Shown here piece by piece: positions 1 to 64,000 of a DNA stretch of 64,000 nucleotides (positions within the stretch are counted from its first letter, which is position 1; the number at the start of each line of letters is the position of its first letter). This stretch comes from Girardia tigrina. Taxonomy: Eukaryota. A program made the translations under genes and the position numbers. The notes under the pieces were generated by a model. The model had not been told where the DNA came from. It made no database searches and worked only from the letters and a program-made list of their open reading frames with translations. Where the stretch lies: assembly GCA_001938485.1 (NCBI GenBank), contig MQRK01238503.1:1-64000 (forward strand), read 5' to 3'.

Positions 1-73
1 TAATTAGTTATTACGCAAGATGTTTGCATAATCATCAATTTGCTATATATAAGACAGCGAAATTGTTGTTTAT

Positions 74-116
74 TCAGCCTGAAGATGGTGGAAAATCCAC
101 CGAAATATATTGCAAT
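74..116 (+). ncRNA. Minimal hammerhead-ribozyme-like motif (Penelope terminal-repeat type)
   Basis: CTGAAGA (79-85), stem II GGTGG-AAAAT-CCACC, GAAA, short palindromic ATATAT stem III; stem I is weak. Confidence 0.55.
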
Positions 117-154
117 AATATTTTTATTTATATCGATTCTTATTTATAAAGGTT

Positions 155-447
155 TGTGGAAAAAGAAAAAACATTAATTTTATCAATTTAAAAATTAGTT
201 AAAGGTTATTTACTTTATTTAAATTTTTGATATTAAAATGTAAAACGATTTAATATTTTTTAAAGTTTTTAAATATCTAATACTGTAATTTAAAATGCAA
301 ATTATGCTCGAATAAAACTATTCATTATGAACATCCAAAATATCAATTTTCCATCTGGGTGGGAGAAACACATTTCCAAATACTAAACTCAACATACCAA
401 ATTTAGCATACCAATTTCAACATACCAAATTTAAAATATTCCTCACA
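155..447 (-). repeat. TGTGAGGAA-family terminal repeat (LTR-like), copy 1
   Basis: Reverse complement aligns along its length with 47375-47657; contains CCATCTGGGTGGGAGAAACACA and ends TTCCTCACA. Confidence 0.75.
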
Positions 448-1084
448 ATTATTATTGATAAAATAATCCGTTGATAAAAAGAAGTATTTTTAAAAAGCTC
501 AAGCTCATTGACCCACCCTGTATACTAATCTGCATAAAGGACATTTGAAGATAAACCTGCCCAGACGTTTTTTCACATAACATTTGCTCACATGGGCATT
601 GCTTACATTTTTATGCTTTTTTATTTAATCAAACTCAAATTTTGAAATAAAATAATGCAAGACCTTAAAATCCAGAACCTCAGAACAAAAAATATACAAT
701 TTTATCCAAAAATGAGCTGCCATATTTCGAAAATATTATAATAAAATTGGAAAACTTTCTTTTTAACGTAGAATTGCAGCTCTTCAATAAACCTTTTGCA
801 TATTTGTTACCACTTTAATTAAAAATATAAACTATTTTTTGTTTGTATTTTTTCTCTTCATTTGTTTTCATATTTTTTCGTTGATTTTTTTCTATTTTAT
901 TAAAAATAACTTTACGAAATACGTTTATTTATTGAATTAATTTATTAAAGTGTAGATTTTACAAAAATCTCTCCCAGTACAAAATTGAAAATATTGTGAT
1001 GGCACTAAGAAATATTGCTCCAAATTTATTGTTTGTTCTAAAATATTGTTGTTATTAGATACCGTTTTATATTTAAAATATGAT

Positions 1085-1190
1085 GTACACATGCGAGCAA
1101 ATAATTGTGAACAAATATCCGTGTTAGCGAATGTCCGTGTGAGCACATGTCCATGTGCGGGTATGTCATGTGAGGAAACGGCCTAGAACC
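1085..1190. repeat. MITE-like end with degenerate ~15-bp tandem subrepeats
   Basis: Repeated ATGTCCGTGTGAGCA-like units ending in GGCCTAGAACC. Confidence 0.4.
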
Positions 1191-2374
1191 GAAAATAATA
1201 ACATGATCTTTTTAGATAATCATATTTCGTGGACAAAAATATTATAAAATTATAATAGGGACCAAAATTAACTTTAAAACTCATAATTACTTTTAATGGT
1301 TTAATTTATTAATTTTTTAATTTAATAAATTATTAAAGAATATTTCTCTTTTGATTTTACGGAAACTTTTTACACTTGTAACATATATACTTTTTATATT
1401 TTTGTATTAATATTATTATATTTTTAAATAATGTTAAGACATATTTGTATTTATAAATCTTTTTAATGTAAATATCTTGTGATTTATTGTAATTTATTTC
1501 TTATAATTTTTCTACAAAACTATTTCTAATAAAATAAAAACTGTTATAAGCCAGACAGCGACAAATATTAATCTTTATAATCCCAAAGGATTATATAAAA
1601 TCGAAAAAAATAATTTACCTAATTATTTAATGAAGACTAAATAAATAAGATTCCTCAACAGAAATATTTCTTAATGAATTTTAAAATTAAAAATAAAATT
1701 CTGAATAAAAACATTATAAACAATGTATTTTTTACGTTTCTCAAGACATTTTTATTTTATATTTATATATTTTTTATTGTTTATTATGACCAATTATTTA
1801 TGTTTTGTCAAATATTTGTGTTGGAACTTAGGATGTCTTTCTTAGTTTTGTCTCAGTTTGAGAATTCTTGGGCGTTTTCTCTTCTTTCTGGTGAATGTTT
1901 ACCATCTTTTGTAAATCATAATCATTGTAATGATAAAATTTACAAAAACCTTAAAATGGGTGTGATAGGGGAAAACGAAAATAATAATAAAACAGTTGGT
2001 GAAAAGAAATAATTTCTCTAGATACAATTTAGAAACTTTATTTTATGGTTGTCCTAAAATAAACAATCTGAAAGTTATTCATGAAGTTGTTCACTGTTAG
2101 AAGTCAATATTGCACAATAAAATATATTTTAAAAAACTAACATACATACAGAGTTAGAGGATTTTTAGAAACTCTTAAATTTTGAATTAAAAAAAAGATT
2201 TTAAATTAATATTAAAATATAAAAGATAAAAAAAGATTTATGTAAAATAAGTAAAGACGATAAAAAATGTTTTAGATAAAATTTAAAGTAATGAAAGTTT
2301 TAAATTAAATAAATTTAAAAAAAACGAATTAAATTTAAACTTAAAATTAAAACGCCAATTTAAATTGTTTATTA

Positions 2375-2790
2375 ATTTATGACAGATTAACCGTCATCTT
2401 CAGAACAACTGATTTTTAAAAAAAACATTTACTTATATACTGTCGGTAATGAGTATGCAATCAATACGTCGTCAATTAATCACTTAAAAACCCTCAATAA
2501 AGTTGTCGAGAAAAGGATTTTGAACTTTAATTTTATTATCCAAAGAACTTATATAGCGCTTCATACGACACTCTCTCCCAATAATTCTTAAATTGAGTGC
2601 ACAGAATTTTAAAATAATGATGTTTAAGTCCCTTTTATAATGTTTATTATGTCCAGCAATATTACTTCCAATTTTCTTACGACTGTGTTCCTGGATTATC
2701 TTACAGAGATGATACGAAGTCTCACCAATTTATGTGGTTTTACACCCATGACAAGTATATTGGTAAATGAGATCCGTTAGGATTGTGCAT
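2375..2790 (-). mobile_element. Penelope-like element 3' remnant (GIY-YIG endonuclease) with degenerate hammerhead
   Basis: Minus-strand translation LIYQYTCHGCKTT*IGETSYHLCKIIQEH; downstream CTGAAGA-GACGG/CTGTC stem near 2400. Confidence 0.7.
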
Positions 2791-3799
2791 GAAATTTCAA
2801 TTGGCCTTTGAATTTTAATTTCAATGATTTGCCATTTTTTTAAAAATCCATGGATCCAAGACAAACATGAGAACATCTACAATTTATGATCTATCTATCT
2901 CGATACACAAACTTTGAAGAGTTCATAAGAAATATAAAATACCGCAACTTTGCATCAAGCTACGTATGTATTCAGGGCAATGGTTCAGTTCCCACTGTCG
3001 ATCTTGTCACTAGTGACTAGGTTGACTGCATCATTCATCGTTCCTCTCCCAATCGTTTATTCAGTCTGGAGATTTATTTTGACCCCACCCCTTCCAGTTG
3101 TCCTGTCTAAAATTAAATCATTTATATTGTTAAGATACTCCTCCTCTAATAAGGTTGTGTTTATATTTTCTCCCAGTGTTTATTTTTTCAAAGAAACGTT
3201 TACATTTAGTTTGGTGATCTCTACATAATCTCTTTTTTAAACAGATCGAGGTTTGAGTATTTCCAATGTCGTATTAACCATGTTGGTTATGCTATTTTAT
3301 GATTGAATCACTACTAATTGGACAGAACATGTAACAATATCTGGCCTGGATGAATTATCCCGGTTGGTTTAGATAGTAAACTTCAAATTTGGTAAAAACT
3401 GGAACTTTTATTAGATTTATTTTTGTCTTTGATCCAAATTTTAAAACTATTGATCGGAAATTCATGAAGAATATTTTAAAAACGGTCAAGAAAAGAAACT
3501 AGATGACTCCTTGTCTAACAATGTATGGTCAATTTGAATCACACCTTTCATTCTAACTTCTGGGTGAATATACTAATAAAATTTGAGTAGTAAATATGAG
3601 TACAAGAATGTCCAGAACATTTTCCTCAATCGATTCTGCTAAAAGATGTTTCTTACAACAGAAATGGATGGTTTTATTTTCTCAAGTACCTCGAGTAAAT
3701 CTTTAGAGTATAATATCTTCAAACGACTCATCGCATTTATGTCATTTATAATATTTTTGTGTTTAATAATTAATTTAAATCATATATTTTTAATAGTTT

Positions 3800-4308
3800 T
3801 GTAAGTAACGTTTATGCCCCTTTCATAATTATCAAATTTAGAACTCATAATTTAACACCGCAATCTTTATTAATATCAACAATTAACATATTTAAACAAA
3901 TTTCTTGTTAATTCCAATTTTTCGCCAAAATTAATCTATTAAATGATTTTTCGATTAAATTTTGAAAATTTGCTCAATTTTAAACTTTAAAATAATTGTT
4001 ACATTTTTTACGATACTTTATCATAAAAACTAATTAATTTAAATTTACTATAAACCTTTTATTAAAATAAATTATTTCTTAAAATATTAATCCGTTAATT
4101 ATCTATTTTAAAATTTATTTAAACTTATTTCATAACTTTTATTAAAATATATCAATTGTTATGACTGCACGCATATTTTAAAAAAGTATTTATTTTTTAT
4201 GATATTTTTACTTTACATTTTAATTTTTTAATTTACTTTTTTTATATTTTCAAATAAAAATATAATAAACTATTTTTGCGAAATGTAAAGTTAACCTAAC
4301 CCCTCATA
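3800..4308 (-). mobile_element. Solo LTR of a Ty3/Gypsy element (TA...CA termini)
   Basis: 5-bp TSD AGTTT at 3795-3799 and 4309-4313; homologous to the LTR at 11017-11746 that follows an integrase end and PPT. Confidence 0.85.
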
Positions 4309-4849
4309 AGTTTAATATTAAAAGAAATGAATTCTTAAAAATTATATATCCTAAAATATTTCTTATTAAAAATAAATAATTCAAATTTTAATACAAAAAT
4401 AAATATTGGTTTTTAATTTTGTTAATAATATAATTTTATTAAAATTTCATTAAACAACTCTCAAAGAAAACTCAAAATTTTGTAAGAAAGTTTGTAAGAA
4501 ATATTTTTTCCATTACATAAAATATAACTGCTGATATGTAAAATTTTATTGATTTATGTGAATAATCTCATAATTAAATAATTAAATAAATCATAAATCA
4601 GACAGGAAAGTAGTGCCAGAATTTTAACGACATCGACTTTTTAACGAGATAAATTTTGAAAAACAGAATTATTTTTTTGTTCTATTTTACAAAATACTAA
4701 TATTACTTTTAGAAAAAGAAGAGTAAATGAAATTCTTCAACGGAAAGAAAATTAAAGCACATTAGAGAAAAGAATATTATAAAAATTAAACTATTAAAAT
4801 AAAAAAAATTATTTAATAATTTTACTCTCTTTATATCATAATGTTTTTA

Positions 4850-5290
4850 AAAGGGACTTCTTTACTTGAGAGCAGATCATTTTTCTTATGACATGCTTCC
4901 TATATTTGCTTCTCCTAGATTTGTTCCTCCTTAAGTTTTTAAACGGAGGAGAAACGTTGGTAAAGATTTTTGACATCATTTTAAATTGAGATTTTGTCTG
5001 TTGTCAATTCTTTCAATTTATTTCCTTCGTTATCATAGGAGCTCTAACGAGCTTTCTGGCCTTCATTCCAGTTTTCTTGAATTCTTTTTTGAGTCTTTCT
5101 GGTGCTTGAATTTTCTTTTAATACTTCTAAGGATCTTTCTTCGGATAACAGAAATATTGGCTTTTCTTGGACGATCTATTTTGTTTGATCCTCGTTAGTT
5201 CCGGTCTCTTAGAAACTCTAAACAGCTTTGGGAATAGTTTGTCTCTTTCCTTATAACATTATACACCTCCAGAGAAATCACAGCGGTCAC
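4850..5290 (-). mobile_element. Decayed Tc1-like transposase N-terminal remnant
   Basis: Minus-strand KTGMKARKLVRAPMITK resembles the Tc1 HTH/linker region; many stops. Confidence 0.4.
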
Positions 5291-5462
5291 TATTCAACCA
5301 GTCAGATTGCAGTATTGACGAATCTTTGAAAAACTAATTATTTCAAATTTTTGATAAAAACAGAATAGACAAAAAGTGGTTGTAGCAAAGCAAATGCGAA
5401 TGAAACTTTATTGTATTAACAACATCAATATGATTTTTCGAACATTTAGGAATATCACTAAT

Positions 5463-6400
5463 TGGACAGGAAACCGTGTCTCCACGATTTTTTAGGAAGA
5501 GAGGTGGACAGAGAACGGTAATAAGCGCCTTTCATTTTATGAATTTCCTCTAGCGTCTCATCATCAATCTCCAAAGTCGTCACTGTTTCCTCTACATCAC
5601 TCAAAGTCATATTTAAATGTGAATCAAAAGCATTTAATTTGCCTCGTAATTCTCTATCGTTTTTTATTTTACGTAAATTCGCTCATTTAAGCTCAATCGA
5701 ATCAGATCGAGTGGTTCATCGATTACGGAAATGTCAGAATTTAAAACGTTGCCAGAAATCGGATCCATTTAAATTTCGTTTATCAATTTATATTCTTTAT
5801 TCAAAACTCAAAAAAAAGAACGATTTGCCACTGAAAAATTCAAAACACTTTTATTTTTTAACGACACCTTTTTTGTAACTTTTTTAATAATTGTGATTGC
5901 AAATCACAATTAAAATTAGCACACACACTTTAACACACACATTCACCAATCATTTTAACATACACACACTATACATATCACATATAACTTACCACACGAC
6001 ACACGCAATCATACATAAAGAAAGAAATTACCAGTGATTCATTGGTATGGAAAAATTCATTGTGCTAAGAAATGAGGATCACCATTTAATTAACTCACAT
6101 TACATAATCAATAGAGACATTATTTCACAAATTCCATTATCATTATTGATTTGTTTTAATTTCAAGTATTTCAAACCGATTTATTTATTTTATTAGTTTA
6201 TTTAATTTTGCTTACGTTATTTGAAAATTAATTCCCTTTTTGCATGGTTAATTATGCTAGTGAATATAATTTAATAACATTTTTTTTATTTAACGTTTTG
6301 TCTTTCCTATTTTCACTTTATTTTTATTTAATCCATTATATTTTTTTATTTATAAATTTCTGGCAAAAATGTTCGGTCAAATTGGCAATTATCCGCTCCA
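5463..6400 (-). mobile_element. Cargo-carrying TGGA...TCCA element, copy A (938 bp)
   Basis: TSD CTAAT at 5458-5462 and 6401-6405; first 40 nt are 36/40 and last 35 nt are 32/35 identical to the ends of 52254-53348; shared CA-rich arm. Confidence 0.9.
5536..5768 (-). pseudogene. LSM3: Intronless, 3'-truncated LSm3 (U6 snRNP Sm-like protein) fragment inside element copy A
   Basis: [34 protein letters not shown] / [44 protein letters not shown]; one A missing in a homopolymer near 5667-5670; Sm2 C-terminus absent; missed by the ORF track. Confidence 0.92.
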
Positions 6401-6797
6401 CTAATAGAATTGTCATTGCAACAATTATTCAAACTACTCTCACGATTCGACATTTTTCTTGATTAATATATTTCTGACATACTAATTCTTTTGAAAACAA
6501 ATGAAAATATTATTATAATATTAATTAATTATCAAAATCTTATTGGTTAAAATTAGATCTATATATTTTTTCAATTCCATTAAAATTTTATATTACAATA
6601 AAATAGTAAATATTATATTAAAAAATTACATTTGAAAAATATTTTAAAAATTTTTACTTTAAATTTAAATTAAATTATATTCAATTAGTAATAGTCAAAA
6701 AAATACCAATCAATCATCTGGGTAGGAGAGACACAATCCGAATGAACATGCAACATGCAAAATATAAAACAACAAACAATTCAGAACATTCCTCACA
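6401..6797 (-). repeat. TGTGAGGAA-family repeat, copy 2 (continues left of 5463, interrupted by copy A)
   Basis: CATCTGGGTAGGAGAGACACA...TTCCTCACA end; the short MSN-type ORF starting at 6453 resumes in frame on the far side of the insert. Confidence 0.75.
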
Positions 6798-9140
6798 TAT
6801 TTAAAATAATATTTCAAAATCATTTTTCGAAAAATATGATAAGATGATCAGATAACTAATTATATTGTAAATACAAAAACTTGTAAATCATAAAAAAATT
6901 ATATCCATTCTTTTTTCTGGCAGAACCCTATTTGTTATCTTTTGTAGAAGGGCAAATTACTATAACATTTATTAATATTAATTATTACTTTTTTATTTTT
7001 CTGTGTAATATAAACTACTTATAATTTTTAAGTGATCATTTTTTACTAATATTTTTCAGGAACATCGAATTTTTCGTTTTTTTCAATTTTGGGACCCTAA
7101 AAAGTTTTTTTGATCAAATTTTCACATTATCCTTTATTGCAATCGAAAATGAGTAAGTGTGTAAAGTTTGAAGAAAATTTGAGTAAAAAGCCTTCAAAAA
7201 TAGGTATCTAAATTCCATGGATACAAAAATTTGTTTCAGTTTATAAAGAATAAAAAATTACTTTTCTAAATAACAGATTTAAGTTTGAAAAGGAAAGAAT
7301 TTATATATTTTGTCTTCTTATATTGATAGAACGAGGAATTTTGTGTATCAGACGACTTTGTAATCAAAATTTTTGTGTTTGTCTGAATCATCTATCGCAC
7401 ACAGAAATATAAAGTAGCAAGCGTTGGACTAAATAACATGACTAAACAACACAGGAAGCTCATAAAAATCTAGCTTATCTATCTCTCTCGAATGGTGTAC
7501 CTATTTCTTTGACAAAAACCCTGGTATTTTCGCTTCTAATAAAAAAACTGAGTTGTTTAAATAAATTAAAATTAAAATTATTAAACGTGGGAAATTCAAA
7601 TGTGGTGAAAATGTCGATGAAAATAAATTCTTCCGATTTCTTACTTTTTTAATTTTTATAAATTGTAATCGAATGAAATCGAGCGGACCAGAGCTACCAC
7701 CGCATTGTTCAGCAAATGGGCATTCGGACAACCCACTTGGACGCGTCGAGTGGACCACCGACCAATGCGACGCCGCCGACAGGACCTACACATTTTGGCG
7801 AGCCGCTGTGGGTCGTTTGCGGCGCCGACGCGCGCCTGCGTATTGACCGTTGGTCACTGGAACCGACCGATCATGTCCGCCAGTGACAATTTCCCGCACA
7901 ATTAAGAGGTGCTGGTTGCCGCCACTCGGTTCGGCAGTCAGTACCAAAAATAAAAACGAGTAAAGTAAATACAAAATAACACAATTATTTGAAATTTAGT
8001 TTCAAAAAGGTTAATTTATAGTTGGTTTAAAAAAACCTTTCAAAATAAAATTTTAAGCGGTAAAGATTAAAGGAAATAACAAAATATATTTAAAAAGAAA
8101 AAATTTCAGTTAATTAAAATCATTTTTCAAAGTAGAAAATCAAATAATAATTTTTAAATTGTTTATGGTTTTGATTTCGATTAAATTCAAAATGGAAAAA
8201 ATAATTATCGTTTAATTCTTTTTCTCTATGTTTTTCAGATACACATAGACTGTAATGAAAAACGGATGAGACCCAGTGATTAATTTATGGGAGATTGGGT
8301 ATCCATGATATAAACGTGCGATTAATTAAGTCTAATGTACCTTGACAAATGAATCTAGTCTGCCATCCACTTAAGCGTATGGTCTAACAATTGCTGATTC
8401 TTTCCTCCAACCGAAGATGACACGCACTAACTCATTATTTCAAAGAAATTCCATTGAGAAAATTTTATACAATTATTTCTCGGAAAACTCTAAATTAACA
8501 GAATTTGTACATAAGTTACGTGTTTTTGTTGCTCTTCAATATCAGAAATGAGAACACATAAATGACTGGCAAATGATTGACTGAAATCGTTTTTTTTTCT
8601 GTATTCAAAAATATTTTAAATTTTTATTTAATTGGATAATTTGATTTGATTTTGTAAATTAATTACATATACTTTAATTTACGAATTATTATTTTTGGGG
8701 TTTCTTTTAAAATATTATAATAAAAATATTATAATTAATAAATAATAAAATACATTAATTTTTTGAAAACACAAAACATGCTTTTCATAATTTATGGTTA
8801 TTAATTTCGATGGATCGACCGTTATCATCAGACTAAAGTTTACATTAACATTTCTTTGGTTTATAAACCAATCGCATTTATAAACCTAAGAAATGTGTAT
8901 GTGATCATTATGTATTTTTTATCAATAAAATACTTTTTAAAAAGTTGAAGACGATGCTGTTTGCAAATTGATTTTATAATCAAAATAGAAAAAGACCAGT
9001 CATGTATGACGGAAGAGCTGAATTTTCTTCTTTGAAAGTTTATGTTTTAATTTTAAAATCATAATTATGATTTCTATTTAAATTCTAAAATATTTGAATT
9101 TGTGTTTCACTCACAATTTTGAATAATTCATATAAATCAT

Positions 9141-9340
9141 TAGGGTGAACCAAAAGTTCTTTCGAATATTTTATGTCATTCTAAAATAAATATATTTCAT
9201 ATGCATGTGTTTGATATTATTTTAAAAGTCTGCAATCATTCTATTATATTATTCATATATAATGCAGTTCCACAGACACTGTATATTTTTGGCTTGTAAT
9301 TTCATATCAATGGAGTTATTATGCATTGATTAAAAAATTA
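9141..9340 (+). mobile_element. mariner left-end remnant
   Basis: TAGGGTGAACCAAAAGT matches the reverse complement of the TIR at ~37484-37502. Confidence 0.5.
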
Positions 9341-9415
9341 AAAAATTAAGCCATGCAAAAGCAAAAAAAATTTGAACACAGCAAACTTTGAGCGTTACGC
9401 AGATGAAACTCTGGG

Positions 9416-9454
<39 letters not shown>

Positions 9455-10789
9455 GATATATATATATATACGATTAAAATTTATGTTTTTGAAATGTATT
9501 CATTATCAAAAAATCGAATACCTGTACACATATTATGTGTAAATAAATGTTTAATTTTTGTATAATAATAAATTAAAAAAGCGATTTTTTTCAAATTTTT
9601 ATTCGGAAACATGCTACGCCACTTTAGTGGCATAAAAAGTTCTATTTAGTTTTAAAACTACTGAAAACCATTTTTCAAAAGCTCTTTTAAAATCCTTTGC
9701 TTCTGTTCCGCCCGATCCTCAGGTCGCCCCGAGAATCGGACGGAGATAGCAGGATTGCACAGGGAAATTCTGTGGATGAATTGCTGGACCCATTTATTGA
9801 GAAGTGAATGAAAAATAACACCGATCCTGTTTTCATTTGTCGAATTCGATTTGTCGTTAAATCTTTCGAATCTTTCACAGAATATTTTAACCATTTCAGT
9901 ATCGATTTTCGAATTGATTGATTCACATTTCGCTTTGTAAAAATTATTCTTATTAGAATAATTTTCTCTAAAAGCATTTTACTTTCTATTTAAATCATTG
10001 TAAGTTTCATCCAACACCAACATTTACTGATCATACAGAAACACTGTGCCGTTTATTTGATTATTTATTCTCATTGAACATATTTCACTATTAATATTTC
10101 GATTGTTTATCCCCATTTTATTTATTCGCGAATAATTTGTCGTCAAGCGAAAATCAGAATCCATAGAAACGATTAGAATTAATTATTCAAATTGAGTTAC
10201 GATTTAAAATTAAATTTAATAAATTCGATCGATCAATATCAAATTTATCGTCAATTCCGTACTAGAAGTGCTCAACATATTTAATCAAGTAGAAAAATCT
10301 CTATTTTAGATCATATTAAGAGATGTCATGGAACTCACAGGAGAGTAAAGGAGAGTGATTTTCGGGTTTTGATTGGTAACTTTGACTTTAACTATGAAAG
10401 GATAATTATAACATGCAAAGTGATTCTTTCATTCTTATTAGAGTATTCTGATGTAAGACATGGTGACGTAATGGTCTTCCGACTATTTACTTTATCACAG
10501 AACTGAGGATACCATAAAAGAGACGAAATATGTTTTAAAATTAAAATTTAAAATTAAAATTGCTTTATTATTTTCTATTTTTAAGTGCCTTTTGATAAAT
10601 TAAAATTTTTATAAATAATATAATTTTCAAAATATTTCTAAAATTTTCTTAAATGGATCATATTTGATGAAAGTTTCTTTTTTATATTTCCGAAATTTTA
10701 AGAATAATAACCAAACAATATTGGTTAAAATGTAAGGTGTTAGAAAATAATTATACCAAAAACATGTTTTCAAAAAACTATCATAAAAA

Positions 10790-11746
10790 GATGCATTAAT
10801 ATAATGACCGGATAATATAATACAATTAGAAGAAATTTCGAAACAGAAGATGAAGTACTAGTCAAGGTGGAAACGGGGATAAAGTAAAGATAAATATGAA
10901 GGACCGTATAAAGTCATAGAGAAAACACATGACAGAAGATATAAACTAATAAATGAAGATGGAAGAATTTTAGATCGAAACTTGCAAAATTTGAGAAAAT
11001 TCTTAAAGAAAGGGGATATGAGGGTTAGTTTAAATTTGCATTTCGCAAAAATAGTTTATTATTTTTTAATTTGCAAATTTAAAAAAAGAAAATTAAACTG
11101 TAAAGTAAAGATATCACAAAAAATAAATACTTATTTAAAATATGCTTGCAGTAATAACAATTGATATATTTTAATAAAAGTTATGAAATAAGTTTAAATA
11201 AATTTTAAAATAGATAACTAACGGATTGATATTTTAGGAAATAATTTTTTAATAAAAGGCTTATAGTAAATTTGAATTGATAAGTTTTATGATAAAATTT
11301 TGTAAAAATGTAAAAATTATTTTAAAATTTAAAATTTAGCAAATGTTCAAAATTTAATCGAAAAAATTTAATAGAATAATTTTGGGTGAGATAATTGAAT
11401 TAACAAGAAATTTGTTTAAATATGTGAATTGTTGATATTAATCCCAATGGGACCGAAACTATTTCCTTTAGAAAAAATGAATTTTTGATATTAATTCTGG
11501 TTTATTATATCTAATGGTTTATTATATCCAATATCTGTATCTGATGAGTTCAAACTCATGACTCATATATACAAAGATTATTGCACCTAATGCCGCCTGT
11601 TGCTGAGTCGTCAAATTGATGTAAAAAATATTTGAGCAGTGTTCTTTTAAAAGGACGGTGGCCCCATTCGGGTTAATAAAGATTGTGCAGTTAAATTATG
11701 AATTCTGAATTTGATAATAATGAAAGTGACATAAATGCTACTTACA
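10790..11746 (+). mobile_element. Ty3/Gypsy 3' end: integrase C-terminus, PPT and 3' LTR
   Basis: KYEGPYKVIEKTHDRRYKLINEDGRILDRN; PPT AAAGAAAGGGGA at 11005-11016; LTR 11017-11746 (TATGAGGG...ACTTACA). Confidence 0.85.
11442..11672. mobile_element. piggyBac-like MITE inserted in the LTR
   Basis: TTAA at 11438-11441 and 11673-11676; ends TCCCAATGGG / CCCATTCGGG; the homologous solo LTR has a single TTAA (empty site). Confidence 0.85.
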
Positions 11747-11952
11747 TCTTTTATTTATAACCAATCTGACATAGTGTTTATGAGGTAACTTGGAGCAATA
11801 TTTGAATGATGTAGAGTGGTGGTTGAATGATTTTTAAATTATATTCGAGATTGGTTGGTTTTTGAAGCATGATCTGTCTCCCTAGACAATTGAAGTCAAT
11901 TATTGAAGAATTTAAAAATGTCTACAAATTGTGTAATAAATTATTTGTTATT

Positions 11953-12445
11953 TGTGAGGAATGTTTTGAATTGTGTGTTGATATTGTGCATGTAGAATGT
12001 TGATTCGGATTGTGCCTCTCCTACACAGATGGATGATTGATATTTTCTTTGATTCTTACTAATTAAAAATAATTTAATTTAATTTTAAAGTAAAAAGATT
12101 TAAAATAATTTTTGAATGTATTATTTATTTTTTTAAAGTAATTTAATTTTAACCAATTAGATTCTTTATAATTTAATAATTTTTATTAACAGATTTTCAT
12201 TTATTGAAAATAATTAGTTTGAACTCAGAAAAAAATGATCAAGAGAGATGTCAAATAGTGAATGCGCTTGTAATATTAATAAATGTTGTAAACCTCATAT
12301 TGATGTTGTTAATATTATTGAACAATTAACAAAAAATACCATTGTTTTAATCATTGTAAATTTTAGGAAATGTTTTGTAAATTCAACAGAAGTCATGGCG
12401 CTGATTACCGATCATTTTACTGTCATTGAATGCTACTTGGGGTAA
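11953..12445 (+). repeat. TGTGAGGAA-family repeat, copy 3, with short ORF 12248-12445
   Basis: TGTGAGGAATGTTTT...CTCCTACACAGATGG; ORF begins MSNSECACNINKCCKPHIDVVN. Confidence 0.7.
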
Positions 12446-14779
12446 AATGGGTATTCAAAGGTCACTATGACAACGGGTACCATAACAACGGTTCCAATTT
12501 CCTTAGCAACGCTTCTGATTGGTTCCTAGTTCCCTAGCAACGGTCGAGACCACCCTAGAAATGCTTCTGATTGATTCCCGTTTTTAATATTTTTTATTAA
12601 ACATTTTTTTACATGAATCCAATTTTATTTATTTTTCAATTTTGATAATTTTTTTATATCTTTAATTCATAAATTTAATAAAGGCATAAAAATTCTCGAA
12701 ACACTTTAAAACATGATGCAATAAGGAATTTTTGATTAAGAAAGAATATATAATAAAAATATATAAATAAGTATTAAATAAATATTTGAGTCGTCAATCC
12801 AAAATATCATCTAAAAAGGGATTCGTGCGAAAATCTCCAATTTAATTTAATTAAGTATTTGATTCCTCATCGAGCTAATGGAGAATTAAATATAATTTAA
12901 TAAAAAATTGCTGAGAAAATAATAATTTCAATTTTCGAAATAAATACTTTGATTATATTATTGTAAAAATTGTTGTCGTATACAAACAAAATGAATATCC
13001 TCAATGAAAATATCGTAGATCAAGATTCTGACTGATTATTTGAAATATTTAATAAATAAACAAATAATGGGAAAAAAATACATGTGTTTGAAAATTGTAT
13101 CAAAAATATAATAAAATATATAACACGAATAATAAATAAAACACGCACGTTTTATATTTCAATAAAGAATAAATATGCTCTTTTTTCAACAGATTTTTCG
13201 ATAACGACATGATCGGCATTGAGACTTTGTTGTTTCATTACAATTTAATAATTTGAAATTTTTTTTTCAACATCTAAATAAATATTTTATAATGAATATT
13301 TTATTTTTATTTTTTTTATTTTTATTTTTTAAAATTTTTTTTCTTTCCGAATCAATAAATTTAAATACTAAAATGAATTTTGAATAAAAATCCAAAAATT
13401 TAATCTTTCGATTCAGGATAAATTGAAATTACAATTTTGATTTTATCTCGTTACTTATTCGTAGTTTGTGTTCTCTTTGTTTTTTAATCACCCTGTTCCA
13501 GAATTGGAGTGTTTTGAGATATTAAAAGACCATTTATTTCTTTTTTCCTGTCTGTATAGTTCCGTTTCAGGAGACCGTGGACCGGATAACCGTTTCGACT
13601 AGGCGCTTGATGAAAAATGCCAACATTTTCAGACATTTGTGAATCATTATTCGGAATGTGTTCGAATGAACTTGATAATTTTAATTATTCAATGATGTTT
13701 TATTTGAAATTTTTCTAATTTTTATGTTTTGTAATCTGTGAATTATTAATTTGTGTTGTAATTTTGTTTGATGTTATGTGAATTAAAAAGAAAAAGAATG
13801 AAAGAAAAGATTAATAATTTTTAAAAAATGAATCTAAACATTACGAATTTGGAGAAGATTTATTATTTTATGTAAAAAAAGTACTAAAAAAAGTTTTTAG
13901 TCTTAAAAAAAGTTTTCTTAAAAAAAGTTCTTAAAAGTTTTTAGTTTTAGTGTACCAAGAGATTTGATTATTTTCAATGACTATTCTCAAACTTAAATTT
14001 AAAGTCATAAATATCATTTGATTGAATTTCAAAACTTTCATGTAAATGATCGATAAAAGTGACTTTTGGCTAGTTGAGATTACAAGAAAATCGAGTTCTT
14101 TAGCGAAAGAATTTTTTTTCTTTGTGATTTCATCGATTTTAAATAATTTTCTTGGACGAATGAGAGTGAAAATTGAGTTTAATAAAATCAATATTGATAC
14201 GGGGAACGCAGTGAAATGTCGAGTCTTGAAATTGAATAAATTTTTATTGGTTTTATCGCGATAAAAAAACGTCAAAGCGGAATATCGCAATTCTATGGCT
14301 CGACGGCTTGACGCAAAAAGACCTGTTTTCATACTACGATCGCCTCGGATAGTAGGATCAAACAGAAGAAATGAAGGGGGAAAGTTTTTTCTTTTGCACA
14401 GTTCCACGAGGCTTAGACAAATGATCGTGACGGCGCTGCAATGGTCACGCTGAGATTTGCATTTGCTTTGATTTTAATTTTCTCATGATCTGTTAAATAC
14501 TTTATTTACTTTTATTTTAAATTCATGTTTTTTAATTTTTTTATTTTTTGTGCATCATTTTCATTAGTAATATCAAATTTATTTATTTTAATTATAATTC
14601 TTCTGGTTTCTTAAAAGAAATTGTATTAATCTTTTATTAATTTGTGTTTGAATCATTCATTGATTCTTTTTCTCGTTTATCTCTTTTATTTCTTTGTAGT
14701 CCTTGATATAATCAAATTTATAAAATCATTCTTTTGGAATATTTCAATTATGTCTTCCGTTAATTTGGTTTCATTTTTA

Positions 14780-15280
14780 ATTTCTTAATTTAGTTTTCCT
14801 TCTATGTTATACTTTGTATTTTTCGTCGTAAATGGTTTCGTAGTATTAAGAACACCAATTTGACTTTTTATATTTTTATTTAAACAACAATTTTGATTGT
14901 CCTTAAGACAGTCTTTGTCAAAACTTTCGTACATTTGCATTCAAAGCGAAATTGATTAATGAATTAATTCTTATTATTTTTTAGCAAATGGGGAAATAAA
15001 TATTTTAATAAAATATTCACTCAAAACTTATTGGATAATAATTAAAATGATAATTAATTATTTAAAAATTATTAATTTGATTTATTTATTAAATATTATA
15101 AAAATTAATTAACTTATTTAAAATTTTAAAATTATTTGAAATTAAAAATAAATTTAAACATTACATTTTTAGATAATAAGAATTAAAATATTAATCATCC
15201 ATCTGGGTAGGAGAGACACATTTCCAAATCAACATACACATTCAAACACAAAACATCAAACATCCAAAATATTCCTCACA
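14780..15280 (-). repeat. TGTGAGGAA-family repeat, copy 4
   Basis: CCATCTGGGTAGGAGAGACACA...TTCCTCACA ending at 15280; degenerate ORF start MQMYESFDKDCLKDN...IGVLN. Confidence 0.7.
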
Positions 15281-16164
15281 CGTAGTAATTATTGGGCTAT
15301 TATCTTTTTATATTTTTCTATTTCGATACTTAATATTATTCTTTTTGTATCATGATTTTATGGGACGATAAACTTGTCATATCAACCGTGTTACCGTAAT
15401 CAATAAACTCTGATACTATAAGATAAGAACTATGAAACCATTTTCCGTTATCTTACCTCTATCCTAAAACATTGCTTTTCATATTTACTTTCAAAATTTG
15501 TTCTACTTCAAAACAGAGATACTCATATTTCCCCAGTGACCTCCTCGGAATGATACTGATATTCCAAAATTTTATAAATCTTTAATAAGCTAATCATTTC
15601 CTTATTCGTACTAAACTCGATTCTATTGTACATATTTCTGCAATGTAAAGCGTTTTTCTATGACAATAATGATGAATATTTCTATCAGAATTTATTCTGT
15701 CGGTTTTGGAACCCTTACTAATTTACTGAGTTAAAACTCAAAATGTCAAAACCTTTAAGTTAAAAATTGCGAAGTAAAAGAAAGTAAATTGCAAAGTTCT
15801 AACATTAAAAAAATAATATACATTATAGATCAAAAATACAAGTAGGAAAAATATTCTAACAAGCATCACACGACCGGCGGTTTTGTAAATCATTATTAAT
15901 TAGACAACTCAACCAATTAATTAACATTCAAAATGTTGAAAGTAAGGCAGCTCAATTATTAAAATATGTTTAATTGCTATCCAAAAACTTTTATCTATTT
16001 TTAACCATTTTGGTCTATTTTCTTTATATTGATTATTGCACATGTTTCTGAACTGCCTTTTCCATCATCAACAATTATAATGTAACTAGTGAGATATTAC
16101 AATGTTAATTAATAATAGATTTTATCAGTAAATATTAATTGTCTCAGGATTTTCTTTGATATTA

Positions 16165-16380
16165 TTGGCAAAATTGTCTCTGGTGTAAAAACACGTACAT
16201 TGGAAACACAAATCGTAGTCTGAAAACCCGGATTAGTGAGCATCCACAATTAAGTTATTCGATTAAGGTTCTCGATCACTGGTTACATTGAAAAATAGAA
16301 TATATTCTATTTCAAGCGGTGAGTTTTCTGCTTTACAAAAGGGCTTTGATTCACATCATTAGCGGAATTTCTGTGATTGA
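16165..16380 (+). mobile_element. Penelope GIY-YIG fragment
   Basis: CLWCKNTYIGNTNRSLKTRISEH. Confidence 0.7.
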
Positions 16381-16382
16381 TA

Positions 16383-16421
<39 letters not shown>

Positions 16422-16516
16422 ATTTATATACTACATAAATTAATTAATATTCAAAAAGTTAAAACGGTCTTCTCACTTCTTAAAATCTTTATTAAAAAAA
16501 TAATTTTCCATTAATA

Positions 16517-17881
16517 TCCCGCCCTACCAAAAGTCTTCGATCTGTAGCTGTTTCATACTTTTAACTTGTCGCAATGAATTCTATAACATTTAAACACAAA
16601 TATAATGCAGAAAACAGGTGAGGCAATGGAAAAATTAGTATTAAGTACAGTTTCCCTTAGGTCTTATGACTACTCTTACTCGGTTTGGCATAGAATCAAC
16701 CAATTTTTTCAGGAGCTGAGGAGGAATATTTGCCCATTCTTCCAGCAGCTGAAGTTCTAATTTAGTGGCATTCCGAGGAAGCACTTGCCTTTTTACGAAC
16801 GCGTTGGTCTACCTCATCCCAAAGGAATTCGATTTGGGTCAAATTGGGGCTTTATGGCATCCATTCCAGTACATTTATGCCACTTGTTTCGAAGAAATCC
16901 TTAATGAGGTGCGACGTATGGATTGGTCCCATATCGTGTTGGAAGATCATATCGGCAATTTTTGGGAGGAATGGTATCAGTTCATGTTCAAGTATTGCTC
17001 GGTACTCCATGGAGTTCATGTTGTTAGCACACTTTACCAATACACTTTACCTTTGACTGTTAAGTAACTCCAAAACATTGTGGAGCCGCTGTTGTACTTG
17101 ACTGTTGGAAGAACACAATCAGGATGGAATCGTTTATCACTGTGCCGCCATGCAAATTGTCGTCCATTGGAATGGAAGAGCATAAAACGGGACTCATCGC
17201 TCCATATAATTTTCTGCCAATTAGTAGGAGTCCAGATACGTCTGGTATTGTACCAACGAAGACGCCGCATGCTTCGAAGACGAATAGCTTCTAAAATAAA
17301 GGGTTTTCTTACATATACTCTCCAGTAGAAACCTAAGGAATGTAGATTTCAGCGAAATGCAGACATACTTACCTGTGTGTGGCCAGCGTTTTACTCAGCA
17401 GTGATCTACGCCAAGGGCATGCACTGGTTCGGCATCACAAGTCGAAAAACATTTCGGTCGGCCAGATCGCTTCTTGTTCCCATGACTGTAGATTCTGCGA
17501 TACTTTCGGAGAAATGAATCGATTTTTTTATTTGGGGTGACCAGTTAGCTGTGCAATTTCACTCTGAAATTTGTTGCACAGATGACAGCTATATATGGCA
17601 CCCTTCTCAAAGTCTGTGAGCTCCTTTCGTAATGCCATGCTTAACAATATAGTGAATAATAGTGAAATAGAAAAACGCTTCATGCAATATCATTTCTAAG
17701 AAATCTATTTATAGACAATCAATTTGAAGGCCAGTAACAATATAAATTTTATCATTTCAATATACTGATAGTATAACAGCATTATAATTCTTTCATTTTA
17801 GATGACTTTCTCAATAAACTCATAATACCAACAGAAAAGATTCGAATAAGCTTCTGACCGAAGACTTCTGGTAGGACAGGG
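16517..17881 (-). mobile_element. Full-length, decayed Tc1-family transposon
   Basis: Imperfect ~30-bp TIRs (CCTACCARAAGTCTTCG), TA on both flanks; transposase pieces WQKIIWSDESRF, PTVKY, IFQHDMGPIHTS, VLEWMP. Confidence 0.9.
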
Positions 17882-18369
17882 TATGTGTAGATATATGTTC
17901 AGTTTGGTTCTTTGACTCGGAATTTGTGTTTCTTTAATTGTATGCTAAATTTTCGGATATAATATCTTTTATTTTATTTTTCGTATATTTTCTAATTCAA
18001 ATTCCTTTTTTTAATGATTGTTTTGTTTTTATTCGTTGTTTGATTGTCTTTTTTCGATTTTCATTATAAAGGAATTGAAAGTTTCCTTTACTGTGAGTAT
18101 GCTAATGATTTTTGTTTTTGTTTTTCGAGTCCTGTTTTTATTTAAGAAGTTTGTGATTGGTTATAAACTTGTATAGTTTCAATGCGGTTTGATTATTTTT
18201 TTTCAACTCGATTTACTGGTTTCTATCATTAATAATGATTGTTTGTTCTTTCAGTCCACCAGTAGGTTGTGGTGAGAAAGGAAATCTGCAGTTAAAATTG
18301 TACGGTTTATTGAGGTTAATACGAAATTCTAGGATAATTTTTCTTTCTTAAGCTTTTTTTCTCTTCTTT

Positions 18370-18670
18370 TGTGATCAATCGTTTCGAGAGTTCTACCACT
18401 GGGGGCGTACAAAGAAGTAGATGATTGTTATTTGATTTGGTTTTTTATATTTTGAAATTAAACTCAAAGGTAATATTGATAACACAGAAACTGTGTCAAC
18501 CAAAGATGTATAATTGGTATTTTCTTCGTGCACCGTAAAGGTAGCTAACGTCTTAATCTCCAAAGGTGATTTTGCGTGAGACAGGTTGAGTGAAAACAGG
18601 GAAATTTGCATGGTGGTGTACATTTATATACTTCTTTCTCAAATTTATGGTGGATGAAACAAAATTCTGA
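18370..18670 (-). mobile_element. Ty3/Gypsy gag zinc-knuckle and protease remnant
   Basis: CFIHHKFEKEVYKCTPPCKF followed by YTSLVDTVSVLSILP (degenerate DTG protease motif). Confidence 0.7.
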
Positions 18671-20271
18671 CTCATTTTCTTCTTCAGTTTAGTTAAATTT
18701 TGGCCGACTTTGTTTGTTTTATATAGCTTTTCTTCTTCTGTTAATGCAAAAATGTTACTCGGAATATAACGTCGTATTAGTACAATTATTAAATTTATTA
18801 ATAGCTTTAATTTTTAAATTTTATATCTATGCATTTATATTACTATGTAAATTTAATTATTTATATTTCCATTTATTTATTCTTGTTTATTTATTTTTAT
18901 TTAAACACGGTTGCCTCGTGACCAACAGTATAGAGGATGCAGATTAATTTATTTCTTATCAAACCGACCGATGCCACAAAAAGATATATTTATTTATTAT
19001 AAGAGGACACTACAATAACCCATAAAATCCTAAAAATTAGTATTTACTAATAATATTTCCGATTAATTAACATTTTATTATCTTACACATTATATTTTAA
19101 TTCCTCATGGTGGAAAATTAGTTCCGAAACATGTGCGATAATCAATTTTTTAAAAAAGCTTTACAAAATTATTTTTCAAATATATACATATATTGTTTAG
19201 ATAGCCTCCCCATACGTATAGTCATGTTTATCTAAGGATTCATAAAACTCTAAATAATGCTCTTTAAAAAATTATGGCTTCACATGCAGCAATGAATGTC
19301 AATCTAAACATTGTCAAAGCAAATAAGAAGAATGTATTTTTAAAGAAATTTAAATGATGAATAAATTATGAGAACAGAAAAGCCATCTTAGTTTTAACAA
19401 ATCAAAAAACTAAATAATTAATTCATAAAATGAATAAAACGAGAGGTAGAATTTTTATAATCATTTCAATGCATTCATAAATTGTAAAAAATAAACCCTA
19501 AGTAAACATAAATTCATTTACGGTTTTGTATGTATTTCATAAAACAATGTCTCTGAATAATTATACTTTCCATCCTCAAAATTCCAACAGAACAAACTAA
19601 CTACGCCTTTGGTACTTCCTAAGGTCTATAGAGTCTGACTTAAGTAAATATAAAATACTAAGTGCAAAAGTAAAAATAATTTTATTCTGTGTGAAAGAAA
19701 ATTATATTATTTATATAGCATCAAATTTTACATTCTTTAATATTCTCCTATTATTATTTATCATTTATTTTATTAAAGTTATCTAAAATTGGTTAAAATA
19801 AGTTTAAATAGTATATACTAATTCTGGGACACTCTTTGGCCCTAATTCCAGTTGACAATTCAAGAAAAAAAATATTTAATTAATAGGAAAAAATAAGAAG
19901 AAGTTATTGAAAATATATATTCTAATCGAAGATGTCATTGGCATTTATTAATTATTTCTTATTTTCTTTTTATTTTGATTTTTTGGGGAATTTTTGATTT
20001 AATGAATTTCTATCTTTTTTACTTTTTATTTCCTTTTTAACATTTTTCAATACTAACAATTAATTAAGTTCATTTTTAATGACTATTTGAGGTCCATGTG
20101 GTTGATGTCCATGTTTTTCTTTTCTAATTCGACATACAATTTTACATATCTTTTTAACAATTCTTGAAAGAAATTCGATTTATCAAATGCCACTTTTAAT
20201 AAGAAAAAAAACAATAGAGCCATTTTAATTTAAAATTTTTATTCGAAAACATGTTTCGCAATTTTTACACT

Positions 20272-20620
20272 AGATATGTTGATGACACTTCTTATTTTTC
20301 AGAATAAGGAAGATGACAAAGGTTTTTTTTGAATTTCATAAATATTAATTTCAACAAATATTAAGTTCACTTGTGAAATTGAAGATAATAATAAAACATT
20401 CTTTCTAAATGTATTGATAGGAAAACAGCATAATAAATTTATGACAAGAGTCTATAGAAAACCAACGGACACTGCTTTATACAGTACTCCAAATAGTTTT
20501 TGTGACCCAAAATACAATATTAATATGATAAAAGGATGAATACACAGGGTATTGAGCTTAAATTCATCCAATGAAATTTTTGATGAGGATCTCGATATCC
20601 TACATAACAGACTTAGTCAT
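20272..20620 (+). mobile_element. Penelope reverse transcriptase fragment
   Basis: RYVDDT...NIKFTCEIEDNNKTFFLNVLI...TRVYRKPTDT. Confidence 0.8.
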
Positions 20621-21034
20621 AATGGATAAAATATAATACCGTGCGATTCAGAAGTCATCGTCTCAAGATATGGAACTATACTGCGATGTAATGTAAAACT
20701 TTTTGAATATGATATAAATGTATTACGACATGTTTTTTTACGCAGTACAACTTGAAGACATGAAAAGAAAAAGGTTTTACAATTATTGTTCAAAATGTTC
20801 ACCATTTTTCTGCAAACACAGATTGCATCGCTCCACAAAATTCGTGTAGCATTTTCGAATGATGCGGTGATCGATGTCTTACTCGACCTTTCTCTTATAA
20901 AGCAAAGAAAAGCTATGGTTTTCTGAAGACTTTCATATTCAATTATATTCCTTTGATTGTTTACGACCTATTGATTGATTATTCGGTTATTCAATATCTA
21001 TGAAATTGAAATTTTAAATGTTTGATATTAGTTT

Positions 21035-21965
21035 GTGTACTTTCACTTTTATTCAAATGCGCCAACTGTCAGTACAATGGCTGAAGCAAGTGGAAATGTC
21101 GAATTTTCTATTAAAGATAAAGTTTTCATCACTAGTCATGCAATCGTTTATGAAAGCTGCACAAAAGCGTGTCAAATTTTTAAAGAGCNNNNNNNNNNNN
21201 NNNNNNNNNNNNNNNNNNNNNNNNNNNATTGGAAGAAGAAATTCGAAGAAACGGGGAATTTGTCAACAAAACCGCGATCAGGAAGACCATCTGATGAACA
21301 CATGAAGGAAAGTGTTGTTCAGTATGTGAAAGAAAACGATACTGCAAATCAACGACGGGTTGTACGTGTCCTTGGTACTTCGCAGAGTTCTGTTCATCGT
21401 TACCTCAAGCAAGAAAAGGTAAAGCCTTTCAAGTTTTCTTTTCAACAAGAGTTAACAAAAGATGACTCAGATCGAAGAATTGAATTTTGTTCTTGGATAA
21501 TCAACGAAAATGGCACCAATTTTTACAGAAGAATTATTTTTTCTGATGAGGCATCGTTTTACCTTAATGGCCATATGCGAAGGCATAATCTTTTTTATTA
21601 TTCTGAAGAGAATGAAGATCGTTTGATTCGTGTGCCTATGAAATCGCCGGAATTAACTGTTTGGGCAGCTGTTTCCTTCGACCTTGGAATAACTTTCAGT
21701 ATTATCCGTGAAACAATGAACCAGGTACGATATGTCGACGTTCTGAATCAAAAGTTGCTGCTTTACTATAAAAATTCATTGCTGAAGTGTTAATTGTCGT
21801 GCCATGCCAATATTGCCAACAATAATGAACAAAATGAAATAATTTAAAAAATTTTTAAATAAATAATTATTAAAACAAAAAATTTTATCTGGTTTTTGTT
21901 TATAAGTCCTTTAGAATTTTGTGTTTATTATTATTAAAACTGGGTAAAGCGACTTATGGCCACCC

Positions 21966-21968
<3 letters not shown>
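21035..21968 (+). mobile_element. Tc1/mariner-superfamily transposon, internally deleted
   Basis: KPRSGRPS, IIFSDEASFYLNG, LTVWAAVS; right TIR ends CACCCCTG then a TA microsatellite. Confidence 0.85.
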
Positions 21969-22028
<60 letters not shown>

Positions 22029-22504
22029 NNNNNNNNNNNNNNNNNNNNNNNNNNNNNNNNNNNNNNNNNNNNNNNNNNTATATATATATATATATTAATG
22101 TCAAAAAAGAGTTTGTTTTTATGTTTCAAAAGAAAATTGGTTGCATTAAAATTGAATTATTGATTTGTTGTTGAAAGGAAAATTTTGAAGCAATAAATAA
22201 TTATGAAAATTTATGATTTTTCATTAGAATTAAATTATTGGAGAGAACGTGAATTGGTCCTCATTAAGACCAGAAATTCTGATTGGAGATTCAAAATAAA
22301 AATGTTATCCAACATTGTGGTATCAAATCTGATTAAATTAGTCGATCTCAGTGGAAATGAAAGATCTAATTATATCAAATTATTGAGGAACTTTCATCGC
22401 ACAATGAATGAGGAGTTGAATCCAGCGAGACGTCGATATCCAGAAGTGCTTCCACGCAAGTGTTGGAATTCTGACGGCGCTACTGGACGCCGGATCCACG
22501 TTGG

Positions 22505-22858
22505 GTGTATTGTTTTTTATTCCCCCGAAACCGCGCCACTGTCTCCGAGGACCGAAGAACTGCGATCATGCTTAATCTGCCGCTCTGCGATCAACGACTG
22601 CAGATCGACGACAGTTTTCTAAAGGAAGATGTATCTTCTTGGAATAATAATGCTGCTTTTCTGGAAGCTAAAAGAAAAATAAGTTATTTGACAGTTGTGA
22701 ATGATACTGCTGAAAGGGCTGTGAAAATGATGCAAGATTTTAACGGATATATCACGGCTGAAGAAGAACAAAAACAGTTCTTGCTGCGCTGTATCAAGGA
22801 ACATAGAAAATTGCACCCGGACAGTAAAAAAACAACTGTAAAAAGTTACCCTGACTGA
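22505..22858 (+). mobile_element. C-terminal fragment of a hAT-like DDE transposase
   Basis: VVNDTAERAVKMMQDFNG...EEQKQFLL...EHRK. Confidence 0.7.
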
Positions 22859-23318
22859 TTTTAATTACTTTATGTTTTTAATTAAAGATTAATGCTCATC
22901 TTATTGAACTTTCACTTTTATTCACTTAATTTATTGCATTTAAAATGATTTTACACCAAACCGAAATATCAAGACAAAACACGTTTTTTACTAAACCTTA
23001 AAGCTCGGTCGGCACTGGTTGGTAGGATGAAATTTTATATTTAAGTATCTTATAGCATTAGTAAAAAATGTAGAGGTTATGCTTTTCGAAATTTGAAAGA
23101 CATTTTTTTTGTCATCATCAATTTTTTCTATCATCAATATATATATATATATTTATCATATTTTAATCATATTTTATTACATCGGTTAGCCGAGTGGGAG
23201 TAACCACTAAAGGTATTGTTCTCCAATCGGGACTGACCAACACTGTTTTGATGATTTATATATATAAAAAATTAATTACGACAAAAATAAAAACCAACAT
23301 GGATATGAATATAGGCGA

Positions 23319-23349
<31 letters not shown>

Positions 23350-24695
23350 AAAGAGACAAAATGAACCACTGTTATTGACCTATTAAGTACCCTTGGCCCC
23401 AAATGAGGATCAGTAAATTTTTATTAATTTCTGTGATATTGCATATGAGATTATAGGAAGTTTAGTCATTATCTACTAGGAAGCATGTCCCCTATTGCCT
23501 CATGTGTTATCTTTTAACTCCGAAAATTAGATGAGATATTGAGTCATTAATTCATTATAATAAGTATATCTTAAGCAAAATTTTAAGAAAAAAATCAGGT
23601 ACTTCATTCGTTAACCCAAATGACAAAAAAGTTCTTAACACAATATTAAATAATAATTTTTAAATTTATCTGAAGAACATAAGATATTTATAAAACGTTT
23701 TCAAAGTAACATAAATATCAAAAACATTTAATAACAAAAAATCAAGGAAAAATTAAATAACAATAAAAATAGAGTCAAGTAATAATACCATGGGCAATAA
23801 AATAAAATCAAAAAATTATTTCATTACCCAAATAAAAAACATCTTTGACTTTCCGATTAATTTACAAATAATACATTTTATCAGTGGGAAAATATAATCT
23901 GGATCATAATATAATATTTATACAATCAATGATGTAGAATTATCTGTCGGATAACAATTCATTAAAAATGCTCCGTGTATCAACGATTCCATATTTTGAA
24001 ACAATATTTGAAATCGTAAACGAATTCTGAAAACAAATTCGAGACTAATAAAATATTAATAAATTATATTTATAAAAAAATATCATGTTGAGAAATAATT
24101 CGAACACAATATTTTTTCATCTAATAATATTCAAATATTTAAGAAACTCTTTATCAAAATATCAAATATATTTAATTGAATTATAATACAAAAATAGAAC
24201 GCATTAACAATAACATAATTAAAAAAAATATTTCAAGTATTTTTGAAGCACGTTGTTTATATGACTGCTGTAGAGCTGGGACACTGTCATGGGTCATTCT
24301 ATTCTCTTCCTTTAATTTTCCGAAAAAAATGATATCCAGAACCTCGTCGGTTCCGATCGGGACAGGTACTGAAAAAGGGTTCAGGTCTTTTCATCCCCAT
24401 GAGGCACATAAATAATAAACTAAACTCTTTGTAAAATAAGAATGGTTATTCTAAAATGATTACGTGAAAAATTAATAAAGGAAAGAGTGCATAAAATACT
24501 TTTGAAAAATCAGAGTTTTGCTTCTCCTGACGATTCTAAGAAAGTAATTAAATTATCATTAGATATTAATAATATGCCTAAATATTGCTTAATTGTACCT
24601 TATTCTGGAGGATTTAAAAACTTTAAAGATACATTGTTAAATGTAACTAACAATGAATTAAATTTTAAAATGATATCTTTTTCTTCTTTTTGACC

Positions 24696-25490
24696 TTAGC
24701 CGTTGGGCCATGGGTGAACCCAATTATAAACAAGCCTTCGCCACATCTCTCTATTTATAGCTTCTTTTCTCAGACATTCAATACTCAATCCATTCCATTC
24801 TTTTAAATCGTCTATCCAATGCCTCTTTGGTATTCCTCTTCGTCTTCCTTCCACTCTTCCCTCAATCATAACCTTTGCTAGTGCTTGTTTTCTTATTTGA
24901 TGTCCGTAGAATTTTAGCTTCCTTCTCTTAATGGTCTCTTCTATTGATTCCGGTCTTTTACCTAGTATTTCTGTCACTCTCCTCCAGACAAAGTCGTTTG
25001 TCTTCTTTTCTTTCCACGTGATCTTCAGCATTCTCCTGTAGCACTTCATTTCAAATGCTTTAAGTCTATCCATGCTCTTCTGATTTATTGTTCAACTCTC
25101 GTAACCATATATGAGTGTTGTCAAGACAATAGCCTTATTGATCCTTATACTGCTCTTGAGATGTATTTCTTTGAGGTTGAACACTGTGCTAAGCTTAATC
25201 ATTGCGCTTGTTGCAATACCAATCCGGCTTCTGATTTCTTCTTCGCGTTCCCCGTTTTCTGTAATAGTAGAGCCTACGTATTGGAAACTCTTAATTTGTT
25301 CCAGCTTCTCCCCTTCAATGTCGATCTCCAGTTTAATATCGTTGTTATGGTTTCCTGAAACCATTATTTTACTTTTTGTCTGTTGATTTCCATTCTAAAT
25401 TTCTTTGATGGTTTGTGTAATCTATTCGTGAGTTCCTGAATCTCTGTCTCATCTTTACCGATTAGGTCTATGTCATCAGCAAAATTATAT
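24696..25490 (-). mobile_element. RTE-like LINE, 5'-truncated RT 3' end
   Basis: FADDIDL, FQYVGSTI, LIYGYES, FEMKCYRRMLKITW, GRRRGIPKRHW. Confidence 0.9.
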
Positions 25491-25499
25491 CACGATCTC

Positions 25500-25950
25500 A
25501 TAAAATTCAAAATATGTTCAGTAATAAATCTATTACACCTTTAACACTTTGTTCTGAAATTTTTTATGAATATAAATGTAATGGTTATGATGTAACATAT
25601 ACTGGAGAGACTGCTCGTGATCTCTGTACATAAATTAAAGAACATGGTCAAAAGAAGAGTAAAAGCACAACATAAGAAAAAATTTAAATGTGATATTAAT
25701 ATTGATAATTTCAAGATTCTATGTAAGCATTTTGATAGTTATTGAGAGAGTGTCGTGTGAAGCTTCGCTAATTAGGTCACGTTGCCCTAAATTAAATGTT
25801 AACCGGCAGTCTCAACCAGCTTATTGAGAATTTTCGATAAACGTGATTTCATACAATCAATTACATAATCATTATTGTTACATTTATATACTGGTGAATT
25901 AAATTATTAATCAGCGACCTGAAGATGATCAGTCGAAATATATCGTCATT
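25500..25950 (+). mobile_element. Penelope 3' end: GIY-YIG remnant and hammerhead-like motif
   Basis: FYEYKCNGYDVTYTGETARDLCT*IKEH; GAC-CTGAAGA...GAAATATATC-GTC at 25916-25947. Confidence 0.75.
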
Positions 25951-26281
25951 AAATATGTTTTAGTGGATAAATTTTGTTTTTCATAAAAAATTGTCATCCG
26001 AATTGCAGCTTATCTATAAAAGTATTATTTTTCATTTAGCGTTTAACTTAAGATGACCAGATTTTTAGACGGGCAAAGCGGTACAAGTTTGAAGGACGGG
26101 GTATCGAAAAAACTTTTTATACATAATAAAAATAATATCGTAATATTTTTTCTATTATTAACATAAGTAAAATTTATAAATATAAAAAATCTAACAACGC
26201 AACCGCTTACCGATATCCCGATTGCAGCTACCAAATGTGGTTAATATACTGCCGAGGTAACAGAACTCGCTCACCCATTCT

Positions 26282-26670
26282 ATGACTTTGTCACCACACA
26301 TCACTTACGATATTCCAGTCCCCGATTCATCAGTTAGGTACATGACTTTCGTCTTAGATGCACTAATATTCAACCCAAATTCTGAAAATGTGCTTCTAAC
26401 TATATCCAGGTTTTTACAGGCACGATCAATATCAGTGTCGGTGATACATAAATCATCCGCATAAGCAAGTCTACTGACTTGAAATTTGTCACCATGCTCG
26501 TCGATCAGAGTAATTTTTCCCCTGAATCCTTTCAGTACCGCCGTTTTGATAACTTCATCGAAGACCAAGTTAAAAAGACAAGGTCACATCACACATCTCT
26601 GTCTGACACCTCTTTCCAACATAATAACAAAGTTGTCTCTAAATGAAGTTACACCAATTTCAAATTAAAG
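26282..26670 (-). mobile_element. LINE reverse transcriptase fragment
   Basis: GVRQRCVM*PCLFNLVFD...LAYADDL...FGLNISASKTKVM. Confidence 0.85.
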
Positions 26671-27092
26671 TTCAAAAACTTGCATTTCTTTTATAACAAC
26701 CTAATAGTTTTATCAATTTATTGAAAAGAATGAACTCTTGTAAAATGTGATAATAACAGAAAGTAAAAAACGAATTCAGTGTTAATTTTTTCTCAAAAAA
26801 ATATGACTACTTTTAATATTTAATTAAACTTATTGCAATTAAAATTAATGAATATGTATAATAAAAAAACTTACCCATATAAAACAAATATAGAATGAGT
26901 ATAATACTGAGGGCGCAAACACATTGTTCTAAAATGATAAATATATTCATTAAAATAAATTAATTAAGTAATAATAAAAAAATAATTTATAAATCAACTC
27001 CTTGATTCATTTTTATAAATATTAAAACACGACACTGGTCTGCAAAACAAATTTTTTCAAAAGGCCAACGGTTTTTCAACAGATTCTAGTTA

Positions 27093-28428
27093 CGAGGGGC
27101 GTTCCGAAAGTAAGTGGAAAAAAGGGAGACTACACCACAAGAAACCATTTATTGAAGGAATACAATGCCATTCATCATCCTCATCACTGTCAAACTTTTC
27201 AAGATACTCACCAGAAATGCGAATGCACTTATTCCAACGCTTCACTAATGCCTTCATGTCACTGTCAAAGAATTCCTTTGGGGTATGCTGCATCCAATTG
27301 CGAACAGCCACTTTCATTTCTTCAACATCTGCGAAGTGTTTTCCACGGAGTGGTCTCTTTAACTCTCGGAACAGGTGGAAGTCGTTGGGAGCGAGATCAG
27401 GAGAGTAAGGGGGATGTGGCAAAAGTGTCCAACCCATCTGCTCCAGAGTGTTCAACGTCAGGTGGGCAATGTGTGGACGGGCATTGTCCTGTTGAATTAG
27501 AGGCTTGAGAGATAAGTTTCCTGGACGTTTGTTTTTCACCGCCCTTCGAAGATCAATCGACAAGAGATTGCTATAGTACTGGCTGTTTATAGTTACACCC
27601 TTCTGGAGATAATCTATTAGCACTATGCCTTCACAGTTACAAAAGACTGTAATCATGACCTTCCCGGCAAATGGAACTGTCTTTGCCTTCAATGGTGGTT
27701 TCTCTCCAGTTTAGCACCACTGTTTCGATTGCACCTTGGTCTCTGGTAAGTAGAAAGGAAGCCAAGTCTCATCCATAGTGATGATTCGCTTCCGGAACGA
27801 TTCACCAAGGTCCTCGCACATTTTCAGTAGCTGGCTGTATATAGTCACGAGGTTTCCTTTTTGCTCCACATTGAGAAGACTTGGCACCCATCTGGCTGTC
27901 AGCTTGCTCATATTCAGGTGCTGCGTAACAATTGCATGTACACGTGTTGCAGATAGACCTGTCATCTCCGCTAACTCGCGAATGGTAAGGCAGCGATTTG
28001 CATTGATGGTCTCCGACACTTTTTCCGCATTTTCTACCGTGCTCGTCGTTGCTGGACGTCCACTCCTGTCCTCGTCGTCCAAGGATTCACGTCCATTTTC
28101 GAATTGATGCACCAAATTGTAGACGGCAGACTTTGCAGGGCTCTTTCTTGAAACATATTTGATAAGCGGTGCATAATGTCAGCCACTTGAGTATCTTCTT
28201 TCCAAAGGAAAAAGATGATGGCACGCTGAGAACGTACTGCGTCTTCCATGTGTTAAACAAAAATGAAAACACTGCCTATGACAGTTTCCTCTATGCTGCT
28301 CACATGTTGCATGGACCAATGCCACTTTTGCTCGATTTCTATTGGCTGGTAAGTACATCACGCCATCTGTCTCTCTGTAAGATGCACACATGCACCCGTA
28401 TTTCCACTTACTTTCGGAACGCCCCTCG
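27093..28428 (-). mobile_element. Full-length mariner (irritans-like), transposase disrupted
   Basis: Perfect 28-bp TIRs CGAGGGGCGTTCCGAAAGTAAGTGGAAA, TA TSDs; ARWVP, TMDETW, QDNARPH, PPYSPDLAPND. Confidence 0.95.
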
Positions 28429-28729
28429 TAATTTAAGCACACAGATTTCAAATATCTCATTCATATATGCTTGATTGGCTAACATTTTCATTCCAAGCTT
28501 GTTTTGCAGTTTCAAAAATGTCATTTGCACTTCTTGTGCTTACCCCCCAAGAAGTTTAAAAGGACATGGTAGCTAATCCTCCATCGTCCTTAGTGACGAC
28601 TAATCCCAGGAGGGAAAGCAGATAGTGAAAACAAAATTATACTTATTTAATGAAAACAATAAAATCAACTGTCAGGAGTATAGATAGGATAACAAATAAT
28701 CATATAATTATATTAAGAGGGAATGAATG

Positions 28730-29130
28730 GTCTTTTAATGCCTTTCGAGCGTGTGAGGTAGTCGTAGATTCTTGCTTGAGACAGAAACAATAGTCAGCCA
28801 ACATGTTTATATCCCACCAACCCTAATATCTCTCTTCCATCACGTGAATGTTATGATGGAACATCTCACCCTGTTCCTCACTGACATAGCCGCAGTTTTC
28901 GGGAAAGTATTCTAAATGAAAGCCGAGGAACTGCATTTTAATAGACATACGAGAGCCAAGGGCATGAAAACTACTTAACAAATCCTCTAAGACTTTATCG
29001 AAGTTTATGATGATTGCTTTAAATGATAGCCACGAATTCTCCTTTCTGTTAAGACTCGTCGAATTTGACATCCTGCATTAATTCCTGAATCTGAGGCCCG
29101 TCAAATATACCATTTTTTAGCTTGGCCTAG
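28730..29130 (-). mobile_element. DNA transposase C-terminal remnant (Chapaev3-like)
   Basis: MSIKMQFLGFHLEYFPENCGYVSEEQGEMFHH...MEERY; family label from recalled motif only. Confidence 0.6.
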
Positions 29131-31104
29131 CTAACTCGTTTTTATATCCGCTGCACTCTGCGGAATTTAATTTGAATCTTTACTTAGACTGTTGTTTTAA
29201 ATATAAATTTAACGAATATTCGAACTTAACGAAACAATAGATTGTTAATCTAACAATTTTCAGTTCGTTAAATTTTAAGCGCAAAACCATACATATCAAG
29301 ATAAAAATCATTCTATCTTGAACTCTGGTCTTGCACTTTTCTTTTATACATAATTTTTGCACTTTTCATAAATCATACTTTATTTTAATTTAAATATAAA
29401 TAAATAATAATTTTGTTTTAAATTAAATAAGTAAAATAATAATAAATAATAATATTCTACTATTATTTGCTAATTATTTATTTTTTTATAAACATTTTTA
29501 CATTACCCAACACAAAAAAATAAATAAAAATAGTAAATAATATAATAATTGCCTGCTATATACCACGAATTTAGCTCACATTTCACACCAATATTTCATA
29601 TGAGAGCGCAAAGAAATACTGATTTAAATAATTTAGCAATAACTAGCACCTTAACAGATAAAAGAAATTCCAGTATTACATAATAATTAATTTTTTTTAA
29701 ATGTTTTATTTACATAATAAATGATTTTACTGTTTTCATTATAAAACATTAAAAACTGTGACCATAGAAAATCGGTAGCCAAATGAGTAAAATGAGGGTT
29801 ATATTCGGATTAAGCGTGCAAAATTTGTATAGAAACCACTAAAACTATTGTGTCTAGAAAATTGATGCAGACAAGTGTTATCAGTATGTATTTTTCCGTT
29901 ATTTTTTACATAAATTAATTATTATCTTTTATCTTTATGCATCATTTTCATTTTCGATAGTTGTATTGACATTGAAAGAACTTATGTGACTTCATTTTAT
30001 CTTTGATTTGCATTTGAAATTTCTAAAAACAAATGAATGGAAATTCCGGCATTCCTAAAATCAAAATTTATATCCATAACCTATCTCATGTTTGAAGGAG
30101 TTTTAAAAGATTTAAAGTTTTGATTCAAAGAAATCTATATGCATTTTAAACAAATTCCGATTTAAGTTTTTTTTATATTCCATTTCAACTGAGAACTCGA
30201 AAGCACAAGACTGATAACCTAATTTTATAAAAGGCTAAGTGATATTTAAATATGTTAATCAGTTAAAATTTTGTCAATTGGAAAAGTATTTTATAAATAA
30301 GAATATCAAAAGTAGCTATGGATTTAGTAAAAAAAACTTTAATATATTACAAAACTTTTCATAAACGTTAATTTTAAGAACGAAAGAAATTTAGTATAAG
30401 TACAAGTAAGAATTCGGATAAATCAGGCTCCGAATTCAGAAGTCTTTAAATAATTATATGTTTACAGAAGGAAAATTTATGAGATGTTTGAAAGTAAAAA
30501 AAAGTAAGATGAGTGTGATTGCTAGAACAATGAATTCATATTCTACGAGTAGTGTTGCATGAGAAAATATACCCTAGAACAATATTTGTATTGATATAAT
30601 CGACTTGAAACTTGATAACTTTCGTTCTTTTTGTTAAGAAAGCTAGAACATCCATATGAAGGGTTTCGAACTTTCTTTAACTACTTATACAGAGTATGAT
30701 AACTAAATTATTGGATTAACAAAATTTATTTAAATGACAACGGAAGGTGAAAAAAAGTTAGGCGGTTAGATCACAGAAACAGAAAATTAGATCTATAGGA
30801 GCAATAAACTACTAATTATACTAACTGTTTCTTAATACAGAAGTAAAAAAATCAAAGACCAAAAGTTTTTAGCTCTTTGAAATAGATTAGTTTGAATTAT
30901 GGATCCAGTGAACAAATTTACAGGATCTTGATTAAATGGGTTATATAATGATAGGACGGATTTGGCGACATCACAAAAATCTTAGATCGCCCTCTCGTAG
31001 CAAATTTAGATATTTATAGTTGAAAATACGGTTTTTCGTATTGGTTTCAGAAAATATTTTGAATCGGATAATTTTGACACCAAATTGTTAGAATTAGTGA
31101 TAAC

Positions 31105-31815
31105 TAGGGCTAGCAATCTCGGGATCCCGGACAATATTTCAATTCCTAAATTTAAATGTTAGGGATCCCGGGATTTCTGGATTTCAGGAAATTTTTTTCC
31201 ATAAAGATAAAAAATTATAAAAAATGGATTTCTTTTTAAATTCGAATTTTTAACAAAATCAAGACGTTTTTTAAAAAAAAATGCTTATACGTCTCAATAC
31301 CTATCTACAGGAAAATATCATCAGCAAAGACATCATCGAGACTGAAATAAATCAGACAATTCCTCAGATTTCGATTGAAGCGAGATTGAAAGAAACTATC
31401 TTGATTTCAACGAAGCCAAAAACAACGATTGTAGAATCTGATTTGATGGGTCTCATTGATGAGGAGCTTATCATTGCAGAACAAGTTGGGAAAAGAGGAT
31501 ATTTTATAGACTTGTGAAATATGTTTATATTGTGTTGCGTTTCTTGTATGTGTTGGTAACTTAAATGTTTTCTTGAATAAATGTTTTTCATTTAATTTAT
31601 GATGTTGTGTTTATAATAAATGTATTTAAATTAAATTTATTACTGAATAAGTGTTATTAGTCTTAAGAAAAAATGGCAGTTTGATTAGTGGGTGTCCGAT
31701 AGTCTAAACTGGTATATGAAATGAAAACCAGGTATAAATATATCAATCCCAGGATTACAAAAAATAAAATCCCGTCATCTCGGGATTGTGAAATTGACCG
31801 GGATTGCCAGCCTTA
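31105..31815. mobile_element. hAT-type non-autonomous element
   Basis: Termini TAGGGCTAGCAATC / GATTGCCAGCCTTA, subterminal ATCCCGGGAT repeats, 8-bp TSD GTGATAAC/GTGACAAC. Confidence 0.85.
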
Positions 31816-33061
31816 GTGACAACCGTTAAAAACAGTTGAAAATTTTTGAAAAATGTTGAAGATCAACGTATGTGTAATAAATCTAGAGATTTATTAGTAT
31901 TAGACTGGAGTTATTTGAAAATTTTTGCTTGAACTATTTTGATCCAGCTGTACTTGAGAAATAATTCCACGGTAAATAATTACTGCTTTTTAATTTCTTG
32001 TCCGATTCTGTTTGTTGATTTTTCTATTTTCATACATTATTAACATTAACATAAAAAATTTACAATAAAATATTAACATTAAATATTTATTGTATTATTT
32101 TAATATTGTTATTATATTTATTCTACATTCACTGGAGCTGCCGCTTAAGGTAAGGTCCTTCAGTAAGAAAAATGGAAGACATCATATAAATATGTATATA
32201 AATATATGTATTAAAAAATGAAATAAATAAAGTATATATAATTTTAATATAAATACTACACTTTTGATTTTGATTTCACAAGGATAATATTTAATTGTCA
32301 ACATAAACGTTGTCTTCTTCAATTTTACTTAATCGCGCGTTTATTTATTTATAGTTTCAGTTTGGCGGTATTTTAATACAATGAAAATAATTTCATATAT
32401 TTGATCTAAATGATCAGCTGACCGATATTATTCGTTCAATAATTATTTTTCATTTAGCTTATAAATCATAATTTTTTCTCAACTCGAACAGAATTAAATT
32501 TTATATCTTTGATGTTTTATACAATATTATCTTCATTTTGGCTATATTTAGAATTTGTTTAATTTGGTTAGCATATTTATTCATTTGCATTTTTGCTTGA
32601 TTTCGATTCTCCATGAGAGACATCGTTCGTATTTAAATAACGTGTACTGGAAATATTTATTTCTAGTTCAAAATTTAAAGTCATTTGTCTTGAAAAAGAA
32701 AATTTTAATTAAGAAATATAAATAACAGTTTTACTTTCATTATTAATTTGATGATTCAGTAAATTTAAACGTTTGATTGACTCCTATATGATCTTATTAT
32801 TGTCACTTGACTTTCTGATTGCTTTCCTAGATGTCATCGTGTTTATCAGAATGATCACTACCAACGCGAGTCTGATCGTATCTGTTGATCTTAGGTAGCA
32901 TCTTGGAAAGAAAAATTAATATTTCGTACAAAGCATTTCGACAAATGAAATGTTCTTAAACTTTTAAATTCTTCAAAACGTTTCTGCTGCTTTAGAATAA
33001 TAAATATTTAAATAAAAGTTTATTTATTACTTTTCCCTTCATCAATTATGTTAATATTATT

Positions 33062-33548
33062 TGTTAGAATCTTGACGAACGATAAAATTTTCAAATTTAA
33101 TATTTAAATAATAAAATATTTCCAAATATTTTTAATATTAAATTTTTCAAAAATAAAATTTACAGTCAAATAATTTTTAAAAGTTATTGCAAAATCTTAT
33201 TGTTAATTAAAATACTTTTTAATACTTCATTCTTTAAAAATATTTCCCAAGATTTTTTATATTGTATTTTTTTTGTAAAAATAAAATTCAGTCAATTAAT
33301 TTAAACTTTACACAAAATATTATTTCCAATTAAACAATTTTTAAAACATTATATTATTCTCGGTATTTAAATTCCTGGTTTAATTTGAAACTTTATTATT
33401 TTGGAAAGATTTTTGTTTAAGATTTTTAAAATTTGGTCTTTAATAATTTCTATTTTAATTTGATTTTTTGTCAACGGATTTTAATTTATCATATATAAAT
33501 ATTTAGATATTAAATTCAAAAATTTTATCGTTCGCCAAGATTCTAACA
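33062..33548. mobile_element. MITE with ~45-50-bp TIRs
   Basis: TGTTAGAATCTTGACGAACGATAAAATTTT / AAAATTTTATCGTTCGCCAAGATTCTAACA; ATATTATT on both flanks. Confidence 0.85.
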
Positions 33549-34751
33549 ATATTATTTAATGTTATTTTTATTAAAAATAAGCTCTTTTTGCTTACATTAT
33601 CCCAGAAAAACAATTAGTATGACACTTTAGGAGACAATGTATTTAATAAGGAATTGTTAGTTTGATCAGCTTATAATTCAGTAAATGCATATTGTGTTAT
33701 AATTATTTAAGATTTATTGACATTTGATAAAATGTCGAGGGAACCTGAAGGATCTTAAAAGAAGCAATTATTTAGATTTACAAATCATCTGAAATATTCG
33801 ATTTTATTAAAAGGGTCACTTAATAACCTCACTGAAAAAATGTCTGATATATTGACGAAACTACTGTACTGTTAAGAGGTCCAAAGTGCACAGCGTGAAA
33901 GGGACGTAATGATAAAAAATCAATATCAAGTACAATATCCATTCAAGCGAATAATTTATTAATAATTTATTATTAAAACTAAACAGAAAAAGTGAGAAAA
34001 TCATAAACGATAAAAGATAATAATAGTTCGAAAATATGTTACTGTTAGAATAATGTTAAATTGTGATATTGTTTTGAATGATTATGCGGTGAAATAAATA
34101 AATTTGTTTTTAAATTAAAAGATAAATAAAAAATAATTGAATGAAATTTAACACTGACGGTCGTGTCGTCTACAGTTATCGGCTGCAGACGAAATCACAG
34201 TGGAAAATTAAATTAGAAAAACGAATGATCACAGACGAACGAGACAAGTTTTAGTTAAAAATTTAGATTTCGTATCAAGGAGAGACCTACAGCAGAAAAC
34301 GTATATTTGCTTGCGACTGCCAATGTGTTAAAATGTACTTAAATAAAAAGGTATTTACTAAATTAATAAATTACATTTGACGATTTCGATTTATGATTAA
34401 AAACTTCATAGTTGAGAACACTTGAAATTTATAAATCACGTGTTGCGGGGATAAAGGCTAACAATATTAAGAACAAGTCTTAAATTATGATACGAAAAAT
34501 AATGATTATTATTATTATATTTATTATAATTATTACTATTTTTATTATTATTATTATTAGAATTGGATTATGATTTCTATTGTAGCCTCACTACATATAG
34601 GGTATATCAAGTAAATTCTGCTTTAAGAATTTCCGGTGATTCCTTTTTCGAAAAGCAAGATTCGGCCTTCCGAAAAAAATCATACAGCCAAACCTCTTTA
34701 TTAATCACCTTCCAAAATTTACCTTATTTTCTTTGCATATCACGCTGTTTT

Positions 34752-35808
34752 CAGTAGAACACCTCTATTATTTACCAAACCTCTATAATTTACCAATATT
34801 TAAAATTAATCTGATATAGTAACTTTATATATTAAACTTGACTTCTGAAATTTAATTTGTTTTTAAAATTTGTTCTTATTTTTGATCAAATTGTTTAAAT
34901 ATTAATTTTATAGATTCCCATAGAGAAGAAGTACAATTTATCTAAATTTATCTACAATTTTATTAATTTGAGAATACAATATTCAAAATGTCACCAAAAG
35001 AAATCGCTCATAAACGGTAAAAAACCGGTGAAAATTAGAAATTATTATGTATGCAAAGGAAAACAAAACTACATCACATACAAGAATAACAGAAATATTT
35101 TCTGAGACATTTGGGAAAAAAATTGCAAGAAGATACATTAAATTATTTAAAATCCGATAAAAATATAAGAAATGCAGTTTAAAACAACAAAAATGAGTTA
35201 AATATCACAATACAATTGAAATACGAAGAGATTGAGAAAATTTTAATTTCTTGGATTGAAATAATAAAAGAAGGACTTTATAATGAGGTTTTAAAGGAAA
35301 AAAGCATTGCAATTAAATTTACCCGAGTTTAAGGCATCAAATTGGTGGATAGATAAGTTTAAGAAGCGAAATGGAATTAATCAAAATTTATTTGTGAAGA
35401 ATCCGGATTAGTCAAAAAAGAGGATTACAATGAATTTTATGAAAATATAAATATGAAAAATTAACACCATTGGTTATTGGAAAATATAAACACCCAATAG
35501 CTTTAAAAAATTTGGATTTTAAGAATTTTTGTCCGTATTAAAATAAGGAAACTGGATGATGACTAAAGTTATTTTCAATTGGTGGCTATTACATTTTGAT
35601 GAAAAAAAATGATAAAGTTAAAAAGAAATATATTGTTAATTTTTGACAATTGCCCATTTCAAAAACTGGCATATACACTAAAATACATAAAAATTATACT
35701 TTTACCAAACAATTCTATTTATATTACATAACCAATAATACTTCTATAATTTACCACCTCCCGAATTTTTCGAATCCCGGAAATTGGCAAATTACTGAGG
35801 GTTGACTG
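34752..35808 (+). mobile_element. Decayed pogo/Tigger element
   Basis: CAGT...ACTG termini, TA on the right; FKASNWWIDKFKKRNGI (CENP-B HTH), LIFDNCP, IILLPNN. Confidence 0.8.
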
Positions 35809-36405
35809 TACATGGTTTTCTTAAATTTCTAATTCTGATTCTCACAAAAAAATGAAATTCAACCACAGAAATGTGAAATCTGATTTCAGTAATTGACTGA
35901 GAGTTGACTCGACCTGTTGATCTTCTAGAGAATGCAGTGGTCTTGATTTTTATATTATATTTGCCTTCCCGCAATTTCGGTAGACTGACGGTGGCTTTAT
36001 TTTTTGAATCTCGAAAATTAATACTGCTGGTTTTATGAAAGTTACCTTTTGATTATCAATAACGTATTAAAAAGTTTAGATTTAAGTTTGATTTTATTGG
36101 ATTTTAGTTTGAATTTTCAGTTAAGTTTGGTAAAAATTATTTGTTTTTCTTTTCTCGTAAATTCTCTTAGTAAGCTTTAGTTTCTAATCTTTAGAAGACA
36201 TCTAAAAAATGAATGATTGGTTTAATTTAAAATATTCAAAATTAATTGAGGTATTCATCGTCCACTGTTCGTTTTTGACTTCTTAATTTTATTAAATTAA
36301 ATTAAATTTTAAATTAAATTATTATTAAATTTTTGTTTAAGAAGGCTAATTTTAAAATTGATGATTTATTCTTTGCAAAACTGCAACGCTACACTTTGGA
36401 AAATC

Positions 36406-37502
36406 ATGGAAAATTTTGAAATTCCTGTTCTTTTACGCCATTACTGGAAACAGGGCTTAAACGCAACTGCAGCAACAAAGAAGATATGAGAAGTTTAAAG
36501 TGATAATGTGGTCTCAAATCGTACTACACACAATTGGTTCAAAAGGTTCAATGTAGGCGACATTGACCTCGGAGACAGTGCACGTTCAGGCCGACCTATC
36601 ACCGTAGATTCCGGAGCAATTCGTGAAGCCGTCGAGACAAATCCGTCAATAAGTACTCGCAGATTGTCGGCCGAACTCGATATTCTTCAAACATCCATTG
36701 TATGACACCTTCATGCTCTTGGCAGGGTCAATAGACGACGTCGAGAAGTGCCTCATGAATTGACACAAATTCAAGCCGAAAAGCGTTTCGAAACTTGTCG
36801 AAAATTGCTTGAAAATCCGCGCGATGACTGTTTCATCCGTCGAATTGTAACTTGCAATGACAAGTAGGTTTACTTCAGTAATCCAGACCAACAAAATCAA
36901 TGGTTGGACACCGGAAAAATATCTAAACCGGTATCGAAACGAGATCGTTTCTCAAGGAAGGTACTTTTGTGTGTTCGGTGGAATTTCGAAGGCGTGATCT
37001 ACTTCGAGCTGGTTCCAAATGGTCGTACCATCGACGCTGACCTTTACAGCGCCCAACTTGATCGAATGTATGCGGCACTTGGCCAGAAATACCCCGCTTT
37101 GATCAATCGAAAGGGAGTTCTACAACAGGTCAATGCAAAACCGCACACCGCCAAACAAACAAAGGAAAAAATCAAAAATCTTGACGCCTTTGAACTTCTT
37201 CCACACCCAGCGTATAGTCAGGATCTTCCGCCATCCGACTATCACCTTTTCTGCTCTATGATACACTTTCTTCGTGGTCGCAGCTTCAATAATCTGGCCG
37301 AGGTCGAAAACGGGTGTCACCAGTTCTTCGCTTCTAAGAACAAGGATTGGTACCGCAGCGGGATCGCACAACTTGCCCATAGATGGGTTCAAGCTATAGA
37401 TTCAAATGGCCTTTACTTTGAAGCTTAAATGTTTTTTATTTGTTGTAAAATTATGTTGAAATTTTTAATAAAAAATACGAGAAGACTTTTGGTTCACCCT
37501 AA
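36406..37502 (+). mobile_element. mariner transposon, transposase with stops and frameshifts
   Basis: WFKRF...RSGRP, VPHELT, HPAYSQDLPPSDYHLF, GLYFE; right TIR at ~37482-37502. Confidence 0.9.
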
Positions 37503-38161
37503 TAACTACATACTCAACAAATTTCAATCAACATACAATGATTATCAGACAAACTTCTCCCAGTCCCAAAAACAATTTGAATAAAAGAATTGATAACCAT
37601 ATAAGTGCTCTTAATACATAAGTTAAAAATAAATATTACTTAAGAAAATTCAGGATACAAAATTAAAAAGAGAATAAATAAAAAACATACACTTGCTCTT
37701 TTTGATTCTCAATTGTTATTGTACCAGAATATCTGACCTTGGAATGGGATCGCATCGAGATTGGTTTTTCAAGACTTGTATTGAATACAGTGAAGGATTT
37801 TTCATTCATTGTAAAATCCACAGACAACAGACCAAGATCAATTGGAAGAAAATTGGTATTATTTAAATAAAAAACATCCTGTAAGAATAAAGTTTGGCTA
37901 ATTATATAATGAAAATTGAAGGTTTGTAATAATTAATTAATTCATAAATACAATTGTGACATTATAATGTATATTTACACTAAAAAGTAATTAATTAATC
38001 AATTAATCTTCCTTCGAGGAAGAAAAAAATAAAAATCAATTAATTTACGGACAGAACTTCCACAAATACAAAATAATAATAATTTATCAATATTAATGAA
38101 CTTTCTTAAACCCCTAACAGTGAAAAAGTTGCACAAATGATCCAAATATTTATCCATTATA

Positions 38162-38838
38162 TTAGGTGTATGCAAAAGTTCGTTCCGTTTTTATACAAAT
38201 TTGTAAGTCAAAAAATAACATAAAACAGAATTCTCATAGCAAACTCACGACTTATCTCCTGTTACCATCTGACGGAGGAAACTCTCTTTCTTTCATCTAG
38301 CAGGAAATGATACGCATGCTGCAATGCGACTATTCATGTTCTAATCTGTAAGCTTGTGAGGAACCCATTCTCAGCTTTTCATATCTTTCTGACCTCTTTC
38401 AAGTACCGAGATATGAATGTCTTATCTATATCAAGTAAACTATCCAGGAAGTCATTTATCAGCTTTTTGGGTCTTCCTTCTCTTAGTTATCACTCAGCTC
38501 GAAACTGTCATCACGGAACCTCACAAACTACTTCTGACATGTTCTCTCAAATATTTCTTCATTTACATAAATGGTACTAATCTTACTAACTGCTTCAGAT
38601 GAATGTTTTCCTTCGCAGAATTTCAAAAGCATTATGAGGGTTATGAATATTATCGAAATTCATCTCAAAATACGTTCAATTAAAATGTCTAGATTGAAAA
38701 AGTCCAATAAAATAAAAACTAAATTAAACTAATTGAAAACTAAAACAATATTTTAAACATAGAAATTGGATTATAAAATATATTTAGTTATACTATTTGA
38801 TTATAAAATGAGTGACCCGAACTTTTGCATACACCTAA
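38162..38838. mobile_element. mariner-derived non-autonomous element
   Basis: TIRs TTAGGTGTATGCAAAAGTTCG / CGAACTTTTGCATACACCTAA. Confidence 0.85.
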
Positions 38839-39643
38839 TCGTTTCTTCTTCCGAGATTTATTTGTTTCTCGCATGTATCTACATTTAATAATTTTACATC
38901 ACATAACTATGAGTTGATACATTTGGAATTTCTGACCTAAGTAAGCTTAACTATTTTAATCGAATAATTTCAAATTTTGGAAAAGTTTAGATTAAAATTA
39001 AATCGAACTTCTTTTAAATTCCTCTGTCTTCTATAAGCATTGTTGATGTTATTTATTCATAACATGTTTAATTTTGTGAAGAAGCCAAAGAAGAAACACG
39101 TTATGGTCTATTACTGTTTTATTTGATATTTGAATTAAATTTAAAACTTGTTTAAAACCAATAAAAACTTCGATTAACCGACATCACGGGGACTGAATGC
39201 GGCGTCCCTTAAGCGTATCGTCGGATGACAGAAATACCTTTATTATAATTATACGTAATGATTTTATTATTGAGAAGAATAATCTGTTATTTTCTTCCGT
39301 TTATATTGAGCACAAGCTTTCTACATAGATTAGATTTTTGTTGCGTTTTCAGCTACACAATGCCCTTAAAGAGCATTCTTTAGGCCTCAGAATGGCTACA
39401 ACAATAGCTACGTATAATATTGATGATGACTCCATCGGTGTCTGTTCGTATTTTTCTTTCACTTTACCATTGGTAATCAGAATCAGTCGTTTAAAAGAGT
39501 GCTGGTTAATCAAAGTTTTACGGTACTGAATGAAAATTCTTAGAAGAGAGAAAGTCCAGATAAAATTTTTACCACAGACATATTACTTATTAGGAATTAA
39601 GAAAGGTTGTTAAAATTAATAATGAAAAATTAAACAAGTATTT

Positions 39644-42600
39644 TCATATAAAAAAGTTAAAAACCTTGCCTTTACTTTCCATGGTGTTCGCAAATGATTT
39701 TGGTGTATACAGACAACAATTTTTATTTTTCTTGAATTTAACTGAATTTAATTTATTTAATTTTTGAATAATTATTTGGTCAATGAATTGGTCAATGATT
39801 GTCATTATATATTTTTGTCTTCCAAATGATGTATTAAAAGGTTCACAAAAATCAATATGAATTTTTTCAAATAATGAAGTTGGTTTACTTTTAACTACTT
39901 TTTCTTTCGTTTTAATCGTCAACACTTTTCTCTTCTGGCAATTTTCACAACTCTGCACAATTTCTTTAATTTTTTCTTTTCTATTTGTCATATCGAATTT
40001 TCGAGATATGTATTCGTGAACTTTCTTAACTCCCGCGTGGCATAGCAGCTCGTGAATATGGGTTATAATTTGTCTTGTATTTTCTTCAGGAATCCAAATT
40101 TTATCTTTTTGTGTATAAACAATGTTGTTCAATATTTTCCACTTTGTTTCCTTATTATTTTCAATCTCGTTCTTTATATCGCTTATTTCTATTGACATTG
40201 AGCGTAAGTTATACAATCTGTTCTTGATAGTGCATCGGCATTAGAGTGTTCTTCCCCTTTTCTATACTCCATCTGGATATCTAAGCTACTCAAATGATTA
40301 ATCCATGTCTGAAATTGAGGAGTTATGGGTTTCTTTGTTTTCAGCATAAACGTTATGGCTTTGTGATCAGTACGGAGTTTGAAGCGTTTTCCGTACAAAT
40401 AGTGCTTAAAATGTTAGGTAAAATAAAATATAGCTAATAATTCTTTTCTTGTTATGTAATAACCAAGCTCATGCTTATTCATGGCTCGTGATCCATAAGC
40501 TATTGGCTTTTCTCGTCCATTTTCGTCCAATTGTGATAAAACCGCTCTGATTCGGTCAAAACTTGCATCAGTATCCAAGATAAATTCATTTGAAAAATCT
40601 GGAAATGCTAAAACTGGAGCTTTTGTAAGTTCTTTTTTCAAATTTTGAAACGCCTCCTCGCAGTCGTTTGTCCAACAAATTTTATTTTGTGTGCTGCCGC
40701 ATACCGATTCTAGAACTTTCGAATATTTCGTATAATCCTTTATAAATCTTCGATAGTAATTGGTGAGTCCATGGAAACTTCTTAGTTTTTTTAACACATT
40801 TGGGACTTTCGAATTTTTCAATAGCTTCAATTTTTGATTTCTCAGTTTGAATTCCATTTGTATTAATTTGATGACCTAAAAATCTAATTTCTTCTTTCAA
40901 AAAGTGACATTTACTAAGGTTTATTTTCATACCAGCTTCCTTTATCTTTTTAAAAACATTTTCAATTCTTTTATAGTGTTCTTTCAATGAGTTGGAGAAT
41001 ATCAGCATATCATCTAAATAAAACACAGCTTCTTTCCAATTGAGTGGTCCTAGAACTTTATTCATTAATTTTTGAAATGTGACGGGTGCAGCAGCTATAC
41101 CGAACGGCATTTGATTAAAACAATATTGGGAAGATTTAGTTGAAAAAGCTGTTTTTAACTTCGAATCATCACTGAGCTCCACTTGGTAAAATGCGTTACC
41201 AAGATCAATAGTACTAAAATACTTTCCTCCATATAAAATATCCATCATTTCTGTAGTATTAGGAATAGGAAAAATTGGTCGTTCAGTGACTCCATTTAAA
41301 GCTCTATAATACAAACAAATTCTTATATCTTCACTATCTCTTTTCTTTACACACACTAATGGCGAATTCCAAGGTGATTCACATTTACTTATAATACCAT
41401 TGTCTTCCATTTCTTTAATGCTTTTATCAATTCTTTCGATTAAATGATATGGTCGACGCCGAGGATTCATTACGATTGGTTTGCTATTAGTCACTATCTC
41501 ATGTTTTAATAAATTAGTTTTCCCGATATCCCATTTGTGTTTCATTATAATATTTTCATATGTTTTTAATATTNNNNNNNNNNNNNNNNNNNNNNNNNNN
41601 NNNNNNNNNNNNNNNNNNNNNNNNNNNNNNNNNNNNNNNNNNNNNNNNNNNNNNNNNNNNNNNNNNNNNNNNNNNNNNNNNNNNNNNNNNNNNNNNNNNN
41701 NNNNNNNNNNNNNNNNNNNNNNNNNNNNNNNNNNATGCTATATAAAATTCTATTTTTTTCTTAATATTATTTAATTCGACATCCAAATAAACTCTTCCTA
41801 CTATTTCTAAATTACTATCGTTAGCGCATCTTACTTTGGCAAATGATTTATTACACTCAAACTTCCCTATTTTGTTTAACAATTCTTCTTTAATAACACT
41901 TATTCTTGCTCCTGTATCAAGTAGGTACTTATTGTGGATTCCATTGACTTTAATATTGACAATTGGTCTGCCATCGAATTTATCATAATCAATTATTTCA
42001 TTTTTATTATTGAGTCTATTAATNNNNNNNNNNNNNNNNNNNNNNNNNNNNNNNNNNNNNNNNNNNNNNNNNNNNNNNNNNNNNNNNNNNNNNNNNNNNN
42101 NNNNNNNNNNNNNNNNNNNNNNNNTCATCATACAATTTGCAAACATACGTATTATCATTAGATAAATCATTTTCATGAAAATTATCAATATTTAAATTTT
42201 TATAATTATTATTCGAATTATACACGTGAGAATTACTATCAGAAATATTGGTAATTAACACATCATACTTTTTCTCATCATACAAATCATCATCATACAA
42301 TTTATCAGTCATATCGGCTTTATTCAATATACAACTTACATGATTCAGTGAATCGCCCCGATAACCTCCTCTCGTGGCAGGGCTTTGGCATTTGGGTGTT
42401 TGTCAACCATCTCGGACGAGTCCAGCTCCGAATCTTCGTATTCCACTTGATCATCGAATGCAGCGACTTTATATCTCTGGTATGAATCCTTCCTCCTAGA
42501 CTCGTAGCATTGGTGACGAAAATGTCCGGGCTTCTTGCAATGAGAACATTGAACGTGTGGGCATTGACTTCGAACATGGCCTTTTTCTCTACATGCCCAG

Positions 42601-43370
42601 CATGTTTTTATTCGATGGGACAATTCTCTTCCATGATATGCTTCTTTATTACTATAATTTTGACCCCTTCTGTTAAAATATTGTGTTTGTTTCAGCTTTT
42701 GTGTTTCTCTTCTTTCGCCATTATAGTATATATTTTCCTTGAATCTGATTGGTTGATTATTATATCTTTGATTTGTTTGGACGGCTCTTGCGTAACTTGG
42801 TTTATCCGTTTTTAAAACGGCAACGTTATTTTCTGCTTGTAGTTCCTTTTTTATTAATTCCATTTTTGTTATAATTTGCTTTATTTCTTCATTGCTGGTT
42901 GCGCTTCTCATTTTTATTTCTTTTTTAATGTCCATATCATCTATGGAGTTTTGCAACAGAAATGTGACAAGCGTTTCTTTCGTCAACGTATGACGCAATA
43001 TGTTGTCGGCTAAAATATCAATTTTTTTAAAAAATTGTGCTACCGTTTCTTCTCCTTTTCGATATTTCAAAGCAGCATATAAATCTTTACTGATGTCTGC
43101 TGGTTCTTGAAAAGCTTTTCTAAATCTTTCTTTATAATCTTCAACGGAATCTTCGATTGCTTCATATAGTTTAGCTGCATCAGCTGATAAAAATGCCCTG
43201 ATGAATGTTTTCTGCAGTGGGCCTTGAATTCCAGTCAATTCGTATAATCGTTGAATTTCTTCTAAAAATTCTTCTATATTATCTCCGACATTGAATATTT
43301 TGGGAGTGGGGACAAAAGAATTTAAGTGTCCTGGCGTGGTCGCCATGTTAGAAGACTTCAAGACTGTCAT
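39644..43370 (-). mobile_element. Ty3/Gypsy retrotransposon internal region (gag-PR-RT-RH-partial IN), decayed
   Basis: gag with two CCHC knuckles; LLDTGA protease; YLDD RT; DTDAS RNase H; H-H-C-C integrase zinc finger; frameshifts and stops in pol. Confidence 0.95.
42345..43370 (-). CDS. gag: Gypsy Gag, open 341-aa ORF
   Basis: CWACREKGHVRSQC and CSHCKKPGHFRHQC knuckles. Confidence 0.85.
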   Translation of the reverse strand: MTVLKSSNMATTPGHLNSFVPTPKIFNVGDNIEEFLEEIQRLYELTGIQGPLQKTFIRAFLSADAAKLYEAIEDSVEDYKERFRKAFQEPADISKDLYAALKYRKGEETVAQFFKKIDILADNILRHTLTKETLVTFLLQNSIDDMDIKKEIKMRSATSNEEIKQIITKMELIKKELQAENNVAVLKTDKPSYARAVQTNQRYNNQPIRFKENIYYNGERRETQKLKQTQYFNRRGQNYSNKEAYHGRELSHRIKTCWACREKGHVRSQCPHVQCSHCKKPGHFRHQCYESRRKDSYQRYKVAAFDDQVEYEDSELDSSEMVDKHPNAKALPREEVIGAIH

Positions 43371-43609
43371 AATATTTATTTAAAAGACAATAAGATGAGG
43401 AATATCATCTGTATATATATTGATTAATGCCGTCATCAATCTGGGTCAAACATATACTCATTCATTTCACCATACACACAATTTCGGTCGTGACCTCTTA
43501 CACAACAATACAAAGATCACACCTCAAACATTCCATACATAAATTACGCAGCATACGTTTATTAGTTTCGATAATAATTCTCATCACAGTACAACTTGTC
43601 ATAGCGGGG

Positions 43610-44618
43610 AGAAATCCAAGGAGCGGTTCACAGTATTAATTTGTTGCAATATGTATGGATAAGAAGTGAAAGTTATTTATTATTGGAAAAGCGGCTAAGC
43701 CTCGATGCTTTAAAAATGTTAAGTCTTTTTCTGTCGTGTATCGGCATAACAAAAAGTCATGTATAACGGGTGATCTATTTATCGAATTGTTCAGACAATT
43801 TGATAAACAACTGAACAATTCAAAAAGCAAAGTTGCAATGGTGGTGGACAACTGTGCAGCTCATCCACATGTACAAGGCCTTGATTGTATAGAGCTTGTA
43901 TTCCTACCTCCTAGAACAACATCATCCACTTAACCATTGGACATGGGAATTATTAAATGTCTAAAATCTTTGTATCGCAATAAATTACTTTCGAGATTAA
44001 TTTCCTCAATTGACGATAAAACTGAATTTCGCACAAGCATTTTAGATGACATGCATCGCCTACATGCATCTTGGTTACATATTTCATCAACGAAAATTGT
44101 TAACTGTTTCGCCCATACTGGATTTAAACTCAATTTACCCGAACCGACAACATCTGATAATGTTGATGTTAACATTCATAATACTGCAATTGATTTTGGA
44201 ACATTTTTGAAAAATTCGACGCTTCAGGTTTTGTTTGTAACACCACTAATTTGACGGATTATGTATCACTGGATTCTAACCTTGATATCTGCACTATGGA
44301 TGCGGATGATGACATAATTCTCTGAGCTAAAAGTACTGAACATGTCGATGATGATTTGGATGATTGTAGTAATGACGATGATGATATGGACGCTGATGAA
44401 TCAGTTCCAACCCATTTGGCGGTTCGAAATCCAGTTCATACTTTGCGTTGCTATGTCCAATGAGTGGGAAATGCCGAAGATATGTTACTTAACATAATTT
44501 GGAAATATTTATTACAACCTCCCATGATGCAATGAAAGTACAGTCTAAAGTCGATAATTTGGATAAACTCGATTAATTATAAAGGTCCCTTCCTAATCGA
44601 GTTAACCAGGTTTCATTG
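43610..44618 (+). mobile_element. Tigger/pogo DDE remnant; probable left end at ~39159, split by the Gypsy insertion
   Basis: KSKERFTVLIC, VVDNCAAH, LVFLPPRTTS, PLDMGIIK; terminal CATTG. Confidence 0.85.
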
Positions 44619-45432
44619 CATATTCTTCTATATTAACTGTTGCTCCACATAATTAAATTCGTCACCTTTTTGTTTGCAATGAAGACTCAAAGCATAAAAT
44701 TATTGCTAAACTTTTCTGTTACACTCAGACAGTCAACATTAAATTTCTCGTCATTGCTCATCTAATTATTAATTTTGCTATTATTCTCAAAGACTTTAAA
44801 CTTCTTTTCAACCTATAAGAAAACATGAAACCAACCCTCTTAAGTAAAACAATTATATCTTTCCGAAAATTCACGTTTATTTACATTTTTGGGTGATTAT
44901 TATCCTACATTTACATATTGGCCTTTACTTCTTGAATCCTAAATAAGAAAGGTTGAAATAGTTGTATCATTTTTCTAACTTGAACATTGTAGTTAACTAA
45001 ATTTTCTGTGAGCATTAGCTTAGTTTGTAAGACAAAAATATTGTCTATCGGAAAAATTCTTTTTTAGCCTTCCAATTAAATGACTCAGTCGCAACAAACA
45101 TTTTATTGATAAACTCACTTGTTTGTGTTGAATATTTAACTTTCACGATATTTGTTGTTGCAATTGCATTCTTCGTGCAACACTGATATTTTTCCATGTA
45201 CAACTTTAGAAATACCCATCATTCAACCTGACACCGTTTCAGTGACGCATTAAAATTTTTTCAAACTGTACAAGCTTATAAACAAATGTTCATATAGTCT
45301 CATGATAACAAAATGGGGCAATCAGAAAATAATAATCACAAAAATAAATTTTGAAAAATGGCCTCCAAAATTAATCAAAAATTGTTGTATATTAATAATT
45401 CATCAAAATTGTAATCTGATATCTAAACCTAC

Positions 45433-45665
45433 TTCAAACGATATATTAATCCAATTATAAAAACCTTGGTGAACATGACAACTGGATGGATTCAAAACGG
45501 AATCGTTTTTGTAAATCGAAATCGATCGAGGAAAGAGGAAAACCGTTAATAAAATCATAAATATTAAACAAATCACAACGGCAATTGTTATTTTCAATAC
45601 AACACGTTTAGGCTTCAGTCTTTTATCATTTAAAGGAATCAATGCGATATATTCAGCCTCGGAAT
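45433..45665 (-). pseudogene. TMEM106-family exon (transmembrane segment); rest of the gene degenerate or absent
   Basis: EYIALIPLNDKRLKPKR-TM-FLFPRSI matches the TMEM106 ALIPxxDxRLxPxR...FLFPRSI signature; AG acceptor and GTAGG donor. Confidence 0.75.
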
Positions 45666-47374
45666 CTTTTTGGAAACAAAAATTAATTCTTTTTATTATT
45701 TATTGGTTGGGGTACTGTTCCATTCTTAGCCCCAACAAGAAAAATATTTTTTCAAATTTATTTCTTTGCCAGTATTTTTAAAATGATTTATCTTTAATTT
45801 TCATTAAAATAAATTTTATTGAAAAACATTTTTTTTAAAATATTTTTATCCTAAAAAATAATGTTATGATCAGAGTAATACGTGGTGTGCCGATAGAGTA
45901 AGTTTCATCTGAATCCCATAGAGCTAATGTTGTGTTACACACAGACGACTAAGAAACGCGACTTATTGACGCTTTGATATATTTTTATTTTGTGAAAACT
46001 TTCAAAAAAATTATTCTAATTCATTATAATGACCGAAAATCAAAATTTGTAAATAATAATTCTTTTATTTATTAAAATTATTTTAAAACAATATTTTGAT
46101 GATGTGTTCCGATTACGCATACATAGAACTTAATAGATACAACAAGAATTATTACACTTTTAGTTGAAAATATTTGTTCGGTTTCGTTTTTGAATAAAAT
46201 TTTCGATAAAATATTTTTTCTTTAAATGTTAGTTATAAAAGTAAGAAAAAATTTTATTAACGTCAAAGTAAAAAAAATTAACGATATATATANNNNNNNN
46301 NNNNNNNNNNNNNNNNNNNNNNNNNNNNNNNNNNNNNNNNNNNNNNNNNNNNNNNNNNNNNNNNNNNNNNNNNNNNNNNNNNNNNNNNNNNNNNNATATA
46401 TATATATATATATATATATATTCGTTAAAAGTTATGTTTTTGTTTTAACGAAAAACGGTAACTCCGTAATTGGGTGTTGTAATGTTATAATAATAAATTC
46501 TGCTATCAAAGAAATATTGATTTATTATCAAGAAAATTATTCATGACATTTGACTATATTTTTAATGCGGATTATCTTGTAAAGACATTTGAAGATAATC
46601 TTGTAATAATTCCCAATCAGAGATTGCATATCAAAATTTGTGAAGACATTCATGATAAATCGTATGAATTAATGAGAATATTTCAAAGTTGTAGAAACAG
46701 TATGGAAACGATGTTTTGGAAAATAATCACCAACAAACACGGTGTCAAACCGACCACTGGTGTTCACGAAAGCGACAGTGATTTGCAATTACAGAGAATT
46801 GACGTTTACTTTACTTGGTTGAATTGAATAGTGCCACTCTCGATTACGCTCTGAATTCGAATCTTGGTGAATTGTTTCAACCAGATTATTTCATCTGTGG
46901 TTCCTCAAGTGATTCCAACAAGTGCGAAAGAAAGACCAAGTATTCAGATATTCCCAAGTCGGTCGGCGCTTTCGGACGATTAATGAACGTATGTCCTTGT
47001 GTAATTATTATATTTATTTATATAAAAATGAATAATAATAATAATAATAAAAATAATAAAAATATTAACAAAAATAAAAACAATAAAGATAGAAATTTTA
47101 GCAAAAATATAGATGATAATAATAATAATAATAAATTAGACAACGATGCAATCGAACTCACTCATCTCCCTTGATGACCCGCTGGGGGTCAAGATATGAT
47201 AAGTGCTTCCACTGCGCTGCTGCCACAACAATATTTTTAGAAAACTTAGAATATGATTTATGTAATTTTAATTATTGTATTTTTAGTTTTTTTGATTTCA
47301 GTTAATTAAAAATCTGATTGTTAAAATTTTTTAAAAACAAAAAGCTTATTTGTATCTAAAGGTAAAATTATAAT

Positions 47375-47965
47375 TGTGAGGAATATTTTAAATTTGGTAT
47401 GTTGAAATTGGTTTGTTGAATTTTCTATGTTGTGTTTAGTATTTGGAAATGTGTTTCTCCCACCCAGATGGAAAATTGATATTTTGGGTGTTCACGATAA
47501 TTAATTATTCGAGTATAATTTGAATTTTAAAGTACAGCATAAGATATTTAAAAAACTTTAAAAATATTAAATCGTTTCAAATTTTAATATTAAAAATTTA
47601 AATAAAGTAAATAACTTTTAACTAAGTTTTAAATTAAATAAATGTTCTTTCTTTACATAAAATCATTTTTTAAATAAAATTAATATGTAAATAAAATAAA
47701 TAATAAAATTACAAAATTTGAACTTTATAAATAAAATCTGAAAATAATGAAAATTTGTTCGAATAATTGTTTATTAACAAACATTAATAAAAAATTATCA
47801 ATTTAGAACGATGTCGAATGACGAGAGTTTTGCTGAGAATTGTCCAAAAGACAATTCTGACTGTATTGAAAATAAAAGTTCGGAAACCCATGTTGGTGTT
47901 CTTAATAATAATGAAATAGAAAAATCCGAAAATTTTCAAAAAATTAAAATAATAATAAATTAAAC
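47375..47965 (+). repeat. TGTGAGGAA-family repeat, copy 5, with short ORF at 47811
   Basis: Aligns to 155-447 (reverse complement); ORF MSNDESFAENCPKDNSDCIENKSSETHVGVLN. Confidence 0.75.
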
Positions 47966-48879
47966 ATTAAATGAGAGGAATTCAAAAAAATCAATCTGCA
48001 TGAACTATGTTGATAAGAGAGGAAACATCAAATAATGTCGAAAGATTCTTTTTCTCATTTGACTAAGATATTGTTGGATCATTACTAATCACTATCAATA
48101 AAGTATAAATTTTAATCCGTTTACTGGTTTTATTATTTATTTTAAATTTGTTATTAAAACTTTTACTAATTATTTTTCTTTTAAAATATATTGATTACAA
48201 TTAATCTTAACTTTACAGATTTTTAAACTCTAATTGTTTTACGTAATTATTTATTTTGATGGTTTTTTTAAATCCTTTTTGATGTTTCAGTTTTATAAAC
48301 GATTTGTTCAATAACTAAATTCACCCATAACGCACCAAGAAAATCTAGAAAAATGCACAAAAAATACTGGCAGCGAAATAATTTGGAAACATTTTTTTTC
48401 TTGACAAAAGGGAACGGAAAAAAATTTCTTATTACGAACCTTTCGATATTCTCCCGGCACCTTCGCAAGTCGGACACAACACAACTTTTAAGCTCTCATT
48501 GAGAGAATTACTGGAGCTATTATTTAAAGAAGGATTTAGGAATGATAACGAACTAATCGATCTCAGCTTGAGTTTTCTTAGCATTTTTGAAAAGGTTAAT
48601 TTATATCAATTATTTAAACAAAGCAATTTTGAATTTTAATTTTGTTTGATGAAAATGTTACGAAAGTTTGATTTTTTGTATATAAATGATTAATTAGTCT
48701 TTTTGAATCAAAACAAAAATTATAAATTAAATAGAAAACAATTGTATTTAAATTTGTATTTCTTTTTTATGTCTTTCATAACTTTGAATTTTCGGTATCT
48801 TTTCGTAAGAATTTCGTAATTTTTGAATTCCTTATAAATTAATTTTCATTTAATAATGTCTTTGTCATGAAGAATTTTC

Positions 48880-50735
48880 AAAAAATTATTCATTTTCAGG
48901 AGTGACTTTCCACTCTTCCACGATTTGCGCGTGTTAAAAAACAACTCTTTCGTAGTTTAGGTGTAGAAAGGGCGCTTCAGATACCGGCTTTCTTCATAAT
49001 CATTAGACACAAATTAATTCAATCAAAAACATTCGCATCGTGCATTATAGTTTGAGATTTTATCGTTATCCCGTATGTAGTCCTTCGATTTTCCTTGAAT
49101 AATCGAACCATTCGAATTGTACAAATTTCAGTAGTGTAAGTAACATTCATTTTTTTACTATTTTACTTTAAAAAAATATTGTTTCATCTCATAGGAAGAT
49201 TTGAGGCAAGATTTATGGTTGCTGTTGTTAGGAGTTAATGTTTTTGAATAATTTGGTACTTCCGAATTAATTTCATCCAACAGATCCAATTCGCCATCCA
49301 GTGACTGATCGAAATATTCCAAATCGTTTACTTCTGCTCATCACTTGTTATGGAATTCGTGTCTTCATTTTCTTCAATTTAGAATTCTGAGATTGTTTAC
49401 GTAATTCATCAAGGAATAGTTCTATTTTCTTCGAATTCAAAAGTAATTTATTATTGGTGGCAACCCCATTGCAACTGTTGGCCACAGGGGATATTGGTGG
49501 TTTGGAATGTGAAGCATTTGGTAAAGACTTTTTATTTATTTAAATCTTGCTTACTGGTAATCGATATTCCTCGAATTCTTTACACAAAATCGATTTTATT
49601 TCTCTTTGGTGTTTATTTGCACTATTAATCGATCGATTCGCGCCAGATGACACTCGAAATTCTTTGAAATTCCAAACCGTGTTATTATTATTATTGTTAG
49701 GGTTTCGAAAAATACATATGAACACTTTTGATAAAATTTTATGTAAGAAAAATTTTCAAATAATTCTTTTAGTAAAATTATTAATTTCAAATAAAATAAT
49801 ATTTAGTTTAACAAAATTTGGAATCTAAAATTAAAAATATTTTAGTCTTTGTTTTACTTTGTCAATTTTCAAGGCTGATGAAAATTACTATATAAACAGC
49901 AGCAAATTTAGTCTAGTTTGCCCAAAAAATTCTCTCATCAAAAAACAAAAGGAAGCAAGTAAACTCATAGAATTATTTTTGTTATGTATTAATCTTTTTA
50001 AAATATTATTCTTTTTAAACCATAAGTATCCCGTATGGGAGAAGAAGGTTTAATTTAATTTTAAACATTCGTTCGTTTTGGAGATTCACAGTTTTTGCTG
50101 TAATCTGTTAACTCGTACGAAATAAGGTTTTGTGTTTGGTGTTCTGTCATCAAGAATTGAATTATTATTATTATTTTTGAATTTTTAATTTTTGTTATTT
50201 GAAATAAAGTTTCATAAAAGAATTTGTGTTCATTGTCTATATATTTATGTTGGAAGTCTTTTCTGATTAATTGGAGTCAGATTTAAAATTAAAGATTTCA
50301 GATTAAAGATTAAAGAATAAAGATTGGTGTTTTAAAAAGTAAATAATTATATTAAATATTTCTAATACCCAACATTATTATTATTCGAATCAATTTTTGT
50401 CGGAAAGAAACTGTTTTGTTTGTCTTTCGCGATTAATCGATTCTGAGTCATATCGATTGACAAAAAGAGGCGCTGGTTCTTATGGCAGTTGCAATTGTTA
50501 TTCCACTGCAGACAATAGTTCATCGGTGTTCCTATGGCGATTTGAGGCAATCGCAATTATCGGGTTGATTATCGATCGATTTACAATCGACATTCGTGTT
50601 GTCGTTGGTTCTGTTGGAAATTGTCTCGAGCGACCTTTCCAGTTGAAATCGGAATGGTATATCGAGTGATTGCGACAGGCGCTTCATTTGATCGAGAGAA
50701 TGTTTTCGACTGAAATCGGTATTTATAAATGACAT
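48880..50735 (-). pseudogene. Putative multi-exon gene or pseudogene of unknown product with tiny introns
   Basis: Coding-like blocks separated by candidate GT-AG introns 49528-49554 (27 nt) and 49372-49400 (29 nt); a stop or frameshift follows. Confidence 0.35.
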
Positions 50736-51335
50736 CACTGGTTTTTTTATTGTAAGATTTTTACGAATTTTTATTTTGTTTTGAAGTGGAAATATAGCGG
50801 TTGGTTTGGTTTTTATTTTGAAAAAAATAAAATTTATGATTTTGAATATTACAAAGTTGAAATTTCGCAAAATCTCACTGATAGTTTAAGCTGACAAAAG
50901 ACGATTTTTAATTAATTGTATTTTTTTATTTGAAATTGAAAAAAATGTGACAATAGTCACGTACATAACCTTGATTACATTGATTCATTAAAACAAATTT
51001 TATTTTTTATAATAATTTTCTCGAAATTGTTTTTTTAACATTGTGACAAAAATTTTTCATAGAAATTTTTTCAACACACACATACAATTATAACTAATTA
51101 TATTCACACATACATATTAAATAATTGGTTGGTTCACATTAACAAAGAAAAATCAATACAAATTCAAATCTGATCGATGATTTCATTGTTCGATGTGTGA
51201 TTTGATTTTTCGAAAACAATATTTTTGCGAATGGAGAAATTTTGAATTAATTTACTTGTCGTGATATTTGTACGAAAACGGCGTAATGATATTTGACATT
51301 CGAAAAGAAATAATTGATATCTTCGAAAACAGAAA

Positions 51336-51377
<42 letters not shown>

Positions 51378-52253
51378 TTTTTCTTTTAACTTTACTCTAA
51401 TTATTTAATAATATTTTTTTACTTTACTTTAATCACTTTGGAATTATTTATTTAATTATTAATTTGATTTTACTTTTAATTATTTTTTAATTAATTATTT
51501 TATTTAATTTATTTATTTAATTCACTTTAAATTTATCATTTTTATTTATTCTTTTACTTATTTAATTTAATTTTACTTAATTTTATTTATTTAATGTTTT
51601 AATTTAAATTGGGCTCAAGTAAGGGTCAAAAATAATCGCAACGCGATCAATTATTAATTAACTAATTTATTCGAAACACATATTCCTCTAAAAAAACTTA
51701 CTCAGGAATGCCTAAATTAGTTGGACAAAAATTCTTTTTGATAAATTAAATAGAAGTGCCAATTAAATCCATAAATCTTAAATTATCATTCAATCAGAAA
51801 AACGAAAATGCATTTTTTTAAATAACAAATAAAGAAAAAAGGCTCATTCAAAATGCGGAAGAGTACCTGACGAACGAAAGAGCAGCGAAGAATTCGATTT
51901 TCACACAAATCACCTTTTTGATTTCTGACACCTGAGAACCGTGATCGAGCAAACTACACCGTAGTTGCATCACATCGAAACACATATTAATATCAGAATC
52001 GATTAAATTGTTTAAAATTGTGAATTTAAAATCGAATTTTGGTGATTTCTTTTTCGCTTAAATTAATATTGAAAAAAAAGAAAATTTTAATTTGCTAGTT
52101 TTTTTGAAAAAAATAATTGATAAAGAAATTTAGATAACTAAAAGATATTTGATTTTAAATTTTAACGTCCAAGTTAATCAGATATCAAAAGTAGCTTCAT
52201 ATTATTATTGTAGTAGTTCTAGTTAAAATGACTAAAAAATTTATCTTTATTAG

Positions 52254-53348
52254 TGGACAGGAAGCCGTGTCTCCGCGATATTTTAGAAAGAGAAGAATTG
52301 TTTCTCATTGTGCACGTCGGTTGAAAAGTGCTTTTCATTTTATTGAACAAAATATTCAGCGGAATCCCATCTCGTTTACGCAATTAAAATATGGCGATAT
52401 CCCAACCGAGAAAATGATGACATGCATCTTTATCATAGATCAACCGCACAATAAACGGGTGATTAATCGCCACCAAAATGTTGCGCTCCATTTGTGTTCG
52501 CAATCGATCCCTCAATTTTAATGAAGCTTTCCGCAACACTTTAATCGCATAAAGATTTCCGGAATGAATACCTTTGGTTTTTCGAACTAAATAAACCTGG
52601 CCGAATGATCCTTGACCTAAAATTCTCAATAACTGAAATTGTGACGGATCAACTTTTTCATTTTGATTCACTAATTCCGTCACATTGACCTCAGTAATCA
52701 ACTCATGATTGTCAAAATTAAAAACAAAATCCATTTAAATCGACANTGTTTCAAGTTTTCAAAAACTTATTTTTTAAATTGAATTAAGAGAACTCCTTTT
52801 TTTATTTAAAAGAAATTGGAAATTGAAATTGACAAATTCTCTTTTTTTAACGTTTTTTAACATTGAATTTAAAAATTGATTTAAATTTCACCGTTTTTGA
52901 AAATTGATTTAAAAAAATTGTGATCATTATTCACAAATAAATTTAACACATACACAACATACACACCTTCAGCCAATCCCAATCATTTACATTTCATTAA
53001 ACACAAACATACACACAAAACACGCAATCACATTCACACAAACAAAGACATACTTACATGCAAAGATTCATTTAATTACATAAATTAACAATGAGGCTCA
53101 CCACTTAGTTATACAATTATTTCCTCGAATTAATAGATCGATGAATATCGAATCGGAATCGGTGTCTGTTTTCTGTCGACAATTCACTCATTTCTTTTTT
53201 AATATATTTCATTTTAATTTAATTTGTTTTTTATTTATTTTACTTTTAACTTAATTAATTATTTAATTTATTAGGTTAATTATATTTTTTATTTATATTT
53301 TCCGGAAACTAGCAAAATGTTCGGTCAAATCAGCAATTCTCCGCTCCA
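52254..53348 (-). mobile_element. Cargo-carrying TGGA...TCCA element, copy B (1095 bp)
   Basis: TSD ATTAG at 52249-52253 and 53349-53353; termini and arms homologous to 5463-6400. Confidence 0.9.
52434..52734 (-). pseudogene. Intronless fragment of the p90 ribosomal S6 kinase (RSK) N-terminal kinase N-lobe inside element copy B
   Basis: [27 protein letters not shown]...[40 protein letters not shown], then unrelated sequence. Confidence 0.93.
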
Positions 53349-53749
53349 ATTAGTATTTTTGTTTATCTTGTAAATTTTGACATAGTAAAGGATTTGTTAA
53401 AATCATGTTCAAATCAATTTATATTCATAAGTTACTCAATGTACTCAATGAACTTAAGATTTTAACATCAGTAAAAAGATAGGAAATTTCCATTATAAAA
53501 TATATTTTAAAATATCACTCTAATTAATGAATATTTAAACAATTATGCTTCTTTGCTAACTACCACAAATCAGAACATACAGCTGGTGTGTAGTTTGAAA
53601 TTGACATTTAATTAAAATATTTGATACAACTAATATGGCATCTAAGTAAAGTTATTAATTTCATTATAGAATCCTTTGACATGAAACTTTTAAATCCAAC
53701 TTGTCTAAACAATTTGATGTAGAATTCAAAGCAGCAAACAATTAGATTT

Positions 53750-56700
53750 AAATCAAAAAATACCGGATATTCTTAAGAGATCAGACAAGATGAAGACTTA
53801 TTAAAATGACGGACAATGAACAGTATCTTACTAAACAAGAGAGTAGAAGAAAAATAAGAATGGATGATTAAGATGATGTGAAGAGTTAAAGAACAAATAG
53901 CAGGTGAAGGTCAGATAAAAGCTAAAAAGCAGCACTGAAAATAAAGATAATGAGGATACAAGGAAGGATGACTATGAAAATTGTGATATTGAGATTCCTC
54001 TTCACTATAAGAAGCAACTTACTGATGAATTAATGTTTGCTATAGATTTGTCTTAGAAATCCTGAAGTTCGCAAGAAACATTGAGTCATCTGGATATTTT
54101 ATCTACGTTAAATTGTCAAATTTAATTTTTTTGCAGCAGCAAGAGCAACATAGATAGGGGACATTACTCAATCTCTGCAATCTAATCTAATTATGATTAA
54201 AACTGAAGTCAGACATAAAAGTAATTCGAGAGGTAGTATTCCCTGAGATAGAAAAATAATCGAAAGCAGTACTCAAACGCAAAATGTTAAGTCGAAAGTA
54301 GACAGATTAGCTTAAATTGTAACTGGTTTTGACAATGAAAAAAAGTTAGGAATCATAAGACTTCAGACCGGAACTCGTGTTAAAGTACAACTATTAATAA
54401 CATTTCAGCTTCTGAGCTTGGGGCGATTGAATTATGGCATTATCAAAATGTTTTTTGACATTACTTCCAATAACACTGGAATCATTAAAGGGACTTGCAA
54501 ATTGTTTAAGTAACAGATTGATCGAAACTATAGTATTTCTTGTGACACCACGATATATTGTTTCACTCTCTGGTTGATGCTTCTATTAGTCCCCATACTT
54601 ATCTATTTAAATGATTTAATCTAGTAGGACCTAACATTTATCATAAAATTTACAGATCTTTCCATGAGTAATGACTGGAAAAACAATTCTAACTGTGGCA
54701 GTCTTTAGCATGTCATTTTGAGAAGCTCTTGCCATAGGTCACGGGAAGGAGATATCAAGAGATACATAAATTTTGATTATTGATACTAGTGTCATGACCC
54801 GCTTGTTCGTAGCAATTTTGAACGCTCAGAGCCCCCAGTGACTATTAAGGGTCAGTCACAACCCGATCTCAACTTATACTATTTATAGGCTGTTTTTTAA
54901 TACTCATTTAAACGCTAGATTTATTTATGGGTCGGACGCCTCTTCTCGCTCGACATCTGTCTGGCAGTGCCGAGTCTTAAGGGCCTGTGGGTTCGGATAA
55001 AGATGGGATGGGCTACGGGGCCCCCACCTAGCGGAGTGTCGCTCGGGGATGATTTATGCTTTATGTCTGTGTAATATGAGACTTACGGCAATGTTGTGTC
55101 CGCATGTGAACTTAATGCATCTTTTTGTTATGTTTTATTAACTTGTGGCACTGTGCATGTCATTGCGTAACTGAAGGAGACATTGTGTTAGGGCGTATCG
55201 TCAAGGGGAGTTATCTAAGTTTACCCCACCATCATGCCGTACCGGAACCGTTATCTATTATATAATTTGAAAGTCGACAATCAACAGCAGCTTTAACTAA
55301 CCCTACTTTGCTCTTATTCTATTGATGCGAATCTGTTTCTGTCTGTAGTATTTTTATCGATCGGCTTTCTATACTCGGCCCAATCCGTTACGAATTTATA
55401 AATCGCTTAATTCATAAACTTCCTATAGTATATTTTCGTGTCAAAATTATTCAATTCTTTAAAATTCACATCATTTATTTTAACTTATCGGTCCCTTAAA
55501 AATTATTATTGATATAAAATAACGTATAAAAATAAGAAGCAATATTCACGATTATCGGTACTCATTCTCTGTAATTATTGATCGTTTAATCTATAAAATT
55601 ATTAATGTAGAATTAACCGTTTTAGAAATCGTTTGATTCTAAATTCCGTTGTTAAAATAAGTCGTTTGGTAATATAAATTCTAAATTCTATCCTTAAAAT
55701 GAAATGTTTGAGAATAAAAAAAAATAAATTGTTCGAGAATAAACATAAATTTCAAAACTTGATAAAAAAAATTAAATTAGAAAGCCACAAGATTGCGAGT
55801 AAATTTATATTTGTTTGAATAAACTAATTTTAATTTATCACCGCGTAGAAGAAACAAACATCCCAGTGTTCTCCTCGCGAATTATATCATCCGGTATGGA
55901 CGCACTAACGGTCCCATTCCGCCCAGCCACGGCTCGGCGCGGTTGCCCCGGATAAATATTTCCATGGGTATCGACATTACGTCGATGATTATGAGGAGCG
56001 GTGACTCTCCGTCACTTTCTTGCGGCGTATCTAAGGACATTCCAGTTCGAGGCGTTAAAGGAGATGACGGCGGTGGCGACGGTCGTTTAAATACGAATTC
56101 TAAAAAGTAATTTACTGCAAATTCTTTATTCAATTACTAATGGGTTAAAATCGAAACCACATATAAATTAAATGCATATTCCCTACTTAATTATTCTTGA
56201 TTAAAATCGAAATAACACACAAGATTAACGGCAATACATATATTCAAATGATAATAAAAATTACGTTTAAAATTAATCTTTCGTCTACAACTGTAATCGG
56301 CCTTCCGGAGGAATACTCTTCGGTCGCTTTTGTACAAATTAGATTCGTTTATGGTACGATAACTTCAGTCCGTTAGAATTCTCCTTCAGCTGAGGGGTTC
56401 GTACTTCGGCCAAAATATTCTCGCAATTGTCCGTGTAATGTCTTTTAAATTGACTGGTGAAGGTTCGAAATGCGCTTTTATAATTAAGTAGTGGAATTTT
56501 TCTTTTTATTGTTGTGTGTTGTGTCTTTTTTAACAAAATGTCCATTCTACTTATAGGGTCGGAAGGACACCCCTGACTCCCACCTCAGCCAATTAGCCGG
56601 CTGTCTGGCTTTTTATTGTTGCTGGTTGGATGGCCAAGTACGTGTGTCCTTTAGAATTTTTGAAATTTTAAACATTTTTATTTTTATTATAGGACCTACT

Positions 56701-57800
56701 GCCCGTGTGCCGGCTTGCATACGCATATTATGGAAGTCGGTGTGCGGTCAAACGAGGACAATGTTACTATTTTTAAATTCGAGGGCTGATTCAGCGTAAG
56801 ATCTTAATTAACCTTTGTTTTTTAATTAATAATTTCTTGTTTTTCTCGGGGGCGTAACTTCTCTCGGGGAACCGTCACGAACTTGCGGGCGGCCTACAAA
56901 GTTTGGTCTCGTCGAGACCTTTCGCTGAAGGGTCGGCTGGCCTTCTAGGACCACCGGATTGTCCTGGAGGTGATTTCTTTGTTTTCTGTCGGAATTTTTT
57001 AATTACTTATTTCGTTTCAGGGTCGGCAATTCTTCTCAGAGCGTCGCAAAAGGGTATTGCAGGAACTCCGGGATTCTACGTCAATGTAAACGATAATTGT
57101 CGTAACTGATTACAATTTATTTTTCTTTTTCAATATATGTATTTTATGGTCTTTGTCTTTTCTCTTTTGTAAAATTGTATGTTATTTACTATAATAGGTT
57201 TTTGACCGCAACACTAGTCTCTTTTTTACATGAACAGCCATAATGGTTTTGTGTTTCAAGTGCTTACCATTTGGTGATGTGGACGATGAAAATTATTTAC
57301 ACTTTGATCTACTAATTTAGAAATAAAATTAAAGTCACGCCTAATGAATAAACCCCTCTGAAAGAATTTTTCTCATTTTCAAATCACATTTATATGAAAG
57401 TAATGATCGTCTTTCCTGTGACTTGTGATATTACTGAAGATGATTTTTTTCTTTTTCGAGATATCTCACAGTATGTTAGCATCAACAAGATATTTTCTGT
57501 CATAGCAAGAAAGAAGCTTTGAAAGACATACCTGGTATGCCAGGCTGAAGAATATTTCTATAATTTGATTTCAGTTAATATTTCTTTAGATCTGAAGAAC
57601 AAATCGTTCAAGCAAAGTTTTAGTCTAGTGGTAAGTAACTAAATTGATATAGTAACTAATCCAGAGGACTGCACTGATTAACAGATAAAATTACTACATA
57701 AGATGTTAGAGATTTCACTCAGCATACTACTCAGATTGTGTTGTTAGTGCCATCAAAGTTATAAATGTCATTGCTAGCCGTTCTGCAATAACAATGTCTA
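53750..57800 (+). mobile_element. Highly decayed hAT-like transposase split by a solo LTR
   Basis: FDITSNNTGIIKGTC left of the insert; AYHLVMWTMKIIYTL right of it (family motifs FDTTxxNTG and HxARWMxK). Confidence 0.55.
54790..57213. mobile_element. 2.4-kb TG...CA insertion, probable long solo LTR
   Basis: Termini TGTCATGACC / GACCGCAACA, 4-bp TSD CTAG at 54786-54789 and 57214-57217; no transposase or pol inside. Confidence 0.7.
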
Positions 57801-59270
57801 CATGCAGTAATACAAAGGGAATCAGAAAAGCAGAATGCTGTAGGTTACTGAAAACAACAGAAAAAAGTACCAAGTTCACTGAAATTTACTCTGAAGTCGT
57901 ACAAGACGCGTATTTCTTTTAGTAATACTTAATTCTTTCACTAACAGTGACGTACATATTCACAGAATGAGGTACTGAAACAGTAACATTCCACATGCTT
58001 TAAGTTTTTACATCGTACTAATTATATATTTCTTGTATACTTACAGTTATCAAAGTAGAAAAATATCGCATTAATATCCTTTATAAATATTGTCAGTTCA
58101 GATAATTATATAGAGTAAATGCCACATGTTTTATCATTAAGATAAAATTTTAGAATGTTGATTATAGATGATTGATACAGAAATCTAAATATATTCGTCT
58201 AAAAATATTCTCGATTTAAAATATAAAGTCTAATGGGTTTCGTAAATGTTCGGTCAATTAAAAATAGCTCCTTATTTGGTTTTTACGCTATTAAAGTCGA
58301 ATAACGAATGAGGGCTTTTGAGTTTTAGAATGTTGAGATCAAAAAGAGATGATCATATAAGAAGAAATTATCTAAATTTAAAATATTTTCATTGCATATG
58401 AAGTGGTTATAAAAGAACTCACTGTTGTAAACAAAAATATATTTAATGAACAATAGAACATTAAAATAAAAACTGGAATTTCGGCAAGTAATAAATGCGA
58501 TGACATCAGTTATTACTATTAGAAACGATCAAGTAAAGGAAATACATCAAAATGAATGTTTTCGCAATAATGACAAAGGATCAGGGAAACAAGGTGATAT
58601 GGTCAGCGAACTCCACGAAAAAATATAAGTGTGGTTGTTTAGGGATTTGAAGAGGTAATTACACGCTTGGAAATGCTTCGCTCAAAGTTTGTAAATTAGA
58701 TTGTTGGAATATTAATACTATAATAGAATTATGATTTCTGTCCTTCAGTCTGTGTGAAGTTCTTAGAGTTCAGTAAAACAAATTTAATTATTTTTTAAAA
58801 TGACAAAACAACCGATTGATCCGGAATCTACGCGACGAGGCGATTCCAACGATGTACCTCCGCCACAGATCCGACGAGGAGAAGTCAATGAATCAACGAT
58901 GAAAAGGGTCAACATAAATACAAAAAAATCAATATCAACAATACGAAACGCAAAGAAGGAAATATTATGAATTTGGAGTAAAAATCGATTGATCTTAGAC
59001 CTACTCGACGAGAGTAGTCCGAAAATCTTGCTCCGTCGCGGTTTAGAGAAGTTGAAGTTGGGGAATTCGGTAATAAAAGTATTAATTCATTTAATAAATC
59101 GATAAATGAATTACATTACATCACTTCCGATCTGCCCCCCTCAAAAATTAAGAAGAAAATCAATAGCTTATTTATTTCTAAGACTTTCGACATTAATATA
59201 AAAATAATTTATTTATTTAGTTAATTTATTAATAATTTATTCATTCAATTAATTATGAATTATTAATTTG

Positions 59271-61850
59271 TGTTGGGGCAGATCGGAAGTCTTTCCGTTT
59301 ATCCCGATATGCTTAATATATTTTACTAATTAATACTATAATAGAATTTTGATTTCTGTCTGTGTGAAGTTCCCGATGATGAAAGTGATTTTTTAAAGGT
59401 TTTTTACATTTTTTATAATTAATTTTATTTTTATTTAAACTTTTTTGTGCCATTATTTATTTTTATTTTATAAATATTATATAAAAAATAATTAAAAAAA
59501 TTAACAACAATAAAAAGCATTCTAAAAAAGTTCTATTTGTAATATGAATTAATAATTCATTTTTTAAATGAATAAACTGCTGATTGTGATTTAATTTCAA
59601 AAATATATGTTTCGAGTGTGACTTTATTCTTTCCGACAACAAGCTATCGCGGCATCGATGAAGGGGATAAAATTCACAGATTCGGTGCGACTGTTCAAGG
59701 GCGATGGAGATTTCGAATCATGGTGCGGTATATTTGAAGCAGTGGCAACCATATGCGGGATTGACAAGGCGAACACGATACCCATGATGTTAGAAGGCCG
59801 TGCGTTCGAACTGTTCTCAAGAATGGAGAGCAGTGCCCAAGGTGATTACGAGTAGGTAAAATTGACGCTAATAGATGCGTTCGGACCAGATTCAAAAACC
59901 GCTTATGATGATTTCCGTACGAGAGTCCTTTAGCACGGGGAATCGATTGATGAATTCGTGGCAGCGTTAAGGTGATCTGAAAAGATTGTGTGTCACGATC
60001 AGGAGCCGCAAGAGCCACTGCTCAAACAAGCCTTTCTGGTGGGTCTTCCAGATGTAGTAGCAAGGCACATCACATCGGAAGTGGTGAAGGACGTTGCAAC
60101 AACTAATTCCAGTTGCGCGTGCTTTACTTCGCACTAATCGACCAAGAGCTGGAGCGACTGGTGCCGCAGCCGTGTCGGGGAACGACATCGCCGGAAAAAA
60201 AGGAGATGCCGACTTCTGTAGTGGCATCAGAAGTCAATTTGGTAAGGGCGCTGAGATGGTTCAGGAAAGGCCACCGGCAAAGCGACTGCTGGTCCGCACT
60301 GAAGTGGGTGGCGCATTCTACGGTCGCACGCCGGTCCGAGGGGTGTTTCATTTGCGGCGCCAGGGGGCATTGTTGTAAGGACTGCCTATGCAGAGGCCAG
60401 CCGGCGGAAAACGAGTAGCAGGATTTCACGGTTGCGCGAGTCGGATGCCTACGAGGCATTGTGCAAAATTAACTATAATTAATGTGCTAATTGACGGGCA
60501 GCGCGTGAGAGCGCTCGTGGATTCTGGGTGTTCTACGTCAATGATTGACGAGAAATCGGTAGACTCAGAAAAAATAGATCGAGTTAATGAATATTTGCAG
60601 ACAGTTTTCGGTCCGGCAGTGGTAGAGTGAGGTGCTTGGATAAAGCTCGATGTAGAGGGCCGGCGATTATCTTGCTGGACCCTGCTCGCAAAGGACCTAA
60701 GCGAGATCGGAGTGGGTATACTGTTGGGGATAAATGTAATAACTCAACTAGGAAGAATCGTAATCGGTGGAAATGGAATTCTGTCAGCTTTTGGGGCAAG
60801 CCAAAAGAGCAGGTTCACCCTCGAAAAGGAACTGCAGTCAAACGACCACAACAGGACATTTGTATCGGAGTCGAATGGGGTTCCTAGTAACGGTCCAGAT
60901 CGAAAAACCGATACGGATTTCACTGCAGAATGTGACGGGGTTTCTTGGTCTGTCAAGTGGCATTGGAAGGTGGAAAACCACCCCCGGTGCATAATAGTGT
61001 GACCCAATACGCATCTGGGAAGATTTACGAAGAAGAAGTTAGTGCAGAACTTCATGAGTGGAAAAAGAGAGTGTGGTTAATGTGAACGCCCGCGGAAGCC
61101 AACACTCCCACTAATGGCAATAGTTCAAGAAGCCAAAGAGAAAGTCCGTCCGGTGCTCGATTTCAGAGAGATGAACGAGTCAATATCGAGACACACAGCA
61201 GAGAGTCTTGTCTGTGGATGCAAGATCAGAAAGTGGCACCGCATGGGAAGTTATTTGAAAATCGTTGATTTAAGGCGTGCATGATTGTAGATCAAGGTCG
61301 ATGAGTCGCTTTGGCCCTATCAGGTGGTGATACATCAGGGCCGATCTTGGTATTTAACTCGGTTTGGGTTTGGACTGAGTGTTGCTCCGAAGATAATGCA
61401 GAAGATGCTGCGACATGTGCTCGGATCAGACCCAGTAGTTCAGTCCAGTACCGACGCGTACTACGACGACATCGTAGTGGCTGATGGCAGTACTTAGCGA
61501 TTTGATATGGAGGTCAAACTACCGGTGGCAATAGATGGTGGCCAAGTCCTGGGATTGGCGGTGAAAGCAGCGGTAAACGGAACGCTTCAATGGTGGCGTG
61601 ACGGTGATGTTCCGGAACTTCCAGATAAATTAACTCGCCACAGTCTTTTCGTATGGACAGTACGGTTAGTGGGTCATTACCCAGTGTACGAGTGGTTGAG
61701 ACCGGCTTGCAGTATCATGAAGAGGGTCGCTGGTGGAGGAAACTGGGATACCGAGGTCCAACCGGAAGCGACTGCAATGGCAAAACAGTTGACAATGAGA
61801 ATCAAAGCAGAAGACCCAGCTCGAGGCCCTTGGGAAGTCCCAAAGACTGA
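59271..61850 (+). mobile_element. GC-rich LTR retrotransposon, decayed gag-PR-RT with candidate 5' LTR 59271-59641
   Basis: CFICGARGHCCKDC, ALVDSGCS, KVRPVLDFRE, TRFGFGLSVAPKIM, YYDDIVV, LVGHYPV..WLRPAC. Confidence 0.85.
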
Positions 61851-62394
61851 GATTTTATGTAATAATGTAGAATTATCTAGATCTCGAGAATTCTTTGTGA
61901 AAGGTGCTGTGTTAGATGAAAATATGCAGAAGTTATTAATATCCGATGATTTATTTTTATTTATTGGGGATAAACTGAAAATGGCAGAGAAAGATTTATT
62001 AATTTGTAATTCTTTAGTTACTGCACATGAAGGATTTATATGGGTTCGAATATATATATATATATATATNNNNNNNNNNNNNNNNNNNNNNNNNNNNNNN
62101 NNNNNNNNNNNNNNNNNNNNNNNNNNNNNNNNNNNNNNNNNNNNNAATAAAAGAACTCTTATTTTATTTTATAAAAATATATTTATGTATTTACAATTAA
62201 TTACAAATTCAAATGAAAGATTAGTGTTTTATTTGGCCCCTGGCCGATTTTATATTAAACTCCGGAGCCTTTGCGACAACTCGGGTTGATTGAAGTTTTT
62301 GTAAGTTTTTCTGTCACACTTTACAGCGTGTTTCTTTTTTTATATAAAGATATGAGAATTTTAAATAACTACACTTTATATACTAATTATTACT

Positions 62395-62750
62395 TTTGTT
62401 TCCTTTTATCTTTTAGACACTATTTCAGTGTTATTTAACCTCTATGTTATCTTTTGTTGCCTTTATCTTTTAGACACTATTCCAGTGTGATTTAACCTCT
62501 GTGTTATCTTTTAGACACATATCCAGTGTGATTTAACTTCTGTGTTATCTTTTGTTGCCTTTATCTTTTAGACACTATTCCAGTGTGATTTAACCTCTGT
62601 GTGTTTTTCATCATTTTACTCTATCTTTATATATGCGTACCGTTGATTGGAATTCTTTTGATCCGATCAATCGGTATTTAACGAACTATAAACAAGATGG
62701 TTGAACTATAATAGTATTTAACGAACTATAAACAGGATGGTTGAACTATA
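62395..62750. repeat. Tandem repeats: ~55-bp unit about 3.5 times, then ~40-bp unit twice
   Basis: TTTTAGACACTATTCCAGTGTGATTTAACCTCTGTG units; GTATTTAACGAACTATAAACARGATGGTTGAACTATA twice. Confidence 0.8.
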
Positions 62751-63279
62751 AATAAAAATTTGGTCGACGTCTCGGTAATCAAATAGTTTCTCTTAGAGAT
62801 AAACTTTTAGAATGATAAATAACTTTTAAAATTTTTACCTTTTATATTGGGTCATTAATTAACATTATTAATTGATTTTATATTTAATTTTAATTTATTT
62901 CTCTTAAATATTTTATTTATTTATATAAAAAATATAATTTTATATTTATTATCATAAATATTTCATCTATGAGAATGTAATTTGTTTAATAATATTTATT
63001 AATTTAAAACAAATACATAATAAATTATAAAATTTTGAGATATTCCCTCAACATATATATATATATATATATATGATGGAGGTGTTAAAATATTACATGC
63101 TGGATCTGTTTTATGGCATGTGGAAGAATGGAAAGACGAAATGATACAATGTACCAAGAAAAGCATTTTTAGTTTATCATAAGTATCAAAGGTAAGAGAA
63201 GTATCCAAATTAACTGATATATGTTCAATTATTAGATAAAATATGGATAACTTACCGGAAAAAGTTAAAAATGCCACCT

Positions 63280-64000
63280 GAAGATAATTCGGCAGAATAT
63301 GGAAATTTTTAGCAAATATACTTTAGACGTTGGTATCACAAACATTATCGAACATTCCATAGAAACAGGAGAAGCAAAACCAATTGCATTCAAACCTCGA
63401 AGGATTCCAATAGGTTTAGAAGAAGCTGTAAATACTAAAGTAAAGGAGTTAGAAGAGGCAGGTACAATCGGGCAAAGTAATTCTCCGTGGAATTTTCTAT
63501 TAGTAAAAAGAAAAATGGAGATGTACGATTATGTATTGACTACCGCGGATTAAATACAAAGACCGAACGTCAAATATATCCGATCCCAGCAAGCGAAGAA
63601 ATTTTCGATGCGATAAGAGAAGCGAAATATTTTTCTACGCTAGACTTATCAAGCAGATATTATCAAATCCCAAAAAAAAGAGGAATATATAAAGAAAACA
63701 GTATTTACAACAAAATACGGACAATACGAATTTACCCAAACGCCATTCGGTTTGTGTTCAGTTCCAGCTACATACAAAAAAATGATGAATCTTATTCTGC
63801 AAAGAGAAAACTGGTCAAAATGTTTGATTTATTTGGATGACGTCCTAGTTTTTGGAAGGACAATAGAAGAGCACAATAACCAATTAAGTTTAGTGCTTCA
63901 GAGCATAAAAGAAGTAGGTCTTAAATTGTCTCCAGAGAAATGTTGCATTTTGAAAACCAGTGTACGGTATCTCGGTCACATGATAGATGCGGAAGGGGTG
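63280..64000 (+). mobile_element. Ty3/Gypsy reverse transcriptase, frameshifted, runs off the window
   Basis: HSIETGEAKPI, SNSPWN, VRLCIDYRGLN, YFSTLDLSS, LIYLDDVLVF. Confidence 0.9.

Follow-up and report, generated by a model that had tools for sequence, protein, structure and literature searches.

Unrelated intron-less host gene fragments in a common slot of a short, putatively LTR-like unit of Girardia tigrina

The stretch of 64,000 nucleotides from the Girardia tigrina contig MQRK01238503.1 that we have analysed, to which we refer as the window, carries on its minus strand an intron-less fragment of LSm3 that breaks off where an exon of the gene would be expected to end and then reads into the sequence of a mobile element. 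The question that this locus raises is how a piece of a host gene has come to lie inside such a unit: through splicing and reverse transcription, as the initial annotation had proposed, through a switch of template during reverse transcription, or through capture at the level of DNA.

The surroundings of the fragment are AT-rich, with a GC content of 0.22–0.37 in 31 of the 32 two-kb bins of the window; Schmidtea is described as more than 70% A/T (PMC11410931, in excerpt). The window contains mariner, pogo-type, LINE and Gypsy remains, and no intact host gene is recognisable among the frames scanned. The Pfam scan covered 150 of 160 selected frames (232 before the low-complexity filter), with two more scanned separately and eight left out; the 150 frames gave transposon domains and two marginal matches only. 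Rfam gave no matches in the window, and none of the 447 pattern matches in bacterial and archaeal genomes was confirmed. Tblastn with two LSm3 and two RSK proteins matches the cargoes that are described below and no parent gene in the window.

Several side features are also present: a Gypsy-like gag-pol remnant (39644-43379, minus strand), for which no LTR pair and no link to the ends of the units described below were found; an inverted pair (11017-11442 / 3800-4308, 88% identical) that starts just past a purine tract at ~11006-11016, has an extra stretch of ~230 bp in the copy near 11.4 kb and is probably the LTR of another family; a tandem array (62349-62602) with spacing that alternates between 41 and 57 nt; and a GC-rich island of ~260 bp (7680-7940), which stands out from its AT-rich neighbourhood and matches nothing in Pfam or Rfam.

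Two element copies and their target sites

The LSm3 fragment is part of one of two element copies, A and B, which are delimited by the following features:

5463..6400, minus strand: element copy A, 938 bp, with TGGA...TCCA ends, lacking an internal direct repeat and a poly(A) tail
5458..5462: target-site duplication (TSD) of A, CTAAT, containing the stop codon TAG (5460-5458)
6401..6405: second copy of the TSD of A, CTAAT
5769..6400, minus strand: 5' region of A, with a conserved 34-nt end, an AT-rich spacer and a TG-rich block (~5860-6020)
5414..6820: older dispersed repeat that is interrupted by A, with uninterrupted paralogues at 47583-47907, 14843-15280 and 11928-12364
52254..53348, minus strand: element copy B, 1095 bp, with the same TGGA...TCCA ends as A
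52249-52253 and 53349-53353: TSD of B, ATTAG

Both copies are flanked by a perfect 5-bp TSD that differs between them, where a chance 5-mer match at two random positions of the window has a probability of 0.0025. The terminal bases of A and B are identical at 31 of 34 positions (5' end) and 36 of 40 positions (3' end), and the insert of A is missing in three paralogues of the surrounding repeat, which run uninterrupted through the site and thus represent empty sites. This repeat is a five-copy non-coding family (122-456, 5414-6820, 11928-12364, 14843-15280 and 47366-47907), 63–86% identical, with a conserved core, CATCTGGGT. The TSDs of A and B are mutual reverse complements, hinting at a target preference.

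A and B are significantly alike at their two ends, within the TG-rich block and near the ATG; their likeness is not significant in the 80–130 nt that precede the ATG (p~0.08), in the AT spacer (p~0.27) and in the cargo. The TG-rich block of A is a putative promoter or leader. This block has donor-like GTAAGT/GTATGT sites in both copies, and A, unlike B, also has an acceptor-like TTTTTCAG; these motifs were noted, on the minus strand, at 5992 and 5831 in A and at 53057 and 53012 in B, and, judging by them, an unspliced leader intron is possible. At the other end, an AATAAA is located in the tail of B (52344-52339), with CATAAA at the matching place in A, and AATAAA is common in both AT-rich copies, A having 10 and B 5; no RNA structure was found in the tails of A and B (z -0.14 and -0.69). 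The tail of A has CTGTCCA twice, internally and at its end (5463-5511, minus strand), as an imperfect copy of the terminus that is absent from B.

No terminal direct repeat is present in A or B, whose opening and closing 200 nt share direct matches of 10–12 nt at best; the inverted repeat of the termini is exact over 4 bp only, with terminal complementarity of 8/12 and 7/12, and no PBS, PPT or LTR pair was found in either copy. Scans of the window with the ends (up to 8 mismatches per 24 nt) and tblastn with the related proteins P0142 and P0145, which are introduced below, gave A and B and no further copy, apart from three chance matches at 8 mismatches. As the window holds no parent gene, cargo-less copy, or full-length or autonomous element, no donor or acceptor of the element itself is demonstrated in it.

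The slot between head and tail and its cargoes

Within each copy, a cargo is enclosed between a head and a tail:

5736..5768, minus strand: head of A, apparently element-derived, an ATG and about 11 codons ending VLNS (MDPISGNVLNS)
5536..5735, minus strand: LSm3 cargo of A, 200 nt, intron-less, without the C-terminal quarter of LSm3
5667..5670, minus strand: homopolymer run (four T on the plus strand) that is one base short, causing a frameshift
5536..5631, minus strand: last block of the LSm3 cargo, AFD...EEIHK, 96 nt, between two presumed intron positions
5463..5535, minus strand: shortened tail of A (MKG...RHGFLS), without the first 95 nt of the tail of B
52714..52734, minus strand: head of B, apparently element-derived, MDFVFNF
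52434..52713, minus strand: RSK (p90 S6 kinase) N-lobe cargo of B, 280 nt, intron-less, in frame
52254..52433, minus strand: full tail of B, 180 nt, with one in-frame stop (52384-52386)

The cargo of A is identified as LSm3 by a Pfam LSM match (E=1e-9) and by its best PDB match, LSm3 3jcr_3 (E=4.5e-17), whose alignment stops one residue past the K of EEIHK. Our analysis agrees with the initial annotation that this cargo is intron-less, with GKLN|AFD unbroken (continuous at 5632|5631), that it ends at EEIHK and then runs into the element up to a stop codon inside the TSD, and that it contains a one-nucleotide homopolymer frameshift near 5668, which corresponds to a change of frame in the four-T run: the frame from the minus-strand ATG at 5768 reads MDPISG...ERIYVK followed by a stop, and the next frame reads ...GKLNAFD...EEIHKMKG...RHGFLSN followed by a stop. 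Gaps of N in the window lie next to (TA)n tracts, and an isolated N also occurs, a pattern that suggests a short-read assembly and hence that the indel at 5667-5670 is real.

A search for LSm3 homologues gave 12 matches, i.e. 11 named flatworm proteins and an unnamed one; in A, 8 of 47 invariant columns are altered, the break included. The H in EEIHK was considered as proof of an element-derived base and is uninformative, since seven other invariant columns differ too. The last ~25 residues of LSm3 are missing from A and from the rest of the window. The LSm3 copy in A is a dead fragment, with LSM homology, a frameshift and no Sm2 part.

The cargo of B has its best PDB match in RPS6KA (E=4e-31), with the homology stopping at Y100; its frame is unbroken over 116 amino acids, 8 of 44 invariant RSK columns are altered, and the best full-length RSK match is a flatworm protein. 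The N-lobe fusion ends at the stop, with an AATAAA ~40 nt further on; from its open frame, B could be an expressed mini-gene.

The two heads are alike beyond the start codon: A and B share ATTTAAATGGAT, followed by 14 of 16 identical in-frame nucleotides (VLNSD vs VFNFD; p=0.003, with none as good in 4108 control windows), and the common DNA extends 4 nt past the head of A, to 5732. The protein P0145, found via the tail alone, starts with MSLVLNS, and neither M..V.N nor an early VLNS occurs in any of 113 named, Met-starting LSm3 and RSK control proteins. The start codon and the first codons of A thus appear, from this comparison, to belong to the element and not to LSm3, so that the LSm3 cargo would begin at about 5735 rather than 5768; within the span of 5458..5768 given at first, the first ~11 codons would thus not be LSm3.

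A search with the 60 codons that follow the RSK piece of B returned five proteins, two of which are members of the family: P0142, where the tail is 77% identical over all 60 query residues (E=2.4e-23) behind a stretch of 47 residues, and P0145, where it is 67% identical behind an ankyrin repeat cargo; the other three (P0143, P0144 and P0146) were rejected as repeat-rich chance matches. The cargo of P0142 has no match in Pfam, PDB or Atlas, the cargoes of P0142 and P0145 are unlike those of A and B in any frame (one of 24 frame tests below p<0.05, at p=0.037), and they show no likeness to each other. Four unrelated cargoes therefore occupy the same slot before one tail, two of them known at the protein level only. 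P0142 and P0145 are single unnamed protein predictions from contigs of 983 and 1634 nt, which may be transcripts or come from another species; they were found through the tail, hence their frame is selected, and A and B are the unbiased copies.

All four members read through RHGFLS and then diverge, as is expected of independent insertions; the codon of the next residue could, in all four, begin with the element's last A. The tail match of B and P0142 begins at the same point (D/N-K-D-A-C), and since the 95 nt that follow the RSK piece are also present in P0142, they are element tail, missing in A. The same stretch was considered as a second cargo or a skipped RSK exon, and this was rejected: it is unlike the named RSK and LSm3 proteins, besides being shared with P0142. 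This entry point is common to two of the four members, B and P0142; A joins the tail 95 nt lower, and the tail similarity of P0145 starts ~16 codons lower. In A and B, the cargo is in frame with both head and tail, save for the frameshift of A and the tail stop of B; as a rough estimate from two copies, this has a probability of ~1–2% by chance, which hints at selection for translation.

Exon boundaries and the filling of the slot

The introns of vertebrate LSM3, which we take to lie at RLH|AYD and EIYK|STK, would have their counterparts in breaks of flatworm proteins: of the 11 named LSm3 proteins from flatworms, 3 diverge from the others precisely at LH|AFD or EEVYK|. In P0004 and P0007, EEVYK is followed by an unrelated tail that starts with V, and in P0013 an insert that starts with V is located between LH and AFD; these are likely to be mis-annotated trematode gene models that read into phase-0 GT donors (V). 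The two intron positions proposed for LSm3 by the initial annotation thus gain support, of an indirect kind, in flatworms. The 5' break of A lies 2–3 codons inside the exon start that is suggested by the trematode proteins P0011 and P0012.

The cargo of B spans from a vertebrate exon start to a phase-1 boundary after LIY. Among 111 named RSK proteins, two depart from the consensus immediately past HY: the first skips to DFGLSK, and the second reads GEL. Either deviation fits a phase-1 donor, so that the 3' break of B (TAT G|ATAAAG) would correspond to an RSK exon end, and the sequence past it is neither GT nor the next RSK exon. At the 5' side, the isoforms of vertebrate RSK differ upstream of the position that lies 34 residues ahead of GSFG; this position corresponds to D8 of B (no gaps) or N9 (with a one-residue gap). 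The alignment of a trematode RSK begins exactly at 52713, immediately past the head. This intron evidence is from vertebrates only: none of five flatworm RSKs among the matches listed deviates at HY, the boundaries at GSFG and LK show no informative deviations among the named proteins, and a human RSK2 boundary after HY was not found in the literature searched. The human RSK2 acceptor at c.326-1 (PMC10073030, in excerpt) falls within the uninterrupted cargo of B. That B ends at an RSK exon end favours splicing at the level of the family.

The 3' junction of A is less direct. The cargo meets the tail 95 nt below the entry point of B and P0142, at a micro-repeat of 6–7 nt, and the motif at the junction, TTCA(A)TAAA, is also present in B; both 3' entry points start with ATAAA. 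If the LSm3 exon end were spliced to the usual entry point, an ATAAAAT would be placed 95 nt upstream of a second ATAAAAT; a slip between these repeats and a direct switch from LSm3 mRNA give the same letters, so that A alone cannot decide between them. Capture by splicing and reverse transcription, as first proposed for this locus, is thus supported in part: the RSK exon end of B favours it, and for the junction of A the accompanying caveat of a template switch stands.

We favour, with a probability of about one in two, the reading that A and B are copies of an LTR-like unit whose slot is filled through splicing and reverse transcription. The unit would be non-autonomous and inserted by an integrase, a solo LTR being the simplest case, with the slot between a fixed head (5' region, ATG and ~7 codons) and a fixed tail (~180 nt to the TCCA end). 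A master copy would have a splice donor following its head and a splice acceptor preceding its tail, and host exons would be joined to it where element copies sit in the introns of host genes; alternatively, host pre-mRNA or DNA might first be caught imprecisely and then trimmed by splicing. A helper LTR retrotransposon would reverse-transcribe the spliced product, which would then insert and generate a 5-bp TSD. For A, it is probable that splicing had joined the LSm3 exon to the common entry point before the first 95 nt of the tail were lost between the ATAAAAT repeats. A broader form of this reading, which we advance tentatively and regard as somewhat doubtful, is a natural exon-trap family in free-living flatworms, in which a unit of ~1 kb with its own promoter, start, donor and acceptor would repeatedly take up internal host exons that are kept in frame.

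Template switching at fixed sites, the main rival, which we hold to be rather unlikely, would have the reverse transcriptase jump, at favoured sites of the element with few shared bases, between the RNA of the element and a mature mRNA packaged along with it; an mRNA donor would explain the lack of introns, the agreement with exon ends would reflect bias or chance, and no splice sites of the element would be needed. It would account for the microhomology of A with the tail, for the ATAAA of both entry points and for the border of head and cargo, which is blurred by the four shared bases in A and B. Its closest precedent is found in the LTR-mediated retrocopies of the Gypsy element BLASTOPIA in Drosophila (Tan et al. 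2016, PMC5131818, in excerpt), where microsimilarity is reported at 25 of 29 junctions and where the switch of five BLASTOPIA retrocopies always falls on a single site of the element, close to an exon-exon junction. As in A and B, partial, intron-less host fragments without poly(A) from several parent genes lie in a retroelement-like unit of one family, with one recurring element site beside an exon junction. However, the model of that source gives two LTRs around a cargo that replaces internal ORFs, and its supplementary diagrams draw the constant part, of 276+1775 nt, at the 5' flank; A and B are units of ~1 kb with no LTR pair or terminal direct repeat, in which the sequences on either side of the slot recur and the ATG apparently comes from the element. 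The 3' break of B on a presumed donor, adjoining neither GT nor the next RSK exon, and its 5' break at an exon start also speak against switching. In its working, the unit would resemble LTR-mediated retroposition, but it lacks the two LTRs of that class and the TIRs of Pack elements, and as an LTR it is putative.

Quite improbable, in our judgement, is a Ginger-like or unclassified DNA transposon whose TIRs are very short and which takes up genomic fragments by gap repair, as Pack-TIR elements do; the cargoes would then be intron-less because the parent genes of this lineage had lost their introns or because the element had taken up retrocopies that already existed. A single unit with two conserved ends and a variable middle has the usual look of a non-autonomous element, the termini of Ginger are TG...CA (PMC6839031, in excerpt), and the missing PBS, PPT and LTR pair would find an explanation. 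Pack-TIR, Pack-MULE and GingerRoot elements are likewise non-autonomous units of ~1 kb with conserved ends and gene-fragment cargoes of 200–300 nt, but, in the excerpts of PMC8277862 and PMC6839031, they have real TIRs and capture their cargo at the DNA level, and GingerRoot retains the introns of its cargo and makes a TSD of 6 bp, as against 5 in A and B; the complementarity of the termini of A and B is short, and the exon-end breaks of both cargoes would be left unexplained.

Very improbable is a poly(A)-trap capture, in which each cargo would be the beginning of a host mRNA that brings its native 5' UTR and start codon and is spliced or switched onto the tail only, since, although the N-terminus of A is about as long as those of trematode LSm3, three trematode RSKs begin just 3–4 residues before D8 of B and the stretch before the ATG is not significantly alike, the likeness of the heads would have to be chance in AT-rich start contexts, against which stand the in-frame match after the ATG and the start of P0145 described above.

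Known systems and the meaning of the slot

The features that A and B have in common with solo LTRs are the TG...CA termini (TGGA...TCCA) and the directly flanking TSD of 5 bp. TRIM elements have short terminal direct repeats with a PBS and PPT, which A and B lack, and processed pseudogenes of the LINE type have a complete 3' end and a poly(A), in contrast to the 3'-truncated cargoes of A and B that end in element sequence. In retroviral oncogene capture, element and host exons are spliced together and then fixed by reverse transcription, much as would be the case here; in the classical case, splicing makes the 5' junction and microhomology the 3' one, whereas in the family of A and B it is the 3' junction that best matches a host donor.

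Precedents for LTR-like units that supply a start and splice to host exons are the ERVL/MaLR solo LTRs, which donate a promoter, an AUG and a splice donor and, according to the excerpt of PMC5538554, carry no splice acceptor, and, among flatworms, the ta-TRIM solo LTRs of cestodes (PMC4558846, in excerpt); in both, as excerpted, the fusions are transcripts of a locus, and the mobile unit itself does not incorporate host exons. The planarian Burro/GYPSM1 elements, here set beside A and B by description only, also carry host-like domains, ankyrin repeats among them, but are giant Gypsy elements of more than 30 kb with these domains within the polyprotein (PMC6431247, in excerpt). No prior description of the anatomy of A and B in flatworms was found in the literature searched, which was mostly open-access, with Repbase outside its scope.

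The capture of host mRNA by retroelements is already known and has been described as microhomology switching within a two-LTR element. If the reading that we favour is true, a short, single unit that has a start of its own and a slot for repeated use, with cargoes that break at exon boundaries, would be a direct route to exon shuffling. It is the slot at the level of the family, and not the LSm3 copy itself, that is the finding worth following: a genome-wide set of junctions could separate splicing from template switching, a question that the BLASTOPIA pattern leaves open. In flatworm annotations, copies like A and B would probably pass for lineage-specific genes or pseudogenes, and they could conceivably yield piRNAs or RNAi off-targets against essential genes. 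Should the exon-trap form of the reading be true, the genome would be seeded with expressed chimeric mini-genes or with small-RNA decoys of essential genes.

Follow-up and report, generated by a model that had tools for sequence, protein, structure and literature searches.

Two insertions in the window (the whole 64,000-nt stretch of DNA analyzed) share their ends and arms, and each carries a fragment of a different, unrelated host coding sequence in the same slot and on the same (minus) strand, just as the preliminary description had proposed. The cargo is a fragment of LSm3 in copy 1 and of RSK (ribosomal S6 kinase alpha) in copy 2 (Table 1). We put the chances at roughly even that the two units are solo LTRs, belonging to two diverged sub-lines of one LTR-retrotransposon family and read on the minus strand, into which spliced host RNA was copied. 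"Family" here stands for n = 2, as the window contains just these two copies.

Table 1 Coordinates of the two units, their parts, and related features in the window
Feature	Position	Strand	Remarks
Copy 1, whole unit	5463..6400	- (presumed functional orientation)	938 nt, TG..CA ends
Copy 1, left target-site duplication	5458..5462	.	CTAAT
Copy 1, right target-site duplication	6401..6405	.	CTAAT
Copy 1, tail	5463..5535	-	73 nt, GC 47%; after CATAAA motif; ends ..TTCCTGTCCA; common to copy 2
Copy 1, cargo (LSm3 coding fragment)	5536..5768	-	from ATG to the residue at an intron position of relatives; one frameshift
Copy 1, junction block	5763..5774	-	12 nt, minus strand ATTTAAATGGAT, contains cargo ATG
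Copy 1, long arm	5769..6400	-	632 nt, GC 25%; conserved terminus, TATA-like block
Copy 1, long-arm blocks	6071-6084; 6001-6010; 5888-5912	-	14-nt block; ACACGCAATC; hairpin
Copy 2, whole unit	52254..53348	-	1095 nt, one N at 52746
Copy 2, left target-site duplication	52249..52253	.	ATTAG
Copy 2, right target-site duplication	53349..53353	.	ATTAG
Copy 2, tail	52254..52338	-	85 nt, GC 42%; AATAAA directly before; common to copy 1
Copy 2, segment between RSK block and tail	52339..52433	-	95 nt, GC 35%, ends AATAAA; absent from copy 1
Copy 2, cargo (RSK fragment)	52434..52713	-	in-frame, open; corresponds to three exons of an annotated flatworm RSK gene, intronless
Copy 2, stretch from ATG to start of RSK homology	52714..52734	-	21 nt, GC 14%
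Copy 2, junction block	52729..52740	-	12 nt
Copy 2, long arm	52735..53348	-	614 nt, GC 24%
Copy 2, long-arm blocks	53090-53103; 53020-53029; 52918-52936	-	same blocks as in copy 1
Uninterrupted paralogue of the repeat split by copy 1	11928..12314	-	matches to 5414-5458 and 6440-6820 only 8 nt apart

Both units bear the marks of integrase-type insertion, and their boundaries lie where they had been placed at the outset: each has TG..CA ends (TGGAC.. and ..CTCCA) and is flanked by a perfect 5-bp target-site duplication (TSD; chance P about 0.002 per copy). Copy 1 splits another repeat, a paralogue of which is found unbroken elsewhere in the window. About 8 of the 11 terminal nucleotides are mirrored between the two ends of a unit, and this short imperfect match is the most that was found in the way of inverted repeats, since neither long inverted repeats nor terminal direct repeats exceeded those of shuffled sequences in either unit. 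The scaffold has five assembly gaps, all at 21-46 kb and thus between the copies, with none in or near either copy, so that the finding is independent of continuity across the gaps.

The likeness between the copies is concentrated at their ends and in a few ordered blocks. The left 40 nt are identical at 36 of 40 sites and the very end at 32 of 35, as first reported; identity is 73% over the last 134 nt and again 73% in a middle block (5865-5951 in copy 1, 52889-52978 in copy 2). A 21-nt left-end pattern occurs within the window at the two copies only (0 expected by chance), and ACACGCAATC, AATGAGGMTCACCA, and the 12-mer ATCCATTTAAAT are likewise confined to them in the window, in the same order and on the same strand. 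The common hairpin of the preliminary description exists: its stem measures 11 bp in copy 1 (z = -2.1) but only 6 bp in copy 2 (z = -0.55). On the minus strand, a TATA-like block near the 5′ end of the units is conserved, and 75-85 nt ahead of the 3′ end stands AATAAA in copy 2 or CATAAA in copy 1, although at 27% GC such motifs are frequent; in both copies this motif precedes the tail and a T/C-rich stretch follows.

Both cargos begin at an ATG within a 12-nt block unique to the two copies. The LSm3 cargo, searched as two separate frame pieces, matches PDB 3jcr_3 (E = 4.5e-17), and the LSm3 matches with their lineage-typical residues are the basis for regarding the host as a probable flatworm. 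With full-length LSm3 relatives the match stops exactly at 5536, which is the position of an intron in Schistosoma LSm3, and no GT donor follows the cargo; compared with the Schistosoma gene, the cargo lacks an intron. The RSK cargo corresponds to the N-terminal kinase domain (6g78_A, E = 3.8e-31), and its closest relative is P0001 (86% identical). Full-length RSK relatives match it up to exactly 52435. The annotated flatworm RSK gene has an intron at this cargo end with the donor directly after it, and genomic ORFs of other species break at the same position. Two introns found in the annotated flatworm RSK gene and in genomic ORFs of relatives are missing from the cargo, as are an AG before the RSK block and a GT after it. 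Among close RSK relatives, P0007 alone retains its exon flanks; it is the nearest genomic relative of that kind and has introns inside the captured span. The 21 nt that precede the RSK homology may be host N-terminus, intron tail, or element sequence.

Cargo ends that coincide exactly with exon ends suggest capture from RNA, and the RNA origin advanced earlier has become better founded through the conserved intron positions at both cargo ends and the two introns absent from the RSK fragment, intron loss being judged against the genes of relatives. As the earlier account had it, neither unit encodes a transposase or a reverse transcriptase, and no ORF beyond the cargo has a Pfam match; the units are non-autonomous. 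A search of the units against Rfam returned no family, and the arms contain no tRNA, spliced leader (SL) RNA, or 5S sequence.

We looked for further copies and for parent elements in the window and found no further copy, no full-length element with these ends, and no transposase partner. A near-match at 58243 was rejected as a third copy because it has no matching end. The window has three retrotransposon bodies, none of them bordered by these ends. Exact-pattern scans with both termini gave no match in metagenome, viral, and prokaryote-genome collections, and looking up a window ORF likewise yielded none.

The initial label of a "solo-LTR/TRIM-like vehicle" held in part. The solo LTR is a fitting form, whereas TRIM and LARD fail for want of terminal direct repeats in either unit; nor is a solo LTR itself a vehicle. 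The presumed orientation of the putative LTRs is suggested by the position of the slot, between the 12-mer unique to the copies and the common tail after AATAAA/CATAAA, and by the shared orientation of the cargos. The minus-strand layout would then consist of a conserved 5′ end (TGGAGCGG..), an AT-rich promoter-like region, the slot, a poly(A)-signal-like motif, and a short conserved 3′ end (..CCTGTCCA). In a presumed ancestral full-length element, reverse transcriptase would have left the element RNA just upstream of the poly(A)-signal motif, copied a co-packaged, already spliced host RNA (possibly an LTR-host or leader-spliced chimera), and resumed on the element at one fixed position, the block ATTTAAATGGAT. 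Completion of the cDNA would have placed the cargo in both LTRs, integration would have produced the 5-bp duplication, and later LTR-LTR recombination would have left the solo LTR. The CATAAA in place of AATAAA in copy 1 speaks against this solo-LTR reading, as do the small number of copies (two), the failure to find a full-length element with these ends in the window, and the intronless LSm3 of Macrostomum. So do the exon-exact cargo ends, which simple microhomology switching would not predict. At the copy 1 junctions, ATGGAT and ATAAA (5-6 nt) could belong to both partners and are candidates for microsimilarity. Reading the 14-mer AATGAGGMTCACCA as a PBS was discarded, as what precedes it has no second copy at the end of the unit.

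If the solo-LTR reading is true, host coding exons can ride inside the LTR itself, at a fixed place and with exon-exact borders, and each insertion and leftover solo LTR would scatter a promoter-linked 5′ exon with its start codon. Such units would readily supply material for exon shuffling, along with antisense or small-RNA templates directed at the parent genes, and would directly record which RNAs enter retroelement particles in a flatworm-like genome, where retroposition is little known.

Several known systems resemble the units in part. Cassandra TRIMs have 5S rRNA sequence in their LTRs, one constant non-coding cargo in a two-LTR structure; they share with the units cellular gene sequence inside an LTR, whereas the units carry differing protein-coding fragments and have no LTR pair. 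In retroviral transduction (outlined in PMC5131818) host cargo replaces viral genes between two LTRs, and the cargo is likewise spliced, in sense orientation, and acquired at the RNA stage, but here it lies within one apparent LTR. In LTR-mediated retroposition, mRNAs are copied in part, the junctions show microsimilarity, and one family has a fixed switch-back site (Tan et al. 2016, PMC5131818, where maize Bs1 and yeast Ty1 chimeras are also cited); a chimera may draw on more than one source. Both fragments described here are partial too, as are the host mRNA copies embedded in LTR-retrotransposon sequence in those chimeras. In the known chimeras, however, host sequence takes the place of part of the internal region and both LTRs are retained, whereas our units are single blocks without terminal repeats, with cargo borders exactly on exon borders. 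The ta-TRIM/lennie elements of flatworms (compared by description) also leave solo LTRs flanked by TSDs, and transcripts started in these LTRs are joined to host exons by splicing, with a one-time leader acceptor among the sites used (Koziol et al. 2015, PMC4558846). Their fusion exists in RNA only and their TSD is mostly 4 bp, whereas the host exons here lie within the inserted DNA.

The alternatives differ mainly in how the cargo entered the slot. Non-autonomous cut-and-paste DNA elements, mobilized by an integrase-like or other DDE transposase, could have captured a genomic exon with bits of flanking intron in the manner of Pack-type elements. TG..CA ends with a 5-bp TSD are also compatible with integrase-like DNA transposons. 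Common arms with varied host gene fragments between them in a non-autonomous unit are what Pack-type elements have, the units contain no LTR pair, and the very AT-rich 21 nt before and 95 nt after the RSK block of copy 2 could be intron remnants; moreover, the RSK stretch is a single exon in some species (P0003-P0005) and LSm3 can be intronless, as in Macrostomum. Pack-MULE and other Pack-type elements, however, are marked by long terminal inverted repeats, by TSDs of 9 bp in the case of MULEs, and by genomic fragments with their introns retained, and the units have none of these, nor splice signals at the cargo borders. We therefore hold this explanation to be unlikely, given also the introns within the captured span of P0007 and of the annotated flatworm RSK gene and the want of a transposase partner in the window. 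It is similarly doubtful that the units are independent, one-off element-host RNA chimeric cDNAs, each integrated once and alike only through a common parent retroelement, with no standing slot. There are only two copies, their arms are just about 73% alike, and several animals are known to have such chimeras (PMC5131818); against this, known chimeras retain both LTRs, and the 12-nt junction and tail start common to the two copies speak for a switch site that is fixed or a slot that is defined. A processed pseudogene made by a LINE, which would keep the mRNA 3′ end with a poly(A) tail and have a TSD of variable length, was dismissed, as each cargo is a 5′ fragment that lacks a poly(A) tail and lies within common arms. 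That the likeness is due to chance or to misassembly, or that these are the true LSm3 and RSK genes, is highly improbable: the scaffold does have gaps and copy 2 has one N, but 0 chance matches to the termini are expected, the motifs keep their order and occur nowhere else in the window, the TSDs are perfect, and the gaps lie away from both copies. Genuine genes split by misassembly were rejected, as no other exon of LSm3 or RSK was found anywhere in the window.

The slot could instead have been set by splicing, if an element transcript with a donor and an acceptor had host exons joined between them by cis- or trans-splicing before reverse transcription. This would suit the exon-exact cargo ends and the equally exon-exact start in copy 2, all without GT or AG. 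The host is probably a flatworm, and flatworms trans-splice with leaders that end in AUG (PMC7346339, PMC12582326); flatworm LTR donors can also take over leader acceptor sites (PMC4558846). We nonetheless rate it an outside possibility: just 12-16 nt upstream of the ATG are common to the copies, so no full spliced leader is present, the base before the copy 2 tail start is not AG, the window offers no cargo-free member with the donor and acceptor, and no SL RNA family was matched in Rfam. A bolder form of the idea, equally tentative, is a standing, splice-defined LTR cassette slot in the retroelement of a trans-splicing animal, in which an AUG-ending leader-like donor and an acceptor upstream of the poly(A) signal would admit host exons and the product would be fixed as DNA, giving a transcribed genome-wide library of trapped 5′ exons.

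The two units stand where the preliminary description had placed them, copy 1 at 5463-6400 and copy 2 at 52254-53348, and each is bounded by a perfect 5-bp TSD (CTAAT in copy 1, ATTAG in copy 2; chance of such a duplication ~0.002 per copy). Both start with TGGACAGGAA and end with ..TCCGCTCCA. The left 40 nt are identical at 36/40 sites between copies, the right 134 nt show 73% identity (32/35 at the extreme end), and the middle block, with the hairpin and the CA-rich tract, also shows 73%. For the 21-nt left-end pattern, 0 chance matches are expected, and ACACGCAATC, AATGAGGMTCACCA, and ATCCATTTAAAT are confined to the two copies within the window, with their order conserved. The hairpin that had been claimed for both is evident in copy 1 as an 11-bp stem, but is weak in copy 2, where only 6 bp pair. 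The flanks of copy 1 and copy 2 are unrelated, which excludes segmental duplication. Copy 2 has a single N at 52746; five assembly gaps are located at 21-46 kb, between copy 1 and copy 2, and no gap lies in or near either, so that the finding is independent of continuity across gaps. We found no further copies in the window (n = 2) and none in metagenome, viral, or prokaryote-genome DNA collections.

Each copy does carry a host coding fragment, as had been proposed, and both fragments are on the minus strand. The LSm3 fragment of copy 1 (Pfam LSM: E = 1e-09; PDB 3jcr_3: E = 4.5e-17) is broken by one frameshift, and its two frame pieces were searched separately, unjoined. It is closest to flatworm LSm3 (76% Macrostomum, 73% Schistosoma), whose lineage-typical residues it also contains. 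Copy 2 has an open frame of 116 codons, with residues 8-100 matching the start of the RSK N-terminal kinase domain (PDB 6g78_A: E = 3.8e-31). Within the window, full-length LSm3 and RSK relatives have matches at 5536-5738 and 52435-52713 and nowhere else, and other LSm3 and RSK exons are absent from all 64 kb; because the rest of both genes is missing there, the cargos are isolated fragments and not the true genes. A Pfam scan of the remaining ORFs in both units returned no match, and neither Rfam families nor tRNAs are present in the units. The parts of the slot are listed in the table. Copy 2 has two extra segments: its RSK block is separated from the ATG by 21 nt of very AT-rich sequence and from the tail by 95 nt with a GC content of 35%. 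Directly before the tail stands AATAAA (copy 2) or CATAAA (copy 1), with a T/C-rich stretch after it.

Parts of the cargo slot, in minus-strand order
Feature	Extent	Strand	Remarks
Long AT-rich arm	632 nt (copy 1) / 614 nt (copy 2)	-	GC 24-25%; first in order
Junction block ATTTAAATGGAT	common to both copies	-	after the long arm; its ATG opens the cargo frame
Cargo	between junction block and tail	-	copy 2: two extra segments flank the RSK homology
Common tail	73 nt (copy 1) / 85 nt (copy 2)	-	GC 42-47%; runs to ..TTCCTGTCCA

The units had been read as a TRIM-like or solo-LTR vehicle. The TRIM-like reading fails, since neither unit has terminal direct repeats above shuffled controls; terminal inverted repeats above those controls are likewise absent from both, and TRIM/LARD and a classical TIR transposon were rejected on these grounds. 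Judged from sequence, a single LTR fits best, given the TG..CA ends, the short imperfect inverted match, the 5-bp TSD, and the strong conservation of both 35-40-nt ends around a variable interior. Because both cargos would then be sense and a poly(A)-signal-like motif precedes the tail, the minus strand is suggested as the one on which this putative LTR is read. A conserved 14-nt block in the long arm of both copies resembles a PBS, and its placement next to an LTR was rejected because the unit-end sequence is absent before it. The window also contains three retrotransposon bodies, none of which has these unit ends at its borders.

Insertion is also visible at copy 1, which splits another repeat (left flank 5414-5458, right flank 6440-6820); in an uninterrupted paralogue at 11928-12314, the counterparts of the two flanks sit 8 nt apart. 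The flank pieces, compared separately with the paralogue, are 71-84% identical to it, and the match is not base-exact because ~35 nt beside copy 1 have no counterpart there. Copy 1 is located within one member of an unclassified dispersed repeat family whose members, 67-71% alike, are at 6440-6820, 11928-12314 (-), 14998-15280, and 47384-47565 (-). The TSDs, CTAAT (5458-5462 / 6401-6405) and ATTAG (52249-52253 / 53349-53353), are mutual reverse complements, both with a T-W-A core (post-hoc chance ~0.002), and a target preference is possible.

The cargo borders, when set against the genes of relatives, appear to be exon borders, a point new relative to the preliminary description. LSm3 homology stops after ..EEIHK, and Schistosoma LSm3 has an intron right after the equivalent ..EEVYK; a second intron of the Schistosoma gene falls within the stretch represented without a break in the cargo. 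Macrostomum LSm3 is intronless, so intron loss in the LSm3 cargo is not certain. RSK homology stops at ..LIY plus one base, and an annotated RSK gene (GCA_008508345.1) has an exon end at the same place, followed by G|GTGAGT, and two more introns, after ..GSFGK and after ..KASLK. Genomic ORFs of other species stop at the same three intron places. By manual count over the table of the representative search, ~27 of the best 150 representatives end at residue 73-79, single ones at 69 and 82, and almost all of the rest at 100-102. In P0007, one of two close RSK relatives, one intron immediately precedes the first RSK-homologous residue, and a second follows ..GSFGQ. None of these relatives' introns is present in the cargo. 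Where a GT should follow the last exon, neither copy has one, and copy 2 has no AG where one should precede the first RSK exon. The missing introns and splice dinucleotides, judged against relatives' genes, speak for spliced RNA as the probable source and disfavor capture of genomic DNA. A 146-aa metaclust protein (P0001), 86% identical to the RSK cargo, ends at the exact residue where the cargo homology stops and bears a 31-aa insert near a conserved intron position.

We consider it an even call that host RNA was captured into the LTR of a full-length ancestral element during reverse transcription and that a solo LTR formed afterwards. Precedent for such a capture is LTR-mediated retroposition, in which mRNAs are copied in part, the junctions show microsimilarity, and, in one family, a fixed switch-back site is used (PMC5131818). 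Precedent for an LTR joined to host exons comes from flatworm solo LTRs, from which transcripts start that are spliced to exons of the host, including at a site that was formerly a leader acceptor (PMC4558846). The element and the LSm3 mRNA may have two motifs of copy 1 in common, ATGGAT and ATAAA, as microsimilarity would demand. Plain template switching does not explain exon-exact cargo ends, and therefore either a spliced chimeric RNA may have served as the template or splicing itself may define the slot. Flatworm leaders end in AUG (PMC7346339, PMC12582326), which would account for the cargo starting at ATG. A full spliced leader upstream of the ATG was rejected, as only 12-16 nt there are common to the copies.

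With 27% GC and an abundance of invertebrate-type transposons, the window does not come from human DNA. An LTR-like repeat pair (3869-4302 (-) / 11022-11442 (+); ~435 nt, ~89% alike), inverted around the copy 1 region, is unrelated to the element; its 11022-11442 member comes after a tract rich in purines and an ORF, which resembles an integrase C-terminus by eye and has no Pfam match. A Gypsy-type gag-pol body (39647-43379 (-)) has a zinc-knuckle gag, RT, RNase H, and an integrase zinc domain; its pol frame has three or more interruptions and is also cut by two assembly gaps, and no LTR pair is detectable around it. The stretch at ~59600-62300 (+), a compositional outlier (49% GC vs. 27% background) cut by an assembly gap, has retroelement-like frames, with an aspartyl protease domain by Pfam and a CCHC-like motif by eye. 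Mariner/Tc1-transposase-like remnants were recognized by eye at 27093-28178 (-), 36499-37425 (+), 21035-21793 (+), and 16855-17348 (-), with no Pfam match in 17037-17348, the sole part scanned. Frames at 24699-26583 (-) resemble non-LTR reverse transcriptase fragments, again by eye. A short repeat array with 41/57-nt spacing occupies 62349-62601, and an inverted repeat pair of ~280 nt (177-456 (+) / 47366-47643 (-)) is 88-91% alike across 47 kb.

Follow-up and report, generated by a model that had tools for sequence, protein, structure and literature searches.

In the genome of Girardia tigrina, four joined exons of an RSK kinase gene lie inside a solo LTR of a BEL/Pao family, and we consider it somewhat better than an even bet that they came in when RSK exon 4 was joined, probably by trans-splicing, to a cryptic acceptor close to the 5′ end of the element RNA and the resulting hybrid was reverse transcribed. 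More tentatively, we propose that the whole family may run on borrowed starts, where the front of its RNA is repeatedly replaced by spliced host 5′ ends that become fixed in the LTR, Gag is made from the host ATG through the PBS, and ubiquitin is a host-cleaved spacer. The window is the whole stretch of 64,000 nucleotides in which the RSK exons were found.

The carrier LTR and its RSK exons

The carrier occupies 52254..53348 on the minus strand (1,095 bp, TGGAGCGG...CCTGTCCA, ends common to the copies) and lies between two copies of the 5-bp TSD ATTAG, at 52249..52253 on the left and 53349..53353 on the right. TSDs of BEL/Pao elements are short, about 5 bp. Copies of the present family are bounded by TGGA...TCCA and a 5-bp TSD; among the 39 complete LTRs that lack both PBS and PPT, this TSD is perfect in 31 and has at most one mismatch in 37. 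A purine tract (PPT) precedes the LTR 5′ end in 165 exact pattern matches and the PBS TGGTGGCCAAGATGG follows the LTR 3′ end in 69, with none of either in the controls; two LTRs bearing RSK run directly into the PBS (L027, L138). Beside family LTRs, Pfam named the gag domains DUF1759 and CCCH (L121-L123), the protease DUF1758 (L122) and the pol domains RVT_1, Peptidase_A17 and DUF5641 (L118), while an integrase core was not named by Pfam in the internal DNA of the family. Because PPT, PBS and gag-pol adjoin the same ends, with a TSD, we read the window element as a solo LTR, its superfamily being assigned by the gag-pol domains and the LTR architecture. The LTR nature of the "element sequence" that the earlier note had recognized around the kinase exons is thus established, although that note had missed it together with the older-cargo tail and the Gag frame described below. 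The redundant assembly holds 1,620 exact LTR 3′-end matches; in L122 the LTR fronts match and the 3′ LTR is truncated, and the two LTRs of L123 differ in a fragmented assembly.

Most copies stand alone with a TSD, which would also suit a capture at the DNA level, through a Helitron or a non-autonomous DNA transposon, followed by loss of the introns. Yet no terminal inverted repeat extends past TGGA/TCCA, these very ends adjoin the PBS, PPT and gag-pol, and introns are precisely lost in four cargos, all of which leaves this origin almost no credit. Within the window, no element-end arms were found among the 25 longest inverted repeats listed, and no tRNA gene was found in its 64 kb.

Ahead of the kinase exons, the LTR front (52781..53348, minus strand) comprises the conserved 45-bp end, an AT-rich block and a hypervariable stretch (about 53100-53190). 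It likely corresponds to U3/R, and it also holds the motifs GTGAGCC and TCACAAT and an AATAAA about 25 nt ahead of the cargo; as a marker of R/U5, AATAAA was dismissed since it is too frequent in AT-rich DNA to count. The same hypervariable slot is seen in 89 LTR fronts, where its sequences form 45 clusters; 57 bp of the window stretch match near one end of 2.4-kb contigs from two runs, and in L122 it resembles a coding-sequence end with a stop. Possibly, it is a second capture slot. LTR bases 20-30 (TTTGACCGAAC) recur as their reverse complement, GTTCGGTCAAA, just ahead of the PPT, as seen at L042 202-224, at L056 and in the PPT matches, so a hairpin could span the PPT/LTR border. Elsewhere in the window, the interval 59600-62000, GC-rich at 0.46-0.51 and containing a short gag-like frame (59622-59855), is probably another retroelement, and tandem repeats occupy 62393-62602.

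The carrier LTR contains an ORF of 116 aa (52384-52734, minus strand) that matches Pkinase in Pfam (E 1.2e-9) and RSK chains in PDB over residues 12-100 (E 3.8e-31), the best longer relative being a fluke RSK at 65% identity. By these matches the ORF is assigned to the N-lobe of the RSK N-terminal kinase domain; the C-lobe is missing from the cargo. Searching the 1.43-Gb genome returned 117 protein matches, including dozens of near-full copies and a split match on four redundant contigs, which is the parent RSK locus (G000:C185313, here L031, with the redundant contigs C27495, C114816 and C145697). Many loci of this assembly are duplicated on two to four near-identical contigs, and genome-wide counts are therefore inflated. 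A second RSK-like gene, which also contains introns, was observed at G000:C211884 2130-2261 and 74203-74589.

Alignment to the parent resolved four exons, all on the minus strand, where the earlier note had expected about three. Exon A (52714..52780; parent L031 3904-3970) comprises a 46-nt leader and an in-frame ATG of its own (MDFVFNF), exon B (52597..52713; parent 4020-4136) reads DNHEL...SFGQ, exon C (52515..52596; parent 4198-4279) reads VYL...LK-L with the AIK lysine, and exon D (52434..52514; parent 8093-8173, then GTAAGATT) ends at the phase-1 donor TAT-G. The exons in the parent measure 21 (coding part), 117, 82 and 81 nt, and the introns between them, of 49, 61 and 3,813 bp and all GT-AG, are each precisely absent from the window cargo, which has no poly(A) tail. 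Two of the guessed intron sites, SFGQ|VYL and LK-L-RDR (phase 1), exist as such, and an additional lost intron lies at F|D. Homology to the parent ends exactly at the phase-1 donor TATG|GTAAG, with GTAAGATT after TATG, which bears out the reading of an intronless kinase cargo ending at a phase-1 exon end. The expected continuation AFQTEGK was likewise found, for parent exon 5 starts CTTTTCAAACT (AFQTEGK) beyond an 8,475-bp intron 4, and public parent-mRNA contigs of runs X5 and X8 read AFQTEGKLYL past exon D. Intron 4, skipped at the joint, is the longest intron next to or within the spanned exons. A comparison with the parental gene had been proposed as the check, and the parent indeed has introns over the span and a donor that matches the joint. 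The main RSK mRNA contigs begin with a different upstream exon than the cargo, which makes cargo exon A a putative minor first exon within an intron of the main isoform.

The 116-aa ORF ends at a TAA (52384..52386, minus strand) where the family reads GAA. This change is carried by one of the 24 insertion sites examined, and all three public runs with cover have a sense codon at the position. Without it, the frame of the family at the RSK tail continues to the LTR end; since the stop is private to the window copy, the length of the ORF is an accident. The remark that the ORF is still open is hence misleading.

For the state of the copies, 24 distinct insertion sites were kept by flank from 33 usable RSK copies, with 93.0-98.7% identity to the coding stretch of the parent. 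Their 85 private changes comprise 24 synonymous ones against 24.0 expected and 6 stops against 5.3 expected; the shared changes are 8 synonymous, 10 non-synonymous and 1 stop. A 45-nt deletion runs through the kinase core in 3 of the 24 sites. No contig bridging the joint between RSK and the tail was found in 4 runs, a search of contigs only, which cannot show absence; the shares of the public runs are small (0.06-0.18) and their RNA status mostly guessed, and no inference on habitat or level is drawn from them. Private changes in the RSK copies are neutral, with no sign of purifying selection on the copy. A selected retrogene, or a source of small RNAs acting on the parent RSK, is improbable for these copies. 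At least 24 insertion sites with 93-98.7% identity could yield matching small RNAs, and the shared changes lean synonymous; nevertheless, the neutral private changes, the six private and one shared stops, the core deletion, the missing C-lobe and the lack of a bridging contig in the 4 runs speak against it. The proposed comparison of substitutions between cargo and parent indicated neutrality rather than selection, and the suggested truncated kinase peptide found no support in view of these neutral changes, the private stop and the 4 runs. A functional peptide from the window copy is unsupported; as a solo LTR the copy is decaying, and nothing in it points to function.

The joint behind exon D and the route of capture

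Downstream of exon D, the LTR continues into the remnant of an older cargo, gene Y (52308..52433, minus strand; parent G000:C250014), entered just past an internal CAG of its exon 1, and then into the shared LTR 3′ end (52254..52307, minus strand, defined by comparing copies), which reads ...SKISRRHGFLS and is similar, in its first part, to the end of the Sec22-like cargo. When 69 LTR rows were aligned, one joint base proved common to all 45 rows bearing RSK, and 20 of the 24 rows free of RSK have AG at this base, mostly TTTTCCCGGCAG. Copies free of RSK read ...CCCGGCAG| at the joint, and the parent exon 1 of gene Y carries the AG at this site with no intron there. The joint sequence in RSK-free copies is, as read from these letters, a cryptic acceptor inside the older captured gene Y. 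Its CAG is one of two in-frame YAG among 104 in-frame positions, a rarity that favours splicing.

No LTR piece is present in the whole 8,475-bp RSK intron 4 (an assembly contig with no N), and cis-splicing from an LTR in that intron was rejected on this ground. Splicing would then have been in trans, or from a lost allele, or from further downstream. The earlier note had spliced exons joined from a donor into element sequence; the donor joint and an AG acceptor agree with this, although splicing and a switch of reverse transcriptase (RT) give the same letters.

Indeed, an RT template switch without splicing at the joint is a close contender which we hold at somewhat less than an even chance. 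The enzyme would have jumped, at G-ATAAAGAT against G-GTAAGAT, onto an RSK RNA that had lost introns 1-3 by splicing and still contained intron 4, whole or shortened, with a back-jump at the slot start, the CAG being coincidental. Among the 104 in-frame positions, the ATAAAGAT that follows the joint ranks first in similarity to the RSK intron 4 start (GTAAGAT), and this similarity favours a switch onto intron-retaining RNA; moreover, recipient letters are kept in the overlap, so that the predicted product equals the observed sequence. Two other cargos add to this, as the Sly1 joint copies an intron start without AG and the Rpn8 joint is a fuzzy match in mid-exon, and microsimilarity occurs at 25 of 29 fly junctions in the part of PMC5131818 used here. 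On the other hand, an in-frame YAG at the exact base is expected in about 2% by chance, an intron-retaining RNA would be needed in the particle, and the similarity at the RSK joint has one mismatch and one gap; 2.4% of slot 10-mers match the intron 4 start as well as the joint does. The 5′ cargo joint shares AATTT..AA by eye, and the microsimilarity of the 3′ joint is fuzzy and coincident with the splice signals. A switch from mature RSK mRNA was rejected because exon 5 shares nothing with the tail, the two having no homology.

Three of the four cargos with a known parent end at most one base from an exon end, with or without AG. This would be accounted for if RT had jumped onto the free 3′ end of a 5′-exon splicing intermediate (exons 1-4) through one-base G pairing, but the extra G and AATTCT match at Sly1 and the Rpn8 joint would go unexplained. 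Such intermediates are also nuclear and short-lived, and we regard this route as improbable, marginally more so than a selected retrogene.

Splicing onto the element RNA has, from the sequence at the joint, about an even chance of being the route for RSK. As a general route it has evidence against it, namely the mid-exon end of Rpn8, a Sly1 recipient without AG and an AG in only one of five recipients of Y. Given that three of the four cargos end at donors and RSK alone clearly meets an acceptor, more than one capture route probably exists.

In the splicing scheme that we favour for RSK, splicing would swap the front of the element RNA for host exons, and the tRNA-primed strong-stop DNA would extend through what remained of the slot and up to the 5′ end of the RSK exons before jumping back to the element at the AT-rich microhomology AATTT...AA at the slot start. 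Both LTRs would inherit the cargo, and recombination between LTRs would leave solo copies. Copying to the cap is not supported for RSK, because cargo exon A is not the main first exon. Repeated captures would layer the cargos with the newest in front, as in Rpn8-RSK-Y-Sec22. Only in-frame captures would spread, probably because the cargo ATG would be the first encountered along the genomic RNA and would have to read into Gag, and ubiquitin would allow a host protease to remove anything ahead of Gag.

A slot of host 5′ ends in one frame with Gag

The RSK exons share their place with other host genes. Nine host 5′ ends named by Pfam occupy the LTR slot, all in one frame: JAB/Rpn8, ankyrin, USP8, Longin-Synaptobrevin, 14-3-3, Sec1/Sly1, Usp, LSM and RSK, of which the Longin-Synaptobrevin cargo is taken by us to be Sec22-like. 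Intron-containing parents were found for all four cargos for which they were sought (RSK, Y, Sly1 and Rpn8), and introns are precisely lost in every one of these. The Rpn8 cargo lost three introns, including one in the 5′ UTR, and joins RSK in mid-exon at a fuzzy in-frame match. The Sly1 cargo lost at least two introns and ends at a donor; its recipient has no AG, and the recipient LTR at this joint resembles an intron start (top 0.2%). The cargo of gene Y ends at the exon-2 donor, with AG in one of five Sec22-type recipient copies, and other LTRs contain exons 1 and 2 of this gene spliced together, without the 11-kb intron.

Layers with the newest foremost were seen as Rpn8 over RSK, RSK over Y, Y over Sec22 and LSm3 over 14-3-3. 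The last of these is in the window itself, where a second solo LTR of the same family (5463..6400, minus strand, TSD ATTAG) carries an LSm3-like cargo joined to a 14-3-3 remnant; the LSM domain was named on its sister copy L160, and there is no AG in the recipient at this joint. The RSK cargo begins in a minor exon, and those of Rpn8 and Y begin in 5′ UTR exons. RSK, Rpn8 and Y each start after the same AAAAG(G)AGTTCT...AATTT stretch, similar to their own first bases, and this shared start fits strong-stop DNA that would leave the host 5′ end and re-prime at the R/U5 border.

Gene Y is the commonest cargo, with 1,295 first-look candidates; it gave no match in Pfam, in PDB or among longer homologues, only a sub-threshold Sec23_helical in Pfam. 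A 1.3-kb contig that contains the tail behind the RSK exons may be its mRNA or LTR sequence, since the continuation of the contig also occurs in LTR copies. A family LTR front lies about 12 kb upstream of gene Y on the same strand (G000:C250014; L222, L225; L223). L144 and L167 have an unnamed cargo with a long ORF that does not follow the shared frame where the LTR ends, and in both copies the spacer ahead of the PBS is one base shorter. The cargo at L157 4317-4496 (minus strand) has no Pfam match; to us it looks like the N-terminal CH domain of EB1/MAPRE.

The common frame is evident at the LTR ends, of which 102 of 128 are open for at least 60 codons in the cargo frame and 2 and 0 in the other frames, the copies being related and non-independent. 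Among 30 segments chosen by hand from 197 clusters, Pfam matches fell on 14 of 23 segments in the cargo frame and on none of 7 in the others. Past the LTR, the cargo frame crosses the PBS (WWPRWG) and a repeat leader and goes on to an HSP90 fragment, ubiquitin and Gag. In L137 it is open from the LTR end to Gag, over 425 aa with a short N run; L133 has no stop in it as far as ubiquitin, nor do L129 and L163 as far as HSP90, and L142 is open from the 14-3-3 ATG through 162 aa of LTR frame and a further 161 aa to the contig end. HSP90 and ubiquitin fused ahead of Gag after the PBS were observed in L121-L123, L137, L143 and L156. Between PBS and HSP90, the frame is stop-free in 4 of 25 copies and the distance is in phase in 9 of 25, which is the chance level, and no single copy among those examined is intact from the cargo ATG to the end of Gag.

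The ubiquitin ends in LRLCGG in 12 of 22 copies, and RLRGG is kept in 3 and GG in 19 of the 22. Many copies retain the own Met of ubiquitin and one subfamily is without it; as a side observation, two ubiquitin-Gag subfamilies can be told apart, one without Met and mostly with R or another residue at position 74, the other with Met and C. From the open frames, borrowed host starts likely open translation of the capsid protein of the element. We further propose, with a chance near but not above even, that a Gag precursor begins at the host ATG and that a host deubiquitinase trims it behind ubiquitin. Open frames would likewise be kept if they spared the RNA from nonsense-mediated decay, and internal Met codons could start Gag without any cargo.

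Relation to known captures and significance

Spliced partial mRNAs flanked by LTR-element sequence are known from LTR-mediated retroposition (Tan et al. 2016, PMC5131818), and one of the fly cases in the portion of that paper considered here involves the Pao element BATUMI. Multi-gene chimeras, further spread and in-frame ORFs are likenesses with those flies, and microsimilarity at the joints may be another. However, in every fly case described there the retrocopy took the place of part of the internal ORFs, whereas the cargo here is inside the LTR, and the Girardia family spreads as solo LTRs, is overwritten repeatedly from the 5′ side and has its frame in common with Gag. Similarly, the 5′ chimeras of mRNA and LINE-1 (PMC13174262, as far as it was covered) resemble the RSK cargo in a donor end, an element acceptor, a long next intron and no source element in the gene. 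These chimeras are cis- or trans-spliced single insertions made by non-LTR TPRT, with poly(A), long TSDs and promoter gain, and the RSK carrier differs from them in being an LTR element with a PBS, a 5-bp TSD and lineages of many copies, and in lacking the marks of TPRT.

Ubiquitin insertions of cytopathic pestiviruses (PMC8310069, in part) offer a parallel to the ubiquitin-Gag fusion, with captured host ubiquitin just before a viral protein and host hydrolases cutting after it; cleavage is demonstrated there, while for the ubiquitin-Gag of the present family, where most copies read LRLCGG, we infer it. In the sections of PMC3118150 consulted, BEL/Pao elements, among them those of the Flow superfamily from planarians and cnidarians, have the same gag/pol set and LTR architecture; ubiquitin has 0 occurrences there, and host cargo in LTRs is not mentioned. 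The giant Gypsy elements Burro/GYPSM1 of planarians are, in the part of PMC6431247 at hand, likewise LTR elements of flatworms with host-like domains, including a ubiquitin/SUMO-like one, in the Gag polyprotein. Yet they are Gypsy elements of over 30 kb with fixed domains in ORF1, and no exchangeable LTR slot is described for them in that part. A plant review (PMC13317346) mentions, in the text covered, only retroelement sequence entering an LTR. No account of serial capture of host 5′ ends inside an LTR or of a ubiquitin-Gag fusion was found in the literature covered, Repbase, supplements and closed journals being outside this scope. RNA-level capture by LTR elements is already known, and within the parts of these sources used here it is the LTR-internal, recurrent and frame-keeping slot that appears new.

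Gene capture by LTR elements has been described as accidental, with internal genes replaced and the element crippled, whereas here capture is recurrent, falls on one LTR slot and in one frame, and has spread with the family. If the frame feeds Gag, host 5′ ends would belong to the life cycle of the element. The layered joints provide many datable, parent-matched events in one genome, which makes splicing versus switching directly testable. If our reading is true, the LTR would work as an in-frame gene trap, renewing itself and tolerating any in-frame N-terminus, and more than a thousand copies would hold a record of serial exon shuffling. Moreover, the hundreds of near-identical 5′ ends of household genes matter for piRNA cross-silencing, for RNAi off-targets and for annotation in Girardia tigrina.

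What the first reader, a model, noticed from the sequence alone, without database searches (positions are those of the whole stretch)
52729..52775. Both cargos begin at the same ATTTAA-ATG-GAT context, so the start codon may belong to the element
Seen on the minus strand: copy A reads AGTTTTGAA...TTGATAAACGAAATTTAAATGGATCCG (ATG at 5768) and copy B reads AGTTTTTGAAAACTTGAAACA.TGTCGATTTAAATGGATTTTG (ATG at 52734), with 12 identical nt spanning ATG GAT. Both cargos are also in the same frame as the shared tail peptide RHGFLS, with a 12-nt length difference in the tail (copy A needs its frameshift corrected; copy B has one stop). Inference: the element may supply promoter, ATG and tail as an expression cassette, or this is a shared leader such as an ATG-ended spliced leader that enables strand transfer.
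Basis: partly seen in the sequence, partly recalled or inferred. Interest (0 to 1): 0.72.

Follow-up and report, generated by a model that had tools for sequence, protein, structure and literature searches.

The report
Retrotransposon borrows host start codons
The shared start sequence belongs to the two host genes, not to the element; the copies are solo ends (LTRs) of a BEL/Pao retrotransposon that keeps swapping in the spliced front ends of host mRNAs, whose start codons sit in frame with a ubiquitin-Gag protein and likely start its translation.

Summary
The 12 identical bases at both ATGs (5768, 52734) are real, but both intron-containing parent genes (RSK, LSm3) carry them natively. The element does not supply the ATG and no spliced leader is needed. 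The frame claim holds and leads further. A and B are solo LTRs with 5-bp target duplications, from a BEL/Pao family with 1304 exact end matches, a tRNA-Ile primer site and a polypurine tract. Its LTRs carry spliced 5' ends of at least 11 host mRNAs. 135 of 159 LTR ends with a recognised cargo are in the tail frame. That frame runs on through the LTR end and primer site into an Hsp90 piece, ubiquitin and Gag, with no stop in three natural copies (two span N gaps). Best reading: reverse-transcriptase template switches swap in host 5' ends; only in-frame captures keep making Gag-Pol; ubiquitin probably lets host enzymes cut the variable leader off. Translation, transcription start and cleavage are untested, no RNA data were obtained, and ubiquitin Arg74 is often replaced.

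The parts
52254..53348 (-). Copy B: solo LTR (1095 bp, TG...CA) of a BEL/Pao retrotransposon; 5-bp target site duplication at 53349-53353 and 52249-52253
   Evidence: (L031)
52781..53348 (-). Element-derived U3-like region and leader of copy B, with motifs shared by most LTRs (CCAAT-box-like and TG-rich); likely promoter, start site unmapped
   Evidence: three motifs in 67, 64 and 76 of 90 full LTRs; two of them absent from 600 nt upstream of 4 of 4 parent ATGs
52735..52780 (-). Native 5' UTR of the RSK parent gene, ending in the first half of the shared 12-mer; 8-nt match to the resident leader at its 5' junction
   Evidence: L022
52434..52734 (-). RSK cargo: parental ATG and exons 1-4 with three introns removed, ending exactly at the exon 4 donor
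52254..52433 (-). Tail of copy B: remnant of an older unidentified cargo ORF plus the conserved LTR end, in frame with RSK; one stop at 52386-52384
5463..6400 (-). Copy A: solo LTR (938 bp); 5-bp target site duplication at 6401-6405 and 5458-5462
   Evidence: L097
5779..5795 (-). Leader piece inherited from the earlier 14-3-3 cargo (its spliced 5' UTR); approximate bounds
   Evidence: (L216 parent; L136, L164, L146 copies)
5536..5778 (-). LSm3 cargo: 10 nt of native 5' UTR, parental ATG (5768), exons 1-3 with two introns removed, ending at the exon 3 donor; frameshift near 5666
5463..5535 (-). Tail of copy A: about 30 nt left from a 14-3-3 cargo plus the conserved LTR end, in frame with LSm3

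Best explanation
Copies A and B are solo LTRs of a BEL/Pao retrotransposon whose LTRs carry spliced 5' ends of host mRNAs, each with its own native start codon in frame with the element's Hsp90 piece-ubiquitin-Gag frame, and that borrowed codon likely initiates the element's polyprotein. Shown: parental origin of the ATG context, intron loss, LTR anatomy, frame bias and one continuous frame into Gag. Inferred steps: (1) a host mRNA is co-packaged; (2) during minus-strand synthesis the reverse transcriptase leaves the element's R/U5 for the mRNA at a short match, runs to near its capped end, and returns to the element's leader at a second short A/T-rich match, replacing the previous cargo; (3) normal replication copies the new LTR to both ends; (4) because the first AUG of the genomic RNA now lies in the cargo, only in-frame swaps keep making Gag-Pol and spread; (5) host deubiquitinases would cut after the ubiquitin and free a constant Gag N-terminus from a variable leader; (6) LTR-LTR recombination leaves solo LTRs such as A and B, which then decay. 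Confidence by step: ATG parental 0.97, BEL/Pao LTR 0.97, cargo ATG starts Gag about 0.8, template-switch capture about 0.65, ubiquitin cleavage about 0.6.
For: Parents with introns and native context: RSK, LSm3, USP8, 14-3-3, RPB10; Sly1 internal exons. LTR anatomy: 42 of 60 solo copies have a perfect and 55 of 60 a 0-1 mismatch 5-bp duplication; primer site after the LTR end in 37 places matching the 3' end of tRNA-Ile(AAT) genes; polypurine tract before 3' LTRs; both LTRs carry the same cargo in L077 and L083; Pao A17, DUF1759, DUF1758, RT, integrase, DUF5641. Frame: 135 of 159, and 42 of 56 in loci picked by the tail motif alone; indels shared between copies are multiples of three in 8 of 12 cases downstream of the ATG but 10 of 59 upstream (Fisher p=0.001). 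Continuity: L186 has one stop-free frame from LSm3 through the primer site, Hsp90 and ubiquitin into Gag; L244 reads 468 aa from the RPB10 ATG to ubiquitin; P0241, an ENA protein, reads 616 aa from an RPB10 Met to Gag with no gap. Replacement: the RSK and LSm3 cargos are flanked on both sides by sequence of one earlier cargo type.
Against: No RNA, ribosome or protein evidence; transcription start and the R/U5 border are unmapped. In-frame Met codons lie downstream, including ubiquitin's own, so Gag could start there and the frame bias could only reflect loss of blocking upstream ORFs. Exceptions: the Usp cargo (1 of 1) and an unidentified ORF (2 of 2) are out of frame, the ankyrin ATG is off-frame in 3 of 3 gap-free copies although its domain is in frame in 5 of 6, and 14 of 173 ends had no recognised cargo. 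Most copies are broken: from ATG to LTR end only 6 of 27 RSK and 15 of 30 LSm3 gap-free copies are fully open, and no fetched copy has an unbroken gag-pol. Ubiquitin keeps its final two glycines in 10 of 12 copies but Arg74 in only 4 of 12 (Cys in 6), and Cys also in L186 and P0241, which may weaken cleavage. 3 of 6 junctions checked fall at exon ends, which plain template switching does not predict. L186 and L244 each span an assembly gap.
Confidence: 0.75

Rival explanations
1. Same element and same frame selection, but capture happens by read-in transcription and splicing: an element sitting in a host intron is transcribed from the host promoter, and the last host exon is spliced or mis-ligated onto the LTR, giving a chimeric genomic RNA that is then reverse transcribed.
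For: RSK, LSm3 and Sly1 cargos end at, or within 1 nt of, a parental exon end. The RSK joint follows a pyrimidine tract and AG in the recipient LTR.
Against: The LSm3 joint has no AG in the recipient or in the 14-3-3 parent, and shows a 4-nt match instead. 14-3-3, RPB10 and the short USP8 form join inside exons. The fetched parts of the RSK and LSm3 parents show no LTR match in the relevant intron. The 5' junction still needs a template switch.
Confidence: 0.25
2. The cargo start codon is only tolerated: Gag starts at a downstream Met (for example ubiquitin's) by leaky scanning or from a spliced or internal transcript, and in-frame cargos survive merely because they avoid a blocking upstream ORF or nonsense-mediated decay.
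For: Several in-frame Met codons between primer site and Gag; some 14-3-3 LTRs have lost the native ATG; cargo peptides are truncated and freely exchanged.
Against: About 350 codons between LTR end and Gag stay stop-free in A/T-rich DNA in L186 and P0241. Cargos begin with a 5' UTR and an A-rich ATG in all 5 parents whose 5' end was found.
Confidence: 0.2
3. One reading: the element supplies the start codon as part of an expression cassette, or a shared ATG-ended spliced leader is copied onto both cargos.
For: 12 identical nt and a common frame in the two window copies.
Against: Both parents carry the 12-mer in genomic exon 1; other cargos start in other, parental contexts; 5' UTR introns of 14-3-3 and RPB10 are spliced to the genes' own upstream exons.
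Confidence: 0.02
4. DNA-level capture by a Pack-type DNA transposon or Helitron.
For: 4-bp terminal inverted match, 5-bp duplication and multi-gene mosaics, seen in the window alone.
Against: Precise intron loss; primer site, polypurine tract, paired LTRs and BEL/Pao pol.
Confidence: 0.01

Closest known systems
LTR-mediated retroposition in animals (Tan et al. 2016, PMC5131818; passages read)
   Same: Partial, intronless host mRNAs joined to LTR element sequence at short matches (median 6 bp there), multi-gene chimeras, further rounds of copying, sense orientation; one mosquito case involves a BEL element.
   Different: There the retrocopy replaces part of the internal ORFs and the locus acts as non-autonomous. 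Here the cargo sits inside the LTR, is duplicated at both ends, starts at the mRNA 5' end, leaves gag-pol in place and is held in frame with Gag. The paper's supplements were not seen and could hold LTR-internal cases.
BEL/Pao (Belpaoviridae) LTR retrotransposons
   Same: TG...CA LTRs, 5-bp duplication, tRNA primer site, polypurine tract, gag-protease-RT-RNase H-integrase order with DUF1759, DUF1758, Pao A17 and DUF5641.
   Different: Host-derived, exchangeable transcribed LTR part; Hsp90 piece and ubiquitin in front of Gag; CCCH zinc fingers in Gag where CCHC knuckles are usual (recalled).
Yeast Ty1 5' organisation (PMC5454406; passages read)
   Same: A 53-nt 5' UTR with the primer site at nt 95-104 inside the GAG coding region: precedent for a frame that begins in the LTR and crosses the primer site.
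   Different: Ty1's start codon and N-terminus are its own and conserved; here they are host-derived and replaced repeatedly.
Ubiquitin insertions of cytopathic pestiviruses (PMC8310069; passages read)
   Same: Captured cellular ubiquitin in frame in a polyprotein, cut by cellular hydrolases to give an authentic N-terminus downstream.
   Different: RNA virus recombinants; cleavage is shown there and only inferred here, where Arg74 is often replaced.
Start-snatching by cap-snatching viruses (PMC7323901; search listing and start of abstract only)
   Same: Host 5' ends donate start codons to chimeric host-parasite frames.
   Different: There it is transient and per transcript; here it is heritable, spans several exons and appears to open the main polyprotein.
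Foreign sequence in LTRs: Cassandra 5S rDNA (10.1101/2023.07.14.548913; search listing) and BARE-2 (PMC13317346; passages read)
   Same: Non-self sequence fixed inside an LTR; BARE-2 arose by abnormal template switching.
   Different: Promoter donors, captured once; not serial protein-coding 5' ends under frame selection.

Membership tests
BEL/Pao LTR retrotransposon | Paired direct LTRs with TG...CA ends | tested here: met
   L077, L083: 96.7-99.3% identical LTR blocks, apart from indels of about 120 and 330 nt
BEL/Pao LTR retrotransposon | 5-6 bp target site duplication | tested here: met
   42 of 60 solo LTRs perfect, 55 of 60 within one mismatch
BEL/Pao LTR retrotransposon | tRNA primer site and polypurine tract | tested here: met
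   (tRNA-Ile AAT)
BEL/Pao LTR retrotransposon | gag, protease, RT, RNase H, integrase order with Pao-type domains | tested here: met
   DUF1759 6e-10, Peptidase_A17 7e-41, DUF5641 4e-22 over cut-off; DUF1758, RVT_1 and rve match below cut-off in these broken copies
BEL/Pao LTR retrotransposon | RT phylogeny within BEL/Pao | not tested
   no tree built
LTR-mediated retrocopies (Tan type) | Intronless partial host mRNA | tested here: met
LTR-mediated retrocopies (Tan type) | Short matches at both junctions | tested here: inconclusive
   5' matches of 6 and 8 nt; 3' matches of 1-4 nt at three exon-end joints; no shuffle control run
LTR-mediated retrocopies (Tan type) | Retrocopy replaces internal ORFs between the LTRs | tested here: not met
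   cargo lies inside both LTRs and gag-pol is retained
ATG-ended spliced leader (flatworm type, recalled) | Leader and AUG absent from the gene locus and added at an acceptor | tested here: not met
   the 12-mer is genomic in both parents
Ubiquitin processing signal (pestivirus type) | In-frame ubiquitin ending in two glycines before the released protein | tested here: met
   10 of 12 copies; Pfam ubiquitin 1.5e-30
Ubiquitin processing signal (pestivirus type) | Cleavage by host hydrolases | not testable with these tools
   Arg74 kept in 4 of 12 copies

The most novel reading that the evidence does not exclude
A retrotransposon with no start codon of its own: it inherits the 5' UTR, start codon and first exons of whichever host mRNA it last captured into its LTR, and uses a built-in ubiquitin to shed the arbitrary leader from Gag. 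The LTR is then an exchangeable translation-control module that samples host 5' ends and may mimic host mRNAs, and it has scattered more than a thousand promoter-plus-host-exon cassettes through the genome.
Probability: 0.5. Interest if true: 0.87.

Novelty: new variant of a known kind. Interest (0 to 1): 0.72.

Why it matters
It shows a route of gene capture that leaves the element's coding region intact and puts host 5' ends under selection to serve the parasite's own translation. It gives a natural, many-times-repeated test of cis-preference and frame selection in LTR elements. Hundreds of promoter-driven fragments of conserved genes (LSm3, 14-3-3, USP8, Sec22, Sly1, RSK, RPB10) could yield truncated proteins or small RNAs against the parents, and will confuse gene counts in this genome.

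Tried and rejected
Element-supplied ATG and spliced leader: rejected by the parents. Helitron or Pack-type DNA element: rejected by LTR anatomy. A third window copy near 58255 is only a 12-nt chance match. Two pattern searches for parents found nothing. L196 looked like the USP8 parent but is an LTR copy with an insertion. Long frames in L184, L185 and L241 are assembly gaps; L243 was listed without translation and not used; L245 and L246 run into unrelated sequence. The two unidentified cargos have no useful Pfam match, the Atlas gave only a 0.75 lead for one, and its representative search was still queued at the last collection, so their parents, native frames and junctions are unknown; they were left out of the family count. 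Sequencing runs held at most 0.17 of the words and no reads were laid, so they are no evidence. Earlier-findings look-ups were empty. Gag homologues with ubiquitin: one hit among 1986 long candidates, weak evidence on range.

Full report
Observation. The 12-mer around ATG GAT is present exactly twice in the window, at the stated ATGs 5768 and 52734 on the minus strand, and both cargos share the frame of the tail peptide. Copy A spans 5463-6400 and copy B 52254-53348; each starts TG, ends CA and has a 5-bp target duplication. The window lies in G000:C238503, a 1.43-Gb A/T-rich genome in which the 21-nt end motif has 1304 exact matches and the reversed control none. The best database match of the RSK cargo was a trematode protein at 65%, which does not fix the lineage.

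The ATG is parental. A protein search found exon-split RSK matches on four contigs. G000:C185313 has the same 5' UTR and 12-mer in exon 1, then three introns that are cleanly absent from the cargo; the cargo ends at the exon 4 donor. The LSm3 parent, G000:C145249, also has the 12-mer natively, two introns missing from the cargo, and the cargo ends at the exon 3 donor. Other cargos start in their own parents' contexts: USP8, 14-3-3 and RPB10; in the last two a 5' UTR intron is spliced out to the gene's own upstream exon. Among 173 LTR ends, 56 of 62 near matches to the 12-mer are LSm3 or RSK cargos. So neither an element ATG nor an ATG-ended spliced leader (a flatworm feature, recalled) is involved. 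I did not compute a formal probability for two parents sharing 12 nt; three of five parents begin ATG GAT or lie in an A-rich context, and the pair was picked after the fact.

The element. In 37 places the end motif is followed by a primer site complementary to the 3' end of tRNA-Ile(AAT) genes (13 pattern matches; ARAGORN called 3 genes in 2 of 6 loci). Downstream lie tandem repeats, an Hsp90 piece, ubiquitin, gag and a BEL/Pao pol, then a polypurine tract and a second LTR. In L077 and L083 both LTRs carry the same cargo. Of 78 LTRs with both ends in view, 60 are solo, 42 with a perfect and 13 with a one-mismatch 5-bp duplication. A and B are therefore solo LTRs.

The cargos. Pfam or database matches identify RSK, LSm3, 14-3-3, USP8, a longin SNARE (Sec22-like), Sec1/Sly1, a JAB/MPN protein (PSMD7-like), an ankyrin protein, a CH-domain protein (EB1-like, below cut-off), Usp and RPB10; two common cargos remain unidentified. 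The names Sec22, PSMD7 and EB1 are my reading of those domains. Copy numbers are large: 150 of 239 LSm3 candidates and 150 of 1103 for one unidentified cargo were scored. New cargos replace old ones: LSm3 took the place of the 14-3-3 N-terminal region, joining at a 6-nt match that ends at the old start codon and at a 4-nt match downstream; RSK replaced the front of the unidentified ORF, with an 8-nt 5' match.

Frame. Of 173 distinct LTR ends, 159 had a recognised cargo and 135 of these are in the tail frame; in loci picked by the end motif alone (30 plus 40 of the first 100 listed matches; 69 ends) it is 42 of 56. These copy counts are not independent and include two families whose reference frame came from the element itself. 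By family with an outside-defined frame: RSK 29 of 33, LSm3 36 of 38, 14-3-3 9 of 11, USP8 7 of 8, Sec22 17 of 21, Sly1 7 of 7, PSMD7 2 of 2, ankyrin 5 of 6, EB1 1 of 1, Usp 0 of 1: 9 of 10 families, p=3.6e-4. Left out: the two unidentified ORFs, a zinc-finger cargo with an internal break, and an unknown ORF that is out of frame in 2 of 2 copies. Indels shared by two or more copies are multiples of three in 8 of 12 cases after the ATG and 10 of 59 in the 120 nt before it (p=0.001); private indels are mostly not (23 of 57), as expected of decay after insertion.

Why the frame is kept. In 5' LTRs the tail frame does not stop at the LTR end. It crosses the primer site and repeats. L186 holds one stop-free frame from LSm3 to Gag, with LSM, HSP90 and ubiquitin matches in a single 485-aa translation. 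L244 reads 468 aa from the RPB10 ATG to the end of ubiquitin across one gap. P0241 from ENA reads 616 aa from an RPB10 Met into Gag without a gap; whether it comes from an independent sample is not known. L075 opens at the Sly1 ATG and crosses the primer site. A Gag frame that begins in the LTR and includes the primer site has precedent in Ty1 (PMC5454406, passages), and ubiquitin as a captured processing signal in pestiviruses (PMC8310069, passages).

Mechanism and limits. I commit to serial replacement of the transcribed LTR part by double template switching, as described for internal retrocopies (PMC5131818, passages), with selection for captures whose ATG opens Gag-Pol, and probable release of Gag at ubiquitin. 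Against or open: no expression data; downstream Met codons exist; most copies are broken; ubiquitin Arg74 is kept in 4 of 12 copies although the two final glycines are kept in 10 of 12; and 3 of 6 junctions checked sit at exon ends (RSK, LSm3, Sly1; not 14-3-3, RPB10, short USP8), only one with an AG acceptor, which keeps a splicing route alive.

Novelty. Nine literature searches found internal LTR retrocopies, foreign promoters in LTRs (PMC13317346, passages; Cassandra, listing only) and viral start-snatching (PMC7323901, listing only), but no report of host mRNA 5' ends inside LTRs in frame with ubiquitin-Gag. The library lacks most subscription papers and repeat databases were not searchable, so this is not proof of absence. 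Verdict: the narrow finding is explained by parental sequence, but it exposes a new variant of LTR-mediated capture with a plausible new function.

Noticed in passing
G000:C185313:8173, C145249:1667, C27722:511: Three of six cargo 3' junctions coincide with parental exon ends, only one next to an AG; could point to splicing intermediates as templates. Unexplained.
   Followed up: partly
L083:3050-4429: Gag carries two CCCH zinc fingers (Pfam) rather than the usual CCHC knuckles (recalled).
   Followed up: no
L078 and L079: LTRs with a polypurine tract before and a primer site after: tandem elements sharing one LTR.
   Followed up: no
P0131; L082: 14-3-3 cargo fused in frame directly to the leader repeats; L082 has a short leader followed by a second LTR end.
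   Followed up: no
LTR end and first 300 nt after the primer site (L071-L086): The leader repeats are complementary to the last 20 nt of the LTR, suggesting a U5-leader stem; read by eye, not folded.
   Followed up: no
L145, L171, L019, L007: A sub-type whose tail frame is closed, with a 153-aa unknown ORF in another frame.
   Followed up: partly
L117-L121, L126: Processed LSm3 copies that are not in this LTR.
   Followed up: no
L023:620-1200: Antisense stretch resembling a MANF/ARMET mRNA (recalled likeness, untested) directly before an LTR tail.
   Followed up: no
L196 (G000:C12561): A 3-kb insertion with terminal inverted repeats splits a longer USP8 cargo.
   Followed up: no
window 3800-4302 with 11022-11746, and 6621-6775 with 11971-12126: Inverted repeat pairs at 82-89% around and beside copy A, possibly DNA transposon ends.
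   Followed up: no
window 177-456 and 47366-47643: 280-nt inverted repeat pair at about 90%.
   Followed up: no
window 56300-57150, 60001-62000, 62349-62601: A GC-richer LTR-like stretch, a 49% GC block and a 41/57-nt tandem array.
   Followed up: no
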